A program made the translations under genes and the position numbers. A DNA stretch of 64,000 nucleotides from Bryobacterales bacterium (GTDB lineage Bacteria > Acidobacteriota > Terriglobia > Bryobacterales > UBA6623): contig OY729427.2 in assembly GCA_963422375.2 (NCBI GenBank), positions 512,001 through 576,000 on the forward strand, read 5' to 3'. Shown here piece after piece: positions 1 to 64,000 of the stretch (position 1 is its first letter; each line of letters starts with the position of its first letter). The notes beneath the pieces were generated by a model. That model made no database searches. It saw only the letters and a program-made list of their open reading frames with translations, and was not told the origin of the DNA.

Positions 1-1193
<1,193 letters not shown>

Positions 1194-1282
1194 GGCCACA
1201 TTGTACCCGCCGGACGGCGAGGAGAGGCCCGGCCGAACGAGAACAACCAGTCGCAGGGACGGGGCCCGAGCGGCCCAGCCCC

Positions 1283-2149
1283 TCATTTCGGGAAGAACGG
1301 GACCAGAGCGCGGATCGCGGCCTCGTCCGGCTGCATGCCGTACTCGGTGATTTCGAAGGCCTCCGCGCTGCCAATGCCGTCGGCGGCATCGCCGTAGCGG
1401 GCCCTAGCCGCTTCCCGCCACTCGTCGCGGATCGAGAAGTTCCGGGCGGACCTGAGCCATGCCAGCCGGCCCGCGGGATCCTTGGGCACCTGGTCCAGAA
1501 TCCCCGCGTGCCACGGCAGCCACTCGTAGAACTGCGAGACATGCGCGTCCAATGCCTGGTATTTCTTCTCGAGCACGTCGTCGATCGCGACCACGATGTC
1601 CGGACGGAACGCCTGGGGCCGCCGGAACCGGTCGGAGAAGTACAGGAACAGCGGGTTCTTGCGGATCGCCGGCGTGTCGCTGGCAATGTTCGGCACGGTG
1701 ACCATGTAGGACGCGTCCTGAACCAGGATCCCCGTGTAGCGGTGATCCGGATGGTAGTCGTTCGGGCGCGGGCCGACCACGATGTCGGCGTTCCAATCGC
1801 GGATCTGGCGGATGATCTGGAGGCGCACGTCCAAGCTGGGGACGAGCTCGCCGTCGTGGTTGTCGAGCACCTCGTACTCGATGCCTAGGCGCCGGCCGGA
1901 TTCCTGCGCCTCCGCGCGGCGGCGCGCAGCCAGCATGCCGCCTCCCTCGGCCTGATGGCCCGCGTCACCGTTCGTCACGGACACGAACTTGACCAAGTGC
2001 CCGGCGGCGGCGTACTTGGCGGCTATGCCTCCCGCCTTGATGTCGCAGTCGTCGGGGTGCGCGCCGAAGGCGATCACTCGTACGGGCTCGGCAGCGAGGG
2101 GCGCGGCGGAGGTCATGGAAGCGGCGACGAGAAAGCTGGCGATGCGCAT
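1283..2149 (-). CDS. PIG-L/LmbE family deacetylase, exported
   Basis: AHPDD and HPDH motifs, N-terminal signal peptide. Confidence 0.9.
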   Translation of the reverse strand: MRIASFLVAASMTSAAPLAAEPVRVIAFGAHPDDCDIKAGGIAAKYAAAGHLVKFVSVTNGDAGHQAEGGGMLAARRRAEAQESGRRLGIEYEVLDNHDGELVPSLDVRLQIIRQIRDWNADIVVGPRPNDYHPDHRYTGILVQDASYMVTVPNIASDTPAIRKNPLFLYFSDRFRRPQAFRPDIVVAIDDVLEKKYQALDAHVSQFYEWLPWHAGILDQVPKDPAGRLAWLRSARNFSIRDEWREAARARYGDAADGIGSAEAFEITEYGMQPDEAAIRALVPFFPK

Positions 2150-2164
2150 GGCGTGAGTGACGCC

Positions 2165-3511
2165 CTACTGGCCTCCGGCTCGAGCGGCGAACGGCCACTC
2201 CCCCTGCCTGCGCGCGATCACGAGGTAGACGACAGTACCAAGCAGCAGAGTGCCGACGCCGAACAGGACGAACGACAGCCCGAGCGACACGAAGACATAA
2301 CTATACCCCGCCAGCGACACGATGGCGGGAAGCGGGTAGGCCCACATGCTGAAGGGTCTCTCGGCCGAGCCGCCACGGGCCCGGATCAGGAAGAGCGCGA
2401 CGGTATGGCCGATGAACTGGACCAAGATCCGCGCCGCCATCAGGGCCTTGATGACGCTGTCGAGACTGAAGAAGCTCGCGGCGGCGGCACCGGCACCGAT
2501 GAGCAGCAGGGAGCGGTGCGGGAATTCCCCGGTCGGGTGCAGGGCGGCCAGCTGGCGGAAGAAGACGCCGTCGCGAGCGGCGGCGTACGGCACCCTCGAG
2601 TAGCCCAGCAGCAGCGCGAAGATCGAGCCGAAGGCTGTAACCACGATCATGCCCGCGAGCAGCTTCCCGGCCCAAGGCCCGTACACGCGCTCGATAAACA
2701 GGGCGCCGAGGAATTGCGACTCCATGGCCTCCCGCCACGGCACGACGCCGATGAAGCTCAACGAGATCGCGATGTCGATCACCGCCACGCCGAGAATCGA
2801 ATAGAGCACCGCCCGCGGGATCACGCGCCCGGGGTCCTTGACCTCGGCTCCCAAGTAGCAGACTTGGTAGTAGCCGAGGAACAGGTAGAGCACCTCGGCA
2901 GAACCCTCCCCGAGGCTGCGCAGGAATCCCAGGTCCAAGCGGACCGCGTCGGGTGGCAGGTCGAAGGCGAGCGCGGGATCGAAGTGCAGGACGCCCGTGA
3001 CGATCACCCAGCCGGTGGTCAGCAGCATGACCGACCACAGGCAGAACATCAGCTTGGCAATGTCGTCGATGCGCCGGTACAGGGCGTAGACGAGCACCAC
3101 GCAGATGCCCGCGGCCAAGAACCTGCCTTGGATGTCTCCTAGGTCGGGTAGGAACACGCGCAGGTACTGGACGAGGCCGATGTTGCCGCTGGCGATCTCG
3201 AGGGGGCCGGCGAACAGAATCTGCCACACGAACAGGAAGGCGAGCAGACGGCCCCAGGTGCGCGATCCGAACCCCTTGCGCAGGAAGACGTAGGTGCCGC
3301 CCGCCGCCGGGGTCGCGGCGCCCAATTCGGCGACGACCAATCCGTCGGCAAGCGCAATCACGGTGCCAACCACCCAGGCGAGGTAGGCCTGCGGGCCGCC
3401 CAAGGTCTTGAGAATCAGGGCGATCGCGATGAATGGCCCGATCCCGACCATGTTGGACATGTTGATGGTCGTGGCATTGAGGAGCCCGAGCCGCCGCTGC
3501 ATGTTCGACAT
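2165..3511 (-). CDS. APC family amino acid permease
   Basis: About 12 hydrophobic segments; NMVGIGPF, AELGAATPAAGGTY, AEVKDPGRVIPRA motifs. Confidence 0.9.
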   Translation of the reverse strand: MSNMQRRLGLLNATTINMSNMVGIGPFIAIALILKTLGGPQAYLAWVVGTVIALADGLVVAELGAATPAAGGTYVFLRKGFGSRTWGRLLAFLFVWQILFAGPLEIASGNIGLVQYLRVFLPDLGDIQGRFLAAGICVVLVYALYRRIDDIAKLMFCLWSVMLLTTGWVIVTGVLHFDPALAFDLPPDAVRLDLGFLRSLGEGSAEVLYLFLGYYQVCYLGAEVKDPGRVIPRAVLYSILGVAVIDIAISLSFIGVVPWREAMESQFLGALFIERVYGPWAGKLLAGMIVVTAFGSIFALLLGYSRVPYAAARDGVFFRQLAALHPTGEFPHRSLLLIGAGAAAASFFSLDSVIKALMAARILVQFIGHTVALFLIRARGGSAERPFSMWAYPLPAIVSLAGYSYVFVSLGLSFVLFGVGTLLLGTVVYLVIARRQGEWPFAARAGGQ

Positions 3512-3731
3512 TTGGCCGTCAGCAGGGTAGCACCGAACCTGTCGGCAGCCGGCCCGCCCCGTTCCGGCACCGCCGGCGCGGTGCCGGCGAGGCCAGTCTC
3601 CCCCGTGCCGGGGCTGTTGCTACGCTGAAGGGAGAGCGGTTGGCCGCGGCCTTCTCGCCGCTCGAGCGCGTGAGCAAGCTCGAGCCGCGGGGGCGCGAGC
3701 GATCTGCGCCGGATTCGTTCGCGGCTCGAGT

Positions 3732-3807
3732 GGGGCGATAGCTCAGCTGGCAGAGCAACGGCCTTTTAAGCCGTGGGTCCTGGGTTCGAGTCCCAGTCGC
3801 CTCACCA
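3732..3807 (+). tRNA. tRNA-Lys(TTT)
   Basis: Acceptor GGGGCGA/TCGCCTC, D-arm GCTCAGCTGGCAGAGC, anticodon arm ACGGC-CTTTTAA-GCCGT, T-loop GGTTCGAGTCC, encoded CCA; 76 nt. Confidence 0.97.
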
Positions 3808-3935
3808 CTCCGGCCCGCGGGAGCGTTGAGGCCTGGCTCCCGGAGCCGCCGGCCCGAACTCGAGGCAGCAGCCCCCGCACGATGCATGCGCAGTCGCCGT
3901 GCATTCGCGGCCCCTCCCGCCGGGACCGGTCGAGA

Positions 3936-5420
3936 TCACTGGCCGGGACGATGCCACGTCGTGCCCGGAGGGAACGGGTACTCGATCTCGGCACGCACGG
4001 CTCGCCCGGGGCGGGCATCGGCTACCCGCTCCCCGTCGTCCAGCACGAGCACGCCGTTCACCAGCACGTGGCAGATGCCCTCCGGCCTCCGCGCGGGGTC
4101 GGAATACGTGCCCCGGTCGATCACGGTCCCCGGGTCGAACACGACAATGTCGGCGTCGGCCCCAGGCCGGATGCGCCCCTTGTTGCGCATCGCGGGTACG
4201 CGCCGCTCCAAGCGCCGCGCGGGCATGAGGGTCATCTTGCGGATCGCTTCGGGCAGCGTCAGCGCTCCCGTCTCCCGCACGAAGCGGCCGAGAACTCTCG
4301 AAAACGTCCCGAATGATCGCGGATGCGCGCGGCCGCCGCTGAGCCACATCCCATCGCTGGCGATCATTACCAAGGGGCTGGCGATCGCGTGCCGGACGCT
4401 CCGCTCGCTGTACAGGGGCGGCAGGACGATGGTCCCGCCCATGCGCCGACGCGCCGCGAACACCTCCCGGGAAAGCGTCTCGCCCGTCCGGACCCAGATG
4501 AATTGCGCGAGCTCCTCGTCGGTGTACCTCTCCCACTCGTTGAAGAGGTGGGACTGGATCAGCGTCGACCCGCGATTGTAAGGATACGCCTCCGTTGTGA
4601 TGTCGACCCCGGACGCCCGGGCCTTCTCGATCAAGGCGAGATAGTCGAGCAGGCGGTCCCGCGCGCTGCTGTTGAGATGCACGACGTGCGCCTGGGCACC
4701 CGTCTCGCGAGCCGCGTCGAGCACCTCCTCCAGATTCGCGAGTGTCTCGTGGTCGGTTCGCATATGCACGTGACAGCTCGCACCCCAGCGGGCCGCGATC
4801 CGAAACATCTCGACAACCTCCTCGCGGGTCGCCCCCGGCGTGTAGGCGAGACCGAAGCCGACGGCCACGGCCCCCTGCTCCAGGCCCCGCCGTATCCGCC
4901 TGCGCAGCAGGGCCATTTGACCCTCGGTCAGCTTGGCGGCGAGCGACTCGCCCGCCAGCCCGGGATTATGGCCCAGCATCGCCATCTGGCGGGAGTACGG
5001 GTGCGAAATGCTGGCGCCGTAGTTCACCAGCGCCTTGCCCTGACGGTCGCGGTACCAAGCGTCGATGTCCTCCACGCCGATCTCCAGCTCCAGCGCCGTG
5101 GTAATGCCATCCCGGACTTGGGCGTCGTAGTTGGCCAAGCTCTGCCCGTGCTGGTGCAGGTCGATGAATCCGGGCGCCACCACCAAGCCCGTGGCGTCGA
5201 CGACCCGCGCGGACTCGAGCGGCTCCTCGCTGACCGCGGCCACGCGACCGGCGATCACTCCGACGTTGCGCACCGCGTCCAGCCCCGATTCCGGGTCGAT
5301 CACTCGCCCGCCGAGGATGACGGTGTCGTAGCCGCCCTGCGCCGCCAGCGACCCAGCGCATGCGAAAGCCAATGCTGCGACTTGCCTCACGAGAGCGATT
5401 ATGGCACCCGGCACCCGCAC
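3936..5420 (-). CDS. amidohydrolase, N-acyl-D-amino-acid deacylase-like
   Basis: APGFIDLHQH, IASDG, HPRSFGTF and KGRIRPGADADIVVFDP motifs; signal peptide. Confidence 0.88.
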   Translation of the reverse strand: MRVPGAIIALVRQVAALAFACAGSLAAQGGYDTVILGGRVIDPESGLDAVRNVGVIAGRVAAVSEEPLESARVVDATGLVVAPGFIDLHQHGQSLANYDAQVRDGITTALELEIGVEDIDAWYRDRQGKALVNYGASISHPYSRQMAMLGHNPGLAGESLAAKLTEGQMALLRRRIRRGLEQGAVAVGFGLAYTPGATREEVVEMFRIAARWGASCHVHMRTDHETLANLEEVLDAARETGAQAHVVHLNSSARDRLLDYLALIEKARASGVDITTEAYPYNRGSTLIQSHLFNEWERYTDEELAQFIWVRTGETLSREVFAARRRMGGTIVLPPLYSERSVRHAIASPLVMIASDGMWLSGGRAHPRSFGTFSRVLGRFVRETGALTLPEAIRKMTLMPARRLERRVPAMRNKGRIRPGADADIVVFDPGTVIDRGTYSDPARRPEGICHVLVNGVLVLDDGERVADARPGRAVRAEIEYPFPPGTTWHRPGQ

Positions 5421-5730
5421 GATCTGCCCGCGCGAGCGAAAGTTTGCGTCCCGGGAACAACGGACCTCCGGGCACCCTCGGATGCCGGCGGGAGACGGCG
5501 AGAGCTTCGTCCGCCGCGGATTCCGGGCGGCTCGATCACGGAGCCGAGGTCGACGCTAGGGCAGTTCCCGTGCTCGCCAAGGCGCCCAGTGAGTTACCCT
5601 AGCTTGCGAACAGTAGTGGCGGGTGCCTTCAGCGCACCAGTCGCGGTTCGCGGAAAGACATTCCGGGCGATGCAACCGGACGGGACTCCCGGCCGTCTAA
5701 CGCCCCGCCAAGGTGTCTCGGCAGGAGGTA

Positions 5731-8127
5731 ATGACCATGCGCACATTGCTGGGGATAGCCGCCCTGATTGGCGGAGCGATTCTGTTCGCGCCGTCGGCCA
5801 CCGCCGAGGTCGACGCAGGCCCTGCCTTGGGGGTGGCGCGGATGAGTGTGGCGAACGGCGACATCTCGGTCATGCGGAGCGATTCCGGCGACTGGATCGC
5901 GGCCACGGTCAACATGCCCGTCGTCGAGGGCGACATGGTGCGTGCGACCGGCGGGTCGCATGCCGAGCTGCAGCTGGACGACGGCAACTTCGTGAGGATC
6001 ACGACGGACACCGAGGTCCATCTGGCCGATCTGGCGAGCAATCGGTTTCGCGTCGGCGTGCTGCAAGGGACAGCCCTGTACAGCGAACTGCCGCGTAGCG
6101 AGGCCGACGTGGACATCGAAACACCGTACGCGGTGGTGCGCCCAATGAAGGACGGACGGTACCGGGTCTCGGTGGCCCCGGGCAAGACGGTCATCGGCGT
6201 GGCGCGCGGACGGGCGGAGGTGGCGTTCCAATCCGCCTCGCACGTGCTCGAGAGTGGCAGGAAGATGATCGTGACGAGGGGCCCGGCGGGACTTGTCTTC
6301 GAGACCAAGCGCTACGGGCCGAAGGACGAACTTGACCAGTGGGCCACCAACCGGGACGAGGAACTCCGGCGAGCGCGGTCCTACAAGCACGTCAGCGGGA
6401 CGATCTCGGGGGCCGCCGAGCTGGATCATTACGGCGAGTGGCGCACCGTGGCCGGGACAGGCTTCACCTGGTTCCCCTACGTGACGGCTTCCTGGTCGCC
6501 CTACCGCCACGGGCGCTGGCTGTGGGTGAGCCATTTCGGCTGGACTTGGGTCGGGTCGGAGCCGTGGGGATGGGCACCCTACCACTGGGGGCGGTGGTAC
6601 CGGCACAGCGTCTACGGATGGGGCTGGATGCCGGGATCCCCCGCCACCCGCCATGTCTGGCGGCCTGCGCTGGTTGCGTTTTTCGGCCTAGGCCGATCCC
6701 ACGGTTCGCCTCCCGCCCCAGGCAGCTTCTCGGGCGTCGCTTGGTGTCCGCTGGCTCCGGGAGAGAGGTACGTGCCGTGGTACGGGCGCCATCACCCCGG
6801 GCAGAGGCCGGAGCGGATCATCGCGGACCGCAGCGTGCGCATCTACAACTCCTACAGCAACGCACGGCAGTCTGCCGGCGGAATCTCGTACGTCGCATCC
6901 AACACACTCGAGCGCGGTGCGCACCACACGCCGCGCGCGCTGCGCACGGCCGGCGCCGGCACGCCGGTGGCTATCCGCGGGCCACTGCCGATCGTGCCGA
7001 ACCGGGCGAGCCAAGGCCGGCTCGTGCAGGTCCCTGCCGGCGCCCGCAGCCGGGCGAAGCTGACCACGCTGCGCCGGGGAGCGGCCTCCGCATTGAGAGA
7101 CGGCACCTCGCGGGCGCCCTTTGACGCCCAGCGAGATCGGATTCAGGCTTCGGTTAGCGAATTCCGCAATTCGTACAGGCCCGGCGCCGCGAACCTCGAC
7201 TCGAACAGCACGGTTCGCGCACGTACCGGGCCGGCCGCGGGCAGCCCGGCGGGAACCACCCGGCCCGCGGCGGGCGCGACGGCGGCGCGGGGGGTCTCGC
7301 GGCAGGCGCGCGTAGCGGCATTCGCCGGCGCTACCGCCGGGGCCCCAAGAACTCCGGGGGCCCGGGTGGCATCGACGACCTCCCCGTACGCCGCGAGGAC
7401 ATCCTCGCGGGTCGGCGCGACCGGGGCGAGGACGGCGACAGGCGCGGCGCCCGCGCGACGGCCTCAAGCTGGCACGCGAACGTCGCTCGGGTCAAGCACG
7501 GGCGTCAGATCCTCGGGCGCGATGGTCGGGACGCGAGGCAGCGCAGCCAGATACAGGACCGGCGCGCGCGCCGGGTACGGGAGCACACGCACGAGGTCGG
7601 TGACGAGAAGCAGCCGCACGGCAGCCGGCGCGCGCGGCGGTGTCGCCCGCACCTCCGCGGCCGTCTACGGCCCGAGGCGGAGTGCGCCAGCCAGCACGCC
7701 GTCCAGGAGCGGTTCCTACGGAGGCTACGCGGGCGGCCGGACTTCCTACCCCAGCTCATCGTACGGCAGGTCATCCGCGTACGGCGGATCGTCTTACGGA
7801 AGCTCCTCGAGCGCGAGGTCCGCTTCAAGCGCCAGATCCTCCGCCCGCAGCACCGGATCGTCTTCCAGCGCTCGGGCGTACGGCAGCCGCAGCAACGGAG
7901 GGTCTTCGGCTAGATCCGCCGCAAGCAGCCGCGGCGGATCTTCCGCGTCCGGTAGGAGCAGCTACGGCTCACGCTCCGCGGCAGGCTCACGGGGGTCCTA
8001 CGGCGGCAGCCCCTCGCCCGCCAGCCCGGGCGGGTCCTACGGCGGCAGCTCCGCAGGCAGCGGCGCCGGCGGAACGTACGGCGGCAGCAGCTCGTCGTCC
8101 GCGGGCCCGTACGGCCCGGGTCGGTAG
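5731..8127 (+). CDS. exported FecR + DUF6600-like protein with long Ser/Gly/Arg/Ala/Tyr low-complexity tail
   Basis: GGAGG before ATG 5731; signal peptide; FecR-like N-domain; WSPYRHGRW...WTWVGSEPWGWAPYHWGRW motif; C-terminal GGSYGG/SSYG repeats. Confidence 0.8.
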   Translation: MTMRTLLGIAALIGGAILFAPSATAEVDAGPALGVARMSVANGDISVMRSDSGDWIAATVNMPVVEGDMVRATGGSHAELQLDDGNFVRITTDTEVHLADLASNRFRVGVLQGTALYSELPRSEADVDIETPYAVVRPMKDGRYRVSVAPGKTVIGVARGRAEVAFQSASHVLESGRKMIVTRGPAGLVFETKRYGPKDELDQWATNRDEELRRARSYKHVSGTISGAAELDHYGEWRTVAGTGFTWFPYVTASWSPYRHGRWLWVSHFGWTWVGSEPWGWAPYHWGRWYRHSVYGWGWMPGSPATRHVWRPALVAFFGLGRSHGSPPAPGSFSGVAWCPLAPGERYVPWYGRHHPGQRPERIIADRSVRIYNSYSNARQSAGGISYVASNTLERGAHHTPRALRTAGAGTPVAIRGPLPIVPNRASQGRLVQVPAGARSRAKLTTLRRGAASALRDGTSRAPFDAQRDRIQASVSEFRNSYRPGAANLDSNSTVRARTGPAAGSPAGTTRPAAGATAARGVSRQARVAAFAGATAGAPRTPGARVASTTSPYAARTSSRVGATGARTATGAAPARRPQAGTRTSLGSSTGVRSSGAMVGTRGSAARYRTGARAGYGSTRTRSVTRSSRTAAGARGGVARTSAAVYGPRRSAPASTPSRSGSYGGYAGGRTSYPSSSYGRSSAYGGSSYGSSSSARSASSARSSARSTGSSSSARAYGSRSNGGSSARSAASSRGGSSASGRSSYGSRSAAGSRGSYGGSPSPASPGGSYGGSSAGSGAGGTYGGSSSSSAGPYGPGR

Positions 8128-8230
8128 CGCGGAATCCGACCAGGACCAGATCAAGCGTCTCTGCAGGTACGGCCGCGAGAGCAGCAACCCAGTCTCTCTC
8201 GATTTCTCCGGGGGACGGACAGGCGGCGCC

Positions 8231-9178
8231 ATGCCCACTCCGAAGACGGTTCTCATCGACACGGATCCCGGCTTGGACGACGCCCTGGCACTGGCGCTGG
8301 CCTTCGGTTCGGGGGAATTGAGCGTCCGAGCGGTCACTGTCGTCGCCGGCAACGTCCCGCTTGCGGCCTGCACCGCGAACGCCCTGCGCATCCTCCGGGT
8401 GCTGCGCCCCGATTCGCCCCCTCCCGTCTTCGAAGGCTGCCGCGACCCGCTGAGCCCACGGGTTGCGCGCGCCGAACACGTGCATGGCGGAGACGGCCTA
8501 GGCGGGCTTTCGCGGGAGTATTCCGTCGGCGACCTGCGCCCCGGCAACCTCCACGCAGCCGATGCGATGGCGGCCATGGCGCGACGGCACGGCGACGCCC
8601 TCACGGTGATAGCGCTGGGCCCGCTCACCAACGTGGCGGCGGCGGTCGAGCGCGACGCGGCAGCCATGCGCGGCATTCGTGAACTGATCGTGATGGGAGG
8701 CTCGCGAGACCGCCGGGGCAACGCAACTTCCGCGGCGGAGTTCAACTTCTACTCCGATCCCCTTGCAGCCAGCCGAGTGCTCCGATCCGGCCTCCCGGTG
8801 ACTCTCGTCGGTCTGAACGTCACGCGGCGCGCGCTGCTCCCCAGGGCGCAGTTCGAGGCGCGCTGCGACGCGATGAACCCCGGGCCCCTGCGCTCCTTCC
8901 TGTCCGACGTGGCGGCGCCGTTCTTCGGCATTCACCGCAGCCGGTCGGGGCGCGACGCGTGTTCCCTGCACGATCCCCTGGCAGTCGCGGCGGCCATCGA
9001 CCCGGACATCGTCGGGACGGAGGATCTCGACTGCGACGTCGTCACTGAGCAGGGCCTGACCCGCGGTATGATGATCTGCCGGCCCCCGGTCGCGAGCAGG
9101 TCGCCGGTTCGCGTGGCAGTCAGCGTGGATGCCCAGCGCTTCCTGGAGACGTTTCTCGGCATGGCTTGCGACGCATGA
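8231..9178 (+). CDS. inosine/uridine-preferring nucleoside hydrolase
   Basis: IDTDPGLDDALAL, HVHGGDGLG, LGPLTNVA, AEFNFYSDP and LHDPLAV motifs; true start is ATG 8231 inside the longer ORF. Confidence 0.93.
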   Translation: MPTPKTVLIDTDPGLDDALALALAFGSGELSVRAVTVVAGNVPLAACTANALRILRVLRPDSPPPVFEGCRDPLSPRVARAEHVHGGDGLGGLSREYSVGDLRPGNLHAADAMAAMARRHGDALTVIALGPLTNVAAAVERDAAAMRGIRELIVMGGSRDRRGNATSAAEFNFYSDPLAASRVLRSGLPVTLVGLNVTRRALLPRAQFEARCDAMNPGPLRSFLSDVAAPFFGIHRSRSGRDACSLHDPLAVAAAIDPDIVGTEDLDCDVVTEQGLTRGMMICRPPVASRSPVRVAVSVDAQRFLETFLGMACDA

Positions 9179-9234
9179 ATCCTTGGGCCGACCAGCCCCT
9201 GGGCTCTCTCGAGCAAGCGAGCCGCCAGCGGTGG

Positions 9235-10155
9235 CTAGCCTTCCAGGCAGCCCACCAACTCCCGCTGGGGCCGAGTGTCGTTGAACAATTCCTGCGCCAA
9301 GGCACCGAAGTCCGTCACGCGGTCCACGCGCTGGGAGCCGATCGAGTCCAGCAGGTCGGCCCCGTCGGGGTGGCTGTCCAAGCCGCCCGAGCGTATCAGG
9401 GCCTCGGTGGAATCGAGGTCGCTGATCGCTCCCAGCGACTCTTGGACGGCCTTGAGCGTCCGAATTGACCGCCGAAGCCCTCCGGCGTAGAGATCGCGAA
9501 ACAATTCCAAGTAGTAGCGAAGGCGCTTGCCATCCAAGCGCAGTGCGTGCAGCCGCTCGGGCGCGGGCTCGCCCGAGGAGACCGCCCGCCCGAGTTCGAA
9601 GTACTCGGCAGCCAGCCCGGGAAGGACGCGTCTGGCGTTGGCCAGCGACGACGCTGTCAGATCCCATCTGGGGTGCCGCACGACGGCACCATTGCGACGC
9701 GACGGTCTCGCGACCGCGGGCGGCCCAGCACCCATCCTGCCCAGCCGCCCAACCCAGCGCTCTTCGAAGCCATGATACCGACCTTGATCGAGACGCTCGC
9801 TGAGGTCGCGGGCAGCGGCGTCTCGCTCCTGTCGAACGGCCAAGAGAACCGCGGAATCGCAAGGTAGGCACGCGTACGCGGCGAACTCCAGCGCGATGTC
9901 CCGGTCCCTGACGGACTGTCCGGCGGACAGCACAATCTTCATCCGCTTCCGCAAGCGCCGCAGCTCGGGCCCATCCAGCATCTGCCGGAAGCAGTCGAGG
10001 GCGTACAGCAATCGACGCGCGGCGACCCGGAGGTGGTGCACGGCGTCGGGCCCTTGGTCTTGCCGAGCCCGCTCCAGGGCCCGGTCAACTGCGGCGATCC
10101 GCCCTGCCGTCATTCGCATGGCGTGCGCGTTCAAGCTGGCCTCGGGATCAGTCAT
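9235..10155 (-). CDS. CHAD domain protein (polyphosphate-binding family)
   Basis: VHHLRVAARRL, VRDRDI, LHALRLDGKRLRYYLE and QESLGAISD motifs. Confidence 0.85.
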   Translation of the reverse strand: MTDPEASLNAHAMRMTAGRIAAVDRALERARQDQGPDAVHHLRVAARRLLYALDCFRQMLDGPELRRLRKRMKIVLSAGQSVRDRDIALEFAAYACLPCDSAVLLAVRQERDAAARDLSERLDQGRYHGFEERWVGRLGRMGAGPPAVARPSRRNGAVVRHPRWDLTASSLANARRVLPGLAAEYFELGRAVSSGEPAPERLHALRLDGKRLRYYLELFRDLYAGGLRRSIRTLKAVQESLGAISDLDSTEALIRSGGLDSHPDGADLLDSIGSQRVDRVTDFGALAQELFNDTRPQRELVGCLEG

Positions 10156-10244
10156 GGTCTCTCTGCCGCCGGAAAGGACAGGCCGACGCACGGGAGGCCG
10201 GGCGTGGGCCTGAGCCAGGCTCCCGCTCAACGGCCGTCCGCAGG

Positions 10245-10484
10245 CTATGTCGAGACACCGACGATGCCTGCTAGTTCCGGGATGGTCGGATTCCCGTAAT
10301 AGATCCCGTCGATTTCGAAAGTGGGAACGCGGCGCTTGCCGGCGTTCTTCTCGACAACCAACCGCTCGGCGGCCTCATCCTGCTCGATATCGATCTCACT
10401 GAAGCCGATACCGTTCTCCCGAAGGAAGCGCTTCGCTCGCCAGCAGTCGGAGCACCAATGGGTAGTGTAGACCTGAATGCTCAT
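10245..10484 (-). CDS. glutaredoxin-like (NrdH/mycoredoxin-type) protein
   Basis: VYTTHWCSDC (CxxC) and RRVPTF; about 79 aa. Confidence 0.88.
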   Translation of the reverse strand: MSIQVYTTHWCSDCWRAKRFLRENGIGFSEIDIEQDEAAERLVVEKNAGKRRVPTFEIDGIYYGNPTIPELAGIVGVST

Positions 10485-10659
10485 AGCAACTTGCATCGTA
10501 TCACACGCCAAGCCTCGACTCGCGTCGTGCAGTGCCCGCAGGTGTCCGCGCTGAATTGCTGTCCAATCACTGGCGTCGCGAACCACCAACCGTGTCTAGG
10601 CCGTCCACACAGAACTTGCACGGGAATCGATCCCCTGGCTTTCGCTTGACGCTTTCATT

Positions 10660-12139
10660 GGGAATTATATATCTGAGTGCCGAGGCAACCGATTTTGCAA
10701 ATTATCAGTCCATAAATTAATTTCATATTTCTTCCGGAGATCTGTTGATATTTGGTGGAGTGTTTTGATAGAATATTTCCAATATATGAGGTCGTCTATG
10801 AAGCAGAAAAGTCCCGGTAAATGGTTTCGTGAAGGCCTCACTCTGATTGACGTGATCGCCATGTTCCGCGATGACGAATCCGCGGAAAAGTGGTCGCCTC
10901 CATGCGCTGGCCCGACGGTCCGGTATGCCCCCACTGCCGCGGCTGCGGCAAGCGCTTTTCCGTGCGCACCGGCAGCGTGACGGCCGACACCGAGCTCGGC
11001 TACCGCACCCGGGCCGTCGCCCTGTTCCTGCTGACCACCGGCATCAAGGGCGTCTCGAGCATGAAGCTGCACCGCGACCCGGGCGTCAGCCGGAAGTCGC
11101 CCTGGCACCTGGCGCACCGCATCCGCGCGTGCCGGGAGCGGGATCGGGGCCTGTTCGCCGGCCCGGTGGAGGTCGACGAGACCTGCGTCGGCGGCAAGGA
11201 GCGCAACCAGCACGAGAGCAAGAAGGCCCGCGCCGGGCGCGGGCCCGTCGGCAAGACGCCCGTAGCGGGGGCGCGGGACCGCGCCACGAACGCAGCGGCC
11301 GCGCGGCCGCTGCCGGGCACCGCCAAGGGCGACCTGCAGGGCTTCGTGCGCGGCCGGGTCGCGCCGGGGGCGCAGGTCCGCTCCGACGAGGCGGCGGCCT
11401 GCGCCGGCATGGAGCAGTTCCCGCACGAAGCCGTCAAGCACTCCGGCGGCGAGTACGTGCGCGGGGCGGCGCATACGCGCATACGAACGGCATCGAGTCG
11501 TTTTGGTCCCTGTTCAAGCGCGGCCTGTACGGAACCTATCACCGGATGAGCGTCCGTCATCCGGGTCGCTACCTCACGCAGTTCGCGGGACGGTGCAACG
11601 ACCGCGACTGCGACACGGCGGAACAACGGCGGAACAGATGCGGCGCATGGCGCGGGGCCTGGTCGGCCGGACGCTGACCTACCGGCAGCTGACCGGCAAG
11701 GCCGCAGTCGCGGCCCGAGCGGCGCCCTCCGCGCTGAGCGCCGCAGCCCGCTGCCGACGCACTCTTCACGCTCGATGCGCTTCACGCTCGGTGCGAGGGG
11801 CGCGCCGGATCTGGAATCCCCCGGCGCGACCCGAGTCCGGCCCGGACCGTCCATGCAGGCCGTCGAGCGCCGGGGATCCGCTGTCTTCGGCCCTCGCAGG
11901 GCACGCAATCGACTTGCAAGGGGTGCCCTCCACCGCAAACCGGATTCCACCGGGGCATGCGAGGGGGACTCTCTAATCCGTGCCTCGTCAATTCCGCCGG
12001 CAGGTTCGATTCAGATACGATCCCACCTTTCCGTGCCTGCCGCGGCCGCATTCGAATGACCCGAGCCAGACGCCGACCTCCCTGCTCACAGCAGTTCTCG
12101 TCGGACATGGCGTTGTCGGCACTCAGATATATAATTCCC
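10660..12139 (+). mobile_element. IS1595-family insertion sequence, copy 1 (defective)
   Basis: Perfect 24-bp TIR GGGAATTATATATCTGAGTGCCGA at 10660-10683 and 12116-12139. Flanks CTTTCATT/TTAAGAAG do not match, so no TSD. Confidence 0.93.
10798..11700 (+). pseudogene. IS1595 transposase pseudogene
   Basis: RWPDGPVCPHC, KGVSSMKLHRD, VEVDET, SDE and HTNGIESFWSLFKRG motifs. Frameshifts near 10893, 11469-11484 and 11615-11636. 3' end approximate. Confidence 0.9.
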
Positions 12140-13906
12140 TTAAGAAGGGAGTTCGTCATCTTCGTGTCGGCCACGCCTTCCCGGATGACTGGCGAGTTGA
12201 CCACGTCGGGCAATTGCATGGCGAACCGCACGCGACCGACCGTTGACCTCAGCGGGAATGTGCCCTGGGTGCCCGTGGCGACCGCCACCGCGTCGTGGAT
12301 CTCCTCGGCGCTCAGCCGCCGCACGGGGTGGCGCGCGAAGAAGCGCTCGTGGCCGGGACTCCAAGCGCCATCGTAGGACGCGGACAGCTGGTAGGTCCGC
12401 GAGCTCACGATCTCGCACATGAGCGTCTTGAGATAGAAGCGCCCGGCAATCAAGACGTCGGCTAGGTGCTCGAGCAATGCGAGATGGGACGGCTGGATGG
12501 TCCACGGAGACTCGGGCGGGGCCGCCGGGTCGAGGCGCTTGGGATCGAAGCCATGCTCGGGCTCGACTAGACCACGCGAGAAGAAGGTCCGCCAGACGCG
12601 GTTGACGAGATTGCGAGCGAACTGGCGATCGGCCGTCAGCAGACGTGCCAAGGCCGCCATGGGCCGCTCGCCGGGCCGCGGCGCGCCGCCGCCGAATGGG
12701 TACCGCGGGCTGACCCGGCGAGAGCCGCCGTTGTCGGACCTGTGCCTCTTCGGGCGGTTTCCGTGGGATGTGTCGGCATAATACGCGCCAGACTCGCGAA
12801 TCGACCCGCGTTCTCCGGGCCGCACGACGTTCACGTGCCAGAACGGTGCTTTCGGGCCGCCGGGCCGCCCGGATGGGCTCGGAAGTCTATACGGTGACGG
12901 ATAGATCTCGAGCTGCTGGAAGAATGCCGCCAAGCCCCAGCCGTCGGCCCGACGCGCATCCCTGCCCCACAGGCTTACGGAATCGAGACGGCCCGCTCCG
13001 TCATGGCACAGGATGCAATCCACGACCGCGAGGCCTAGTAGGTCCCGCGCGACGCGCGACGAGGGACGCCAGGCGGTCGAAGGTGTCTTGCACGGGCCCG
13101 CCCGGGTGATAGCCGCCCACTAAGTAGTTGGCCGCCCGCGGCCGTACTCGCTCGTCAGCAAGGAAGACCTGGTATGTGGCGAAGTCGCGGAATGGCGAAG
13201 CTCGCGATGTCGGCGTGGGCCAGTTGCGACCGTCGTTGGTGCCGGAGGCAGTCAGCAGGTTCCTGACAAGGCGGTCAAAAGCCGTGTTGCGGCGTATCGC
13301 GGCGCGAATGTACAAGTGCAAGGAGTCGCGCCCAGCGAAGCGGTTGATCAGCGTCGTCCTCTCCGTGTTGGCAAGCAGGTCGCCGACGAACAGGGTCCAG
13401 CGGTCCGCCCACTGCGGGCTGGCAAGGAGGCGCTCGACGACACGCTCGCGCTTGTCGGAGGACGCATCTTGCAGAAACGAAGTCACTTCGGCGACTGTCG
13501 GAATGCGCCCGGTAAGGTCTAGGCTGACTCGGCGCAGGAACCGTGCGTCGTTGCAGGCGGCGGCAGGCGGTATCCCCTTGCGCTCGAGCTCGGCGAACAC
13601 TAAATCGTCGATCGAGTTCACTTGGGCAGGGCCGCCGGACGAAGCTGAGGCACGGGCCGAGGCCGCGCGAGCCGGCGCCGGAGAGTGCCGCGGACTCGGC
13701 AGCCGGGAGGAAACGGTCGCGTTCAGTTCCGCCTGCCGGCGCGCATCTTGAAGCAGCGGGCCGAGCCCCGCACCTAGGAAGTGCCGGCCGGCGTCGCCCG
13801 AATAGGTGCATTGCGCGTGTTCCAGCCCGTCGCTGGCGCTGGGGGCCGGGGATCCAGCCAAAGCAACCCAGAGCGAGGCTAGAAGCAGTACGGAAGGCCC
13901 AAGCAT
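12140..13906 (-). pseudogene. DUF1549/DUF1553 protein, frameshifted and truncated by IS1595
   Basis: FLRRVSLDLTGRIPT, DCILCHDG, FARNLVNRVW and RRLSAEEIHDA motifs. A 7-bp tandem duplication at 13047-13060 shifts the frame; the C-terminus runs into the IS TIR. Confidence 0.85.
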
Positions 13907-14082
13907 GGACCCCAAACTCGGCTGCCGGGCCGACCCCCGGCACAAGGAGGCATTGGCCCGAGGCCCAATCGATCATAACACCCGTTTATCGGCGGCAATC
14001 GAGTTTCTCGTACGCGAGATTCCTAACCTACCCTCCAACGCGAGACGATCCCTGGTTGACGGGCTGGAGGTGACGAGTGTCC

Positions 14083-14210
14083 CAGCGAGTGCGGCCGCTG
14101 CTCGCAACCGGCAAGGCGCAACTGCGGACTCGGTCGGTGTGCCACCGCACCGATGACGCGATCCGGGGCCATTTGTTCTGATCGGTTCTCGCCTCGGATT
14201 TTCCGAAGTC
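14083..14210 (+). pseudogene. IS1634-like transposase C-terminal remnant
   Basis: Reads TGKAQLRTRSVCHRTDDAIRGHLF*SVLA, resembling the IS1634 motif K..L.TRP.YH....IRGH.FCSFLA. Confidence 0.5.
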
Positions 14211-14769
14211 GACGCGCGGAGCGAGTCCCGAGCCTGTCGAAAGTCACTATTTCACAAGCAGTATCCGGGATCGGTGGAACAGAGTCCGTCTAATTTGTCC
14301 TGTCGAGGTTCTGAGGCGGGTCCACTCGGCTGGAGCCCTCATCCCGGCCTTCGAACTGTCACTGCCGGGCCGAGAGTCCGTGCCGGGGCTGTTGGGCGGG
14401 GCATCACGCGCCTCAGCGGCGGCGCGACCGGTCCGTGCTGATCCTTGCCGGTCCCGCATGCGGCTGGTGCGCTTCTCCCGGCTCGTCGGAGCCATCCCAT
14501 ATTGGGACATCGCTAGGGAGACGCCACGGGATGTCTGAACGTTGGTGCCCAAGCGGGACTTGGGCCGCTTGCTCGAGCCGCTGGCGGAACGACGCGCCGC
14601 GCGCCTGGCGCTGCGCAGGCGGGCGTGAAGGACGGCAGTCCTCTCTATCTGTCCATTCGCCACTTTGCATTGCCGCTCCTCTTGAACCGCCTGATCGAAG
14701 ATCTGCTAACCGCTTGCTTTCGGTCCTGCCAACAACCTCTGCTAGCAGGGAAGAATCGCCTCAACAATA

Positions 14770-14980
14770 TCGCCCCTGAACTTGCTTCATCAATCCCCCA
14801 ATTGTGGGGTCTGCTTGTCTCCATATTTTAGATTCGATTTTCGAAATTCTGCTTCTATTCCTCGATCTGGCCGATCTTGGCGTCTGAGAGGACACGATGA
14901 ATCGTCCCGATCTGTTGTCGCTCGTCACGTGTGGGACAATTGAACGGAACTTCAAAGTTGATCGCCTTCTGCGTCGTGCA
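14770..14980 (-). pseudogene. possible type I R-M specificity subunit (HsdS) C-terminal remnant
   Basis: Lower-GC patch reading CPTRDERQQIG...DAKIGQIEE*KQ, then GLMKQ in another frame; reminiscent of the HsdS P...EQ..I...D.KI...GLMQ helix. Confidence 0.25.
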
Positions 14981-15230
14981 GCGTCACGCTTCCGTCGAAG
15001 GGCCGAGGGCCAACCTGATGCGAGACCGGCAATCGACGGAGCTCCGGCAACGTAGATCCTTCGTCGCGCTACCCCGTCCAGCCCTGCGTAGTCGGGCTTG
15101 CCGACCCGGCCAGAGACCCGAGGGCTCGGAAATGGCGACGGCCGCACGGCCGTCCGATGGCGCTCCGGTCGATCCCGAACTCGCCTGATTCGCGCAACCG
15201 ACCAATCATCCGGCTGGCCACGCCGCCGCC

Positions 15231-17690
15231 CTAGGCCCAGCGCCCGAGAATCGGCAGCCAGCCCTTGCGAGCGACCAGCTCCACCAGATTCAGGATGATC
15301 GCCAGAGACAGCAGCAGCGGCCACAGATCCATCCAGCGCGAGACCGTCCGCCCTCCGGTGTCGAAGACGCGCTCCGGTGCCGGGTCCGTCCGACCGCCGG
15401 TCGCCGCCGCAATCGACCGCAGCAGCTCGCTGTCCGCCCCGTAGCGCGACAGCTCCGAGTTCTCTCGATAGTGCCCTGCTTCGGGAAACTCGCGGGAGTC
15501 CTCGGCGGGCCGTACGCGAAACAGGCCGTAGCGGCCCGCGACGGGAAACCGCGCTTCGTACCTTCCACCGCCGGCCGGCCTCGGTCGCGCGACGTGTCGG
15601 TAGCCCTGCGGGCCGATCGCGAACAGATCAGGCAACCCAACGTCGGGGGCGTCGCGAGACGTGCGGTAGCGGACCACGATCTCGTCCGTAGCCGGGTCAA
15701 ACCCGGTCTCCGTGTCGGTCGCAGCCGCTCGGGGCAGGATGTCGCGGAGCGCGTTCGACCAGAACCTGTCGAAACCGTTCCAAGCCACCCAGTTCGTCGC
15801 CCAGCGGTCCTTCGAGTCCGAGGCGAACACGGACGAGCGTCCCAGGCCGTACTGCCAGCGCACGAACAGCGGGTCGTCGTCGGCCGCATGCAGGATCGTT
15901 TCCGCGTCGGGCTTGGCCTCGAACTTCACCCAACCCAAGAGCGGACCCGGCTCGCTCAGGTCTAGGCCCTCCACTATCTCGAATTCGCGGTCCGCGAACG
16001 GCACGAATTCCCTCTCCGTGACGGACGTCCCGGTATGCTCCATCACGTCCTTGAGAACGATTTGCTCGAGGTTCGAAATGTCGATGAGGAAGTAGGACCG
16101 TCCCTCGGCGCTGCGTGCGACGCGCTCCAAGTAGGACCGGTTCACGTCCTGGCCGAGGCCGATGGTCGAGATGGTCACCTCGTTCGACGCCGCCTCGCGG
16201 GCCAGCGCGATGCTGTCGCCTTCCTCGGAAATTCCGTCGGTCAGCAGCAGGATGTGCTTGTATACGGCTTGCTGCTCCCTGATGAGACGGTAGGCCTCGG
16301 CCAGCGCCGGCGCGATCTGAGTGCCCCCGTCAGCGACAATCCCGCTGATCATCTGCTTGGTCCGCGCCGGGTACTCGTTCCGCTCGAGCGGCACCGCCCA
16401 TTCGAAGGAGTTGTCGAAGGCCAGCACCCCCGCGTTGTCGATCGCGCGCAGGTTCTCTATGACGCCGATCGCCGACTGGCGCGCCAAGTGCATCTTCTTG
16501 CCTTCCATCGACGAAGACTTGTCCACGACCAAGACGACCGCCGTGCCTTCGGGTGTCCTCGGCGGCGCGAGGGTCGCAGGCAGCATGCCCCGGAGCGGGT
16601 CGGCACCCGACCCCTCGCGCTCCCGGTACAGGTTTCGCTCGCCGGCGATGAGAAGGAAGCCCCCGCCGTCGCGTACGAAGGCCGCCAGACGCTCCTTGAC
16701 GGCATCGGGCCACGCCTCGAAGTCGGCGTTCGAACACACCACCACGTCGTAATCCAGCAGATCCTGCGCCGACACGGCGAGGGCACTCGCAGCCAGGTCG
16801 AGTTCAAATCCGGCCGCACGCGCGACACTGCCAAGGGGCGCGTTCTGATCGGGAGTGTCCGGAGACACGAGCAAGGCGCGCGGCGTTCGAATCGAGACGG
16901 ATGCCGCAAACCGGAGTTCGCCGCTCTCGCCCGCGTCCAGCCGGCCCTCGAGGAGAGTCGCGCCAGGCGACTCGATCCTGGCGCGGGCCGTGACAGCGTG
17001 CCTGCCCTCGGACAGCCTCGCGTCGCTAGCCCCGATCAAGCGTCCGTCCGCCCGGAGTTCGAGGCGCGCCTGCAGGCTCCCGGGACTGTCTACGTCGAAC
17101 TCGATCGGAAACCGCTCGCCAGCGAAGGCTTGGTCGGGCACGCGGACGCCGGCCAAGCTCATCCGAGGCCTTTCCCTGCCCGCCAAGGGGAGGGTGTCGA
17201 TGGGAACGTTCCTCTTCCACGCTTGGTACACCGCCCGCTCCACCGCCCCTTCATTGGCGAGGCCGTCGCTCGCCAGGACAAGCCGGGGTATGCGGTCGGC
17301 AGGAAGAGCTCCCAAGGCGTTGCGGATCGCGGACTCGATATTCGTCGAGCGAACCGCGCCCGGATCGCTGATCTTGCGGAGGGGCACGGCCGCGAACTCG
17401 AGCTCGCGAAGGGTGTGGCCGGAACTGGATCTCCGGGCCATGCGCAGGAAGTCCTCCTGCTGGCCGCGCTGCTCGTCGGGGATGCTCTGCGAGGCGTCGC
17501 GCAGGACCGCGACCGCGGTGTGCGTCTCGCGGATGCGCCACTGGGGCTGTGCCAAGGCGAGGCAGACGAATGCGAGCGCGAGCGCCTTGAGCAGCAGCCC
17601 GAGGCGCCTCGGGGTCCGCTTCCACTCCCAAGCGCACCAAGCCACCAGCGGAACCAGCAGCAGGAACGCCCAACCCGCCCCGTAGGTCAC
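15231..17690 (-). CDS. membrane-anchored vWA domain protein with glutamine-amidotransferase-like domain
   Basis: MIDAS DKSSSM, GGTQIAPAL, LLTDG; second degenerate vWA (DASQS, LASDG); N- and C-terminal TM helices; GTG overlaps the upstream stop. Confidence 0.85.
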   Translation of the reverse strand: MTYGAGWAFLLLVPLVAWCAWEWKRTPRRLGLLLKALALAFVCLALAQPQWRIRETHTAVAVLRDASQSIPDEQRGQQEDFLRMARRSSSGHTLRELEFAAVPLRKISDPGAVRSTNIESAIRNALGALPADRIPRLVLASDGLANEGAVERAVYQAWKRNVPIDTLPLAGRERPRMSLAGVRVPDQAFAGERFPIEFDVDSPGSLQARLELRADGRLIGASDARLSEGRHAVTARARIESPGATLLEGRLDAGESGELRFAASVSIRTPRALLVSPDTPDQNAPLGSVARAAGFELDLAASALAVSAQDLLDYDVVVCSNADFEAWPDAVKERLAAFVRDGGGFLLIAGERNLYREREGSGADPLRGMLPATLAPPRTPEGTAVVLVVDKSSSMEGKKMHLARQSAIGVIENLRAIDNAGVLAFDNSFEWAVPLERNEYPARTKQMISGIVADGGTQIAPALAEAYRLIREQQAVYKHILLLTDGISEEGDSIALAREAASNEVTISTIGLGQDVNRSYLERVARSAEGRSYFLIDISNLEQIVLKDVMEHTGTSVTEREFVPFADREFEIVEGLDLSEPGPLLGWVKFEAKPDAETILHAADDDPLFVRWQYGLGRSSVFASDSKDRWATNWVAWNGFDRFWSNALRDILPRAAATDTETGFDPATDEIVVRYRTSRDAPDVGLPDLFAIGPQGYRHVARPRPAGGGRYEARFPVAGRYGLFRVRPAEDSREFPEAGHYRENSELSRYGADSELLRSIAAATGGRTDPAPERVFDTGGRTVSRWMDLWPLLLSLAIILNLVELVARKGWLPILGRWA

Positions 17691-19603
17691 GCCACCCCCG
17701 CTTCCGGTCGCCGCTCGTCGTCGGGCAGGATTTCCGGCGACGCCCGGCGCCCCCGCCCGAAGCGGCTCCAGTCGTACAGGAGAATCGCGGCGGCAAGCGC
17801 GGCGAGCCACGGCCACGAAATCCACGGCTCGCCGCCGCCCGCGACGCGCGAGGGCACGCCGTGGCGCACCTCGGCAGGGGGATCCCATACCGACGACGCC
17901 ACCTGCGGCTGGCTCAGCGACAGCGTGACGTCGCGGTCAGCCGTCACGACACGGTACTTCCCCGGCCGCCCGGCAAAGAAGCGTACTTTACCTCCCGCCA
18001 GGATCCACGGAACCGCTTCGCCCCGGTCCGTCCGCACGGCGATCTCCTGGCGGGCGGAATTGGGAGCCTCGACCTCCACGATGCCTGCGGGCCGCGCCTC
18101 GACCAGCTCGGCCCGGAAGACGTCGGGGTCGAGCCACGCGACCGCGTTGGCGAAGAGCAGCGGGGCGGCCAGCCGGTTGCGAACGGAATCGCCGGCGAGG
18201 TCGAAGCCGAACGCCACCAGCCTGCTGTCGGCGCTCGCCCGTGCGAGGACAACCGGGCCCTCGTCGGTCCGCGCGACAATCTCATCGTCTTGGCGTGCGT
18301 CGAACACGCGGGCCCTCTCCGGGACTAGGTCGCGGTCCCGCACGCCGCGCGCCAGCGGGTGGGTGACCGACCACTCGCGCACGGCGCGGCCCCGGACCTC
18401 GCGCGACGCGCTGACCGGGGACGCCGTGCCGGGCGGCGCGAGGTAGATGGCCCTTCTCGAGGAGCCGGCCTCCCCGCCCCGCGCCCAGACATGGATCGCG
18501 TCGTCTTCCAGTTCGGCGCGGGAATCCACGAAGCTCGGCTCGAGCCGGGCGCCGGAAGCGAGCAGCGGCTCGAACGACTCCGCCGAGCCGCCGATCACCT
18601 GCAGGCGCGTGCGGCGCACGCTGGGAATCGCGATTCTCGCCGCGTTGTTGCCGGGATAGTCGTCCTGCTCGGCCAGGCGCGCCTCCAGCAGCCCGGGACG
18701 CTCGGTCTGCAGGCTGAATCCCAGCTCGCTGTCCCCGCCTGCCTTGAAGTCGAGCACGCGGTGGCCCAGCGGCTTGTCGTCGAAATAGAAGTCGACGCGG
18801 GCGCTCGCGGGCCCGGAGCCGAGGCTGCGCGCCCCCAGCGAGACGGCCCACTTCCCGGGTACGGCCGGGTCGGCGGCGGCCCGCAAGACCAGCAGGCCGA
18901 AGGCGTCGCGAGGCTCCCCCGTCGCCACGTGGCGCAGCAGCGGCAGGCCGCCCGTGCCGACTGGCCCGCCCTCGTGCAGGCCCGGACCCACGTAGACCGT
19001 CTCGCCGATTCCGGGCCCGCCCGCGGCGAGATCCCCGGAGACGTCGAGGGCCAAGCGAAGAGTGCCTCCCGCCAAGTCGAAGGCGGCATCCAAGTCAAGC
19101 GCCGTCCAGCCGGGCTCGGCCGCGAGGATCGCCTCCCGCAGCCGCTGACGGTCCGAGGTGAAGGGGACTCGCACGGACGGAGCCCCGTCCGCCTCGACCA
19201 AGAGGATGCGGTCGGAACCGGGCACGCTCTCGAGATAGCGCAGAGCGAGCGCCCTGCCTTGGTCCATGAGCGGCGTGCCGTCTGCGTCCGAAAGGGCCAT
19301 CGCGGCCGAGGTGTCGAGCACGACGACGCGATGGCGAGAAGCGCCGCCGCCGCCGGGACGCGGGTCGGCGATCGCCAGCAGCAGCAGGAAGACTGCCGCG
19401 AGCTGGAGCAGCAGCGAGAGAGGGTGCTGGATCCTCTTGTGCCGCTGGCGGACGGCGGGGGCCGGGCGACGGGGCCAGAATTGCAGGGTGGACACGAGGA
19501 CCCTGCGCCGCGACCGGTCGTAGAAGTACAGCGCCACAAGCAAGCCCGCCACCGACAGGAAGAGTCCGAGCAGCTGGCCGAGCGCCAGATTGAGCAGTCC
19601 CAT
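17687..19603 (-). CDS. BatA N-terminal + vWA domain membrane protein
   Basis: LYFYDRSRRRVLVSTLQFW...LLLQL...LLLAIADP (BatA-like), VLDTSAAM, C-terminal TM. Confidence 0.85.
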   Translation of the reverse strand: MGLLNLALGQLLGLFLSVAGLLVALYFYDRSRRRVLVSTLQFWPRRPAPAVRQRHKRIQHPLSLLLQLAAVFLLLLAIADPRPGGGGASRHRVVVLDTSAAMALSDADGTPLMDQGRALALRYLESVPGSDRILLVEADGAPSVRVPFTSDRQRLREAILAAEPGWTALDLDAAFDLAGGTLRLALDVSGDLAAGGPGIGETVYVGPGLHEGGPVGTGGLPLLRHVATGEPRDAFGLLVLRAAADPAVPGKWAVSLGARSLGSGPASARVDFYFDDKPLGHRVLDFKAGGDSELGFSLQTERPGLLEARLAEQDDYPGNNAARIAIPSVRRTRLQVIGGSAESFEPLLASGARLEPSFVDSRAELEDDAIHVWARGGEAGSSRRAIYLAPPGTASPVSASREVRGRAVREWSVTHPLARGVRDRDLVPERARVFDARQDDEIVARTDEGPVVLARASADSRLVAFGFDLAGDSVRNRLAAPLLFANAVAWLDPDVFRAELVEARPAGIVEVEAPNSARQEIAVRTDRGEAVPWILAGGKVRFFAGRPGKYRVVTADRDVTLSLSQPQVASSVWDPPAEVRHGVPSRVAGGGEPWISWPWLAALAAAILLYDWSRFGRGRRASPEILPDDERRPEAGVA

Positions 19604-19607
19604 GGCG

Positions 19608-20525
19608 CTACGCCCGCAATGCCCCTCCCGTGCCCGTGCGGGTCGCCGGCATCTGGCGGAACAAGGCCTGGGCCAGCGGGGTCGAGGTCGAGAGATGGGC
19701 GTAGTGCGTCCGCGAACGCACGGCCTGGCGCTCCAATTCCGCGCAAAACTGGTCGTAGGCCTGGGTGTACTCCCGGGCCGAGCGGGCATCCAAGCTGACT
19801 CGCACCATGGCGCCGGACTCCGCGTCGCAGAGATCCAGATCGCCTCTCCACGGCGGCTCGCGGTCGAAGGGCCCGGCTAGGTGCAGGAGATGCACCTCGT
19901 GGCCCTCGTTCGCCAGGTGCTCGAGCGGCACGTCCTGACCCGCCGGGGCGAGGAAGTCGCTCAGCACGAAGGTCAGGCCGGGAACCCTGTACTTCATCAG
20001 GTAGTCGCGGACCGGTCTCTGGAACGACGTGCCTCCGCCCGTGCTGAGCCCGGAGATATAGCGGGCCGCCTGCGCGAAACGCAGCCTGCCGCCGTGGGCG
20101 CGGAACGAGTCGGCGAGCGCCGACCCGAACGGCTGCAGGACAATGGTCTCTAGGCGAACCAAGCCGACGTAGCAGAGCGCCGCGGCCAGGCGGCAGGCGT
20201 AGGCGAACTTCGCCTCGGACTCGCGGGAGCCCCCGCAAGCCATGGACTCGCTGGTGTCGATCAGGATGCGCACGGGAATGCGCGGCTCGGAGCGGAAGAG
20301 CTTGAGGAACAGCCGCTCGAGCCGCATGTAGGCGCGCCAGTTGACGGCGCGCAGATCGTCGCCGCGCTGGAAGTGCCGGTGGTCGAGGAACTCGTGACCG
20401 ACTCCCGGGTAGCGGGAGACGATGTCACCGCCGATCCGGCCGCGGAACGACTGGCTCCAGCGGATCGTGAGCCGCTCGAGCCGCTCCAGCATCTCCCGGC
20501 TGAGCAGTTCGGCCGGGGCGCGCAT
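19608..20525 (-). CDS. DUF58 domain protein
   Basis: EFLDHRHFQRGDDLRAVNWRAYMR, LIDTSESM and VLSDFL motifs. Confidence 0.92.
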   Translation of the reverse strand: MRAPAELLSREMLERLERLTIRWSQSFRGRIGGDIVSRYPGVGHEFLDHRHFQRGDDLRAVNWRAYMRLERLFLKLFRSEPRIPVRILIDTSESMACGGSRESEAKFAYACRLAAALCYVGLVRLETIVLQPFGSALADSFRAHGGRLRFAQAARYISGLSTGGGTSFQRPVRDYLMKYRVPGLTFVLSDFLAPAGQDVPLEHLANEGHEVHLLHLAGPFDREPPWRGDLDLCDAESGAMVRVSLDARSAREYTQAYDQFCAELERQAVRSRTHYAHLSTSTPLAQALFRQMPATRTGTGGALRA

Positions 20526-20609
20526 CGCTCCAGCGTACCAACGGAGCGAGGGAGCGCCCGCCGGGCGCGCGTGCGGCAGGCATGCGTGCTAGCCTGAGTC
20601 CAGTCGGCG

Positions 20610-21500
20610 ATGCGGATCGGCCAATTGCTCGCGGACGGGCCGCCGACGGTGTCGTTCGAATTCTTCCCGCCCAAGGATGAGAACGGCTTTTCCCGTCTAT
20701 TCAAAGCGATCGCTTCGCTGCAGCCGCTGCGCCCGAGCTTCGTGTCGGTGACCTACGGCGCGGGGGGCAGCACGAGGCGCAAGACCGTCGACCTGGTCGT
20801 GCGCATCAAGCGCGAGACCGGCATCGAGGCGATGGCGCATCTGACCTGCGTCGGCTCGCCCGAGGGCGAGCTGGCCGGCGTGCTCGACGCGCTGGAGCGC
20901 GGGGGCGTGGAAAACGTCCTGGCGCTGCGGGGGGACCCGCCCCGCGGACGCGACCGATTCGAGCCGGTCGAGGGCGGATTCCGCTACGCCAGCGAGCTCG
21001 TCGAATTCGTCAGGGCGCGGTACGGCTTCTGCGTGGGCGGTGCCTGCTACCCGGAAATCCATCCCGAGGCGCCGAGCCCCGAAGCGGACCTCGCCCACCT
21101 CAGGATCAAGGTGGAGGCCGGAGCGGAATTCCTCATAACGCAGCTCTTCTTCGACAACGACGATTTCCTGCGCTTCAGGGACCAAGCGGCAGGCGCGGGG
21201 ATCCGCGCGCCAATCGTGGCCGGGATCATGCCCGTCCGCAGCCTGGAGCAGACGCGGCGCTTCGCGCAGATGTGCGGAGCGAGAATCCCGGCCGGCCTGC
21301 TCTCCCGACTGGAAGCCGCCCAGGACAATCCCCGTGACGTGCGGCGCATCGGTATCGACCACGCGACCATGCAGTGCCGCCAGCTCCTCGAGGCCGGCGT
21401 GGCCGGCCTGCACTTCTACACGCTGAACCACTCGACGGCGACCTTGGCCATCTACGGCGCCGTCCGCGACTTGCTCGGAGCCCAGCGAACGGCTGCCTGA
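20610..21500 (+). CDS. metF: 5,10-methylenetetrahydrofolate reductase
   Basis: SFEFFPPK, SVTYGAGGS, AHLTC, LALRGDPP, ITQLFFDN and LHFYTLN motifs. Confidence 0.97.
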   Translation: MRIGQLLADGPPTVSFEFFPPKDENGFSRLFKAIASLQPLRPSFVSVTYGAGGSTRRKTVDLVVRIKRETGIEAMAHLTCVGSPEGELAGVLDALERGGVENVLALRGDPPRGRDRFEPVEGGFRYASELVEFVRARYGFCVGGACYPEIHPEAPSPEADLAHLRIKVEAGAEFLITQLFFDNDDFLRFRDQAAGAGIRAPIVAGIMPVRSLEQTRRFAQMCGARIPAGLLSRLEAAQDNPRDVRRIGIDHATMQCRQLLEAGVAGLHFYTLNHSTATLAIYGAVRDLLGAQRTAA

Positions 21501-21502
21501 GC

Positions 21503-22999
21503 TCAGGCCTCGGGGTATTCCATCGTCAGGGGGTCGGGGAGCGGGATCGCCCGGATCCCGGCGTCTCCCGCCATGGACTCGAAGGAGAACTCCGGACGGT
21601 CTGGGTTGCCGACGAGAACCGACTGGCGGTCTCCGACCACCAGCACGACGAGTCTGTCCGGGCGGAGGTGCGCCTGCGCCGCGTCGAGGACGTCGTCCGC
21701 GCTGACCGCCGCAACCCTCTCGCGGTACGTCTTCCAGTAATCCTTCTCGCGGCCGGTGAACTCGTCGGAGGCGAAGGTGCCGGCGACCTGGCCCGCGGTG
21801 GCGAAGAACCGCGGGAAGATCTCGACTGCGTAGTTCTTGGCGGTGTCGAGCTCCTCGCCGGTTACCTTGCCGTCCTGGATGCGCCGCATCTCCTCCATCA
21901 CGATGGCGGCGGCTTGGGCGCAGGTGGCATTGCGCGACTGGAAGCCCGCCTGGAACGTGCCGGGATAGTAGGTGCCGGGCTGGAATCTGGAGTACGCGCT
22001 GTAGGCGAGGCCTTCGTCCGAGCGGACGCGCGTCATGATTCGCGAGGTGAAGCCGCCGCCACCGAGGATGGAGTTCATGATGCGGACCTTGAAGGCGTCG
22101 GGATGGTCTCGCTGGATGCCCAGGTGGCCGAGCGCCACGTGCGACTGGTTCACGTCGCGACCAGTCTTGTCCACGACGTAGACGCCCGGGCGGGGCGCGT
22201 TCTGCGGGGCTGGAATCGCGGCCGGTTCGAGGGTGGCGGGCGGCCAGCCCCCGGCCAGCGCCTCGTCAAGGCGACGCACCATGTCGTCCGTGTCGAAGTC
22301 CCCCGACACGGAAAAGTACATGCGCGACGGATCGAAGCTCCGCGCGTGGAAGCGCTGCATTGCCTCGCGGGAAACCGCCTGGATGGAAGACTCCGTCGAT
22401 TGCACGGTGGTGAAGTGCTCGCCCCGCAGCAGGCGACCGAACTCGCGCGAGAGAATCGATGCTAGGCGATCATTGCGCCGCGGGAGTCCCTGCAGCGTGC
22501 GGGCCCGAGCGACCTCCAAGCGCTCGGCGTCGAAGCCCGGATTCTTGAGCATGTCGAAGAACATGCCGAGAGACTCGTCGAGATTCTGGGCTAGGCAATC
22601 GACGGAACCACCCCCGGAGGTCGAGCCGACGCTGGCCCCGAGCTGCGTGGCGAGGAACGCGGCTTCCTCGTCGAAGTCCCGCGCGCTCCGGGTGGCCGTG
22701 CCCCCAGCGCGCATCTGGCTGCCGGTGAACGATGCCAGGCCGGCGCTCTCGGCCGGCAGCTGGTACGAGCCGGCCCGCAGGGTGAGCGAGACCCGGACCA
22801 AGGGCAGCTGGTGGTCCTCGACGAGGTAGGCGACCGAGCCGGAGGCCAGCTCGCGCCGGAAGGCCGCCGGGTCGGGCGGGTCGTAGCGCAACTGCGGGTA
22901 GACCAGATCCCGGGGGTGCTGCGGGATGCCTTCCTGCGCGCGGGCGGCCGCCGCTAGCGCGCCGCCTCCGACCGTCCTGATCCAGTCGCGCCGCCTCAT
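21503..22999 (-). CDS. M16 (pitrilysin) family protein, non-catalytic subunit
   Basis: No HxxEH; ILGGGGFTSRIMTRVRSDEGLAYS; twin-arginine-like leader MRRRDW. Confidence 0.88.
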   Translation of the reverse strand: MRRRDWIRTVGGGALAAAARAQEGIPQHPRDLVYPQLRYDPPDPAAFRRELASGSVAYLVEDHQLPLVRVSLTLRAGSYQLPAESAGLASFTGSQMRAGGTATRSARDFDEEAAFLATQLGASVGSTSGGGSVDCLAQNLDESLGMFFDMLKNPGFDAERLEVARARTLQGLPRRNDRLASILSREFGRLLRGEHFTTVQSTESSIQAVSREAMQRFHARSFDPSRMYFSVSGDFDTDDMVRRLDEALAGGWPPATLEPAAIPAPQNAPRPGVYVVDKTGRDVNQSHVALGHLGIQRDHPDAFKVRIMNSILGGGGFTSRIMTRVRSDEGLAYSAYSRFQPGTYYPGTFQAGFQSRNATCAQAAAIVMEEMRRIQDGKVTGEELDTAKNYAVEIFPRFFATAGQVAGTFASDEFTGREKDYWKTYRERVAAVSADDVLDAAQAHLRPDRLVVLVVGDRQSVLVGNPDRPEFSFESMAGDAGIRAIPLPDPLTMEYPEA

Positions 23000-24549
23000 C
23001 GCGGGCCTCCTTGCCGACGGGGGCCGCCGGGCGGGGCCGCGCCCTCCTTGGTGTAGTACAGGGCCACGGTCCGGTTCGTCTCACCGAAGTACCGTTGCGC
23101 CACGCGCTGCACCTCCTCCGCGGTGACCGCTTGAATGCGGTCCGAGAACGCGTTGATGTTGCTCCACTCGCCGAGCGCCTCGTAGACGAGCAGCTGGACC
23201 ATCAGCCCGAATTGGGACTGCAGCTTGCGGAAGTCCCCGGCCATCTGCTGGTTCTTGACCTTCTGCAGCTCGCGTTTGCCGACAGGCTCCCGGGCGAGGA
23301 GGTCAAGCTCGCCCAGCAGGGCGGCCTCGACCTCCTCGGGCGTCTTGCCGGGAGCGGCAACCCCTTGCAGCTGAAACGAGCCGTCGTACTTGCGCCCGTT
23401 GACCCCGGCTCCCGCCTGGACGGCCACCTTCTGCTCGAGGACCAGCGACTTGTAGAGGCGGCCCGTGCGCCCGTTCAGAATGGCCGAGAGGACGATGAGA
23501 GGCGGCTCGTCCACGTGCGCGTCTGGCACGGTGTGGAACCGGATGGCGGCCTGCGGCCTCGTCTCGGCATGGCCGACGAGACGCTGCTCCGCCTGTTGCT
23601 CGACCTCGCGCGTGCGCACGGCGCCCGGCGGCTCGGCGCGGCGCTCCAGCCGGCCGAAGTACTTGCGCGCGAGCTGCTTGACGGTCTCCGGGTCGAAGTC
23701 GCCCACCATGGCGGCGACGAGGTTGTTCGGGGAGTAGTACCGGTCGAAGTACTCCATGGCCTCGGCGCGGGTGATCGCGTCCAAGTCGCTCGGCCAGCCG
23801 ATCACGGGCCAGCCGTAGGGGGAGGACTGCCAGAACATCGACTCGACCTGCTCGTCCAGCTTGCCCGTGGGGGTGGAGTCGACGCGCAGGCGGCGCTCCT
23901 CGCGAACGACGTCGCGCTCGCTGTAGAACTGCCGGAAGACCGGGTTGGTCAGCCGGTCGGACTCCATCCAGAACCACAGCTCGAGCTTGTTCGAGGGCAC
24001 GTTGATGAAATAGATCGTGTAGTCGCTCGAGGTCCCAGCGTTCATCCCCGAGCCGCCGTTGGTGGTGTAGATCCGCGAGAATTCATCCTTGACGATCAGC
24101 TGGCGCTGCTCCTCGATCAGCTGGTCGAACCGCTCCAGCAGGGCGGTGTGCTCGGGGCTGCGGCTGGCCGGGTCATTCGGATCATCAATCAGGCCCCGCC
24201 GGTGCTTCTCGAGCAGGGCCGCGCGCTCGCCTTGGATGCGGCCGCGCAGGGAGTCGAGTTCCTCGATTATCTGGGCGTCGCGCTCGATGTCCCGGGTCCC
24301 GATGGTCTGGGTGCCCTTGAACATCATGTGCTCGAAGAGGTGCGCCACCCCGGTCACGCCGGGCCTCTCGTTGACCGAGCCGAACTTGGCGACCCATCCG
24401 GCCGCGACGTTCGGGTCGCCCGAGCGCGGCAGCAGCAGGAACTTCATGCCGTTTTCGAGGACGAACTCCTCGACTTCGACGCGCTGGCCGGAGAGCGAGG
24501 CGGCGAGGAGCAGGGCGCAGGCCAGGGCGATGCGGATTCGACGCGGCAT
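22996..24549 (-). CDS. M16 family zinc peptidase, catalytic subunit
   Basis: GVAHLFEHMMFKGT (HxxEH), NAGTS and ERDVVREERR motifs; 4-bp overlap with the next gene. Confidence 0.92.
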   Translation of the reverse strand: MPRRIRIALACALLLAASLSGQRVEVEEFVLENGMKFLLLPRSGDPNVAAGWVAKFGSVNERPGVTGVAHLFEHMMFKGTQTIGTRDIERDAQIIEELDSLRGRIQGERAALLEKHRRGLIDDPNDPASRSPEHTALLERFDQLIEEQRQLIVKDEFSRIYTTNGGSGMNAGTSSDYTIYFINVPSNKLELWFWMESDRLTNPVFRQFYSERDVVREERRLRVDSTPTGKLDEQVESMFWQSSPYGWPVIGWPSDLDAITRAEAMEYFDRYYSPNNLVAAMVGDFDPETVKQLARKYFGRLERRAEPPGAVRTREVEQQAEQRLVGHAETRPQAAIRFHTVPDAHVDEPPLIVLSAILNGRTGRLYKSLVLEQKVAVQAGAGVNGRKYDGSFQLQGVAAPGKTPEEVEAALLGELDLLAREPVGKRELQKVKNQQMAGDFRKLQSQFGLMVQLLVYEALGEWSNINAFSDRIQAVTAEEVQRVAQRYFGETNRTVALYYTKEGAAPPGGPRRQGGPR

Positions 24550-24633
24550 GGAACTCCCTCAAGTATGGCCTACCGTCCCGCGTAGGGCCGCGGTCCGCAC
24601 GCGCGGCTCCCGCGGTGATATCCTTGGCGCTCC

Positions 24634-25860
24634 GTGCGGCTGACGGCGATCTCGCGCAGCGCGGCCACTCTAGCGCCCGGCATCTTTATCATCGGCTACG
24701 TCGTCGGAACCGGCAGCGTCACGGCGATGAGTTCCGCGGGAGCGAGCTACGGCATGTCGCTGACTTGGACAGTGGCCCTAGCGTCGCTGTTCACCCACCT
24801 GATGATCATCGGCATCAGCCGACTGACGGTCCTGTCGGGAGAGACGCTGCTGCACCTGTCCCGCAAGCACTTCGGGGCCGCCGTGACGCTGCTGATCATC
24901 CTCTCGCTCGCCGCGACGCAGCTCGCTTCCATCGTGGGCGTGATGGCGATCGTGGCGGACGTGCTGCGCGAATGGACCGGCTCGGCCCTGGGCTGGGAGG
25001 CGGATCCGCTTGCGTCCGCGATCCTACTGACGGCTCTCCTGCTCACGCTCTTCTGGGTCGGCCGCCACGCGTTCTTCCTCAAGGTGCTGGCGTCGTTGGT
25101 GGGCGTGATGGGAGTCGCGTTCTTCTTGACAGCCGGCCTCGTGCTCCCGGATCTGCGGGAGCTGGCGGCGGGGATGGTGCCGGGCCTGCCCCGGACCGGC
25201 AGCCCGCGCCTGCTGATTGCCGGGATGGTCGGCACCACGATGGCTTCGGTGGTGCTATTCACGCGCAGCGTGCTGGTCAAGGAAGAGGGCTGGACGGCGC
25301 GGGACCTCCCGCTGGTGACCCGCGACTCGGCGTTTTCGATGACCGTCTTGTTCTTCGTCAATGCCGCCATCATGGCCTGCGCGGCGGGGACGCTCAATCG
25401 ACAGGGCATGGAAGTCGAGGCGGCCATCGACATGGTCAGGGCCCTGGAGCCGCTGACCGGGGAGCTCGCGGCCGGCGCGTTCGCGCTCGGCATTGTGGCG
25501 GCGGGCCTGTCGTCGCTGTTCCCGAACTACTTGCTTGGCCCTTGGATGGCGGCGGATTTCCTCGGCCTGCCGCGCGACATGGGGCGGGCTGCATTCCGGG
25601 CTATGGTGGTGGGGGCGTCGCTGGTCGGCTTGGCCGTGCCTGTGCTGGGTGGCAGGCCGGTGCAGATCATGGTGGCGTCGCAGGCGCTGAGCCCGGTCGC
25701 GATGCCGCTGCTGGCCCTGTTCGTCCTGATCCTGCTCAACAAGGCGGAAGTGACCGGCAACCGCCGTCCGTCGCTGGCGCTTAACGCGGGGTTGGCCCTC
25801 ACCGTGCTGTTTTCGTTCTACATGTGCTACATCGCGCTCTCGGGCTTCCTAGGAGGCTGA
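24634..25860 (+). CDS. NRAMP-family divalent cation transporter-like protein
   Basis: APGIFIIGYVVGTGSVT and GMVGTT motifs; about 11 TM segments. Confidence 0.8.
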   Translation: MRLTAISRSAATLAPGIFIIGYVVGTGSVTAMSSAGASYGMSLTWTVALASLFTHLMIIGISRLTVLSGETLLHLSRKHFGAAVTLLIILSLAATQLASIVGVMAIVADVLREWTGSALGWEADPLASAILLTALLLTLFWVGRHAFFLKVLASLVGVMGVAFFLTAGLVLPDLRELAAGMVPGLPRTGSPRLLIAGMVGTTMASVVLFTRSVLVKEEGWTARDLPLVTRDSAFSMTVLFFVNAAIMACAAGTLNRQGMEVEAAIDMVRALEPLTGELAAGAFALGIVAAGLSSLFPNYLLGPWMAADFLGLPRDMGRAAFRAMVVGASLVGLAVPVLGGRPVQIMVASQALSPVAMPLLALFVLILLNKAEVTGNRRPSLALNAGLALTVLFSFYMCYIALSGFLGG

Positions 25861-26537
25861 GCCGGGCCCGGGCGCTGCCCAGCTTCTCGCGCCGCCCGCC
25901 AGCGCTCGACATGGGCGAGGGCCCGCTCCGCGGTTCCCTCGCCGACCATGCCTCGCTCTCGGTAGTAGGAAACCACGTCGCGGATGCGGTAGAGGCTATG
26001 GACGGGATAGCCCTGCGAGCGCAAGCCGAGGTCCCCGCCCTGCTCGCGGTCGACCACCACGAGAATCCGCGTCACGTCCAAGCCCGCTTCGCGAAGGTAG
26101 CGCGTCGACCAGACCTTCGTCCCGCCCGATGCGATCACGTCGTCCACCAAGGTGATTTCCCTGCTCGGATCGCACGTTCCCATGTATGCGCTGGCACCGG
26201 AGTGGCCTCCGGGATACGCCGCCGGCTGCTTCCGCAGCTGCCCGTAGTACAGCGGACGCTGGGTGCCGCGGGACGCGAGGGCCGCAGCTAGGGCCAGCGG
26301 CGTAGCGGTATCGGGTATGCCGATCACCTGCTGCGTTCGAGGGGAACCCCGGGCGAGTTCGACGATCTTGCCGTGAATCCTCCGTCCCAACGCGTGCAGC
26401 AGGTCGAGGTCGTCATAGAGCCCGTGGCGCAGGTCGATGAATATCGGGGTGTTGAGCGCGTACTCTTCCCGGACGCGGTCGCCAAGCAGGATCAGGCCGC
26501 GTTCCCAGAAAGCGTCAAGGAGCCGATCTGGTGCCAT
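25827..26537 (-). CDS. type I phosphoribosyltransferase, orotate-PRT-like
   Basis: PIFIDLR, PRPP loop LVDDVIASGGT, VVVDREQGG. Confidence 0.75.
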   Translation of the reverse strand: MAPDRLLDAFWERGLILLGDRVREEYALNTPIFIDLRHGLYDDLDLLHALGRRIHGKIVELARGSPRTQQVIGIPDTATPLALAAALASRGTQRPLYYGQLRKQPAAYPGGHSGASAYMGTCDPSREITLVDDVIASGGTKVWSTRYLREAGLDVTRILVVVDREQGGDLGLRSQGYPVHSLYRIRDVVSYYRERGMVGEGTAERALAHVERWRAAREAGQRPGPAQPPRKPESAM

Positions 26538-26920
26538 GGGGCGTCGGAATCCAAGTGCAGCCTACCAGCGTAGCGACGCGGCGCGCGAGTCCGTAGCAGC
26601 CGCGACTCTGCACGGCGCGGGACCAGCCGGAGCCGGGGCAGCCGCCGTGCTGCGCACGGCTCGCAATTCCGCAGGAGCGTAGCACGAAGCGCGTTCGGAC
26701 GCTCCTTGGGCCCGTACGGGCTCCCGGGGCGGATGGGCATCCGCGCAACTCGCACAATCGCATGGATGGAACGGTCGTTCGGCAGGTCGGCAAGCACGGC
26801 CGGAATCGAACATCCGGTGAAGGAATGTGTTCGGCAGGTCGGCCCGACGAATCGAAGGGCTCCAACGGTCTCCGTTGAAGCGCACGCTCCGGGCTCCGGT
26901 CCCTCGGGCGATCGCACCAA

Positions 26921-27903
26921 GAGGGTGCTGAGAAGGGTATCGACGGCAGTCTGGCGCAGGCAGGCACTTGTACTCTTGCTAGCGGAATTTGTGAGCTAGG
27001 GTATATGCCCCATGTCCTGGACTCGCTGCTGAGCGCCTTCCGCGAGACGGACGCCTGCCTGCCCGACCGGCGCGACGGTCGCAACAAGCGCTACGAGGTC
27101 AGCGACGCCGCCGGTTGCGCCCCGGCCTGCTTCTTCACCCAGTGCGAGTCGTTCCTCGCGTTCCAGCGGCGCACGGAGCGGGACGGCTCCCGCTCCAACT
27201 GCCGGACCCTGTTCGGCGCGGGCCGCATCCCCTGCGACAACCGGATCCGCAACTTGCTCGACGACCTCGACCCGGCCGCGCTCGACCCGCTGTTCCGGCC
27301 GTGGCCTCGAAACCGTGGCCGCGCAGGGCGCGCTCGCGCCCTTCCAGCGCCTCGACGGGCGCCTGCCGGCGGCTCCGGACGGCGTCCGGTTCCACCGCTC
27401 CGACACGGTGCATTGCCCGCAGTGCTCGGTGCGGCGCGTCGGTAGCGAGCGCCGACCGCATCACTTCCGCACCATGGTCGCGGCCACCGCGGTGGCCGAG
27501 GGCCACGCTGCGCCCGCAGCAGGACGCGGCCGCGACCCGCGCCGACATGAGCGAGGACGCGCGCAAGCGGGACTGCGAGCGCAACGCCGCCAAGCGCCGG
27601 CTCGCCGCTCACGGCGCCTGGCTGCAGGCCTGCCGCCCCGTCCTGCCGGGCGACGCCTTGTATTGCTGCCAGCCGGTCTGCGAGGCCGCCGCGGCGGCCG
27701 GCATGGACTACATCCGGGTATGCAAGCCCGGATCCCGCAAGCGCTTGTACGAGGTGCTGGAGAGCCGGCGGGCGAGCGGCGCGGTGCGCTCGACCGGCTG
27801 GCTGCCGCGGCGCGGGAAGGGCAAGCGGTCCGAGCGGCACCGTTTCCGCTGGACGGTCGCGGTGCCCCTGCGCCAGGGCCGCGACGCCCTGCGGGGCACT
27901 TGG
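26921..27903 (+). mobile_element. truncated ISNCY-type element, copy A (transposase pseudogene from 27005)
   Basis: Near-identical to about 49950-50974. LPDRR.GRNKRY, FFTQCESFLAFQR, IPCDNRIRNLLD and DCERNAAKR motifs. Frameshift near 27304, internal deletion near 27509, no TIRs. Confidence 0.85.
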
Positions 27904-28207
27904 GTCGTGCAGGGCTTCGCGCGGACGCGGTTTCGCTCGCCAGCTAGAGCCACTTGGGGAGGCAAGCTTCCACCGTGAGCGAGATCGGAGAACCTGGCTG
28001 ATCTCACGCTGCGATGGAACTCCTCCCGCCTGCCCCAGACTCACTCGGCTGCCCTGAGCTGGCCGCTGTTCAGTAGGCGCCCAAGCATCTAGGCGTGGTC
28101 GCAAGTCAGCTTACGGATAGCGCACGACGACTCCGCCTTACGCCCGGCACGCGAGCAGCGGCCAGGTCGGGTGCGTCGGGCAACTCTTCCCGGCACTGCG
28201 CCGGCAT

Positions 28208-29731
28208 TCAACGGCGCACCGGAATCGCACGAGGCTCCGGCATGTTATCCACGAAGCCCGCGCCGTCCTCCCGCAGTTCCGCGATCGCAAGCTCCCGCAT
28301 TCGCTCGAGCCTAGCGCTGAATTCCGGCTTGATCGCCAGATTGTCAAGTTCGTCGGGGTCGTTCCGGAGATCGTAGAGCTCCTCGAGATCGTGGACCAGA
28401 GGCCGGACGTACTTGTAGCGCCCCTCCACGAGCATCACGTACCACGGGACGTTCGAGTGGATCACCTCGTCCCCTGCGGGGATCGCGTCCGTGTCCGACC
28501 CGTATCGCCTGCCCGTCGCCGTCAGCAGCACCGGATGAGGCCATTCGCGGTCGGGATCCTCTAAAAGGGGCGAGAGGTCCTCGCCGTGCATCGGCCACGG
28601 CAGGTCCAAACCCGCGAATCGGAAGATCGTGGGCACGATGTCCACGCCCGCCACGGGCCTCGGGCAAACGGCCCCTTCCGGGATTCTGCCGGGGAACGAG
28701 ATTACCAGCGGGGAACGGATGCTGGCATCGTACGGCGCCACCTTCTGCCGCATTCCGTGCTGGCCCCAAGCGAATCCCTGATCGGACGTCCATATGACCA
28801 ACGTGTTGTCGCGCTGGCCCGTCTCCTCGAGCGCCTTGAGCACGCGGTCGATGCCCTCGTCGAGGGCCAGAACGCCTTGGTGGTACTGACGGGTCCAAGA
28901 CGTCAGAGAACGGTCGCGGTACATCGGTGTGCCGTCGGGACCGCGCTCCCAGAACGCGATCTTCTGCGCCCAGTCCGGCTTGCCCGGCCGGGGCGGGAAG
29001 ACGTCGGCAGGCGTGTCGAAATCGATGCCCGGGTACTCGTCAAGGTGCCGGTCCGCCGGGGTGAACGGGCCGTGGACGGCGCCGTAGCAAAGCCACAGAT
29101 ACCAAGGCTTGCTCGCGTCCCGGTCCTTGCCATTTATCAGATCCACGGCCCAGTCGGTGTACTGGTCCGAGGAGTACCGCTCCAGCACCTTCGTCTCGCC
29201 GCCGTTGTAGGTGATGGGCTGGTTGTAGTAGTAGTTGCCGCTGGTCTCGGTGTATTTCGGCCGGTTCCACACGATCTGGAAATCCCAGTCGCGCCCGTAG
29301 CCGGTGTCCGTCCCGGTGTGCCACTTGCCGATCTGCGCGGTGAAGTAGCCGTTCTCGCGGAACACCTTGGGCCAGAAGGGAGCTTGGTCGGGGTCGTAGG
29401 TGCTGCCGGGATATGCGCCCACCATCCGCATCGACTCGACGCCGAACTGATGGTGTCCCGTCAGCAGCGTCGCACGCGACGGCATGCACCACGTGCCGAT
29501 GTAGGCGTACTCGAAGCGCACGCCCTGTGAGGCAAGGCGGTCCATGGCAGGCGTCCGCACCCACGGGTACGACTGGGGGTACGCCCCTACCGTGCGGTAC
29601 GAATGGTCGTCCGTGTAGATGAATAGGACGTTGGGGCGATCGGGGGTCGCGGCCGGGAGTCCAGCCGCAGACGCCCAGGCGAGGCACAGGCCTAGGGCTG
29701 CGAGACGGTGACGCAATGAAACTGCTTGCAT
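28208..29731 (-). CDS. sulfatase (formylglycine-dependent)
   Basis: PNVLFIYTDD, CMPSRATLLTG (CxPxR), GKWH and TSDQG motifs; AGGAG RBS; signal peptide. Confidence 0.93.
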   Translation of the reverse strand: MQAVSLRHRLAALGLCLAWASAAGLPAATPDRPNVLFIYTDDHSYRTVGAYPQSYPWVRTPAMDRLASQGVRFEYAYIGTWCMPSRATLLTGHHQFGVESMRMVGAYPGSTYDPDQAPFWPKVFRENGYFTAQIGKWHTGTDTGYGRDWDFQIVWNRPKYTETSGNYYYNQPITYNGGETKVLERYSSDQYTDWAVDLINGKDRDASKPWYLWLCYGAVHGPFTPADRHLDEYPGIDFDTPADVFPPRPGKPDWAQKIAFWERGPDGTPMYRDRSLTSWTRQYHQGVLALDEGIDRVLKALEETGQRDNTLVIWTSDQGFAWGQHGMRQKVAPYDASIRSPLVISFPGRIPEGAVCPRPVAGVDIVPTIFRFAGLDLPWPMHGEDLSPLLEDPDREWPHPVLLTATGRRYGSDTDAIPAGDEVIHSNVPWYVMLVEGRYKYVRPLVHDLEELYDLRNDPDELDNLAIKPEFSARLERMRELAIAELREDGAGFVDNMPEPRAIPVRR

Positions 29732-29825
29732 GGCGGACTCCTTCCGGGCGCCGTCAAGGGGCTGCCAGATTGTATCGCGCCGGAGAGGATCGAGCGCCCT
29801 CGGGGCGGAGGCGGGGCGCGGCCGC

Positions 29826-31109
29826 TCAGCAGGCCAGGTGCTCGCGCCCGAAGCGGCGGCCCTGGATGTCGCCGAGCACGCTCAGCGCGATGCGGTCCTG
29901 GCGAAACCAGTCTTTGGCCAGATCCCGGACCTGGGTCGCGGTGACCGCTTCGATCAGCCCCTTGATCTCGTCAAGGGAACGAACGCGACCTTGGAGCGTC
30001 TCCTGTCGCGCCAAGTTGGACATGCGGCTGGCTGTCGATTCCAAGGCCAGCATTAGGCTGCCCTTAAGGTGGTCCTTGGCGCGCCGAATCTCCGCCTCAG
30101 GGGCGAGGTTCGCCTTGAGATCCCTGAATTCCTCCGCGATATACTCGAGCACTCTCGGCACAGCGTCAAGGGCCGTGCCCGCCCCCACGAACAGGTGCCC
30201 GGTGTCGGAATACAGGTTGAGGTCGGAAAAGATGCTGTACGCCAGCCCGGCCTCCTCGCGGACCTTCTGGAACAGGCGGGAGCTGAAGCCTCCCCCGAGC
30301 AGCGTGCTGAGAACCAAACCGGCAAAGCGCCGAGGGTCGCGGGCACCGAAGGCCCCCACGCCCAAGGCGAGATGGACCTGCTCCAAGGAGGGCTTGTCGT
30401 GCAACACCACCTCGGGCGTCACCGCCGGGAGAGGACCGGGCGCTCTGGCTCCGGATGAGCGCATGCATCCGAACCTTGCCTCCGCGGCGCGGGCTAGCGA
30501 GTCATGGTCCAAGTTTCCAGCTGCCGTCACCAGGATGTTCGGCGCGCAAAACGTATCGTCGAAGAAGCGTCGCAGCTGGGGGCGCCGGAAGGAACGAATG
30601 GACTCCGGGCAGCCGATGATCGGCCGACCCATGCTTTGGCCACTCCAGAAACTCCGGGCGAAGATGATCCCGAGCAGATAATCGGGGTTGTCTTCGTCCA
30701 TCTTGAGCTCCTCCAGGATGACGCCCTTTTCACGCTCGATGTCCTCGTCCGCCAGCGCCGGCGCGCGCACCATATCGGCCAGAATGTCAAACACTCGCGT
30801 CCAGTGTTCGTCAAGGACCACAGCCGTGAATGCGGTCACCTCCTTACTCGTGAAGGCATCGATGTGGCCGCCCAACGCGTCAATTTCGTAGGCGATTTGG
30901 CGAGCCGAAAAGCGCGCGGTCCCCTTGAAGACCATGTGCTCCGCGAAGTGGGTGATGCCGGTCTCTGCATCCGCCTCGTGCCGGGATCCGGCGTTCAGCC
31001 AGACGCCCAGCGCCACGGACCGGACGGACGGAATGGCCTCGCTCAAAACACGGAGGCCGTTCGCAAGTACGGTCTTGCGAACGTTCGGCGACGGGGATGC
31101 GTGGGGCAA
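29826..31109 (-). CDS. cytoplasmic M16 family peptidase
   Basis: GITHFAEHMVFKGT and LGGGFSSRLFQKVREEAGLAYSI motifs. Start uncertain; TTG 31109 chosen. Confidence 0.9.
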   Translation of the reverse strand: MPHASPSPNVRKTVLANGLRVLSEAIPSVRSVALGVWLNAGSRHEADAETGITHFAEHMVFKGTARFSARQIAYEIDALGGHIDAFTSKEVTAFTAVVLDEHWTRVFDILADMVRAPALADEDIEREKGVILEELKMDEDNPDYLLGIIFARSFWSGQSMGRPIIGCPESIRSFRRPQLRRFFDDTFCAPNILVTAAGNLDHDSLARAAEARFGCMRSSGARAPGPLPAVTPEVVLHDKPSLEQVHLALGVGAFGARDPRRFAGLVLSTLLGGGFSSRLFQKVREEAGLAYSIFSDLNLYSDTGHLFVGAGTALDAVPRVLEYIAEEFRDLKANLAPEAEIRRAKDHLKGSLMLALESTASRMSNLARQETLQGRVRSLDEIKGLIEAVTATQVRDLAKDWFRQDRIALSVLGDIQGRRFGREHLAC

Positions 31110-31353
31110 GATCCATAGTAGCAACGCCAAGGTGGAGCGGAACTCGAGGCCCCGGCCTCCATGCGTGGAACCACGCCCCTCGATTGCGCGCAGGCTCCCG
31201 GCACCCGGGATCCACAAGACTGATCGTCAATCGGGGCCCAGCAACGTTGGTCGCCAGGAGGCCGCGCCGAGCCCGGTCGGGCACAGGGGGGAGGCGGCCT
31301 TCGACGCATGCCGATTGCGCGCGATCTCGCCTGATCGGGCGAGCCGGCCGTGA

Positions 31354-31359
31354 TAGAAT
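31354..31359 (+). promoter_or_regulatory. extended -10 box (TGaTAGAAT), probable leaderless transcript
   Basis: TGnTAGAAT 7 nt before ATG 31367. Confidence 0.6.
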
Positions 31360-31366
31360 CCGGGGG

Positions 31367-31690
31367 ATGAGCGAACTAGCGACGGTCGTCACCGCAGTGC
31401 TCGCAGGGGTACTGTCAGGATTGGGCGTGTGCCTGTGGGAGCTTCACTGGAAGCGTAGGAGAATGCTCGCGGACATGCGGGACATGCGCAGGCAGGTCGA
31501 CGAGTACCTCCAGCGCCAAGCGCAACTGGAACTCCGGATGGACGAGTTCAGGTGGCGGATCGAGCAGTTCGAGAAGCGGATGGACCAGCTGGAGTACCGG
31601 CAGCGGCTGGAGTTCCTCGACCTGCCGAAGGAGTGGCGGGAGGACTTCTACAACTTCGCCAAGCAGATGGCGAGCACGTCGCGAAACTAG
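31367..31690 (+). CDS. small membrane-anchored coiled-coil hypothetical protein
   Basis: TAGAAT 7 nt before ATG; N-terminal TM followed by a charged helical region; host-like codon usage. Confidence 0.7.
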   Translation: MSELATVVTAVLAGVLSGLGVCLWELHWKRRRMLADMRDMRRQVDEYLQRQAQLELRMDEFRWRIEQFEKRMDQLEYRQRLEFLDLPKEWREDFYNFAKQMASTSRN

Positions 31691-32351
31691 CTCGATATAC
31701 GGCCCGTCTCGACAAGTCCGCGGGTCGCCCGCGACGGATTCCGGATGTCGGACGGGCGCGGCCCGGGATCCAAGCTAGCGCACTGCCCGGACGCCGAGAC
31801 GTGGGGCGGACTCCCTGCGTGAGAGACTACGCATGGCTGCCGGTCCCATCGGCGCGAGGCGCGGTAGCTACCTTGGCCCCGCGACGACTGCCACGCAGAC
31901 CGGGGCGGGCGGCGCTGAAGATGGCGGTGGGGGGCGGGATGGTCCTGACGGAGCGGTCCGCCCTTAGCCGCCACAGGGTCCGGCAGGTCTACGCGGTCCC
32001 AGCCGATCGCGAGCGTCCGTGCAGGCGGCCGGTACGAATGGGATTGCTGCGGCCCGACCGAGCAGCATCGCGCGAATCTGCTTGCTCGCACCGACATTGG
32101 ACGCGCCGAGCGAGCGGCGGTTCCAGTTGCCGCGCCAAGCCGGGCAACTGCAGTCTCGCGCATCCTGCGGGGACAAGGGCTCGGTGGCGGATGGGACGCC
32201 TTTCGCCGGTCGGGCTGCAAGTCCTCCGACCCGAGACGGCGAGATAGCACTCATGCCGAAGAGCCGTTTGTTGCGCGGTCCCACGCGGCGGGAGCCGGCA
32301 TCCGGCTCGTTGGTACAATCCGGCAAGTTCCTTGATGCTAGGGAGCCCCCG

Positions 32352-35156
32352 ATGCTCGCTCGAATGGCCCGTGCCCTCCCCGTCCTACTGTCCGCAGCGT
32401 TACTCCCGCTCGCGTTGCAAGTTCAAGCAGAGACCGTTTCCATCCGCGTGCGCCTTGGCATGCATGACACGGCCGAGACGGCTTGGGACGGATCGGCGTC
32501 CGTTACGGGCGGCAAGCTGCTGCTCGCCCGCGATTGGCACCCGCGCCCCGAGAACGAAGTAGACCCCTCGGGATCGTGGAAGCTGTCGACGCGCAAGGGA
32601 GTCAACTACAACTGGCGGGCCTACGAGAACCTGCCGGACGGCGAGGTCCAGCTGTACTACTGGACAACCGGAGTCGTACTCGACATCGAGTCCGCTCCCG
32701 CCGCCGCCGTGCGGATCAGGACGGCCCAAGGGGATTTCGGATTTCCGCTCAGCGACGCCCGGCTCGGAAGGCCGATGGAGTTCCTTGGCGGCAGGGTGGC
32801 AGTAGACCGCGTCCCGACTGTCGAGAAGCTTTCGACCGAAGATTACCAGGACGACTTCGCCACCATGCTGGGCGGAACGGACGGAGACGCCAGGGCGGCC
32901 TGGGTGGCGTTTCGCGACGGAGCCAGCGCAATCCTGACCCGAGCGTACGACGGCGAGTCCTGGGGCGCGGCCGAGACGGTGACCGAGGCTCCCGGCGACA
33001 TTCACATGGTCGAGATGGGCCGGGCCGGGGACGGCTCGATCTGGTTCGTCTGGGCCGCTCAGGCCGACGGCAACTTCGACATTTACGGGCGCTCCCTGCG
33101 CGAGGGCAGCTGGTCCGCGACGGAGAGGCTGACCGAGGCGCCGCAGCCGGACGTGCTCCCGGGCATCGTCGCGGCGAGCGACGGAAGTCTCTGGCTGGTG
33201 TGGCAGGGCTTCCGGGGCGGGCAGTCCGACATCCTCGCCAAGCGCTACGTCGACGGAGCATGGACAGTGGAGCAGCAGGTGTCGACTTCAGGAGCCAACG
33301 ACTGGGAGCCGGCCGTGGCGGCCGGCCTCAACGGCGAAGTGCATATCGCTTGGGACAGCTACGACTCCGGGAATTACGACGTAATGCTGCGCACTTGGGA
33401 CGGCGAGCGCTGGGCGGCCGCGGCCACGGCCATCGCGGACACCCCCCTCTATGAGGCGCACGTCGCGCTGGCGGTCGACCCCCAGAACCGCCTATGGGCG
33501 GCTTGGAACGAGAGCGGGCTGAACTGGGGCAAGGACACGGGCTTCCTGCTGCCGGTCGAGGGCACGCTGCTCTACGCGTACCGCTTCGTGCGCGTGGCGG
33601 TGCTCGACGGGAACACCTGGAAGGAACCGGCCGCGGACATCAACGCGGCGATGCCGACGCACATCGACCGCACCCACAACGACTTCCCCCAGCTGGCGGT
33701 CGATCCAGAGGGACGGGTCTGGGTATTCGGGCGGCATCGGACGATCCGCCAGCGAGACATGCCCAACGAGACCCCGCTGCACCGGGCCGCTTGGGAAATC
33801 TGGGCTTCGACGCTGGACGGCGGGAGCTGGACCGAGCCCTACGAGATACCGTTCAGCGCGGGGCGGCAGGACGTGCGCTGGGGCGTCGCGTCGGACGGGT
33901 CGGGCCATCTGGTGGCGACCTGGGCCTCGGACGGTCGCGACTTCTACGAATTCCTCTACGAGCATGCCGACGTGTACGCGGCCAAGCTGCCCGCGCTCGG
34001 CCGGTCCACGAAACCGCCGCAACTGCGCGTGCGGCCGGAGCGCCGGGTGCAGTATCACGACGTAGCACCGACCGAGCGCGAGGATCTCCGGCGCCTGCGC
34101 GCCTACGAGATCCAATCGGAAGGCCGAACCTACAAGATCTACCGCGGCGACACTCACCGCCACACCGAATTCTCGATGGACGGCAACAACGACGGCTCGC
34201 TATTCCAGGCCTACCGCTACGCGCTCGACGCGGCCAGCCTAGACTACATGCTGGTCAGCGAGCACAATTTTCAAGGCGGACCGGACAACGAGTACATCAA
34301 CTGGCTGCTGCAGCAGGCGGTTGACGTGTTTTCGGTTTCCGGCACGTTCCAGCCGTTCTACGGATACGAACGCTCGGTGCGCTATCCGGACGGTCACCGC
34401 AACATCCTCCTGCCGAAGCGCGGGACTCCCACGCTGCCGATCCTGCCCGAAGAGTCGAACCACGCCATGGGCGCGGAGCGCCTGTACGCGTATCTCAAGG
34501 GGAACGGCGGCATCGCCATCTCGCACACGCCCGCCACAGGGATGGGCACGGACTGGCGCGACAACGATCCGGAAGTGGAGCCGCTGGTTGAGATATTCCA
34601 GGGCGACCGCGTATCGGCGGAGTACGAGGGTGCGCCGCTGGCGGCGCACCGGGAGCGCCCGACGACCCAAGCGGGGGGCTTCCAGCCGGCCGGCTTCGTC
34701 TGGAACGCGTGGGCCAAGGGCTACAAGCTCGGCGTCCAAGTTGCCTCGGACCACTTGTCGACGCACTACTCTTACGCCTGCACGATCGCCGAGGACTTCA
34801 CGCGCGAGGGCCTGCTCGACGCGATGAAGCAGCGGCACAGCTACGGAGCGACGGATAACATCGTCCTAGACTACCGCTTGGTGGCGGGCAGCAAGGAGCA
34901 CCTTCAAGGCGACATCGTGAAGGTGGACGGTCCGTTCCGCTTGGCGGTCAAGGTTCTCGGCACGACGACGATCCGCCAGATCGACATCATCAAGAACCAG
35001 GAGTTCGTGTACACGAGCCAGAAGCTGCCGCAGGACGTCGAATTCAGCTTCGAAGATCCCGCTAAGACAGCCGGCGAGGACTACTACTACGTGCGGGTGG
35101 AGCAGAATGACGGCAATGTCGCATGGTCGTCGCCAATTTGGGTGACATCCGACTAG
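32352..35156 (+). CDS. large exported protein with beta-repeat N-region and C-terminal PHP-like (DUF3604/CehA-McbA-like) metallohydrolase domain
   Basis: Signal peptide; repeated W.AW/G..DI motifs; GDTHRHT.FSMDG, SEH, GHRN, SHT, ASDH and DYYYVRVEQ.DG..AWSSPIWV motifs. Confidence 0.8.
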   Translation: MLARMARALPVLLSAALLPLALQVQAETVSIRVRLGMHDTAETAWDGSASVTGGKLLLARDWHPRPENEVDPSGSWKLSTRKGVNYNWRAYENLPDGEVQLYYWTTGVVLDIESAPAAAVRIRTAQGDFGFPLSDARLGRPMEFLGGRVAVDRVPTVEKLSTEDYQDDFATMLGGTDGDARAAWVAFRDGASAILTRAYDGESWGAAETVTEAPGDIHMVEMGRAGDGSIWFVWAAQADGNFDIYGRSLREGSWSATERLTEAPQPDVLPGIVAASDGSLWLVWQGFRGGQSDILAKRYVDGAWTVEQQVSTSGANDWEPAVAAGLNGEVHIAWDSYDSGNYDVMLRTWDGERWAAAATAIADTPLYEAHVALAVDPQNRLWAAWNESGLNWGKDTGFLLPVEGTLLYAYRFVRVAVLDGNTWKEPAADINAAMPTHIDRTHNDFPQLAVDPEGRVWVFGRHRTIRQRDMPNETPLHRAAWEIWASTLDGGSWTEPYEIPFSAGRQDVRWGVASDGSGHLVATWASDGRDFYEFLYEHADVYAAKLPALGRSTKPPQLRVRPERRVQYHDVAPTEREDLRRLRAYEIQSEGRTYKIYRGDTHRHTEFSMDGNNDGSLFQAYRYALDAASLDYMLVSEHNFQGGPDNEYINWLLQQAVDVFSVSGTFQPFYGYERSVRYPDGHRNILLPKRGTPTLPILPEESNHAMGAERLYAYLKGNGGIAISHTPATGMGTDWRDNDPEVEPLVEIFQGDRVSAEYEGAPLAAHRERPTTQAGGFQPAGFVWNAWAKGYKLGVQVASDHLSTHYSYACTIAEDFTREGLLDAMKQRHSYGATDNIVLDYRLVAGSKEHLQGDIVKVDGPFRLAVKVLGTTTIRQIDIIKNQEFVYTSQKLPQDVEFSFEDPAKTAGEDYYYVRVEQNDGNVAWSSPIWVTSD

Positions 35157-36087
35157 CGAGCCTGCGCCTCGGAGTGGGGACCTACGCGGCACTCCATGGC
35201 TGCGGCAACCGCAGCACGGAACGTCAACGCTGCCATCGCAGAGCCCATCACGCCGGCGCGAGCAGGAGTTCACCGGCACTACTTCAGCGTGGGTCGGGCC
35301 CGGCTGGAGACCGGGACATGCCGTTCTCGTGAGGGCGCGGCGAGCGATGCACCGAGCCAGAATCCCTGATTCACAGGGTGATACCGGAATCGGCGAATCC
35401 CCGACAGTCTCGTCGATCCTGGCGCGGGCTCGAGGCGGGGACAAGCGACTCGAGCCCGCGTCTTGGCCATCAGGGAGCCGCGGCCGGGCCAAGAGGCCGA
35501 GTCGGAACCGCTAGAGGGGTATCAGGCACGCGAACGTCGTCGAAACTAGCAGCTGCTGATCCGCGTGGGGCCCGCTTGCAGCCCTTGCGCCGCTCCCGGG
35601 CGGTCGGCCGCGCCCTACCCGCGACATCGCAGACGACTACGGAATGTCGGAGGATTCGGCGATCGCAATCAGCACCTCGCAACGTGCCCGTCGTGCGGCA
35701 CTACACCGACCCGCCGCCAACGGGCCGCATCCGACAGCGCCTACAATGGTAAGGGAATCGAGATGCGCGGGCGCTGCTGCATGGGTCGCCGGGGCCAGGT
35801 GGCGGACTGCGGCACTATCCTAAGAGCAACACTGCCACGTGGTTCTCGTCCGTGGTTCACTGCCTGCCCCGCAGACCACTCGCGCTCGCCGCGATTCCCT
35901 TTCAGCCGCACTCGTGTCGGGACGTGGGCGATAGTGCGCGACAGTTTCTCGCTCCAGCTGAGCTGGGGAGCAAGGATTCGCGGAGCTTCCCGACCAGCCG
36001 CGGATGATCACTTGACAGCGCGCCGACGCCCAGATCGACCGGTTCCGCTCGCCATGAGCTAGGCTGGCCCGCGCCGAAGTTGCGAAC

Positions 36088-38844
36088 ATGCAATTCCGTC
36101 GAGAGGAGGCCAGCAGCTGGCGGGACGACGTGCCCGGAGCCCGGTGGTTCAAGGCCGACCTTCACATTCACACCATTGACGACCTTCCGGGAGGCAGGGC
36201 GAAAGTTCCGGCCGAACTGTCAGTGAGCCCCCGCAGCGAGAGCGGAATCAAGCGGTACGCCCGACTTTTCCTGCAGCGCTTAGTCGCTCAGGGAGTCACG
36301 GTGGCCGGTCTGACACCTCATTCCCCGAAGCTGGACGAGACACCCGATAGCAGTGTGGTCTGGGCTATCGTCAATGCATGGAACGCTGCGACGGACGCCG
36401 ACGGCGTCCCGTTCCGAGACAAGATTTACGCGGTATTCCCCGGCTTCGAACCGTCGCTTAGCGACGGTTCGACTGGACTTCATCTCCTCTTCCTGTTCGA
36501 TCCCGAGATCGGTCGCGAGCGGTACTTGAGGGCATTCGACCTAGTTATGGGAGGCGTGTCGCCTTGGCGCGACAAATCATTGAAGATTTCCAACCGAAGC
36601 GCCCGAAAAGCATTCAGTTCGTTGCGAGAGTTCAAAGCGCGTGAGCAATCCGGCTACGAGACGAGCGAGTGGGACTACGCTGTAGTCGCTCGTCATGTCA
36701 ATTCGCCAAAGGGCTTGCTCAGGGCCCAGAAATCACAGATTCTCGAGCTCTTTGAACACAAGGAAGTGTGCGCCTTCGAGCTCGGCGATAATCAACAACC
36801 GAAACGTCAAATCGACGCACGCCCTTGGTTGCTCGCAGGAATGCAAAAGCATCGCCAAGCGTTCATCCATAGCAGTGACGCGTATTCTCTAGACGAGATC
36901 GGAGTGCGCTTCACTTGGGTCAAGCTGGCTTGCCCGCGTATCGAAGCGCTACGCCAGGCCTTCGTCGCTAGCGATTCCCGCTTGCGCATTCCACCCAACT
37001 GGGACACGAAGTGCGCAACAGATCCCGCCGTAGATCCCTCGCTCCACCGTCATCCTTGGCTCAAGCAAGCAGTCATCCGCAACAGAGCTTCGTTCTTCAG
37101 CGCCCCAAGGAACGCCGCCGAAGAGACGCGGTTCCAATTCAGCCCCGACCTGACATGCGTGATCGGGGGCAGCATGACGGGCAAGAGCACTTTGCTGGAT
37201 GGTCTGAGAACACATTGCGGTGCCTCCCCGCCGACCGACCCAACTATCTCGCGGCATGTTTCGGATAGGGGACACTCCCGTTTCGGGGCAAGGTCTCCGG
37301 ATATCGACCTCGACATTCAGGGTGGCCTGCCCGCAGCGCCCGTTGACGAGCGGTGGCCTGCGCAATTCTTCAGCCAGAACGAGCTCCAGGCTCTGTCGCA
37401 GAACGCGATCGCGATCAACGGAATTCTCGGCAGTTTGGTTCCCAAAGAGGCGGAGATTATCGAGAAGATAGAGGTCGAAATGAGCGATCTGGACGACGAA
37501 CTAGGCGGGTTGGCAACGAGAGTGGACAAGCTCGAAAAGGACCTCGCTGTCGCGGAACAGGCCTGCCGAAAAGCAGCCCAAGCAACCGAGTCGCTTGCCC
37601 AGTATTCCGCAGCTGGAGTCGAGGACCTTCATCAAGCGGCCAAGTATCTTCGACGCTGGACTGACACGAATCAGAGCGCCCATTCGATTCGGGCGGCATT
37701 AACCGAGACGAGAGATGACCTGCGTGGGCTCGACATTCCAAGGCCCGCCTCAAATGGATCGGAAGAGCTGGCAGAGCAAGATGCCATCTCCACTGAATCC
37801 TCTGTTGCGCTGCTACGGGCACGGGTCGTGAAAAGACTCGATTCGATCGAGCGTGAGATTCTCGAATGGCTCGATCTCATCGACGAGGTGATTCGATCTC
37901 TGTCGGCCCATCAGGAGAATCTGCGTGCCACAGTGGAACAGCGCCTTGCAGAAAGCGGGCTTACCGCGGCGTCAATCATGGTAACCCGTGAGCTCGGCAA
38001 GCAGGCGTCGCTCCTCGCCAACTATTCCGCAGTCCTCAAGCAGACTCGGCGTGCAGCAACGGAGCACGGTAACAGATTCTTGCGGTTGCTGGAGCGTCGT
38101 TCGGCGCTTGTCAACGACCATCGAGAGGCATTCCGGCGGGTCACAGCGGGAATCGAGGGACGATTTGCTGGGATCATTCGCGTGCGTCGCGTGGACCACG
38201 GCATGTCCGAGTTACTCGAGCGTTTCTTGACGGGCTTGCGGTCCAGGGGAGTCACGAGATGGTGGAACCTACTAGCGGTCGACGAAAGGCCATCGCCCGA
38301 GAAACTCGTCCAATGCCTCGTGGACGGATGCCTTGATCGTGTCGGGATGACCGCGACGGTGCAAGAGAGCTTCCGAGATGCGCTGACAAAGTCGAAAAGG
38401 CGCGAGCTGAAGACTATCAGGTGCCCTGATAGGTATGTTGTCGAGTTGCAGATGGATTCCGGCAACTACCGTTCGCTAGACGAGCTCTCTGGAGGGCAGA
38501 GGGTCGGTGTGCTGCTGTCCCTTCTGTTGCAAACCGTCGATGACCGTCCGCTGGTGATTGATCAGCCGGAGGACGAGCTCGACAACCGCTTCTTGTCTGA
38601 TACGATTCTTCCCGCGCTCAAGCGCCTCAAGGGGCGGCGCCAAGTAATCGTTGCAACTCACAACGCCAACATTGTGGTGAACGGCGACGCCGACATGGTG
38701 ATCGAGCTCGAGGCAACCGCCGACCGAGGCTGGGTGTCGACCTCGGGCACGATCGAGGATCCGGCTGTACGGAACGCGATCGTCCGGACGGTCGATGGCG
38801 GTGCGGATGCGTTTCGCCTGCGACAGAGGAAATACGGATTCTAA
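36088..38844 (+). CDS. PHP-domain + ABC/SMC-like ATPase fusion (Ppl/TrlF-like), candidate anti-phage protein
   Basis: DLHIHT, HLLFLF and SSDAY (PHP); Walker A GGSMTGKST, coiled coil, LSGGQ, IDQPEDELDN, ATHNAN; lower GC than flanks. Confidence 0.85.
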   Translation: MQFRREEASSWRDDVPGARWFKADLHIHTIDDLPGGRAKVPAELSVSPRSESGIKRYARLFLQRLVAQGVTVAGLTPHSPKLDETPDSSVVWAIVNAWNAATDADGVPFRDKIYAVFPGFEPSLSDGSTGLHLLFLFDPEIGRERYLRAFDLVMGGVSPWRDKSLKISNRSARKAFSSLREFKAREQSGYETSEWDYAVVARHVNSPKGLLRAQKSQILELFEHKEVCAFELGDNQQPKRQIDARPWLLAGMQKHRQAFIHSSDAYSLDEIGVRFTWVKLACPRIEALRQAFVASDSRLRIPPNWDTKCATDPAVDPSLHRHPWLKQAVIRNRASFFSAPRNAAEETRFQFSPDLTCVIGGSMTGKSTLLDGLRTHCGASPPTDPTISRHVSDRGHSRFGARSPDIDLDIQGGLPAAPVDERWPAQFFSQNELQALSQNAIAINGILGSLVPKEAEIIEKIEVEMSDLDDELGGLATRVDKLEKDLAVAEQACRKAAQATESLAQYSAAGVEDLHQAAKYLRRWTDTNQSAHSIRAALTETRDDLRGLDIPRPASNGSEELAEQDAISTESSVALLRARVVKRLDSIEREILEWLDLIDEVIRSLSAHQENLRATVEQRLAESGLTAASIMVTRELGKQASLLANYSAVLKQTRRAATEHGNRFLRLLERRSALVNDHREAFRRVTAGIEGRFAGIIRVRRVDHGMSELLERFLTGLRSRGVTRWWNLLAVDERPSPEKLVQCLVDGCLDRVGMTATVQESFRDALTKSKRRELKTIRCPDRYVVELQMDSGNYRSLDELSGGQRVGVLLSLLLQTVDDRPLVIDQPEDELDNRFLSDTILPALKRLKGRRQVIVATHNANIVVNGDADMVIELEATADRGWVSTSGTIEDPAVRNAIVRTVDGGADAFRLRQRKYGF

Positions 38845-38853
38845 GGCAAGGGC

Positions 38854-40056
38854 ATGGAATGGATCAAAATCCTGCACAGAATTCGCGAGGGTGAGGGCGA
38901 CCGAACCGAGTTCAAGCGCGGCCTTGGCAGGGACCTCAGCAGTGTCGGCAAGGCGATTTGCGCATTCGCGAATTCCGATGGCGGTGTGCTGATTCTAGGC
39001 ATCTCCGACTCCGGGGAGATTATTGGAGTCACCGAGAACTCCGAGCGCGTCCAAGAACGGCTAACATCGTTTCTGCAGTCCGGACTCAGCGCTCCGGTTC
39101 CTGCGCGGTGCGGTCGGCACGATGCACAGGGAGGTTGGGTACATTGGATCGATGTCCGTCGCGAGCGCGGTTTGGAGCCGCTCCGCCACAACGGGAAGGT
39201 GTGGGTCCGCCGGGCGCGGAGTTCCGTGGAACCGAGCCCTAGCGAGCTTCAGGAACTATACAACGCCTTCGGCTTCGTTCTCACCGAGAATCAGGTGATT
39301 CGCAGAGCCGGTCCCGACGCTATCGACATCGATCTCTTTCGCTCCTTCCAGCGAGACCGGGGGATTGACATTGATTCACCCCCGCAAGTTGCATTGGAAT
39401 CGGACCTGCTGAATCAACAGGTGCTGTCGGACGATGACGGTCAACTATGCCCCACGCTCTACGGCCTGCTGCTATTCGGACGGGACCCTCAGGGCCATCC
39501 GCACACAACCAACTTTTTCGTGAGATGCGCCTGCTACCGAGGAGACGACCAGGCTTCAAGCGTGCTCAGCGTCGCCGACGCAAGGGCGACCGTGGTCGAT
39601 CAAGTGAGGCGGTCAGTTGGCTGGTTTCGGAGCCTCGGAGGTAGCGAGCGCTACCCAAGCCCGTTTCGGGAAGATCGACCGCTGCTGCCGGAACGCGCTC
39701 TCCGCGAGGCGATCGTCAATGCCGTAATCCACAGGGACTACGCCGTTACCGGCTCGACAGTGCTACTCGAGGTGTTCCGGCAGCGAGTCGTGATCACTAG
39801 TCCGGGAGTCTTGCCGAACCACATGACGGTCGAACGAGCGAGGGGAGGCGGCGGTCCGCGGTCTCGGAATGAACTCGTGGCAAACGCAATGGTAGTTCGG
39901 CGATTGATGGAGCAGCGAGGTCGAGGATGGCCGCTCATGCGACGCGCTATGTTCGAATTCAACGGTACGGAGCCGGAGCTGGAGAACGACACCGACAATC
40001 GGCTGGTGCGGGTGACGTTCCGACTGGGGAAGGAGGCCGAGACGAGCGCCCCTTGA
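38854..40056 (+). CDS. Schlafen/AlbA_2 domain + HATPase_c_4 (RecG-C-like) protein
   Basis: EGDRTEFKR, ICAFANSDGGVLILGISDSGEIIG; ALREAIVNAVIHRDY, SPG.LP, SRNELVA, MEQRGRG. Confidence 0.88.
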   Translation: MEWIKILHRIREGEGDRTEFKRGLGRDLSSVGKAICAFANSDGGVLILGISDSGEIIGVTENSERVQERLTSFLQSGLSAPVPARCGRHDAQGGWVHWIDVRRERGLEPLRHNGKVWVRRARSSVEPSPSELQELYNAFGFVLTENQVIRRAGPDAIDIDLFRSFQRDRGIDIDSPPQVALESDLLNQQVLSDDDGQLCPTLYGLLLFGRDPQGHPHTTNFFVRCACYRGDDQASSVLSVADARATVVDQVRRSVGWFRSLGGSERYPSPFREDRPLLPERALREAIVNAVIHRDYAVTGSTVLLEVFRQRVVITSPGVLPNHMTVERARGGGGPRSRNELVANAMVVRRLMEQRGRGWPLMRRAMFEFNGTEPELENDTDNRLVRVTFRLGKEAETSAP

Positions 40057-40845
40057 TCGGGGTGGGAAGCCCGCGCGGCGGTCTCCGAAGTCTCTGGCCG
40101 TGGCGACACAGTAGATTCCCTTTCGATACTCGCTCGCATCACGAGGGTCTCGGTCAGCGGCAGCGGATGGCACCAACGGTACGGGCGGGTCGCGACCAAG
40201 GGCGGCAGGCTGGCTCCCAGCGCGTGTCAACCCCGTTCCCGGACGTCCTCGCCCTCGGGCCGCACGAGGAATCGCTCGGCGCCGGCCGATCCAAGTCTCA
40301 CGCGACGCGCACTGGAACACGCTCGGTCCGCCAGCCCGCCACCGCCACGCGGCGGGGCCCGCTGACTGCGGGAGGCCCGGGTAGAGTCCAGCGGCCATGG
40401 GCAGTCAAGCCCCAGACGCTTCTCGGGCTGCTCGATGCGCGGGATGCCCTCCTCTAAGCGAGACTCCAAGGCTTCCCGGGCGGGAATCACACAGATTGCA
40501 GAACTGACTGCCCCGGATATGGCTATACACGTTTCCCGCGAAGGTGATCATGTCACCGCCGAGCTGCGGACACGGTGTCCCTTGACAATCGGACAGCGCT
40601 TTCTCTCGATGATTCGCCAAAGGCGAGCCCCCAAGGCAAGACGAATCGGACGGGCGGCCTAGCCCGGATAATTCATGAGCAGCCCGGAGGGCCATAGTCC
40701 GGTCCCTCCGCCCGGGCCGTGAGGGCCCCGGTCCAGCGCGATCCTCACTCCTACGAGTGCCCTGCGATCCCCGGCGGCAGCCCCGGCCCGGTCCGATTGA
40801 GATCCAAGTTTATATATTGAAGTGGTTTTCATCCGGTAGTTTATA

Positions 40846-42368
40846 ATGAATACATGGTCGCATCCGCAGGCTCCCAAGGCGTTCTGTTCCGCAATCCGCG
40901 CCGTCGCCGTCCGCTTCGATCACGAGCGCAGCAGCTCCGACGGCGGCGCTGTCCCGGTCGAGGCCGCCGACCGCGCTCCCGGCCTCACCGCGGCCTTCGC
41001 CGGCTGCCTGCGCGACCGGCGCCAGCCCTCCGAGGTGCTCCACTCCCTCGCGGACATGCTCCGCCAGCGCATCCACGGCCTCGCCTGCGGCTAGGAGGAC
41101 TGCAACGACGCCGGGCGCCTCGGCGGCGACCCCGTGTTCAAGCTGCCGCTCGGGCGCGACCCCTGGCAGGGCCGCGACCTGCCGTCCCGGCCCACCCTGT
41201 CGCGCTTCGAGAACGCCGTCACCGCGGACGCGCCGAGCGCGCTGTCCGCGGTTCTCGCCCGCTGCGTCGTCCGGCGCCGGCACGAGCGGCGCCCCGAGAC
41301 CAGGATCGTCGAGCTGGACTTCGACCCGACCTGCGAGCCGACGCACGAGGGCCGGCAGCTGGCGCTGTTCAACGGCTTCTGCGACACGCATTGCTACTTG
41401 CCTTGCTACTTGCCGCTGGTGGGCGTGGTGCGCTTCGACGACGAGCGCGAGCGGCATCTCGTGGCGGCGCTGCTGCGCTCGGGCACGGCCGCCGCCGCGG
41501 AGGGCTTGCTGCCGCTGCTGGAGCGCTTGCTGCCGCTGCTGCGGGAATTCTTCCCGCGGGCGACGCTGCGCCTGCGCCTGGACGCGGGCTTCCAAGGGGA
41601 CGAGCTGCCGGCCTATGGCGAGCGCGAGGGCCTGGAGTACGTGGCGTGCCGCAGAAGAACGCGGTGCCGGAGCGGCGCGCGGCCCCGTTGCGGGCGGCCG
41701 TCGAGGCCCGGCGCGCGCGCGGCGGCACCCCGGGCACGGACCCCGGCGGGGCCGCGGCGGCCGCGGGGGACCCGCCGTCCCGGCTGGAGCAGTTGCGGGC
41801 GAAGTACGCGCGGCTGGGAGCCGGCACGCAAGGGGGCCGGCCGGTCGCGGAGGACGCGTGCAGCGGCCCGGGCCCGCTGCACGGGCAGTTCGTCTACCGG
41901 GCGGGCCGCCGGTCGCGGGCGCGGCGGGTGATCGTCAAGGCGGACGTGAGCGAGTTTCCCGGGCGCGCCCCGAAGTGGAACCCGCGCTACGCGGTGACCA
42001 ACGCGGGCGGCAGCCCGCAGCGCCTCTACGAGCGGATCCACTGCCTGCGCGGAGACGTGGAGAACCGCGTCAAGGAGCTCAAGCAAGGGATGCGGATGGA
42101 CCGCGCCAACTGCTCGAGCTTCGCGGCGAACCGGTTCCGCGTGCCGCTCGCGGCGGCGGCCTGCGCGATCATGCAGGAACTGCGCTGGCAGGCACGGGAC
42201 ACGCCGCTGCGGAAGCGCCGGGTGGACGGGTTGCGCCTCGGCCTGCTGAAGCCGGGGGCGCGGGTCGCGGCCACGGCGCAGCGGATCGTGCCGCACGTGC
42301 CGCGGACGGCACCGTTCCGGGACGCCTGGGTGGTGGTGGCGCGGGGCTTGGGGGCCGTGCCGAGATGA
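40846..42368 (+). pseudogene. IS1380 transposase pseudogene
   Basis: SSDGG, RQRI.GLACG*EDCND, PTLSRFEN, LDFDPT, RLDAGF and RGDVENRVKELK motifs; in-frame TAG at 41092-41094; frameshifts near 40885 and 41648. Confidence 0.92.
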
Positions 42369-42524
42369 CGCCGGGCCGGGTCAATCCGGAGAGTGTCGGC
42401 AGGCGCCGGGCGTCGCCGGGGGAAACCGTGCCTGCCCTCCGGGCGGGTGCTGCCGAGGAGGTGTCCGCGGCTCGCCCGCCGCTCGCGAGACGCCCCGCAA
42501 GCCCCGCCCGCAGGCGTTTCGGAA

Positions 42525-43912
42525 GGGAATTATATATCTGAGTGCCGACGACGCCATATCCGGCTAGAACTGCTCTGATTGGGGACATCGGCGTCTAGCT
42601 CGGGTCTCTCATGTGCGGCCGAGCTCGGCACTGAAAGGTCGGTTCGTATCTGAATCGCACCTGCAAGCGGATTTCGCGGCGCACGGACTAGAGAGACCGC
42701 CTCGGATGCCCCGGTGGAACCCGGATTGCCGTGGAGAGGCTCCCCTTCCAGGACGGCTGCATCTATGAATCGTCCGGGCTGGACACCGGTCGCGGCGCGG
42801 GATTCCGGATCCGGAGCGCCCTTCGCACCGAGCGTCAAGAGAGGCCGCAGCGAACCGGCTAGGCCGTGCTCGGGCCGCGACCGCGGCCTTGCCGACCAGT
42901 TGCCGGTAGGTCAGCGTCCGGCCGACCAGGCCCCGCGCCGCATCCGTTCCGCCGTGTCGCAGTTGCGGGCGTTGCGCCGTCCCGCGAACTCCGTGAGGTA
43001 GCGGCCCGAATGGCGGACGCTCATCCGGTGATAGGTTCCGTAGAGGCCGCGCTTCAACAGGGACCGGAACGACTCGATGCCGTTCGTACGCGCTGTCCCG
43101 CGCACGTACTCGCCGCCGGAGTGCTTGACGCCCTCGTGCGCGAACTCCGCCATGCCGGCGCAGGCCGCCGCCTCGTCGGAGCGGACCTGCGCGCCCGGCG
43201 CGACCCGGCCGCGCACGAAGCCCTGCAGGTCGCCCTCGGTCGTGCCCGGCAGCGGCCGGGCGGCCGCTGCGTTCGTGGCGCGGTCCCGCGCGCCCGCCAC
43301 GGGGGTCTTGCCGGCCGGCCCGCGCCCGGCGCGGGCCTTCTTGCTCTCGTGCTTGTTGCGCTCCTTGCCGCCGACGTACGTCTCGTCCGCTTCCACCGGG
43401 CCGACGAACAGGTCCCGGTCCCGCTCCCGGCACGCGCGGATGCGGTGCGCCAGGTGCCGGGCCGACTTCCGGCTGATGCCCGGGTCGCGGTGCAGCTTCA
43501 TGCCGGAGACGCCCTTGAGGCCGGTGGTCAGCAGGAACAGGGCCATGGCCCGGACGCGGTAGCCGAGCTTGGTGTCGGCCATCACGCTGCCGGCGCGCAC
43601 GGAAAAGCGCTTGCCGCAACCGCGGCAGCGGGGGCATGCCGGACCGTCCGGCCAGCGCACGGAGGCGAACCACTCTTCCGCGGATTCGTCATCGGGGAAC
43701 ATGGCGATCACTTCGATCAAGGTGATGCCTTTACGAAACCACTTCCCGGGACCCTTCTGCTTCGACTTCTTCAACGAAGACCTCCTATATTGGAACTATT
43801 CTATCAAGAAACTCCACAGACTGTCAACAGATATCCGGAAGACATATCAAATTCCTTTATGGATTGATAATTTGCCAAATCGGTTGCCTCGGCACTCAGA
43901 TATATAATTCCC
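42525..43912 (-). mobile_element. IS1595-family insertion sequence, copy 2 (defective)
   Basis: Same 24-bp TIRs as copy 1; exact 8-bp TSD TTTCGGAA at 42517-42524 and 43913-43920. Confidence 0.95.
42890..43774 (-). pseudogene. IS1595 transposase, degenerate
   Basis: Mostly open ORF (VEADETYVGG, TNGIESF) with a collapsed zinc ribbon, many Trp/Leu/Tyr losses and a 3' frameshift. Confidence 0.88.
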
Positions 43913-44007
43913 TTTCGGAAGCAGCTTTGGCGGCCATCGAGGGCCCAGAAACTGGATCCATGGGCCTGCGCCGCATTCGTGAATAATGCGGGCTAGCCCT
44001 CAGCCGG

Positions 44008-45011
44008 TTGCTCCTGATACTGGCCTTCGACCGGGAGGGCTGGAGCGCGGACCCGACCGCTCGGAATATAGCCGTGGCAACGAAGGGCAAGGGCCCTCGC
44101 GAAGAGATCTGGCAGGAGACCGACTTCCGCGACATTGATCCGTATTCCGAAAATCTGAGGTTGAATGTCGAGCGCGGGCGGCAAGCTTACAGGCGGGACT
44201 TCAGTTTCTCGGCCTCCACGCCTGCCAGGTTCCAAGCGGACACAATTGACCTGCGCGTCGTCGCCCGAACACGAGAAGCGGAATTCCGTCAAGGCAATCA
44301 GGTCATTCGCCATCGCGACTAGAGTCTCCGATACTTGTACCGAGACGCCGTGACACAGATCCAAGGAGTCGATGTCAAACTCGATCACCGATTGAAGTTG
44401 GGCTATGTCATGGATGTCGGAGACGAGGTTCCGAGCGAGATCGAGCAGATGCGAGCCGACTTCACTCTCTTGCAGACCGATGACCCAATCACCGGATCCT
44501 TGAGCGCCTACGGAGCGATAGTAGTCGGCACACGGGCCTACGCCGTGCGTCGGGACCTGATCAGCTACAACGAAGATCTGCTCGAGTACGTTCGCCAAAG
44601 GGCCAACTTGATTGTTCTCTATCAGACGCAGGAGCTCATTCCTAAAAAGTTGGCCCCTTCCCAGCCGATCTTCCGCGGAGAGCCGACGAAGTTTTGGAAG
44701 AGGACTCTCTGGTGCAAATCTTGAATCCTGAACGTGCGGTGTTTCAACGGCCAATCAAGATCATGGCGGCCGATTTCGACAGCTGCGTGGAGCAGAGAGG
44801 CTCCAATTGTTTCTCTAGTTGGGACGACGCTTACATTCCCCTAGTCGAGACGCAAGATCAGGGACAGGAACCACAAAGAGGGGGGTGGCTGACCGCGCGC
44901 TACGGACAGGGGCACTATACATACTTCGCCAACGCCGTTCATCGCCAGTTGCCGTACGGAGTGCCGGGAGCGTATCGGATCTTTGCCAACGTCCTGTCGC
45001 TTGGGCGCTGA
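44008..45011 (+). pseudogene. C-terminal remnant of a large PIG-L/LmbE-type protein
   Basis: GYVMDVGDEVP, AIVVGTRAYAVRRDL, VEQRG, ARYGQGHYTYF and RQLPYGVPGAYRIFAN motifs; stop at 44320-44322, frameshift near 44690; no N-terminus. Confidence 0.75.
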
Positions 45012-45279
45012 CCCGAGCAGCCAAGCCGCCCGAGTATTCCGCGTCATCTTCTCCGCCAACCTGCTGACGGCGCAGGGGTGTCCGACAGACGTGTTGCGGA
45101 CAACCGTCTCGATGTCCCGACATGCGTGATGAGACGGTAACCGACCCGACGGAACGCGACGCTGGTTGCGGAATCAGGGCCTTGCGCGAGCCTTTGCGCG
45201 AGCCTGCTCGCGACTCTCTGGGCGGGGAAGGGGTCTGGAACGCATCGAGCGAGGCGCGACTAATCGTACCGCCTGCGCC

Positions 45280-46917
45280 TCACGAAAGATCCGGGCCGGT
45301 GCCGGAGCGAAATCCCGGCGGCACGCGGTGCCGGGTCGACTGCTCCAAAGCGAAGGCCAATCCCAGCAGCGCCGGCTCGGACCAGGCCGGACCGAAGAAG
45401 GAGACGCCGACGGGCAAGCCGTGCAGCGATCCGCCCGGCACCGTCACGTGAGGGTAGCCGGCCCGGGCCGCGGCCGAGGAACATCCGCGAAACGATGAGC
45501 GGTCTCCATGGACGAGATCCGTGACCCAAGCGGGGCCAGTCGTGGGTGCGAAGAGCGCGTCCAGCGAGTGCTTCGCGACGGTGCCGTCGATGGCCTCGCG
45601 CGCCACGTCCTTGGTCGCGGCCAAGTCTTCCAGATAGGCGGCGTCGGTGAGCGGCCCCTTCGCCTCGGCTAGCTCGAGAATGTCTTGCCCGAAATACGGC
45701 ATCTCGCGATCCCGGTTCTCCTCGTTGAACCGAATCACATCCCGCAGGGCGCGCACTCTGGCACTGGGGCCGAGATCGGCTAGGTACCGGTTGAGGCCCG
45801 CCTTGAATTCGTACAGCATGAGGTCGAATCCCGGCGCGTTCGTCGACGCGATTCCGGGCAGCGCCTCGAGATCAACGAGTGTCGCGCCAGCTTCGCGCAT
45901 GGCGGCGCAGGCGTCGTCGAGCAGCCTGTCAATTCCTCCGTGCGCGCCCCAGTATTCCCGCAGCAAGCCAATGCGTGCCCCGCGCAAAGCGTCGCTGTCA
46001 AGAAATACCGTGTAATCCTCGTGGGACTGGTCGGCGCTGGCCCGCGTCGCAGCGTCCCGCTCGTCCCGGCCGACGAGGGCCCCGAGCATGGCGGCCGCAT
46101 CCGCCACTGTGCGGGCCATCGGCCCGGCGGAGTCTTGGCTGTGCGCGATCGGCACGATTCCCGCCCTGCTGACGAGGCCGACAGTCGGCTTGACACCGAC
46201 GATGCCGTTGATCGACGACGGGCATACGATTGAACCATTGGTCTCTGTCCCTAGAGCGAGCGGGGCGATGCCCGCCGCGACTGCGACGCCGGACCCGGAG
46301 CTCGATCCGCACGGATTGCGCCCGAGGAAGTAGGGATTCAAGGTTAGCCCGCCGCGAGCGCTCCAGCCGCTGGTCGATCGCCTCGACCGGAAGTTGGCCC
46401 ATTCGCTCAGATTGGTCTTGGCAATCAGCACCGCGCCCGCGTCGCGCAGGCGCGCCGCGACCCAAGAGTCTCGAGGAGCGGCGGCACCTTCCAACGCGAG
46501 CGACCCCGCCGTCGTCTGCATTCCGTCGGCAGTAGCGATGTTGTCCTTGAGCATCACTGGAATGCCATGCAGCGGGCCGCGGACCCGGCCGACCTGCCGC
46601 TCGGCGTCGAGACGCGCCGCGACCCTCATCGCGTCCGGATTGATTTCAATGACGGAGTTCAGTACCGGGCCGGCGGAATCAATCTCAGAGATTCGATTCA
46701 GGTACGCCTCGCAGAGAGCTGCGGCGGTCCAGTGGCCCGACTCCAATCCGGCTTGGAGGTCGGCGACCGACATCTCGGCGAATTCGAAGGGAGGGACGGC
46801 CGCTGTGTCCGAGCGAGGTGCCCGGGACGCGCAGGCGTGCAGGCCCGGCACGGCCGAGATTCCTGCAGCCGCGAAGAAATCCCTTCGACGCAGCCTAGTC
46901 GACAGCAGCGCGTTCAT
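45280..46917 (-). CDS. amidase-signature family amidase, Tat-exported
   Basis: RRRDFF leader; GPLHGIPVMLKDNI, GSSSGS and GTETNGSIVCPS motifs. Confidence 0.93.
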   Translation of the reverse strand: MNALLSTRLRRRDFFAAAGISAVPGLHACASRAPRSDTAAVPPFEFAEMSVADLQAGLESGHWTAAALCEAYLNRISEIDSAGPVLNSVIEINPDAMRVAARLDAERQVGRVRGPLHGIPVMLKDNIATADGMQTTAGSLALEGAAAPRDSWVAARLRDAGAVLIAKTNLSEWANFRSRRSTSGWSARGGLTLNPYFLGRNPCGSSSGSGVAVAAGIAPLALGTETNGSIVCPSSINGIVGVKPTVGLVSRAGIVPIAHSQDSAGPMARTVADAAAMLGALVGRDERDAATRASADQSHEDYTVFLDSDALRGARIGLLREYWGAHGGIDRLLDDACAAMREAGATLVDLEALPGIASTNAPGFDLMLYEFKAGLNRYLADLGPSARVRALRDVIRFNEENRDREMPYFGQDILELAEAKGPLTDAAYLEDLAATKDVAREAIDGTVAKHSLDALFAPTTGPAWVTDLVHGDRSSFRGCSSAAARAGYPHVTVPGGSLHGLPVGVSFFGPAWSEPALLGLAFALEQSTRHRVPPGFRSGTGPDLS

Positions 46918-46954
46918 GGGCCTCATCGTATCGCGAGGGTGACGTCGCGGCCTG

Positions 46955-48775
46955 CTATTCGGGCCGTGTCAAGCCGTACGGACGGAAGGCCTCAAACAGG
47001 CGGCCGGCACCGTCCAGACCAACGGCGCGCACGGACAGGGTGGCCGGATACGAACCCGTCAGGGAGCTCGGCACGCTGAAGCGACCTGATTGCGAGGTGC
47101 CGAGCACGCGAGCGCCGCGGCCCGAGCCCGCGACCTCGGCCGTCCAGAGCCAAAGCATGCGGCGGGCGGCGATGGTGTTCCTCGTCAGCGTGGCATTGAA
47201 ATCATGCTCCCTTCCGGCCTGGATCTCACCCGCGTCGGGCAGCTGAATCTCGAATGGGAGGTTCGCGGGCGAGTATTCGATCTCGCGAATCCGCGGCTTG
47301 GTCGACTCTAGGATGAACGACTTGTTGAAGCCCTGCTTCCTGCCCTCGCGCCGGAGGTACAGCACCCAGTCGCTGCTCTCGTCGGGAGTCCGGGAGGTGT
47401 AGCGGTCGCCCTTGAACTTCCTCTTCTGGTCCAGCCATGAACCGTCGGCGGGGTTGTACCAGCTCACCGAGTACTCCTGCTTCGGCATGACCATCTCGAT
47501 GATGCCCGGCTTCTCCGCGTAGACGATGTATTCGATGCCGACCGCTCTTTCCGCCCGGTAGGGGACGCGCTGCAACGCCAGTCCCGACCCGCCGACCACC
47601 CGGTAGTGCGGCTGCAGGTCGAAGTAACGCGACTGCGCGAAGAAACCCCATAGCAACGCAGCTTGGTCGGCACCGGGCGAGTCCGGTTCGACGCCGGTGT
47701 CCGCAAGGGTGACGTAGTGGCCGCGGGTCGCGGCGGTCCATGCTTGGCGGCGAGTGCCGTCGGCGCTCGCACCGGCCCCGACGCCGGTGCTGACGAAGGG
47801 TGCCGGGCGGGTCTCGAACTCTATCGAAGCCAGCGCCGGGTCGACGCGGTTCTGCGTGATGTAGTCCTGCCAGCCGTCCTCGGCTAGAGGGGCCGAGGTA
47901 ACGGTCGCGCCGGTCGACTTGGGGTGAGCGTACGGGTCGTACTTGTCCAATGATCCCGCCAGCTGCCTCGCGAGCCTCCCGCCGGCCTCGTGGCTCTCCC
48001 ACTCGAGCAAGGCCTGCCACGTGACGCTGTAGGCCGCGAAGCGCGCGCAGACGTAGCGGACGTAGTGATCGCGCTGCCGGAGCCGGGGGAAGAGGCGCTC
48101 GAGCTCCGCGCCAGAACTTGCGAGAACCAAGTCCGTGACGATGCCGAGGCCGCTTAGATACGCCACCCTCCGGTCCAATTCCCGGAAGTGCTCGACGAGA
48201 GGGTCTTCGGGGCCCTTAAACACCTCGGCCGCTCGCTCGGGAGGGCCGAGCACGAGCGCGCGCAGATGAGTGAATCCCTGCTCGGCGCGACGGTCGACCA
48301 AGGCCGTGAATCGGTCCCACGGAAGCCCTGCGAGATCCAAGACGCTGGCGCCGAGCCAGTAGTGCGGACTGTTGGTCAGGGGGTACTTGAAGTGCCGGAC
48401 GTTGAATACCTCGATGAAGCCCGGAGTCTCCGGGGCCACAGCCCGAAAGCTCCCTGTCTTTCTGTCGAGCGACTTGATGCCCGAGATGAAGCGGAAGTCC
48501 CAGCGTCCTTCGTAATCCGGGGAGAAACGTAGCACGAACTGTCTGCCGCCGTCCCAATAGGCCGACATGACCTTGGTGCGACCGCCTTTCGGCGACCTGA
48601 ACTCCGCACGCAGTGTCACGCCGGAGTACGGATTCCAATCCTCCGCGACCTCGTCGGCGGGGATCACGACGCGGATCTCGCACGGGCTGTAGACCGCGAC
48701 GGAGTCGCAGGCTTCAAACGCCTGGCCAGCCGCCAAGACCGGCAACATCAACGCTAGAGCCGCAAGCAACCGCAT
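46955..48775 (-). CDS. exported DUF5060/DUF4038-like (apiosidase-like) glycoside hydrolase protein
   Basis: Signal peptide; NPY...F.SP.G....AYWDGG...LRFSP..EG.W, RYVCARFAAY, DPYAHP, WYNPADG and DWVLYL motifs. Confidence 0.75.
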   Translation of the reverse strand: MRLLAALALMLPVLAAGQAFEACDSVAVYSPCEIRVVIPADEVAEDWNPYSGVTLRAEFRSPKGGRTKVMSAYWDGGRQFVLRFSPDYEGRWDFRFISGIKSLDRKTGSFRAVAPETPGFIEVFNVRHFKYPLTNSPHYWLGASVLDLAGLPWDRFTALVDRRAEQGFTHLRALVLGPPERAAEVFKGPEDPLVEHFRELDRRVAYLSGLGIVTDLVLASSGAELERLFPRLRQRDHYVRYVCARFAAYSVTWQALLEWESHEAGGRLARQLAGSLDKYDPYAHPKSTGATVTSAPLAEDGWQDYITQNRVDPALASIEFETRPAPFVSTGVGAGASADGTRRQAWTAATRGHYVTLADTGVEPDSPGADQAALLWGFFAQSRYFDLQPHYRVVGGSGLALQRVPYRAERAVGIEYIVYAEKPGIIEMVMPKQEYSVSWYNPADGSWLDQKRKFKGDRYTSRTPDESSDWVLYLRREGRKQGFNKSFILESTKPRIREIEYSPANLPFEIQLPDAGEIQAGREHDFNATLTRNTIAARRMLWLWTAEVAGSGRGARVLGTSQSGRFSVPSSLTGSYPATLSVRAVGLDGAGRLFEAFRPYGLTRPE

Positions 48776-49917
48776 CTACCAGTGAGCATACTCGCACTAG
48801 GCACGCTGTCACAACGTAGCCTGCTGTCTCGCGGGGGCGTGGCGTGGTCGAGCCGATCGAGTCGCGTCTCGGCTGCGCCTGCGGACCACGCCCCCCTTGC
48901 GGAAGCACCCGCCGCTGTTGAAGGTCGCCTTGATTACGGCCAGGACAGGGGTGCGATGGAAGAACCCCGTGGCAAGTGCTTGCTCGACGGTGCGAGCAGA
49001 GCCGTCGCAATCCCGCCGTGACCGCGCCACGGGAGCCAACCGCCCCCTCCCGGAGTCTCACCGATCAAGTCCGGCTGTCCCTGCAACTGACCCCTTGGAG
49101 GTCGGAGTCGAGTCTCTCGGCGGTCTCATTGAAGGCCTTCGGGCCGTCGCGCCGCGGGGAGTCTTGTACGTGCGGGCAGGGAGCGAGGCGTGCAGCCCGT
49201 GTCGCGCGGGATCATTGGGAGAGCGGGTCAGTCCCCTGACCCGGTGCATCGAGAATCATCCGGGATGCGAGCGGCACGCGCATTGTGAAGGCAGCGTACT
49301 CCACAGATAAGTGTCGGAACTGGCCTCAACAGAGGGCGCAAACGGGAAGAACGACTCATGCGCTCCTCAGTACCGGCACCCGGCGAGCAGCTCGAGGTGT
49401 CGGAGGCCCGTCGGCGTGGGCGCCGCAGGCGGACCGCGCGCCGAGCAGCACCCCGGCGCTGCGCTAGTCCGCTTGACGTCGGCACTCCCTTGGTCACCGC
49501 CGGCGGTGGTAGTCCAGTCCCCAGGAGAGAGACCGAAGGAGTAGCCGCCGCGCTGGAGAAGAATTGCTCCAAGCGGTGTTTCAATGCCGAAGGTACATCC
49601 GCAAGAGAGTACCGTTATTGTCGAGACAGACACTAGTCGTCCACCGTACACCAGAATTCCTTGTCGCGGCTCGCATCTTGCGAGTTTATCAAGCCACCTC
49701 GGCTATCAATATACATCATTTTGAGCCATGGATCTCGCGGTTTATTGCCTTGATATACCGGTGGAGATTTTCCCCGAACTCCATCCACATATTAGGACAC
49801 TGTTCCTCCGATACAGTACACCATATCAGCGTGTATTGTCGTCCTAATAGTACTCCTATAGAATCCTAATAATTGCCTATATTACAACACATATGATTCA
49901 ATATTTGGCGTCATGGA

Positions 49918-51649
49918 CAGCGATTCTCAATTTGGGCATTTGGGGATTTCCAGAGTGTCTGAGAAAGGTGTCGAGGGCAGTCTGGCACTTGACTTTTCCT
50001 TGCGGTCCTTGCGGAATTTGTGAGCTAGGGTGAATGCCCCGTGTCCTGGACTCGCTGCCGAGCGCCTTCCGCGAGACGGCCGCCGGCCTGCCCGACCGGC
50101 GCGAGGGTCGCAGCAACAAGCGCTACGAGGTCAGCGACGCCGCCGGTTGCGCCCTGGTGCGCCCCGGCCTGCTTCTGCACCCGGTGCGAGTCGTTGCTCG
50201 CGTTCCAGCGGCGCATGGAGCGGGACGGCTCCCGCTGCAACTGCCGGACCCTGTTGGGCGCGGGCCGCATCCCCTGCGACAACCGGATCCGCAACTTGCT
50301 CGACGACCTCGACCCGGCCGCGTTCGACCCGCTGTTCCGGCCGTGCCTCGAAACCGTGGCCGCGCAGGGCGCGCTCGAGCCCTTCCAGCGCCTCGACGAG
50401 CGCCTGCCGGCGGCTCCGGACGGCGTCCGGTTCCACCGCTCCGACAGGGTGCATGGCCCGCAGTGCTCGGTGCGGCGCGTCGGCAGCGAGCGCCGGCCGC
50501 ATCACTTCCACGCCATGGCCGTCGGCCACCGCGGTGGCCGACGGCCACGCCACCGTCCTGCCGCTGATGCCCGAGTTCGCGTGCCCGCAGCAGGACCCGG
50601 CCGCGACCCGCGCCGACACGAGCGAGGACGAGCGCAAGCGGGACTGCGAGCGCAACGCCGCCAAGCGCTGGCTCGCCGCTCGCGGCGCCTGGCTGCAGGC
50701 CTGCCGCCCCGTCCTGCCGGGCGACGACCTGCACTGCTGCCAGCCGGTCTGCGAGGCCGCCGCGGCGGCCGGCATGGACTGCATCCGGGTAGGCAAGCCC
50801 GGATCCCGCAAGGGATTGTACGAGGTGCCGGAGAGCCGGCAGGCGAGCGGCGCGGCGCGCTCCACCGGCTGGCTGCCGCGGCGCGGGAAGGGCAAGCGGT
50901 CCGAGCGGCACCGTTTCCGCCGGACGGCCGCGGCGCCCCTGCGCCAGGGCCGCGACGCCCTGCGGGGCACTTGGCTCGAGTACGCCGTGGAGCGCGACGG
51001 CAAGCGCACCTGCGCCAGCAGCTTCTTCACCGGTCTCGCGGTCACCGCGGACAACGCGGAGCGGATCGCGCGGGCCGGCCGGGCGCGCTGGAAGATCGAG
51101 AACGAGGGCTGCAACTGCCTGGCGCGGCACGGCCGCAACTGCAAGCGCAACTTCGGGCACGGCAAGGAAGGGCCGGCCAACGTGCCGGCCGTGCCGAACC
51201 CGTTCGCCTTCGCGCTCCACGCCGTGGTGCAGTGCGTCTGCGCGCTGCGGCAGCAGTGCCGGCGCCAGCCGGTCACGCGCCGCGCCCTGTTCCAGGAGCT
51301 GCAGGTCGCGCTGCGCTGGTTCCGCTTCCCGGACCGGCCGGCGCTGCTGGCGGCGGTGCGCGACGGACGCGCGCCTCCGGGCTGCCAGGCGGCCGGGCAG
51401 CCGGGGCCTGGACTCCGCGCAGTTTCGTGCCGGCAGCGGCCGGCCGTCAAAGCCGGCTACCGCCGGAGTGCGTCCGGTCGCGGGCTCGGCACTCCGCGGA
51501 CCCGCGACGCGGGCCGCGCCACGGCCCTGCCCGCCGTCCGACGCTCCCGCGGGGCGGCCTCGGGAGCGCAACCTCTCGGTCAACTCATTCACCTCATCCT
51601 CCGAAACAACCTTCACGCACCCCCTTGACGGCCAAATTTAGAACCGCTG
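49918..51649 (+). mobile_element. ISNCY-type insertion sequence, copy B (full length, defective; transposase pseudogene about 50034-51430)
   Basis: Imperfect TIR CAGCGATTCTCAATTTGG / CAGCGGTTCTAAATTTGG; DDE-type motif GRARWKIENE...NFGHG; frameshifts near 50158 and 50520; no convincing TSD. Confidence 0.85.
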
Positions 51650-52696
51650 CCCAAGGATTCACTAGGTGGATCTCACCCGGGGCCGGGCTGGGTTCGGGGA
51701 ATGGGATCGAACGGCACTCCCGTGCGATTGGATCGCGCTGGGTCGGTGGGCCTCACGGCCCGAATGGAGGGACGTTCGTGAGTCCCTCCGAGGCGCTCAC
51801 GAGCGATCCGGGCTAGCGCAAGTGCGAGACCCGCCGAGCTCCGACCTTGGAATCGCGGCCCATCAAGGCCGCTTTCGGCTTGACCAGTCCCGTGCGTTGG
51901 CCACGCGAGAGGGCGGGCGCACTGGCAGGCACATCGGCCTGCTGAAAATCTAAAGGGCGGTGCTGCCGACGGCATCCAAGCAGAGTTCGACCGCCGGGCT
52001 GGCCGTTGCCAATTGCGCTTCGAGGTGCAACGGGAGTTGCGCTGGGTACCCTAACGAACCACTACTCAAGGAGGTCGGCCCTGGCTGTCGGATCTTCGCC
52101 AAGGGATCGGCCGGGAGCGAGCCAAGAACAGGAGGGACCGCCGTTCGATTGCCGGCATCCCTGCCCAGCGCTGGCACGAAAGCGGCCGCATCGGAGGGGG
52201 GCCATTCCCGGCAGGTCATGCAGACTTGCCAGCGATCACGAACAGACTCGAGTGCCACGCACAGCGACGGACTGCTGACGCTCGCGCCCCTGGGCGCGAG
52301 CGTCATCCCCGTCCCAGCGCCAGGTGGCGGGCTACAAGCGCGACTGGCCCAGCCAGCGCCCAAGCCGGAGAAGCGGATACGAAAGGGGGCGCTGCAGAGA
52401 CCGGTTTCGGAGCGTCCAGCCAGGTGTGCGTTCCCCTCAGAAGGGAGCTAGGTCGGGATTTCACAGCCAGCAGGCCGACTGCGGTGGTCCGCTCTGTAGC
52501 CCCTTGGAGCGATCCGCTGCGCGACCCTTTAGCGCTTTCACCGGGGAGCGGCCCGCGGCCAGGAGACCCGCATCGCATGGCCCCGGTACCGCGACCGGGT
52601 TTTCTTTCTCCGGATCTGGGGCGCTCGACCACGGAAGCGAGCGTGGTGGCCCCTCCCGCCAAGACCATGTGGGCGGGCCGGTCTACATTTAGGACT

Positions 52697-54106
52697 GTGC
52701 TGGCTAGGGTCGCCAGTCGGGCAGAGCGCGACAGCATGTTCGCCGGTTCCGAACGGATCGGCGTCGCGGTCTCCGGCGGCGCGGATTCCGTAGCACTGCT
52801 GCACGCCCTCGGCGAACTCTACCCCGGACGGTCGCTCGCGGCGGTCCATCTCAACCACAGCCTACGTGCCGAGGAGTCCGACGCGGACGAGGCCTTCGTG
52901 CGGGCCCTCGCCGCCCGGCTCGGCTGCGGCCTGTTGGTGCGGCGGGAGGACGTGGCCGCGCAGGCGCGGCGCGCCGGGCGCAATCTCGAGCAGGCCGGGC
53001 GAGTCAGCCGTTACCGATACTTCGGCGAGCTCCTCTCGGACGGATCCTGCGACGTAATCGCTACCGCACACACCCGTTCGGACCAAGCCGAGACCGTCCT
53101 GTTCCGGCTGCTGCGCGGCAGCGCCGGCAACGGCCTGAGCGGGATCTGGCCGTCACGCGCCCCTGGAATCGTCCGCCCGATGCTCGACGTGTCCCGTGAA
53201 GAGGTCGTCGCGTACCTTCGCCGCTCCCATCTCTTGTGGCGCGAGGACTCGAGCAACGCCGACGAACGCTACTCGCGCAACCGCCTGCGCCATTCCCTGC
53301 TGCCCCTGCTGCGCCGCGAGTGGAACCCCGGCGTCGAAAAGATCCTCGCCAACACCGCTGACTGGGCACTGGAAGAGGAGCGCTGCTGGCAGGGACGCGT
53401 GATCGAGCTCCGACGTCGCTGCGTCCGTGAATCACCGGCCGGTCTGATCCTCGATGTCGCCGCGGCTAGAGCGCTTCACATCGCCGAATTCCGCCGGCTG
53501 GTTGACGACCTGTTGCAATCCCCGCGATTCCGTCCCGGACGAGCCGGCTTCGAGCACATCGAGTCCGTCCGCCTGCTGGTGTTTTCGCCATCGGGTTCGG
53601 GAACCGTCGAGCTGCCCGGCGCGCGCGCCGAACGGTCGTTCGGCGAAGTCCTGCTCGCGCCGCTCCCGGGGCCCGAGGAGGCCCCCTACGACCTCCCATT
53701 GGCCGTGCCGGGCCTGACGTTCCTGCCCGGGGATTCCGGCAAGGGCGTGAAGACGCGCCTCCTCGGGGCAGCCGATACGCCCAAGCTGTACAATAAGGAT
53801 CAGCCTGCGCTTCTCGACTGGGACCTTGTTCCGCGGCACTTGCGGCTGCGGAATTGGCGCGCTGGCGACCGGTACCAGCCTGTCGGCCAGCAGTCGCCTA
53901 GGAAGATCACGGAACTGTTCGGACGATATCGGGTCAGCGCATGGAGACGGGCCGGGTGGCCGGTTGTGACTGCCTCGAATGACGCCGCGAAGTCAGGCCG
54001 CATAGTCTGGACGCGGGGTTTCGGCCCGGCGGGCGACCTCGCGGCGGGGCCCCGGAGCCGCCGTGTCCTAGCATTGGACGAGTCGGGCGGCGATTCCTCG
54101 CGTTAG
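52697..54106 (+). CDS. tilS: tRNA(Ile)-lysidine synthase
   Basis: AVSGGADSVALL, TAHTRSDQAETVL, DSSN...RNRLR, TilS C-terminal domain; GTG 7 nt after TACATT. Confidence 0.95.
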   Translation: MLARVASRAERDSMFAGSERIGVAVSGGADSVALLHALGELYPGRSLAAVHLNHSLRAEESDADEAFVRALAARLGCGLLVRREDVAAQARRAGRNLEQAGRVSRYRYFGELLSDGSCDVIATAHTRSDQAETVLFRLLRGSAGNGLSGIWPSRAPGIVRPMLDVSREEVVAYLRRSHLLWREDSSNADERYSRNRLRHSLLPLLRREWNPGVEKILANTADWALEEERCWQGRVIELRRRCVRESPAGLILDVAAARALHIAEFRRLVDDLLQSPRFRPGRAGFEHIESVRLLVFSPSGSGTVELPGARAERSFGEVLLAPLPGPEEAPYDLPLAVPGLTFLPGDSGKGVKTRLLGAADTPKLYNKDQPALLDWDLVPRHLRLRNWRAGDRYQPVGQQSPRKITELFGRYRVSAWRRAGWPVVTASNDAAKSGRIVWTRGFGPAGDLAAGPRSRRVLALDESGGDSSR

Positions 54107-54173
54107 CTATCGCAATCGTCTCCACATGCGTCTTATCCAGTAGCGCGAACGCGCGGAAAAGGGACCGCAAGCT

Positions 54174-56087
<1,914 letters not shown>

Positions 56088-56107
56088 GCGGCGGTCGGCG
56101 GACGGGC

Positions 56108-56635
56108 CTAGAACGGGATATCGTCGTCGTCGATCGGCTTTTCCGCGACGGACTCCGGGGCTCCGCTCGGAGCCGGCGGCGCTTGCGGAGGCGGCTCCTC
56201 GCGACGGTAGGCGCCGCCATAGCCGCCTTGCCCGGAAGGCCCGCCTTGGCTTCCCTCGTAGCGGCCTCCGGCTTGGCCGTAGCCCCCGCCTCCGCCTTCC
56301 CGGCCGCCGAGCAGGATCAGGCCCATCGGATCGCAGACCACCTCGGTCTTGTATCGCTTCTGGCCGTTCTGGTCTTCCCACGAGCGGGTCTGCAGGCGGC
56401 CCTCTATGCCGACCTGCTTGCCCTTCCTGAGGTACGGGGCCACCCTGTCGCCCCTCCAGAGGACTACATCGTGCCAGTCGGTCCGCTCGCGCCAATCCCC
56501 AGTCGCTTGATCCTTGTAACGGGAGGTCGTGGCGAGCGGGAAATTCACGACCGCCGTCCCGCTCTGGGTATGGCGCGTCTCGGCGTCCTTGCCGAGATTA
56601 CCGATAAGCAGGACTTTGTTCAGACTGCTAGCCAT
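56108..56635 (-). CDS. ssb: single-stranded DNA-binding protein
   Basis: LNKVLLIGNLGKD, IEGRLQTRSW, Gly-rich linker, DDDDIPF tail. Confidence 0.97.
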   Translation of the reverse strand: MASSLNKVLLIGNLGKDAETRHTQSGTAVVNFPLATTSRYKDQATGDWRERTDWHDVVLWRGDRVAPYLRKGKQVGIEGRLQTRSWEDQNGQKRYKTEVVCDPMGLILLGGREGGGGGYGQAGGRYEGSQGGPSGQGGYGGAYRREEPPPQAPPAPSGAPESVAEKPIDDDDIPF

Positions 56636-56708
56636 CGATACCAAGGTACAATCAAAAGCCTGCGGGCATCAACCGCTCGCAGCCGTGGCGGGCTTGACGA
56701 TTTCGAAA

Positions 56709-57719
56709 ATGAAGGCCTGGGGGCTGCCCTTCCTGTCTTTCGCCCTCGCGACCGGGCTCGGCGCGGCGGAGCGCGCCGACCTGCTCGTCGTAGAGAAGAA
56801 GAACAACTCGGTCGGGTTCTACTCGTCGTACGGCCATCGCCTAGGCGGCGTCCTCGTGGGCGAGACGCCGCACGAAGTGAGCGTCTCGCGAGACGGCCGC
56901 TTCGCATACGTGTCCGATAACGGCGTGCTCTGGATGGACTACGACGGCCCGGGCGGCAACACGGTCTCGATCATCGATCTCGCGACCCGGCGGCGCGCCG
57001 GCATCCTGCCACTGGGCAAGTTCCACCGGCCGCACGGCATCTCGCAGGATCCGAACTCCGGCCGGGCGCTCGTCACCTCGGAAAACCCCGATCGCGTCGT
57101 GCTGGTGGATCTCGACGCTCGCGCGGTGATCAAGGACTTCGACACCGGCGGCGCCGATCCGCACATGGTGACGTTCGGCAAGGATGGGCTGTGGGGCTAC
57201 GTCTCGAACACGGCCAGCTCCACCCTCGGAGCGGTCCACGTCGTCACGGGCGAACTGCACCTGATCAAGGTGGGCAAGGGCCCGCAGGGCAGCCTGCTCT
57301 CGCGCGACGGGTCGAAGCTCTGGGTGACCTGCCGCGACGAGGGAAGAATCGACATCGTCGACACGGCGTCCCGCACGGTCGTCGGCTCCATCACCACCGG
57401 CGAGGGCGTCAACCGGGTTGTCGCAACCCCGGACGAGACGCTGCTCGTGTACTCGCTCCAGTTCGGCGAGGCCGTCGGAATCGCCGATGTCGCCGCCGAG
57501 ACGGAGGTCGCCCGGATCCCTCTCGGCGGCCCGCCGCTTTCGATCTCCCTCTCGCGAGACGGCCACTACGCGTTCGCCGGCGTCCAGGACAAGGACCAGA
57601 TCTGGATCGTCTCGGTTCCCGACCGCAAGGCCGTGCAGGTCATCGACACCCCTCCCGGCATGGGGCCCGACCCAGTAATCGAGATCGGCACCTACTTCCC
57701 GACCAAAGCCAGGCCATGA
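56709..57719 (+). CDS. YncE/YVTN-type beta-propeller exported protein
   Basis: Signal peptide; repeated VG..PH/S.DG..AYV blades. Confidence 0.85.
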
Positions 57720-58462
57720 ACGACGAGAGCCTGCGCGCGCTCCTCGAAGACGTACGCGAGGGGCGCTGCGACGTCGACCGGGCGGTCAGCGAAATGCGGC
57801 ACATGCCGTTCGAGGACCTCGGCTTCGCCAAGGTCGACCACCACCGGGCGATCCGCCACGGGATGCCCGAGGTCATCCTCGGGCAGGGCAAGTCGGTCGA
57901 GGAAGTGCGGGCCATCGCCGGGCGGATCCTGCAAAGGTCCCCCAACCTGCTGGTCACCAGGGCCAGCCAGGCGATGTTCGAGGCAGTGCGCGAGGCGGAT
58001 GCCAGCGCGGAGTTCTTCCCCCGCTCGCGCGCCGTCCGCGTCTGCCGGGACCGCACCGTCCTCGGCAAGGCGAAGATTGCCGTCGTCTGCGCTGGCACGA
58101 GCGACATACCGGTCGCCGAGGAAGCATGCGTGACCGCGGAGGTCATGGGCAACGAGATCGATTCCATCTACGACGTCGGCGTCGCGGGCATCCATCGCCT
58201 CCTGTCGCGGATCGAGCGCATCGAGTCCGCCCGCGTCGCGATCTGCTGCGCGGGCATGGAGGGAGCGCTGCCCAGCGCTCTCGGCGGGCTGGTTTCCATC
58301 CCGGTCATCGCGGTCCCGACGAGCGTGGGCTACGGTGCGAGCTTCAACGGCCTGTCCGCCCTGCTGGGCATGCTGAACTCGTGCGCCAGCAACGTGTCGG
58401 TGGTCAACATCGACAACGGCTTCGGTGCGGCTTACGTAGCGACGCTGATCAACCGAATCTAG
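57716..58462 (+). CDS. larB: nickel-pincer cofactor biosynthesis protein LarB (PurE-like)
   Basis: [55 protein letters not shown] and [11 protein letters not shown] motifs. Confidence 0.93.
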
Positions 58463-58523
58463 CCGCGACCAGCATCCCGTCCACCGTCCGGGTCCGCGCG
58501 CGGCGTGTGCGAAACTAGCTTTC

Positions 58524-59357
58524 ATGCAAGGTGGAAGACTCGGTCCCCTAGCCGTCGCGGCGGCCTTCGCGCTACTCCTCGCGGTCCCGGCCGCCGCCGC
58601 CGAGGCGGACGAGCGGATGCACTTGCTCGTGCTCGGCGGCTCGGACTTCTTCGCGCACGACGCGGTCTCGCATGCCATGTTCACGATGGCCAAGATCGGC
58701 GAGCGGTCGGGCCTGTTCGACGTCCGCTTCCGCACCGACATGGAGCTCGTCAGCAAGCGCAAGCCGAAGGGCAACCGCAAGAACCTCGACTACTTCGACG
58801 CGGTGCTGTTCTACACGCAGGGCGACATCGCCCTGAGCGCGGAGCAGAAGGCCGACCTGATGAGCTTCGTCAAGGAGGACGGCAAGGCCATCCTCGTCGC
58901 GCACAGCGGCACCGACTCGTTTCGCGAGACCTGGCCCGACTACATCGACATGGTCGGCGGGGCGTTCGTCAACCATCCCTGGCACCAGAGGGTCCGCGTC
59001 CGGGTGGAGGACAGCGGGCACCCGATCACGCGCCACTTCCCCGAGACGTTCGAGGTCACCGACGAAATCTACCAGCTGAACCGCTACTCGCGCGACCGAG
59101 TGCGGGTCCTGATGAGCCTCGAGCCAGCCAGCGTGGATCTGACCAAGAAGGGGGTCCAGCGCGAGGACCGCGACTTCGCCATCGCATGGGTGCGCGAGTT
59201 CGGCAAGGGCCGCGTCTTCACCTGCGTGCTGGGCCACCGCAACGAAGTGTGGGACAGCCCCGACATCCAGAAGATGTGGCTGGAGGCGTTCCGCTGGGCG
59301 GTGGGCATCACGGACGGCGAAACCGCCTCGCTGCCGCGCCCGACAGACGACGACTGA
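58524..59357 (+). CDS. ThuA-like (trehalose utilization) domain protein
   Basis: Signal peptide; FDAVLFYTQG, GGAFVNHP, DEIY and WVREFGKGRVF...LGH motifs. Confidence 0.88.
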   Translation: MQGGRLGPLAVAAAFALLLAVPAAAAEADERMHLLVLGGSDFFAHDAVSHAMFTMAKIGERSGLFDVRFRTDMELVSKRKPKGNRKNLDYFDAVLFYTQGDIALSAEQKADLMSFVKEDGKAILVAHSGTDSFRETWPDYIDMVGGAFVNHPWHQRVRVRVEDSGHPITRHFPETFEVTDEIYQLNRYSRDRVRVLMSLEPASVDLTKKGVQREDRDFAIAWVREFGKGRVFTCVLGHRNEVWDSPDIQKMWLEAFRWAVGITDGETASLPRPTDDD

Positions 59358-60069
59358 GACCGGGACCGGGTTCCCGCACGAAGCGGTACCCGACCCCGCG
59401 CACCGTGAGCAGGTGCCGGGGCTTGGTCGGCTCGGGCTCGATCGACCGTCGCAGGCGAACGATGAAGTTGTCGACGGCCCGCGTGTCGGTGTCCTCGCGC
59501 ACGCCCCAGACTTCTCGCAGGAGCTTCTTCCGGGACACGTTGCGCCCCTCATTGGCGATCAGGTGGTGCAGGAGCCTAGCCTCCATCAGGGTCAGGTCGC
59601 GCGTCTCGCCGTCCACGGTCAGCTGCTGCCGGGCGAAATCCACCTTGCAGCCGTTGAATTCGTAGGCTTCCAAGGAGGGTTCCAGCCCCTCCCCCGCGCT
59701 CCACCTGTGCCTCCTGAGCAGACCGCGTATGCGCGCAAGCAGCACCGCCAGCTCGAACGGCTTCGGCAAGTAGTCGTCGGCCCCGGCGGAAAGGCCTTCC
59801 ACGATGTCCTCCGGCCGCCTGCGGGCCGTGAGCATCATGACCGGCTCGTAGTGCCCGCACGAGCGGAGACGCCGCACCACGGCGAATCCGTCGATGCCGG
59901 GCAGCATGACGTCGACTACCAGCGCGTCGAACGCCGGGCACGTCCGGACCGTCTCCAAGGCCTGCTCCCCGGTCTCGGAGACTTGGACGGTGAAGCCCTC
60001 GGCCTCCAAGTTGAATCGCAGGCCTGTCGCCAAGTGACGCTCGTCCTCGACGATCAGGATGCGCTTCAT
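59308..60069 (-). CDS. OmpR-family response regulator
   Basis: ILIVEDE, DVMLPG, GADDYLPKPF; winged helix TRAVDNFIVRLR...TVRGVGY. Confidence 0.95.
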   Translation of the reverse strand: MKRILIVEDERHLATGLRFNLEAEGFTVQVSETGEQALETVRTCPAFDALVVDVMLPGIDGFAVVRRLRSCGHYEPVMMLTARRRPEDIVEGLSAGADDYLPKPFELAVLLARIRGLLRRHRWSAGEGLEPSLEAYEFNGCKVDFARQQLTVDGETRDLTLMEARLLHHLIANEGRNVSRKKLLREVWGVREDTDTRAVDNFIVRLRRSIEPEPTKPRHLLTVRGVGYRFVREPGPGLSRRLSGAAARRFRRP

Positions 60070-60971
60070 CCCGTCGCCGCCAGCGGGAGCTCGATGGTGA
60101 AGGTGCTGCCCCGGCCCTTGCCCGCGCTCTCCCCGTAGGCCCGGCCGCCGTGCCTGCTCGCGACCGTACGGACGATGAACAGACCGAGGCCGGTGCCCTT
60201 GGCCCGGAAGGCACCCGGAATCCTGTAGAAGCGGCGGAACACGCGCTTCAGCTCCTCCGGGTCGATTCCGATGCCGTTGTCGCTAATGCGGATCGCCACC
60301 GTGGACGGACCGACCTTGTCGGTCTCGATCGACACCTCGGGCCTGTCGCCTGAATACTTGACCGAGTTGTCGATCAGGTTCGAGACGGCCGCCCGCAGCT
60401 CCTCGCCGTTCCCCAGCACCACGGCGCGATTCCCCGCGGGAATGCGGTTGCGGAACCGCAGCACGCCGTCCGCGAGGTCGTGGGCGCGCCGGAGCGTATG
60501 GACGCATTCGAGCACGATCTCGGGCACGTCCAACGGCATGGGCTGCGACCGGCGACGGGATCCGACCGACCCGGCCAGGAGGACTTGGTCGATCGTGCCC
60601 TGCAGGCGCTTCATGTCCGCCAGCATGATGCCGTAGAACTCCCGCTGGCGCTCCTCGTCAACGCACCTCGACTGGAGCGTCTGCAGGTACAGGTTCAGCG
60701 ACGCAACGGGTGTCTTCAGCTCGTGCGTGACGGCGTTGATGAACGCGTCGTGCTTCTCGTTCCGACGGATTTCGCGAACAAGAAAGACCGTGTTGAGGAC
60801 CAGCCCGGCAATCAGCAGCAGCCCGGCGATGACGCCGATGCCCATGACCACGCCGCTGCGCCAGTTGGCCACTAGCCAGCCGATGTTCAGCGCCGCCGCC
60901 AGAACCACCAGGCAGGCCCCAAGAGCGATCCAGAAGATCACCGAGCGCTTGCGATGACCGGTCAGCTCCAC
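60066..60971 (-). CDS. sensor histidine kinase with two adjacent TMs and no large sensor domain
   Basis: H-box VTHELKTP, NLIDNSVKY, DNGIGI, GTGLGL; start GTG 60971 inferred. Confidence 0.92.
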   Translation of the reverse strand: MELTGHRKRSVIFWIALGACLVVLAAALNIGWLVANWRSGVVMGIGVIAGLLLIAGLVLNTVFLVREIRRNEKHDAFINAVTHELKTPVASLNLYLQTLQSRCVDEERQREFYGIMLADMKRLQGTIDQVLLAGSVGSRRRSQPMPLDVPEIVLECVHTLRRAHDLADGVLRFRNRIPAGNRAVVLGNGEELRAAVSNLIDNSVKYSGDRPEVSIETDKVGPSTVAIRISDNGIGIDPEELKRVFRRFYRIPGAFRAKGTGLGLFIVRTVASRHGGRAYGESAGKGRGSTFTIELPLAATG

Positions 60972-61061
60972 GCTGTTTTCATGATACTTTCGGCCCGCGC
61001 AACGCCATCCGTGCTCTCCCGTCCGCGGGCCCGCTGGGGCGGGCGCGGACCCTCGGGACCG

Positions 61062-61067
61062 TATAAT
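61062..61067 (+). promoter_or_regulatory. sigma70 -10 box of a probable leaderless transcript
   Basis: Perfect TATAAT 7 nt before ATG 61075; no clear SD. Confidence 0.65.
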
Positions 61068-61074
61068 CCGAGTC

Positions 61075-61956
61075 ATGCTGAACCGTCGCCAGCTCTTCCC
61101 CGCCCTCGCCGCGCTCCCGGCGGCCTTGCGCGCCGGAGTGCCGAAGCTCGATGGCGCCAGGCCCCGCCTGAGAACCGCGATCTGCGCGTATTCGTTCCGC
61201 AAGGCGCTCGGCGAAGGCTCGCTGAGCTACCTCGACCTCGTTGACATGGCGGTCGACAACGGCGTCGACGGGCTGGATTCGACCGTGTACTGGTTCCCGG
61301 CCAACGGCCTGGGGGGTTTCCTCGCAGCCTATCGGCGGAAGGCCTACCTCGCCGGGGTGGACCTGCCGAGCATCGCCATCCGGACCGATCTGTGCCGCCG
61401 TGACCGCGGCGAGCGGGCGCGGGAAGTCGCATGGCTGAAGCATTGGACGGATGTCTCGTACAGGCTCGGATCCAGCCATATCCGGGTCTTCGGCGGCACC
61501 GTTCCCGAGGGCAGCAGCGAGGACGAGGCGGCGGGTTGGTGCGCGGAGATCCTCAAGCGGTCGGCCGACTACGCCGCCGAGCGCGGCGTGGTCCTAGGCC
61601 TGGAGAACCACGGCGGCATCACTTCGCGAGCCGAGCGGATCATCCAGATCGTGCGCGCCGTGGACCATCCGAACGTCGGCATCAACCTCGACACCGGGAA
61701 CTTCCGCAGCGACCCCTACGGCCAGATCGCGATGAGCCTGCCGTACGCGGTCAACTCTCAGTTTAAGGTGCAAATCCGTGACGAGCGCGGCAATCACCGG
61801 CCGTCCGACTGGGACCGAATCGTGCGCATGTTCGCCGAGGCCGGATACCGCGGATACATGGCCCTCGAGTACGAAGCGCCCGATGATCCTTTCGCGGCCG
61901 TGCCGCGACACCTAGCCCGGCTGCGCGAGCTCGCCACCAAGTACGGCGACGCCTGA
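61075..61956 (+). CDS. sugar phosphate isomerase/epimerase (xylose-isomerase-like TIM barrel), Tat leader
   Basis: NRRQLF leader; IRVFGG, LENHGG, NLDTGNF and LEYE motifs. Confidence 0.88.
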   Translation: MLNRRQLFPALAALPAALRAGVPKLDGARPRLRTAICAYSFRKALGEGSLSYLDLVDMAVDNGVDGLDSTVYWFPANGLGGFLAAYRRKAYLAGVDLPSIAIRTDLCRRDRGERAREVAWLKHWTDVSYRLGSSHIRVFGGTVPEGSSEDEAAGWCAEILKRSADYAAERGVVLGLENHGGITSRAERIIQIVRAVDHPNVGINLDTGNFRSDPYGQIAMSLPYAVNSQFKVQIRDERGNHRPSDWDRIVRMFAEAGYRGYMALEYEAPDDPFAAVPRHLARLRELATKYGDA

Positions 61957-61990
61957 GGCGCGGTCCGAGGCGGGCCCGCGGCCAAAACGG

Positions 61991-63040
61991 TCAGTCCGGG
62001 AACGGTCGCGCCTGAACCGCTTCGAGGAAGGCCGGATTCTGCCGCCGGAGGCGCAGCGAACGCTCCTTGGCCTCGCGAGCGCTGTCTCGGTCGCGCAGGC
62101 GGAAGTACACCTGCGAAAGCAGGAGATGCGGCTGCGGATGCCGCGGCTCGATGCGAACCGCCTCCCGGAGCACGCCGAGCGCATCGTCCCAGGTCCCGGC
62201 ACCCATCAGGGCCCGCGCCAATGCGATCCTGCCGGGCATGTAATCCGGACGGATGGCGATCGCTCGTCGGAGCGGCTCGAGAGCCTCTTCGTGCCGGGCC
62301 TGCCTCACCAGCCAGTCCCCGTAGAAGTAATGCGGCTCCTCGTAGTCCGGATCGAGCTCGATGGACTTGCGCAGCAGGGGCAGCGCCTCGTCGAACCGAC
62401 CGGTCCTCTGGAGGTGCCATGCCAGCTCGAAACTGGCGCGAGCCGAAACTGGAAAGCGCTTCGCGGCCCGGGCGGCGATTTCGAACCCGGCCGGCAAGTC
62501 GCCGGCCTCGCGGCAGGCGTGGATCGCCAAGTAGTACAGATCCTCGATCTCCGGCCGGAGGCGGAGCGCTCGCATGGAAACGTCGGCCGCCTCGCGCAGG
62601 TAGCGCCCCTTGCCGTATTCCACGGCCATGACCTGCATGAGCTGGTAGTGGTCCGGCTGGATCTCCAGAGCGCGACGCCAAGCGCGCAGGGCCTCGTCCG
62701 ACCGGTCGAGCTTGTGGCTGGCCGCCCCCAGCAGGTAGTGCGCGTTGAATTCGCCAGGCCCGGCCGAAGCGGCCCGGGACAGCAGGGGAATCGCCCTCTC
62801 GAAGAGTCCCGCCGAGAAATGCATGTACCCGAGATTGAACAGCGCGGGGAAGTATTCGGGAGCGACCTCCAGCGCCTGGCGCCAGAGGTCGGCCGCCGCA
62901 TCCGGCCGACCTTGCTGCGCAAGCTCCAAGCCGCGGTCGGTGAGCAGCCCGGGGCCGACCCCCGCTTGCCCGCCGGCCGCCGACGCGATCAGGAGACATG
63001 CCGCCAGCACTTTCGCGCCTGCGGCCAGCCGCGCCTTCAC
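61991..63040 (-). CDS. tetratricopeptide repeat protein, exported
   Basis: Multiple TPR-like repeats (A.FNLG, A....RRAL...PD); signal peptide; GTG overlaps the upstream stop. Confidence 0.88.
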   Translation of the reverse strand: MKARLAAGAKVLAACLLIASAAGGQAGVGPGLLTDRGLELAQQGRPDAAADLWRQALEVAPEYFPALFNLGYMHFSAGLFERAIPLLSRAASAGPGEFNAHYLLGAASHKLDRSDEALRAWRRALEIQPDHYQLMQVMAVEYGKGRYLREAADVSMRALRLRPEIEDLYYLAIHACREAGDLPAGFEIAARAAKRFPVSARASFELAWHLQRTGRFDEALPLLRKSIELDPDYEEPHYFYGDWLVRQARHEEALEPLRRAIAIRPDYMPGRIALARALMGAGTWDDALGVLREAVRIEPRHPQPHLLLSQVYFRLRDRDSAREAKERSLRLRRQNPAFLEAVQARPFPD

Positions 63041-64000
63041 GGAGCCGCCTCGACCTTGCCGGATCCCTCTACCAGCAGCCATGCGCCGCCGGCGGCGGCG
63101 GGAAACTGCTCGCGCTCGCCGCTGGGCCAGAGCACCGTGATCCGCTCGACGCCCGCGGCACCGCCAAGTCCGAAATGCTGCCGCAGGTCGCTGTGGGAAA
63201 CGTAGCTCGACTGGCTCATCACGGCCCGGGTCTGGAGGCGGCCGCCGACCTCAACCGAGACGACGGAGCCGACGGCCGCACGATTGGAGAGGGTGCCACG
63301 CAACTGCAGGCGGATCCAGTTGGTTCCGGGCGGGAGGCCGTTGCGCAGCAGCGAGACGCGCTCCGCCATGTTCATCACGAGCACGTCCAGGTCCCCGTCA
63401 TCGTCGAAGTCGCCGAAAGCGGCCCCGCGGCTGGACCTGGCCTCGCGCAGGCCGCGGCCGGACAGCGCGGTCACGTCCTCGAAGCGCTTGCCCGCCAAGT
63501 TCCGGTAGACGAGGTTCGTCTGCGCGTAGGTCTCTGCGACCTTTGACTGGCGGTCTAGCTTCGGATAGACGTGACCGTTGACCTGGAAGAGGTCCTGCCA
63601 GCCGTCGTTGTCGAGATCAACGAGATCGACGCCCCAGCCCACGTACTGCGGATTCGACGCGAGGCCGGCCCGCACGCACATGTCCTCGAAGAACAGGCCG
63701 TCGGTGTTCCGGTACAGGTTCGGATAGTCGTCGGCGAAATTCGTCTTGACCAGATCCAGCCAGCCGTCCCCGTCGAAGTCGCCGACACCGACGCCCATGC
63801 CCCCCTGTTCGAAGCCGTGCTCGCTGAACGCCACGCCGGTCTCGGTGCCGTAGTCCGTGAAGGTCCCGTCGCCGTTGTTCACGAACAGAATGCTGGGCGT
63901 CGAGTCGCAGGCGATATAGATGTCCTGCCAGCCGTCGCCGTCAAAGTCCGCGGCCGCCGCCGTGAAGGCGTAATAGTCCCGCACCTCCCGCACGCCCGCG
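63037..64000 (-). CDS. CRTAC1-family FG-GAP repeat protein with ASPIC/UnbV C-terminus (partial, start beyond the window)
   Basis: DFDGDGW.D repeats, SSRGAAFGDFDDDGDLD and SYVSHSDLRQHFGLG motifs. Confidence 0.92.
   Translation of the reverse strand, partial: AGVREVRDYYAFTAAAADFDGDGWQDIYIACDSTPSILFVNNGDGTFTDYGTETGVAFSEHGFEQGGMGVGVGDFDGDGWLDLVKTNFADDYPNLYRNTDGLFFEDMCVRAGLASNPQYVGWGVDLVDLDNDGWQDLFQVNGHVYPKLDRQSKVAETYAQTNLVYRNLAGKRFEDVTALSGRGLREARSSRGAAFGDFDDDGDLDVLVMNMAERVSLLRNGLPPGTNWIRLQLRGTLSNRAAVGSVVSVEVGGRLQTRAVMSQSSYVSHSDLRQHFGLGGAAGVERITVLWPSGEREQFPAAAGGAWLLVEGSGKVEAAP

What the first reader, a model, noticed from the sequence alone, without database searches (positions are those of the whole stretch)
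10660..51649. Directional A:T->G:C hypermutation of all five larger transposase copies, across three IS families: candidate repeat-targeted (RIP-like) transposon-inactivation process
Seen: the two ISNCY copies (27005-27903, 50034-50974) differ mostly by T/C or A/G swaps at TpG/CpA or TpA, and each copy has private changes toward G/C. Copy A vs B: CAT/CGT, CTG/CCG, CAG/CGG, ACG/ATG, CGC/CAC, CGG/TGG, TAC/TGC, GTG/GCG, TGG/CGG. The IS1595 pair shows the same pattern (SVT/SVM, DETC/DETY, WHL/RHL, HTNGIESFW/RTNGIESFR, CPHC/CPRC). Against family motifs as I remember them, conserved Leu/Trp/Gln/Tyr are replaced by Pro/Arg/Arg/Cys-His. Examples: four CCG codons at 51173-51202 (GPANVPAVPNPFAF where Leu is expected), and in IS1380 GGAVP, RIHGL, KLPLG, SRPTLSR, ANRFRVPL, LLKPGA. 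Transposase cores are visibly more GC-rich than host genes. The non-repeated pseudogene at 44008-45011 decays in mixed directions. Established: most bacterial mutation spectra are AT-biased, and fungal RIP acts on repeats in the C->T direction. Inference: a process acting on multicopy or mobile DNA, either adenine deamination with a 5'-pyrimidine preference or GC-biased repair of heteroduplexes between IS copies. A minority of T->G/A->C changes (TTC->TGC, TGC->GGC) fits biased conversion better than a pure deaminase. No responsible enzyme is visible in this window.
Basis: partly seen in the sequence, partly recalled or inferred. Interest (0 to 1): 0.88.

Follow-up and report, generated by a model that had tools for sequence, protein, structure and literature searches.

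The report
GC-biased copying erodes bacterial transposon families
In this bacterium the dozens of copies of each jumping gene appear to overwrite one another in short patches that favour G/C letters, so damaging changes spread through whole families while an ordinary dead gene decays the opposite way.

Summary
The five window copies belong to families of 26-107 copies. At codons conserved in outside homologues, A:T>G:C alleles average 8-12% frequency against 0.2-1.6% for C>T, and many Leu>Pro, Trp>Arg, Gln>Arg, Tyr>Cys alleles are in most copies. It is repeat-linked: the single-copy pseudogene in the window decays AT-ward (C>T 18, T>C 4 of 37 changes), and it is no assembly artefact. But it is not RIP-like deamination. 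Private changes are unbiased, 278 of 580 shared variants are transversions, multi-base haplotypes are shared, linkage decays over about 10-60 bp, and variants thin out near element ends. Best reading: strong, context-dependent GC-biased gene conversion among dispersed insertion-sequence copies, with T:G, A:G and G:G mismatches resolved to C:G; orphan Vsr and MutY are untested candidates. Eight relatives lacked the T>C drive; one shows a weaker T>G version. Precedent: bacterial gBGC, and T>C excess in converting M. tuberculosis paralogues. The scan noted a one-way A:T>C:G IS family in another genome (e1-6827949).

The parts
10660..12140 (+). IS1595-family copy A (family of 107 copies), frameshifted; carries 10 of 20 shared derived alleles at conserved codons
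26920..27907 (+).
40659..42525 (+). IS1380-family copy (family of 26), frameshifted; 41 of 187 conserved codons differ from homologues, many by Leu>Pro, Gln>Arg, Tyr>His/Cys, Trp>Arg
42524..43912 (-). IS1595-family copy B, inserted into the end of the IS1380 copy; 11 of 17 shared derived alleles
43913..43996 (+). Displaced end of the IS1380 copy
44194..45011 (+). Single-copy pseudogene (3' remnant of a ~920-aa gene intact in congeners); the internal control, decaying AT-ward
49918..51652 (+). Full-length copy of the DDE_Tnp_1-type element; 29 of 44 shared derived alleles, including four CCG codons at 51173-51202

Best explanation
Strong GC-biased gene conversion among dispersed copies of insertion sequences. 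Point mutations arise at ordinary, not GC-biased, rates in any of the tens of copies. Copies recombine ectopically; mismatches in the heteroduplex are corrected in short, largely independent patches that keep the G-bearing strand (T:G, A:G, G:G to C:G), most efficiently when a C or G lies 5' and a purine 3' of the replaced base (CTGG, GTGG, GTAG, GAAG). G/C alleles therefore sweep through the family whatever they do to the protein, A/T alleles stay private, and the family consensus itself degrades. Shown: direction, repeat-dependence, context, allele sharing with distance-dependent linkage. Inferred: the heteroduplex step, the patch repair, and loss of transposase function. Candidate enzymes (orphan Vsr for T:G, MutY for A:G/A:C) are a guess of about 0.4.
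For: Derived frequency at conserved codons: T>C 0.078 (IS1595), 0.112 (DDE_Tnp_1 type), 0.124 (IS1380) versus C>T 0.002, 0.016, 0.005; 50 of 96 segregating T>C alleles exceed 10% versus 4 of 54 C>T, Fisher p 1.4e-8. Singletons are even: T>C 221/88,815, C>T 549/207,877 site-copies. Linkage n*r2 falls smoothly 10.7, 5.7, 3.1, 2.2, 1.6, 1.3, 1.3, 1.2 from 1-3 bp to >300 bp, with coupling and repulsion. Multi-base haplotypes without intermediates (15/14, 12/8, and a 4-base block 9/5 copies) and neighbouring derived alleles that never co-occur. W/S variants rise from 13 of 258 sites within 50 bp of an end to 185 of 1179 in the interior. Single-copy pseudogene: T>C at S-T-R 1 of 54 versus 20.8% in IS; AT-ward 24/217 versus GC-ward 6/170, p 0.007. 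A 3-copy IS66 is much weaker (0.017 at S-T-R; fixed one-step differences 5 GC-ward, 3 AT-ward, 1 neutral). Toy simulation with the pseudogene's spectrum plus biased patch conversion gives similar frequencies, GC and linkage; unbiased or no conversion does not. recA, ruvB, mutS, mutL, vsr, mutY-like genes present.
Against: 48 of 105 hot-context sites are untouched (46%), between the biased-conversion runs (74-80%) and the targeted-mutation-plus-unbiased-conversion runs (15-28%), so some extra mutation supply may exist. Load does not scale with copy number among the large families (IS1595 with 94 copies is below IS1380 with 25). Divergent IS1595 copies carry almost as many derived alleles as the main group (0.45 vs 0.49). 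vsr and mutY-like genes are in nearly all congeners, yet the T>C drive was seen only here, so they do not explain the lineage specificity. Single-copy genes are also GC-shifted (GC3 0.878 vs 0.785 in G003) with the same context ranking (Spearman -0.65), and two young broken genes show T>C equal to or above C>T (9 vs 9, 9 vs 7). The strong control is one pseudogene. The simulation had bias and hot contexts put in by hand. The end effect could partly reflect constraint on the termini.
Confidence: 0.7

Rival explanations
1. Repeat-linked de novo mutagenesis plus unbiased conversion: DNA synthesis during recombination between copies is error-prone or escapes mismatch repair (for example by DinB, three genes from vsr), producing A:T>G:C at hot contexts; ordinary conversion then shuffles the alleles.
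For: Explains repeat-dependence, end effect and linkage. The share of untouched hot sites (46%) is not far from these runs. A similar reading is offered for T>C excess in M. tuberculosis paralogues (PMC13061034, Discussion passage). A dinB gene is present.
Against: Predicts singletons enriched 3.6-10.8-fold in hot contexts (observed 1.3) and 34-52% of segregating C>T alleles above 10% frequency (observed 4 of 54).
Confidence: 0.18
2. A dedicated RIP-like defence: an adenine deaminase or similar enzyme edits repeated DNA copy by copy.
For: Direction, context preference and repeat-dependence.
Against: 278 of 580 shared variants are transversions with their own context bias; shared multi-base haplotypes; no-conversion runs leave no hot site untouched (0% vs 46%); only three PF00383 genes, matching TadA, RibD and a dCMP/dCTP-deaminase-like protein; no Piwi match; none of 28 CRISPR spacers matches an IS.
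Confidence: 0.04
3. Only the genome-wide mutation bias, seen in unconstrained DNA.
For: Four-fold sites show the same context ranking and GC3 is high.
Against: The window pseudogene decays AT-ward with 1 of 54 hot sites changed although more diverged than the IS copies; three younger broken genes show 4/173, 2/94, 0/64; 23 broken genes show 5 radical GC-ward versus 7 AT-ward changes; long unique intergenic DNA is 0.62-0.65 GC; mutS and mutL are intact.
Confidence: 0.04
4. Host selection for dead transposases, or inheritance from already mutated master copies.
For: The enriched changes are damaging and shared.
Against: Nonsense alleles are rare (Trp>stop 4/684, Gln>stop 2/528 codon-copies); synonymous and non-coding sites show the same drift; descent alone gives distance-independent linkage, not the decay seen.
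Confidence: 0.03
5. Assembly or consensus artefact of collapsed repeats.
For: The two raw-read runs gave no reads on the stretch, so there is no single-read check.
Against: Run X2 contigs match unique DNA with no differences and break into over a thousand short pieces at roughly 25-100 times single-copy depth over the IS, with alternative letters at multiples of single-copy depth; a low-depth run of another study (X1) carries family alleles too. X2 may be the source sample.
Confidence: 0.01

Closest known systems
GC-biased gene conversion in bacteria (Lassalle et al. 2015, PMC4450053; abstract and passages read)
   Same: G/C alleles favoured at fixation, not at mutation; linked to recombination; overrides protein function.
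   Different: That work infers gBGC from allelic recombination and gene GC content; here it is ectopic, among dispersed IS copies in one genome, resolved to base context, and strong enough to put radical changes into the family consensus. The words 'insertion sequence', 'Vsr' and 'mutY' do not occur in its main text.
Gene conversion among M. tuberculosis paralogues (preprint PMC13061034; one results section and passages read)
   Same: Paralogous regions depleted in C>T and enriched in T>C; short tracts (median 101 bp); includes a few IS events.
   Different: Modest spectrum shift in mostly functional antigen genes, attributed to reduced NucS repair; this genome has no NucS match, has MutSL and Vsr, and shows family-wide sweeps of damaging alleles.
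Very-short-patch repair (Vsr) and MutY / Mig mismatch glycosylases (PMC2715241 introduction, PMC2714593 passages)
   Same: T:G corrected to C:G in a sequence context; MutY removes A opposite G or C; Mig acts on T:G > G:G > A:G, the three classes seen.
   Different: E. coli Vsr targets CTWGG and maintains Dcm sites; here vsr has no methyltransferase beside it and the context is broader (S-T-R-G). No Mig-type gene was identified: the three HhH-GPD genes match Nth, MutY and AlkA-like models.
Fungal repeat-induced point mutation (recalled, not read)
   Same: Repeat-dependent, directional, context-biased decay of transposons.
   Different: Opposite direction, transversions included, and alleles copied between copies rather than made independently.
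Degraded IS families of symbionts (Wolbachia PMC3205602, Sodalis PMC3914690; passages read)
   Same: Many old copies; gene conversion mentioned as a possible homogenising force.
   Different: Those passages report near-identical or old diverged copies and no directional GC drive.

Membership tests
GC-biased gene conversion | G/C alleles reach higher frequency than A/T alleles | tested here: met
   50 of 96 T>C versus 4 of 54 C>T above 10%; IS1380 25 of 43 versus 0 of 15
GC-biased gene conversion | Underlying mutation is not GC-biased | tested here: met
   Singletons even; single-copy pseudogene AT-ward; one strong locus only
GC-biased gene conversion | Recombination among the affected sequences | tested here: met
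   Distance-dependent linkage, shared multi-base haplotypes, repulsion
GC-biased gene conversion | Biased repair of heteroduplex mismatches observed directly | not testable with these tools
   Needs heteroduplex assays or strain pedigrees
Repeat-induced point mutation (features recalled) | C>T direction | tested here: not met
   Direction is towards C:G
Repeat-induced point mutation (features recalled) | Independent de novo changes in each copy | tested here: not met
   Alleles shared as haplotypes
Repeat-induced point mutation (features recalled) | Dependence on repetition | tested here: met
Adenine-deaminase hypermutation | Only A>G changes; an extra deaminase gene | tested here: not met
   278 of 580 shared variants are transversions; three PF00383 genes, all housekeeping-like; other deaminase families were not searched
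Very-short-patch repair | vsr gene with intact frame | tested here: met
   TIGR00632 154 bits over cut-off 98; matches solved Vsr chains
Very-short-patch repair | Cognate C5 methyltransferase beside vsr | tested here: not met
   No PF00145 match near C2:2578 kb; matches lie elsewhere, several in prophages
Very-short-patch repair | T:G repair in a CTWGG-like context | tested here: inconclusive
   Top contexts CTGG 42/118, GTGG 24/73, GTAG 11/37; CTAG 2/21; enzyme specificity unknown
Mismatch-repair-null mutator | Loss of mutS or mutL | tested here: not met
   Open frames of 878 and 631 aa; activity not tested

The most novel reading that the evidence does not exclude
This lineage has turned short-patch mismatch repair (an orphan Vsr kept across the genus, with MutY) into a homology-triggered drive that ruins every high-copy mobile element at once: a bacterial functional counterpart of RIP working by biased copying, in the opposite direction, tolerated because the cell has a single rRNA operon and few essential repeats.
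Probability: 0.2. Interest if true: 0.92.

Novelty: new variant of a known kind. Interest (0 to 1): 0.74.

Why it matters
Whether gBGC shapes bacterial GC content, and by which enzymes, is an open question argued mostly from correlations. Here tens of copies inside one genome give an allele-frequency spectrum, a mismatch ranking and a base context, with an AT-ward internal control, so candidate enzymes can be tested directly. It also offers a route to IS extinction that scales with the family's own success, and warns that majority consensus sequences of such families are not ancestral.

Tried and rejected
Majority consensus as ancestor: rejected, it carries the derived alleles. Broken genes found with 638 G003 proteins: 23 used, too young for power. 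Conserved-column test on broken regions with paralogues: only 5 regions, 166 codons. First IS1380 polarisation failed for lack of homologues; redone with 44 of 47 proteins, the 3 from this genome dropped. Three-copy prophage with GC3 0.93-0.99 as support: rejected, two of four related phage loci also have GC3 0.99 and a single-copy prophage region is as high. CRISPR spacers as a record of prophage drift: uninformative, 3 GC-ward versus 4 AT-ward. Raw-read check: runs X7 and X8 gave no reads; X1 holds only a small share at depth 1-6 and its 10 listed differences in unique DNA are unpolarised. Mig-type glycosylase, NucS, Piwi: not found (genome 96% complete). Motif look-ups for ruvC, radA, recR and dnaE2 found nothing, but recalled motifs are a weak test. 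Derived load versus private load per copy: no correlation. Literature searches returned nothing.
Full report
Setting. The window lies in a 6.0-Mb, three-contig, 67% GC genome. Distant best hits of a housekeeping protein are Acidobacteriota / Terriglobia (34-48% identity), so that class is my inference. 19% of the genome is repeated and long repeat pairs are mostly 88-96% identical, with few above 98%. The window element called ISNCY gave only weak IS4 and DDE_Tnp_1 hits. There is one 16S gene.

Observation. Confirmed. I polarised changes with outside homologues, counting codons where at least 80% of homologues share the residue and some copy still encodes it: 117 codons in 94 IS1595 copies, 216 in 48 copies of the DDE_Tnp_1 element, about 180 in 25 IS1380 copies. 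Conserved codons with no ancestral allele left (5, 28 and 24) were dropped from these means. Mean derived frequency of nonsynonymous T>C (both strands) is 0.078, 0.112 and 0.124; of C>T 0.002, 0.016 and 0.005. Three of the four C>T alleles above 10% sit at 0.85-0.94 and are probably mis-polarised (inference). Per 1000 codon-copies in the first two families: Trp>Arg 294, Leu>Pro 183, Gln>Arg 466, Tyr>Cys 342, against Arg>Trp 0.5, Pro>Leu 10, Cys>Tyr 0. No copy listed with ten or more scored sites, bar one short divergent fragment, is free of derived alleles. GC at second codon positions is 0.56 in the consensus against 0.42-0.47 in nine relatives.

Spectrum and context. Among 580 variants at 12% or more in seven families, 302 are T/C, 149 A/C, 118 C/G and 11 A/T. 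T>C is hot at S-T-R (20.8% of codon-copies against 3.0% elsewhere), best with G two bases downstream; A>C is hot at S-A-A; polarised C/G cases mostly read as G>C after C or G on one strand. All three classes are what results if a base opposite G is replaced by C.

Repeat-dependence. The pseudogene at 44194-45011 was compared with 28 genus orthologues: 37 changes at 387 conserved sites, C>T 18, C>A 6, C>G 5, T>C 4, T>G 2, T>A 2, with a background of about 5 per intact genome; 1 of 54 S-T-R sites changed; GC3 0.64-0.71 against 0.75 (p 0.007 for AT-ward excess). A first look with 16 distant homologues agreed; two of those loci come from genomes marked unpublished, and only that first look rests on them. 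Younger broken genes give 4/173, 2/94 and 0/64 at S-T-R, but two have T>C as frequent as C>T. A 3-copy IS66 is weakly affected. Against a clean split: single-copy genes have GC3 0.878 versus 0.785 in the nearest relative, and residual T at four-fold sites ranks inversely with IS hotness over 34 contexts (Spearman -0.65, p 3e-5), in both genomes. The same repair bias may act weakly genome-wide, or codon-context selection may contribute; why the old pseudogene then went AT-ward is unexplained.

Copying, not independent mutation. Singletons are nearly even in direction (2.5 versus 2.6 per 1000) and context (they include some leftover ancestral alleles). Linkage among shared W/S variants in six families decays smoothly with distance and includes repulsion at 6-16 bp (main groups only, divergent copies left out). 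Two- and four-base haplotypes are shared without intermediates, and neighbouring derived alleles often never co-occur. One family, the true ISNCY, keeps tree-like linkage and has an identical pair. Variants are rarer near element ends. In toy simulations (three seeds per setting in 84) biased patch conversion on the pseudogene's AT-biased spectrum reproduced hot-site frequency (0.17-0.23 versus 0.23 observed), low C>T and diversity (0.025-0.036 versus 0.036-0.044); targeted mutation without conversion left no hot site untouched; targeted mutation with unbiased conversion over-predicted hot singletons and frequent C>T. The untouched share (46%) fits neither exactly. Linkage length cannot fix tract length, since it also depends on copy number.

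Artefact check. Run X2 matches unique DNA without differences and shatters over the IS at high summed depth; X1, another study, carries family alleles; X7 and X8 gave no reads.

Relatives. IS1595 in G015 (13 copies) and G044/G045/G046 (16 copies) have intact consensus proteins; DDE_Tnp_1-type subfamilies in G021, G003 and G008 are near-identical copies. IS66 in G017 (13 copies) and G019 (9 of 10) show no GC drive; G007 (40 of 55 copies) shows no T>C drive but several radical T>G alleles in many copies (Phe>Cys 31/40, Val>Gly 21/40) beside C>T and C>A alleles of similar frequency. So the strong form is specific to this genome among the nine examined besides it, one or two families each.

Machinery. 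mutS, mutL, two MutS2-like genes, vsr, mutY-like, nth, alkA-like, two UDG, dinB; recA, ruvB, uvrD, polA by recalled motif. vsr is in 30 of 31 genus genomes and here has no methyltransferase neighbour. Vsr repairs T:G in CTWGG in E. coli (PMC2715241, introduction); MutY removes A opposite G, 8-oxoG or C, and Mig ranks T:G over G:G over A:G (PMC2714593, passages). Nothing in the inventory is unique to this genome, so the cause of its extreme state (more ectopic recombination, higher Vsr level, longer residence of the families) is open.

Comparison and novelty. It works like gBGC and meets the three features I could test; it fails two defining features of RIP. Searches of the held library found no report of GC-directed conversion degrading IS families; the nearest is the M. 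tuberculosis preprint. Subscription papers are not covered; I recall, without having read them here, a report of gene conversion among dead Wolbachia IS copies and classical work on Vsr- and MutY-driven localised conversion. No supplements were read. An unchecked note of this scan describes a one-way A:T>C:G IS family in another sponge-associated bacterium; my conversion reading predates it. Verdict: real, repeat-linked, most likely strong ectopic gBGC; new variant of a known kind; interest 0.74.

Noticed in passing
window 42524-43912: The IS1595 copy is inserted into the end of the IS1380 copy, displacing its last 84 bases to 43913-43996.
   Followed up: yes
genome-wide IS copies (e.g. window 10660-12140): Copies carry about 3-4 indels per kb, many 7-13 bp tandem duplications and deletions between short direct repeats; some are shared by 10-19 copies.
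   Followed up: partly
G000 C2:1307800-1350200 and two copies at contig ends: A ~42-kb HK97-type prophage in three copies, 99.9% identical over the structural half and 95-98% over the rest, GC3 mostly 0.91-0.99, with a lower-GC cassette holding a C5 methyltransferase.
   Followed up: partly
G000 C1:378-380 kb: CRISPR array in which 12 of 28 spacers match the genome's own prophage regions at 94-100%; none matches an IS.
   Followed up: partly
G000 unique DNA: GTGCAC is at 0.19 and CCAGG at 0.66 of expectation, hinting at long-resident methylation or restriction sites.
   Followed up: no
L263:8399-8836 (G000 C2:2578398-2578835): vsr without a neighbouring methyltransferase, close to dinB; vsr matches in 30 of 31 genus genomes.
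   Followed up: partly
L391-L430 (G007): A 55-copy IS66 family, 3% diverged, with shared radical T>G alleles and partly decaying linkage: possibly a weaker, MutY-type version.
   Followed up: partly
L153-L169 (G044, G045, G046): The same IS1595 is 96-99% identical across three species, implying recent horizontal spread; shared differences from the majority include 21 T>G against 13 C>T (unpolarised).
   Followed up: no
window 36088-40056: Low-GC island (0.59-0.61) with an AAA_21/SMC-type ATPase and a Schlafen AlbA_2 protein, probably defence-related.
   Followed up: no
L319:1417-2418: Kinase-like plus dCMP/dCTP deaminase protein two genes from tadA, below the cut-off of the anti-phage dCTP deaminase model.
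   Followed up: no
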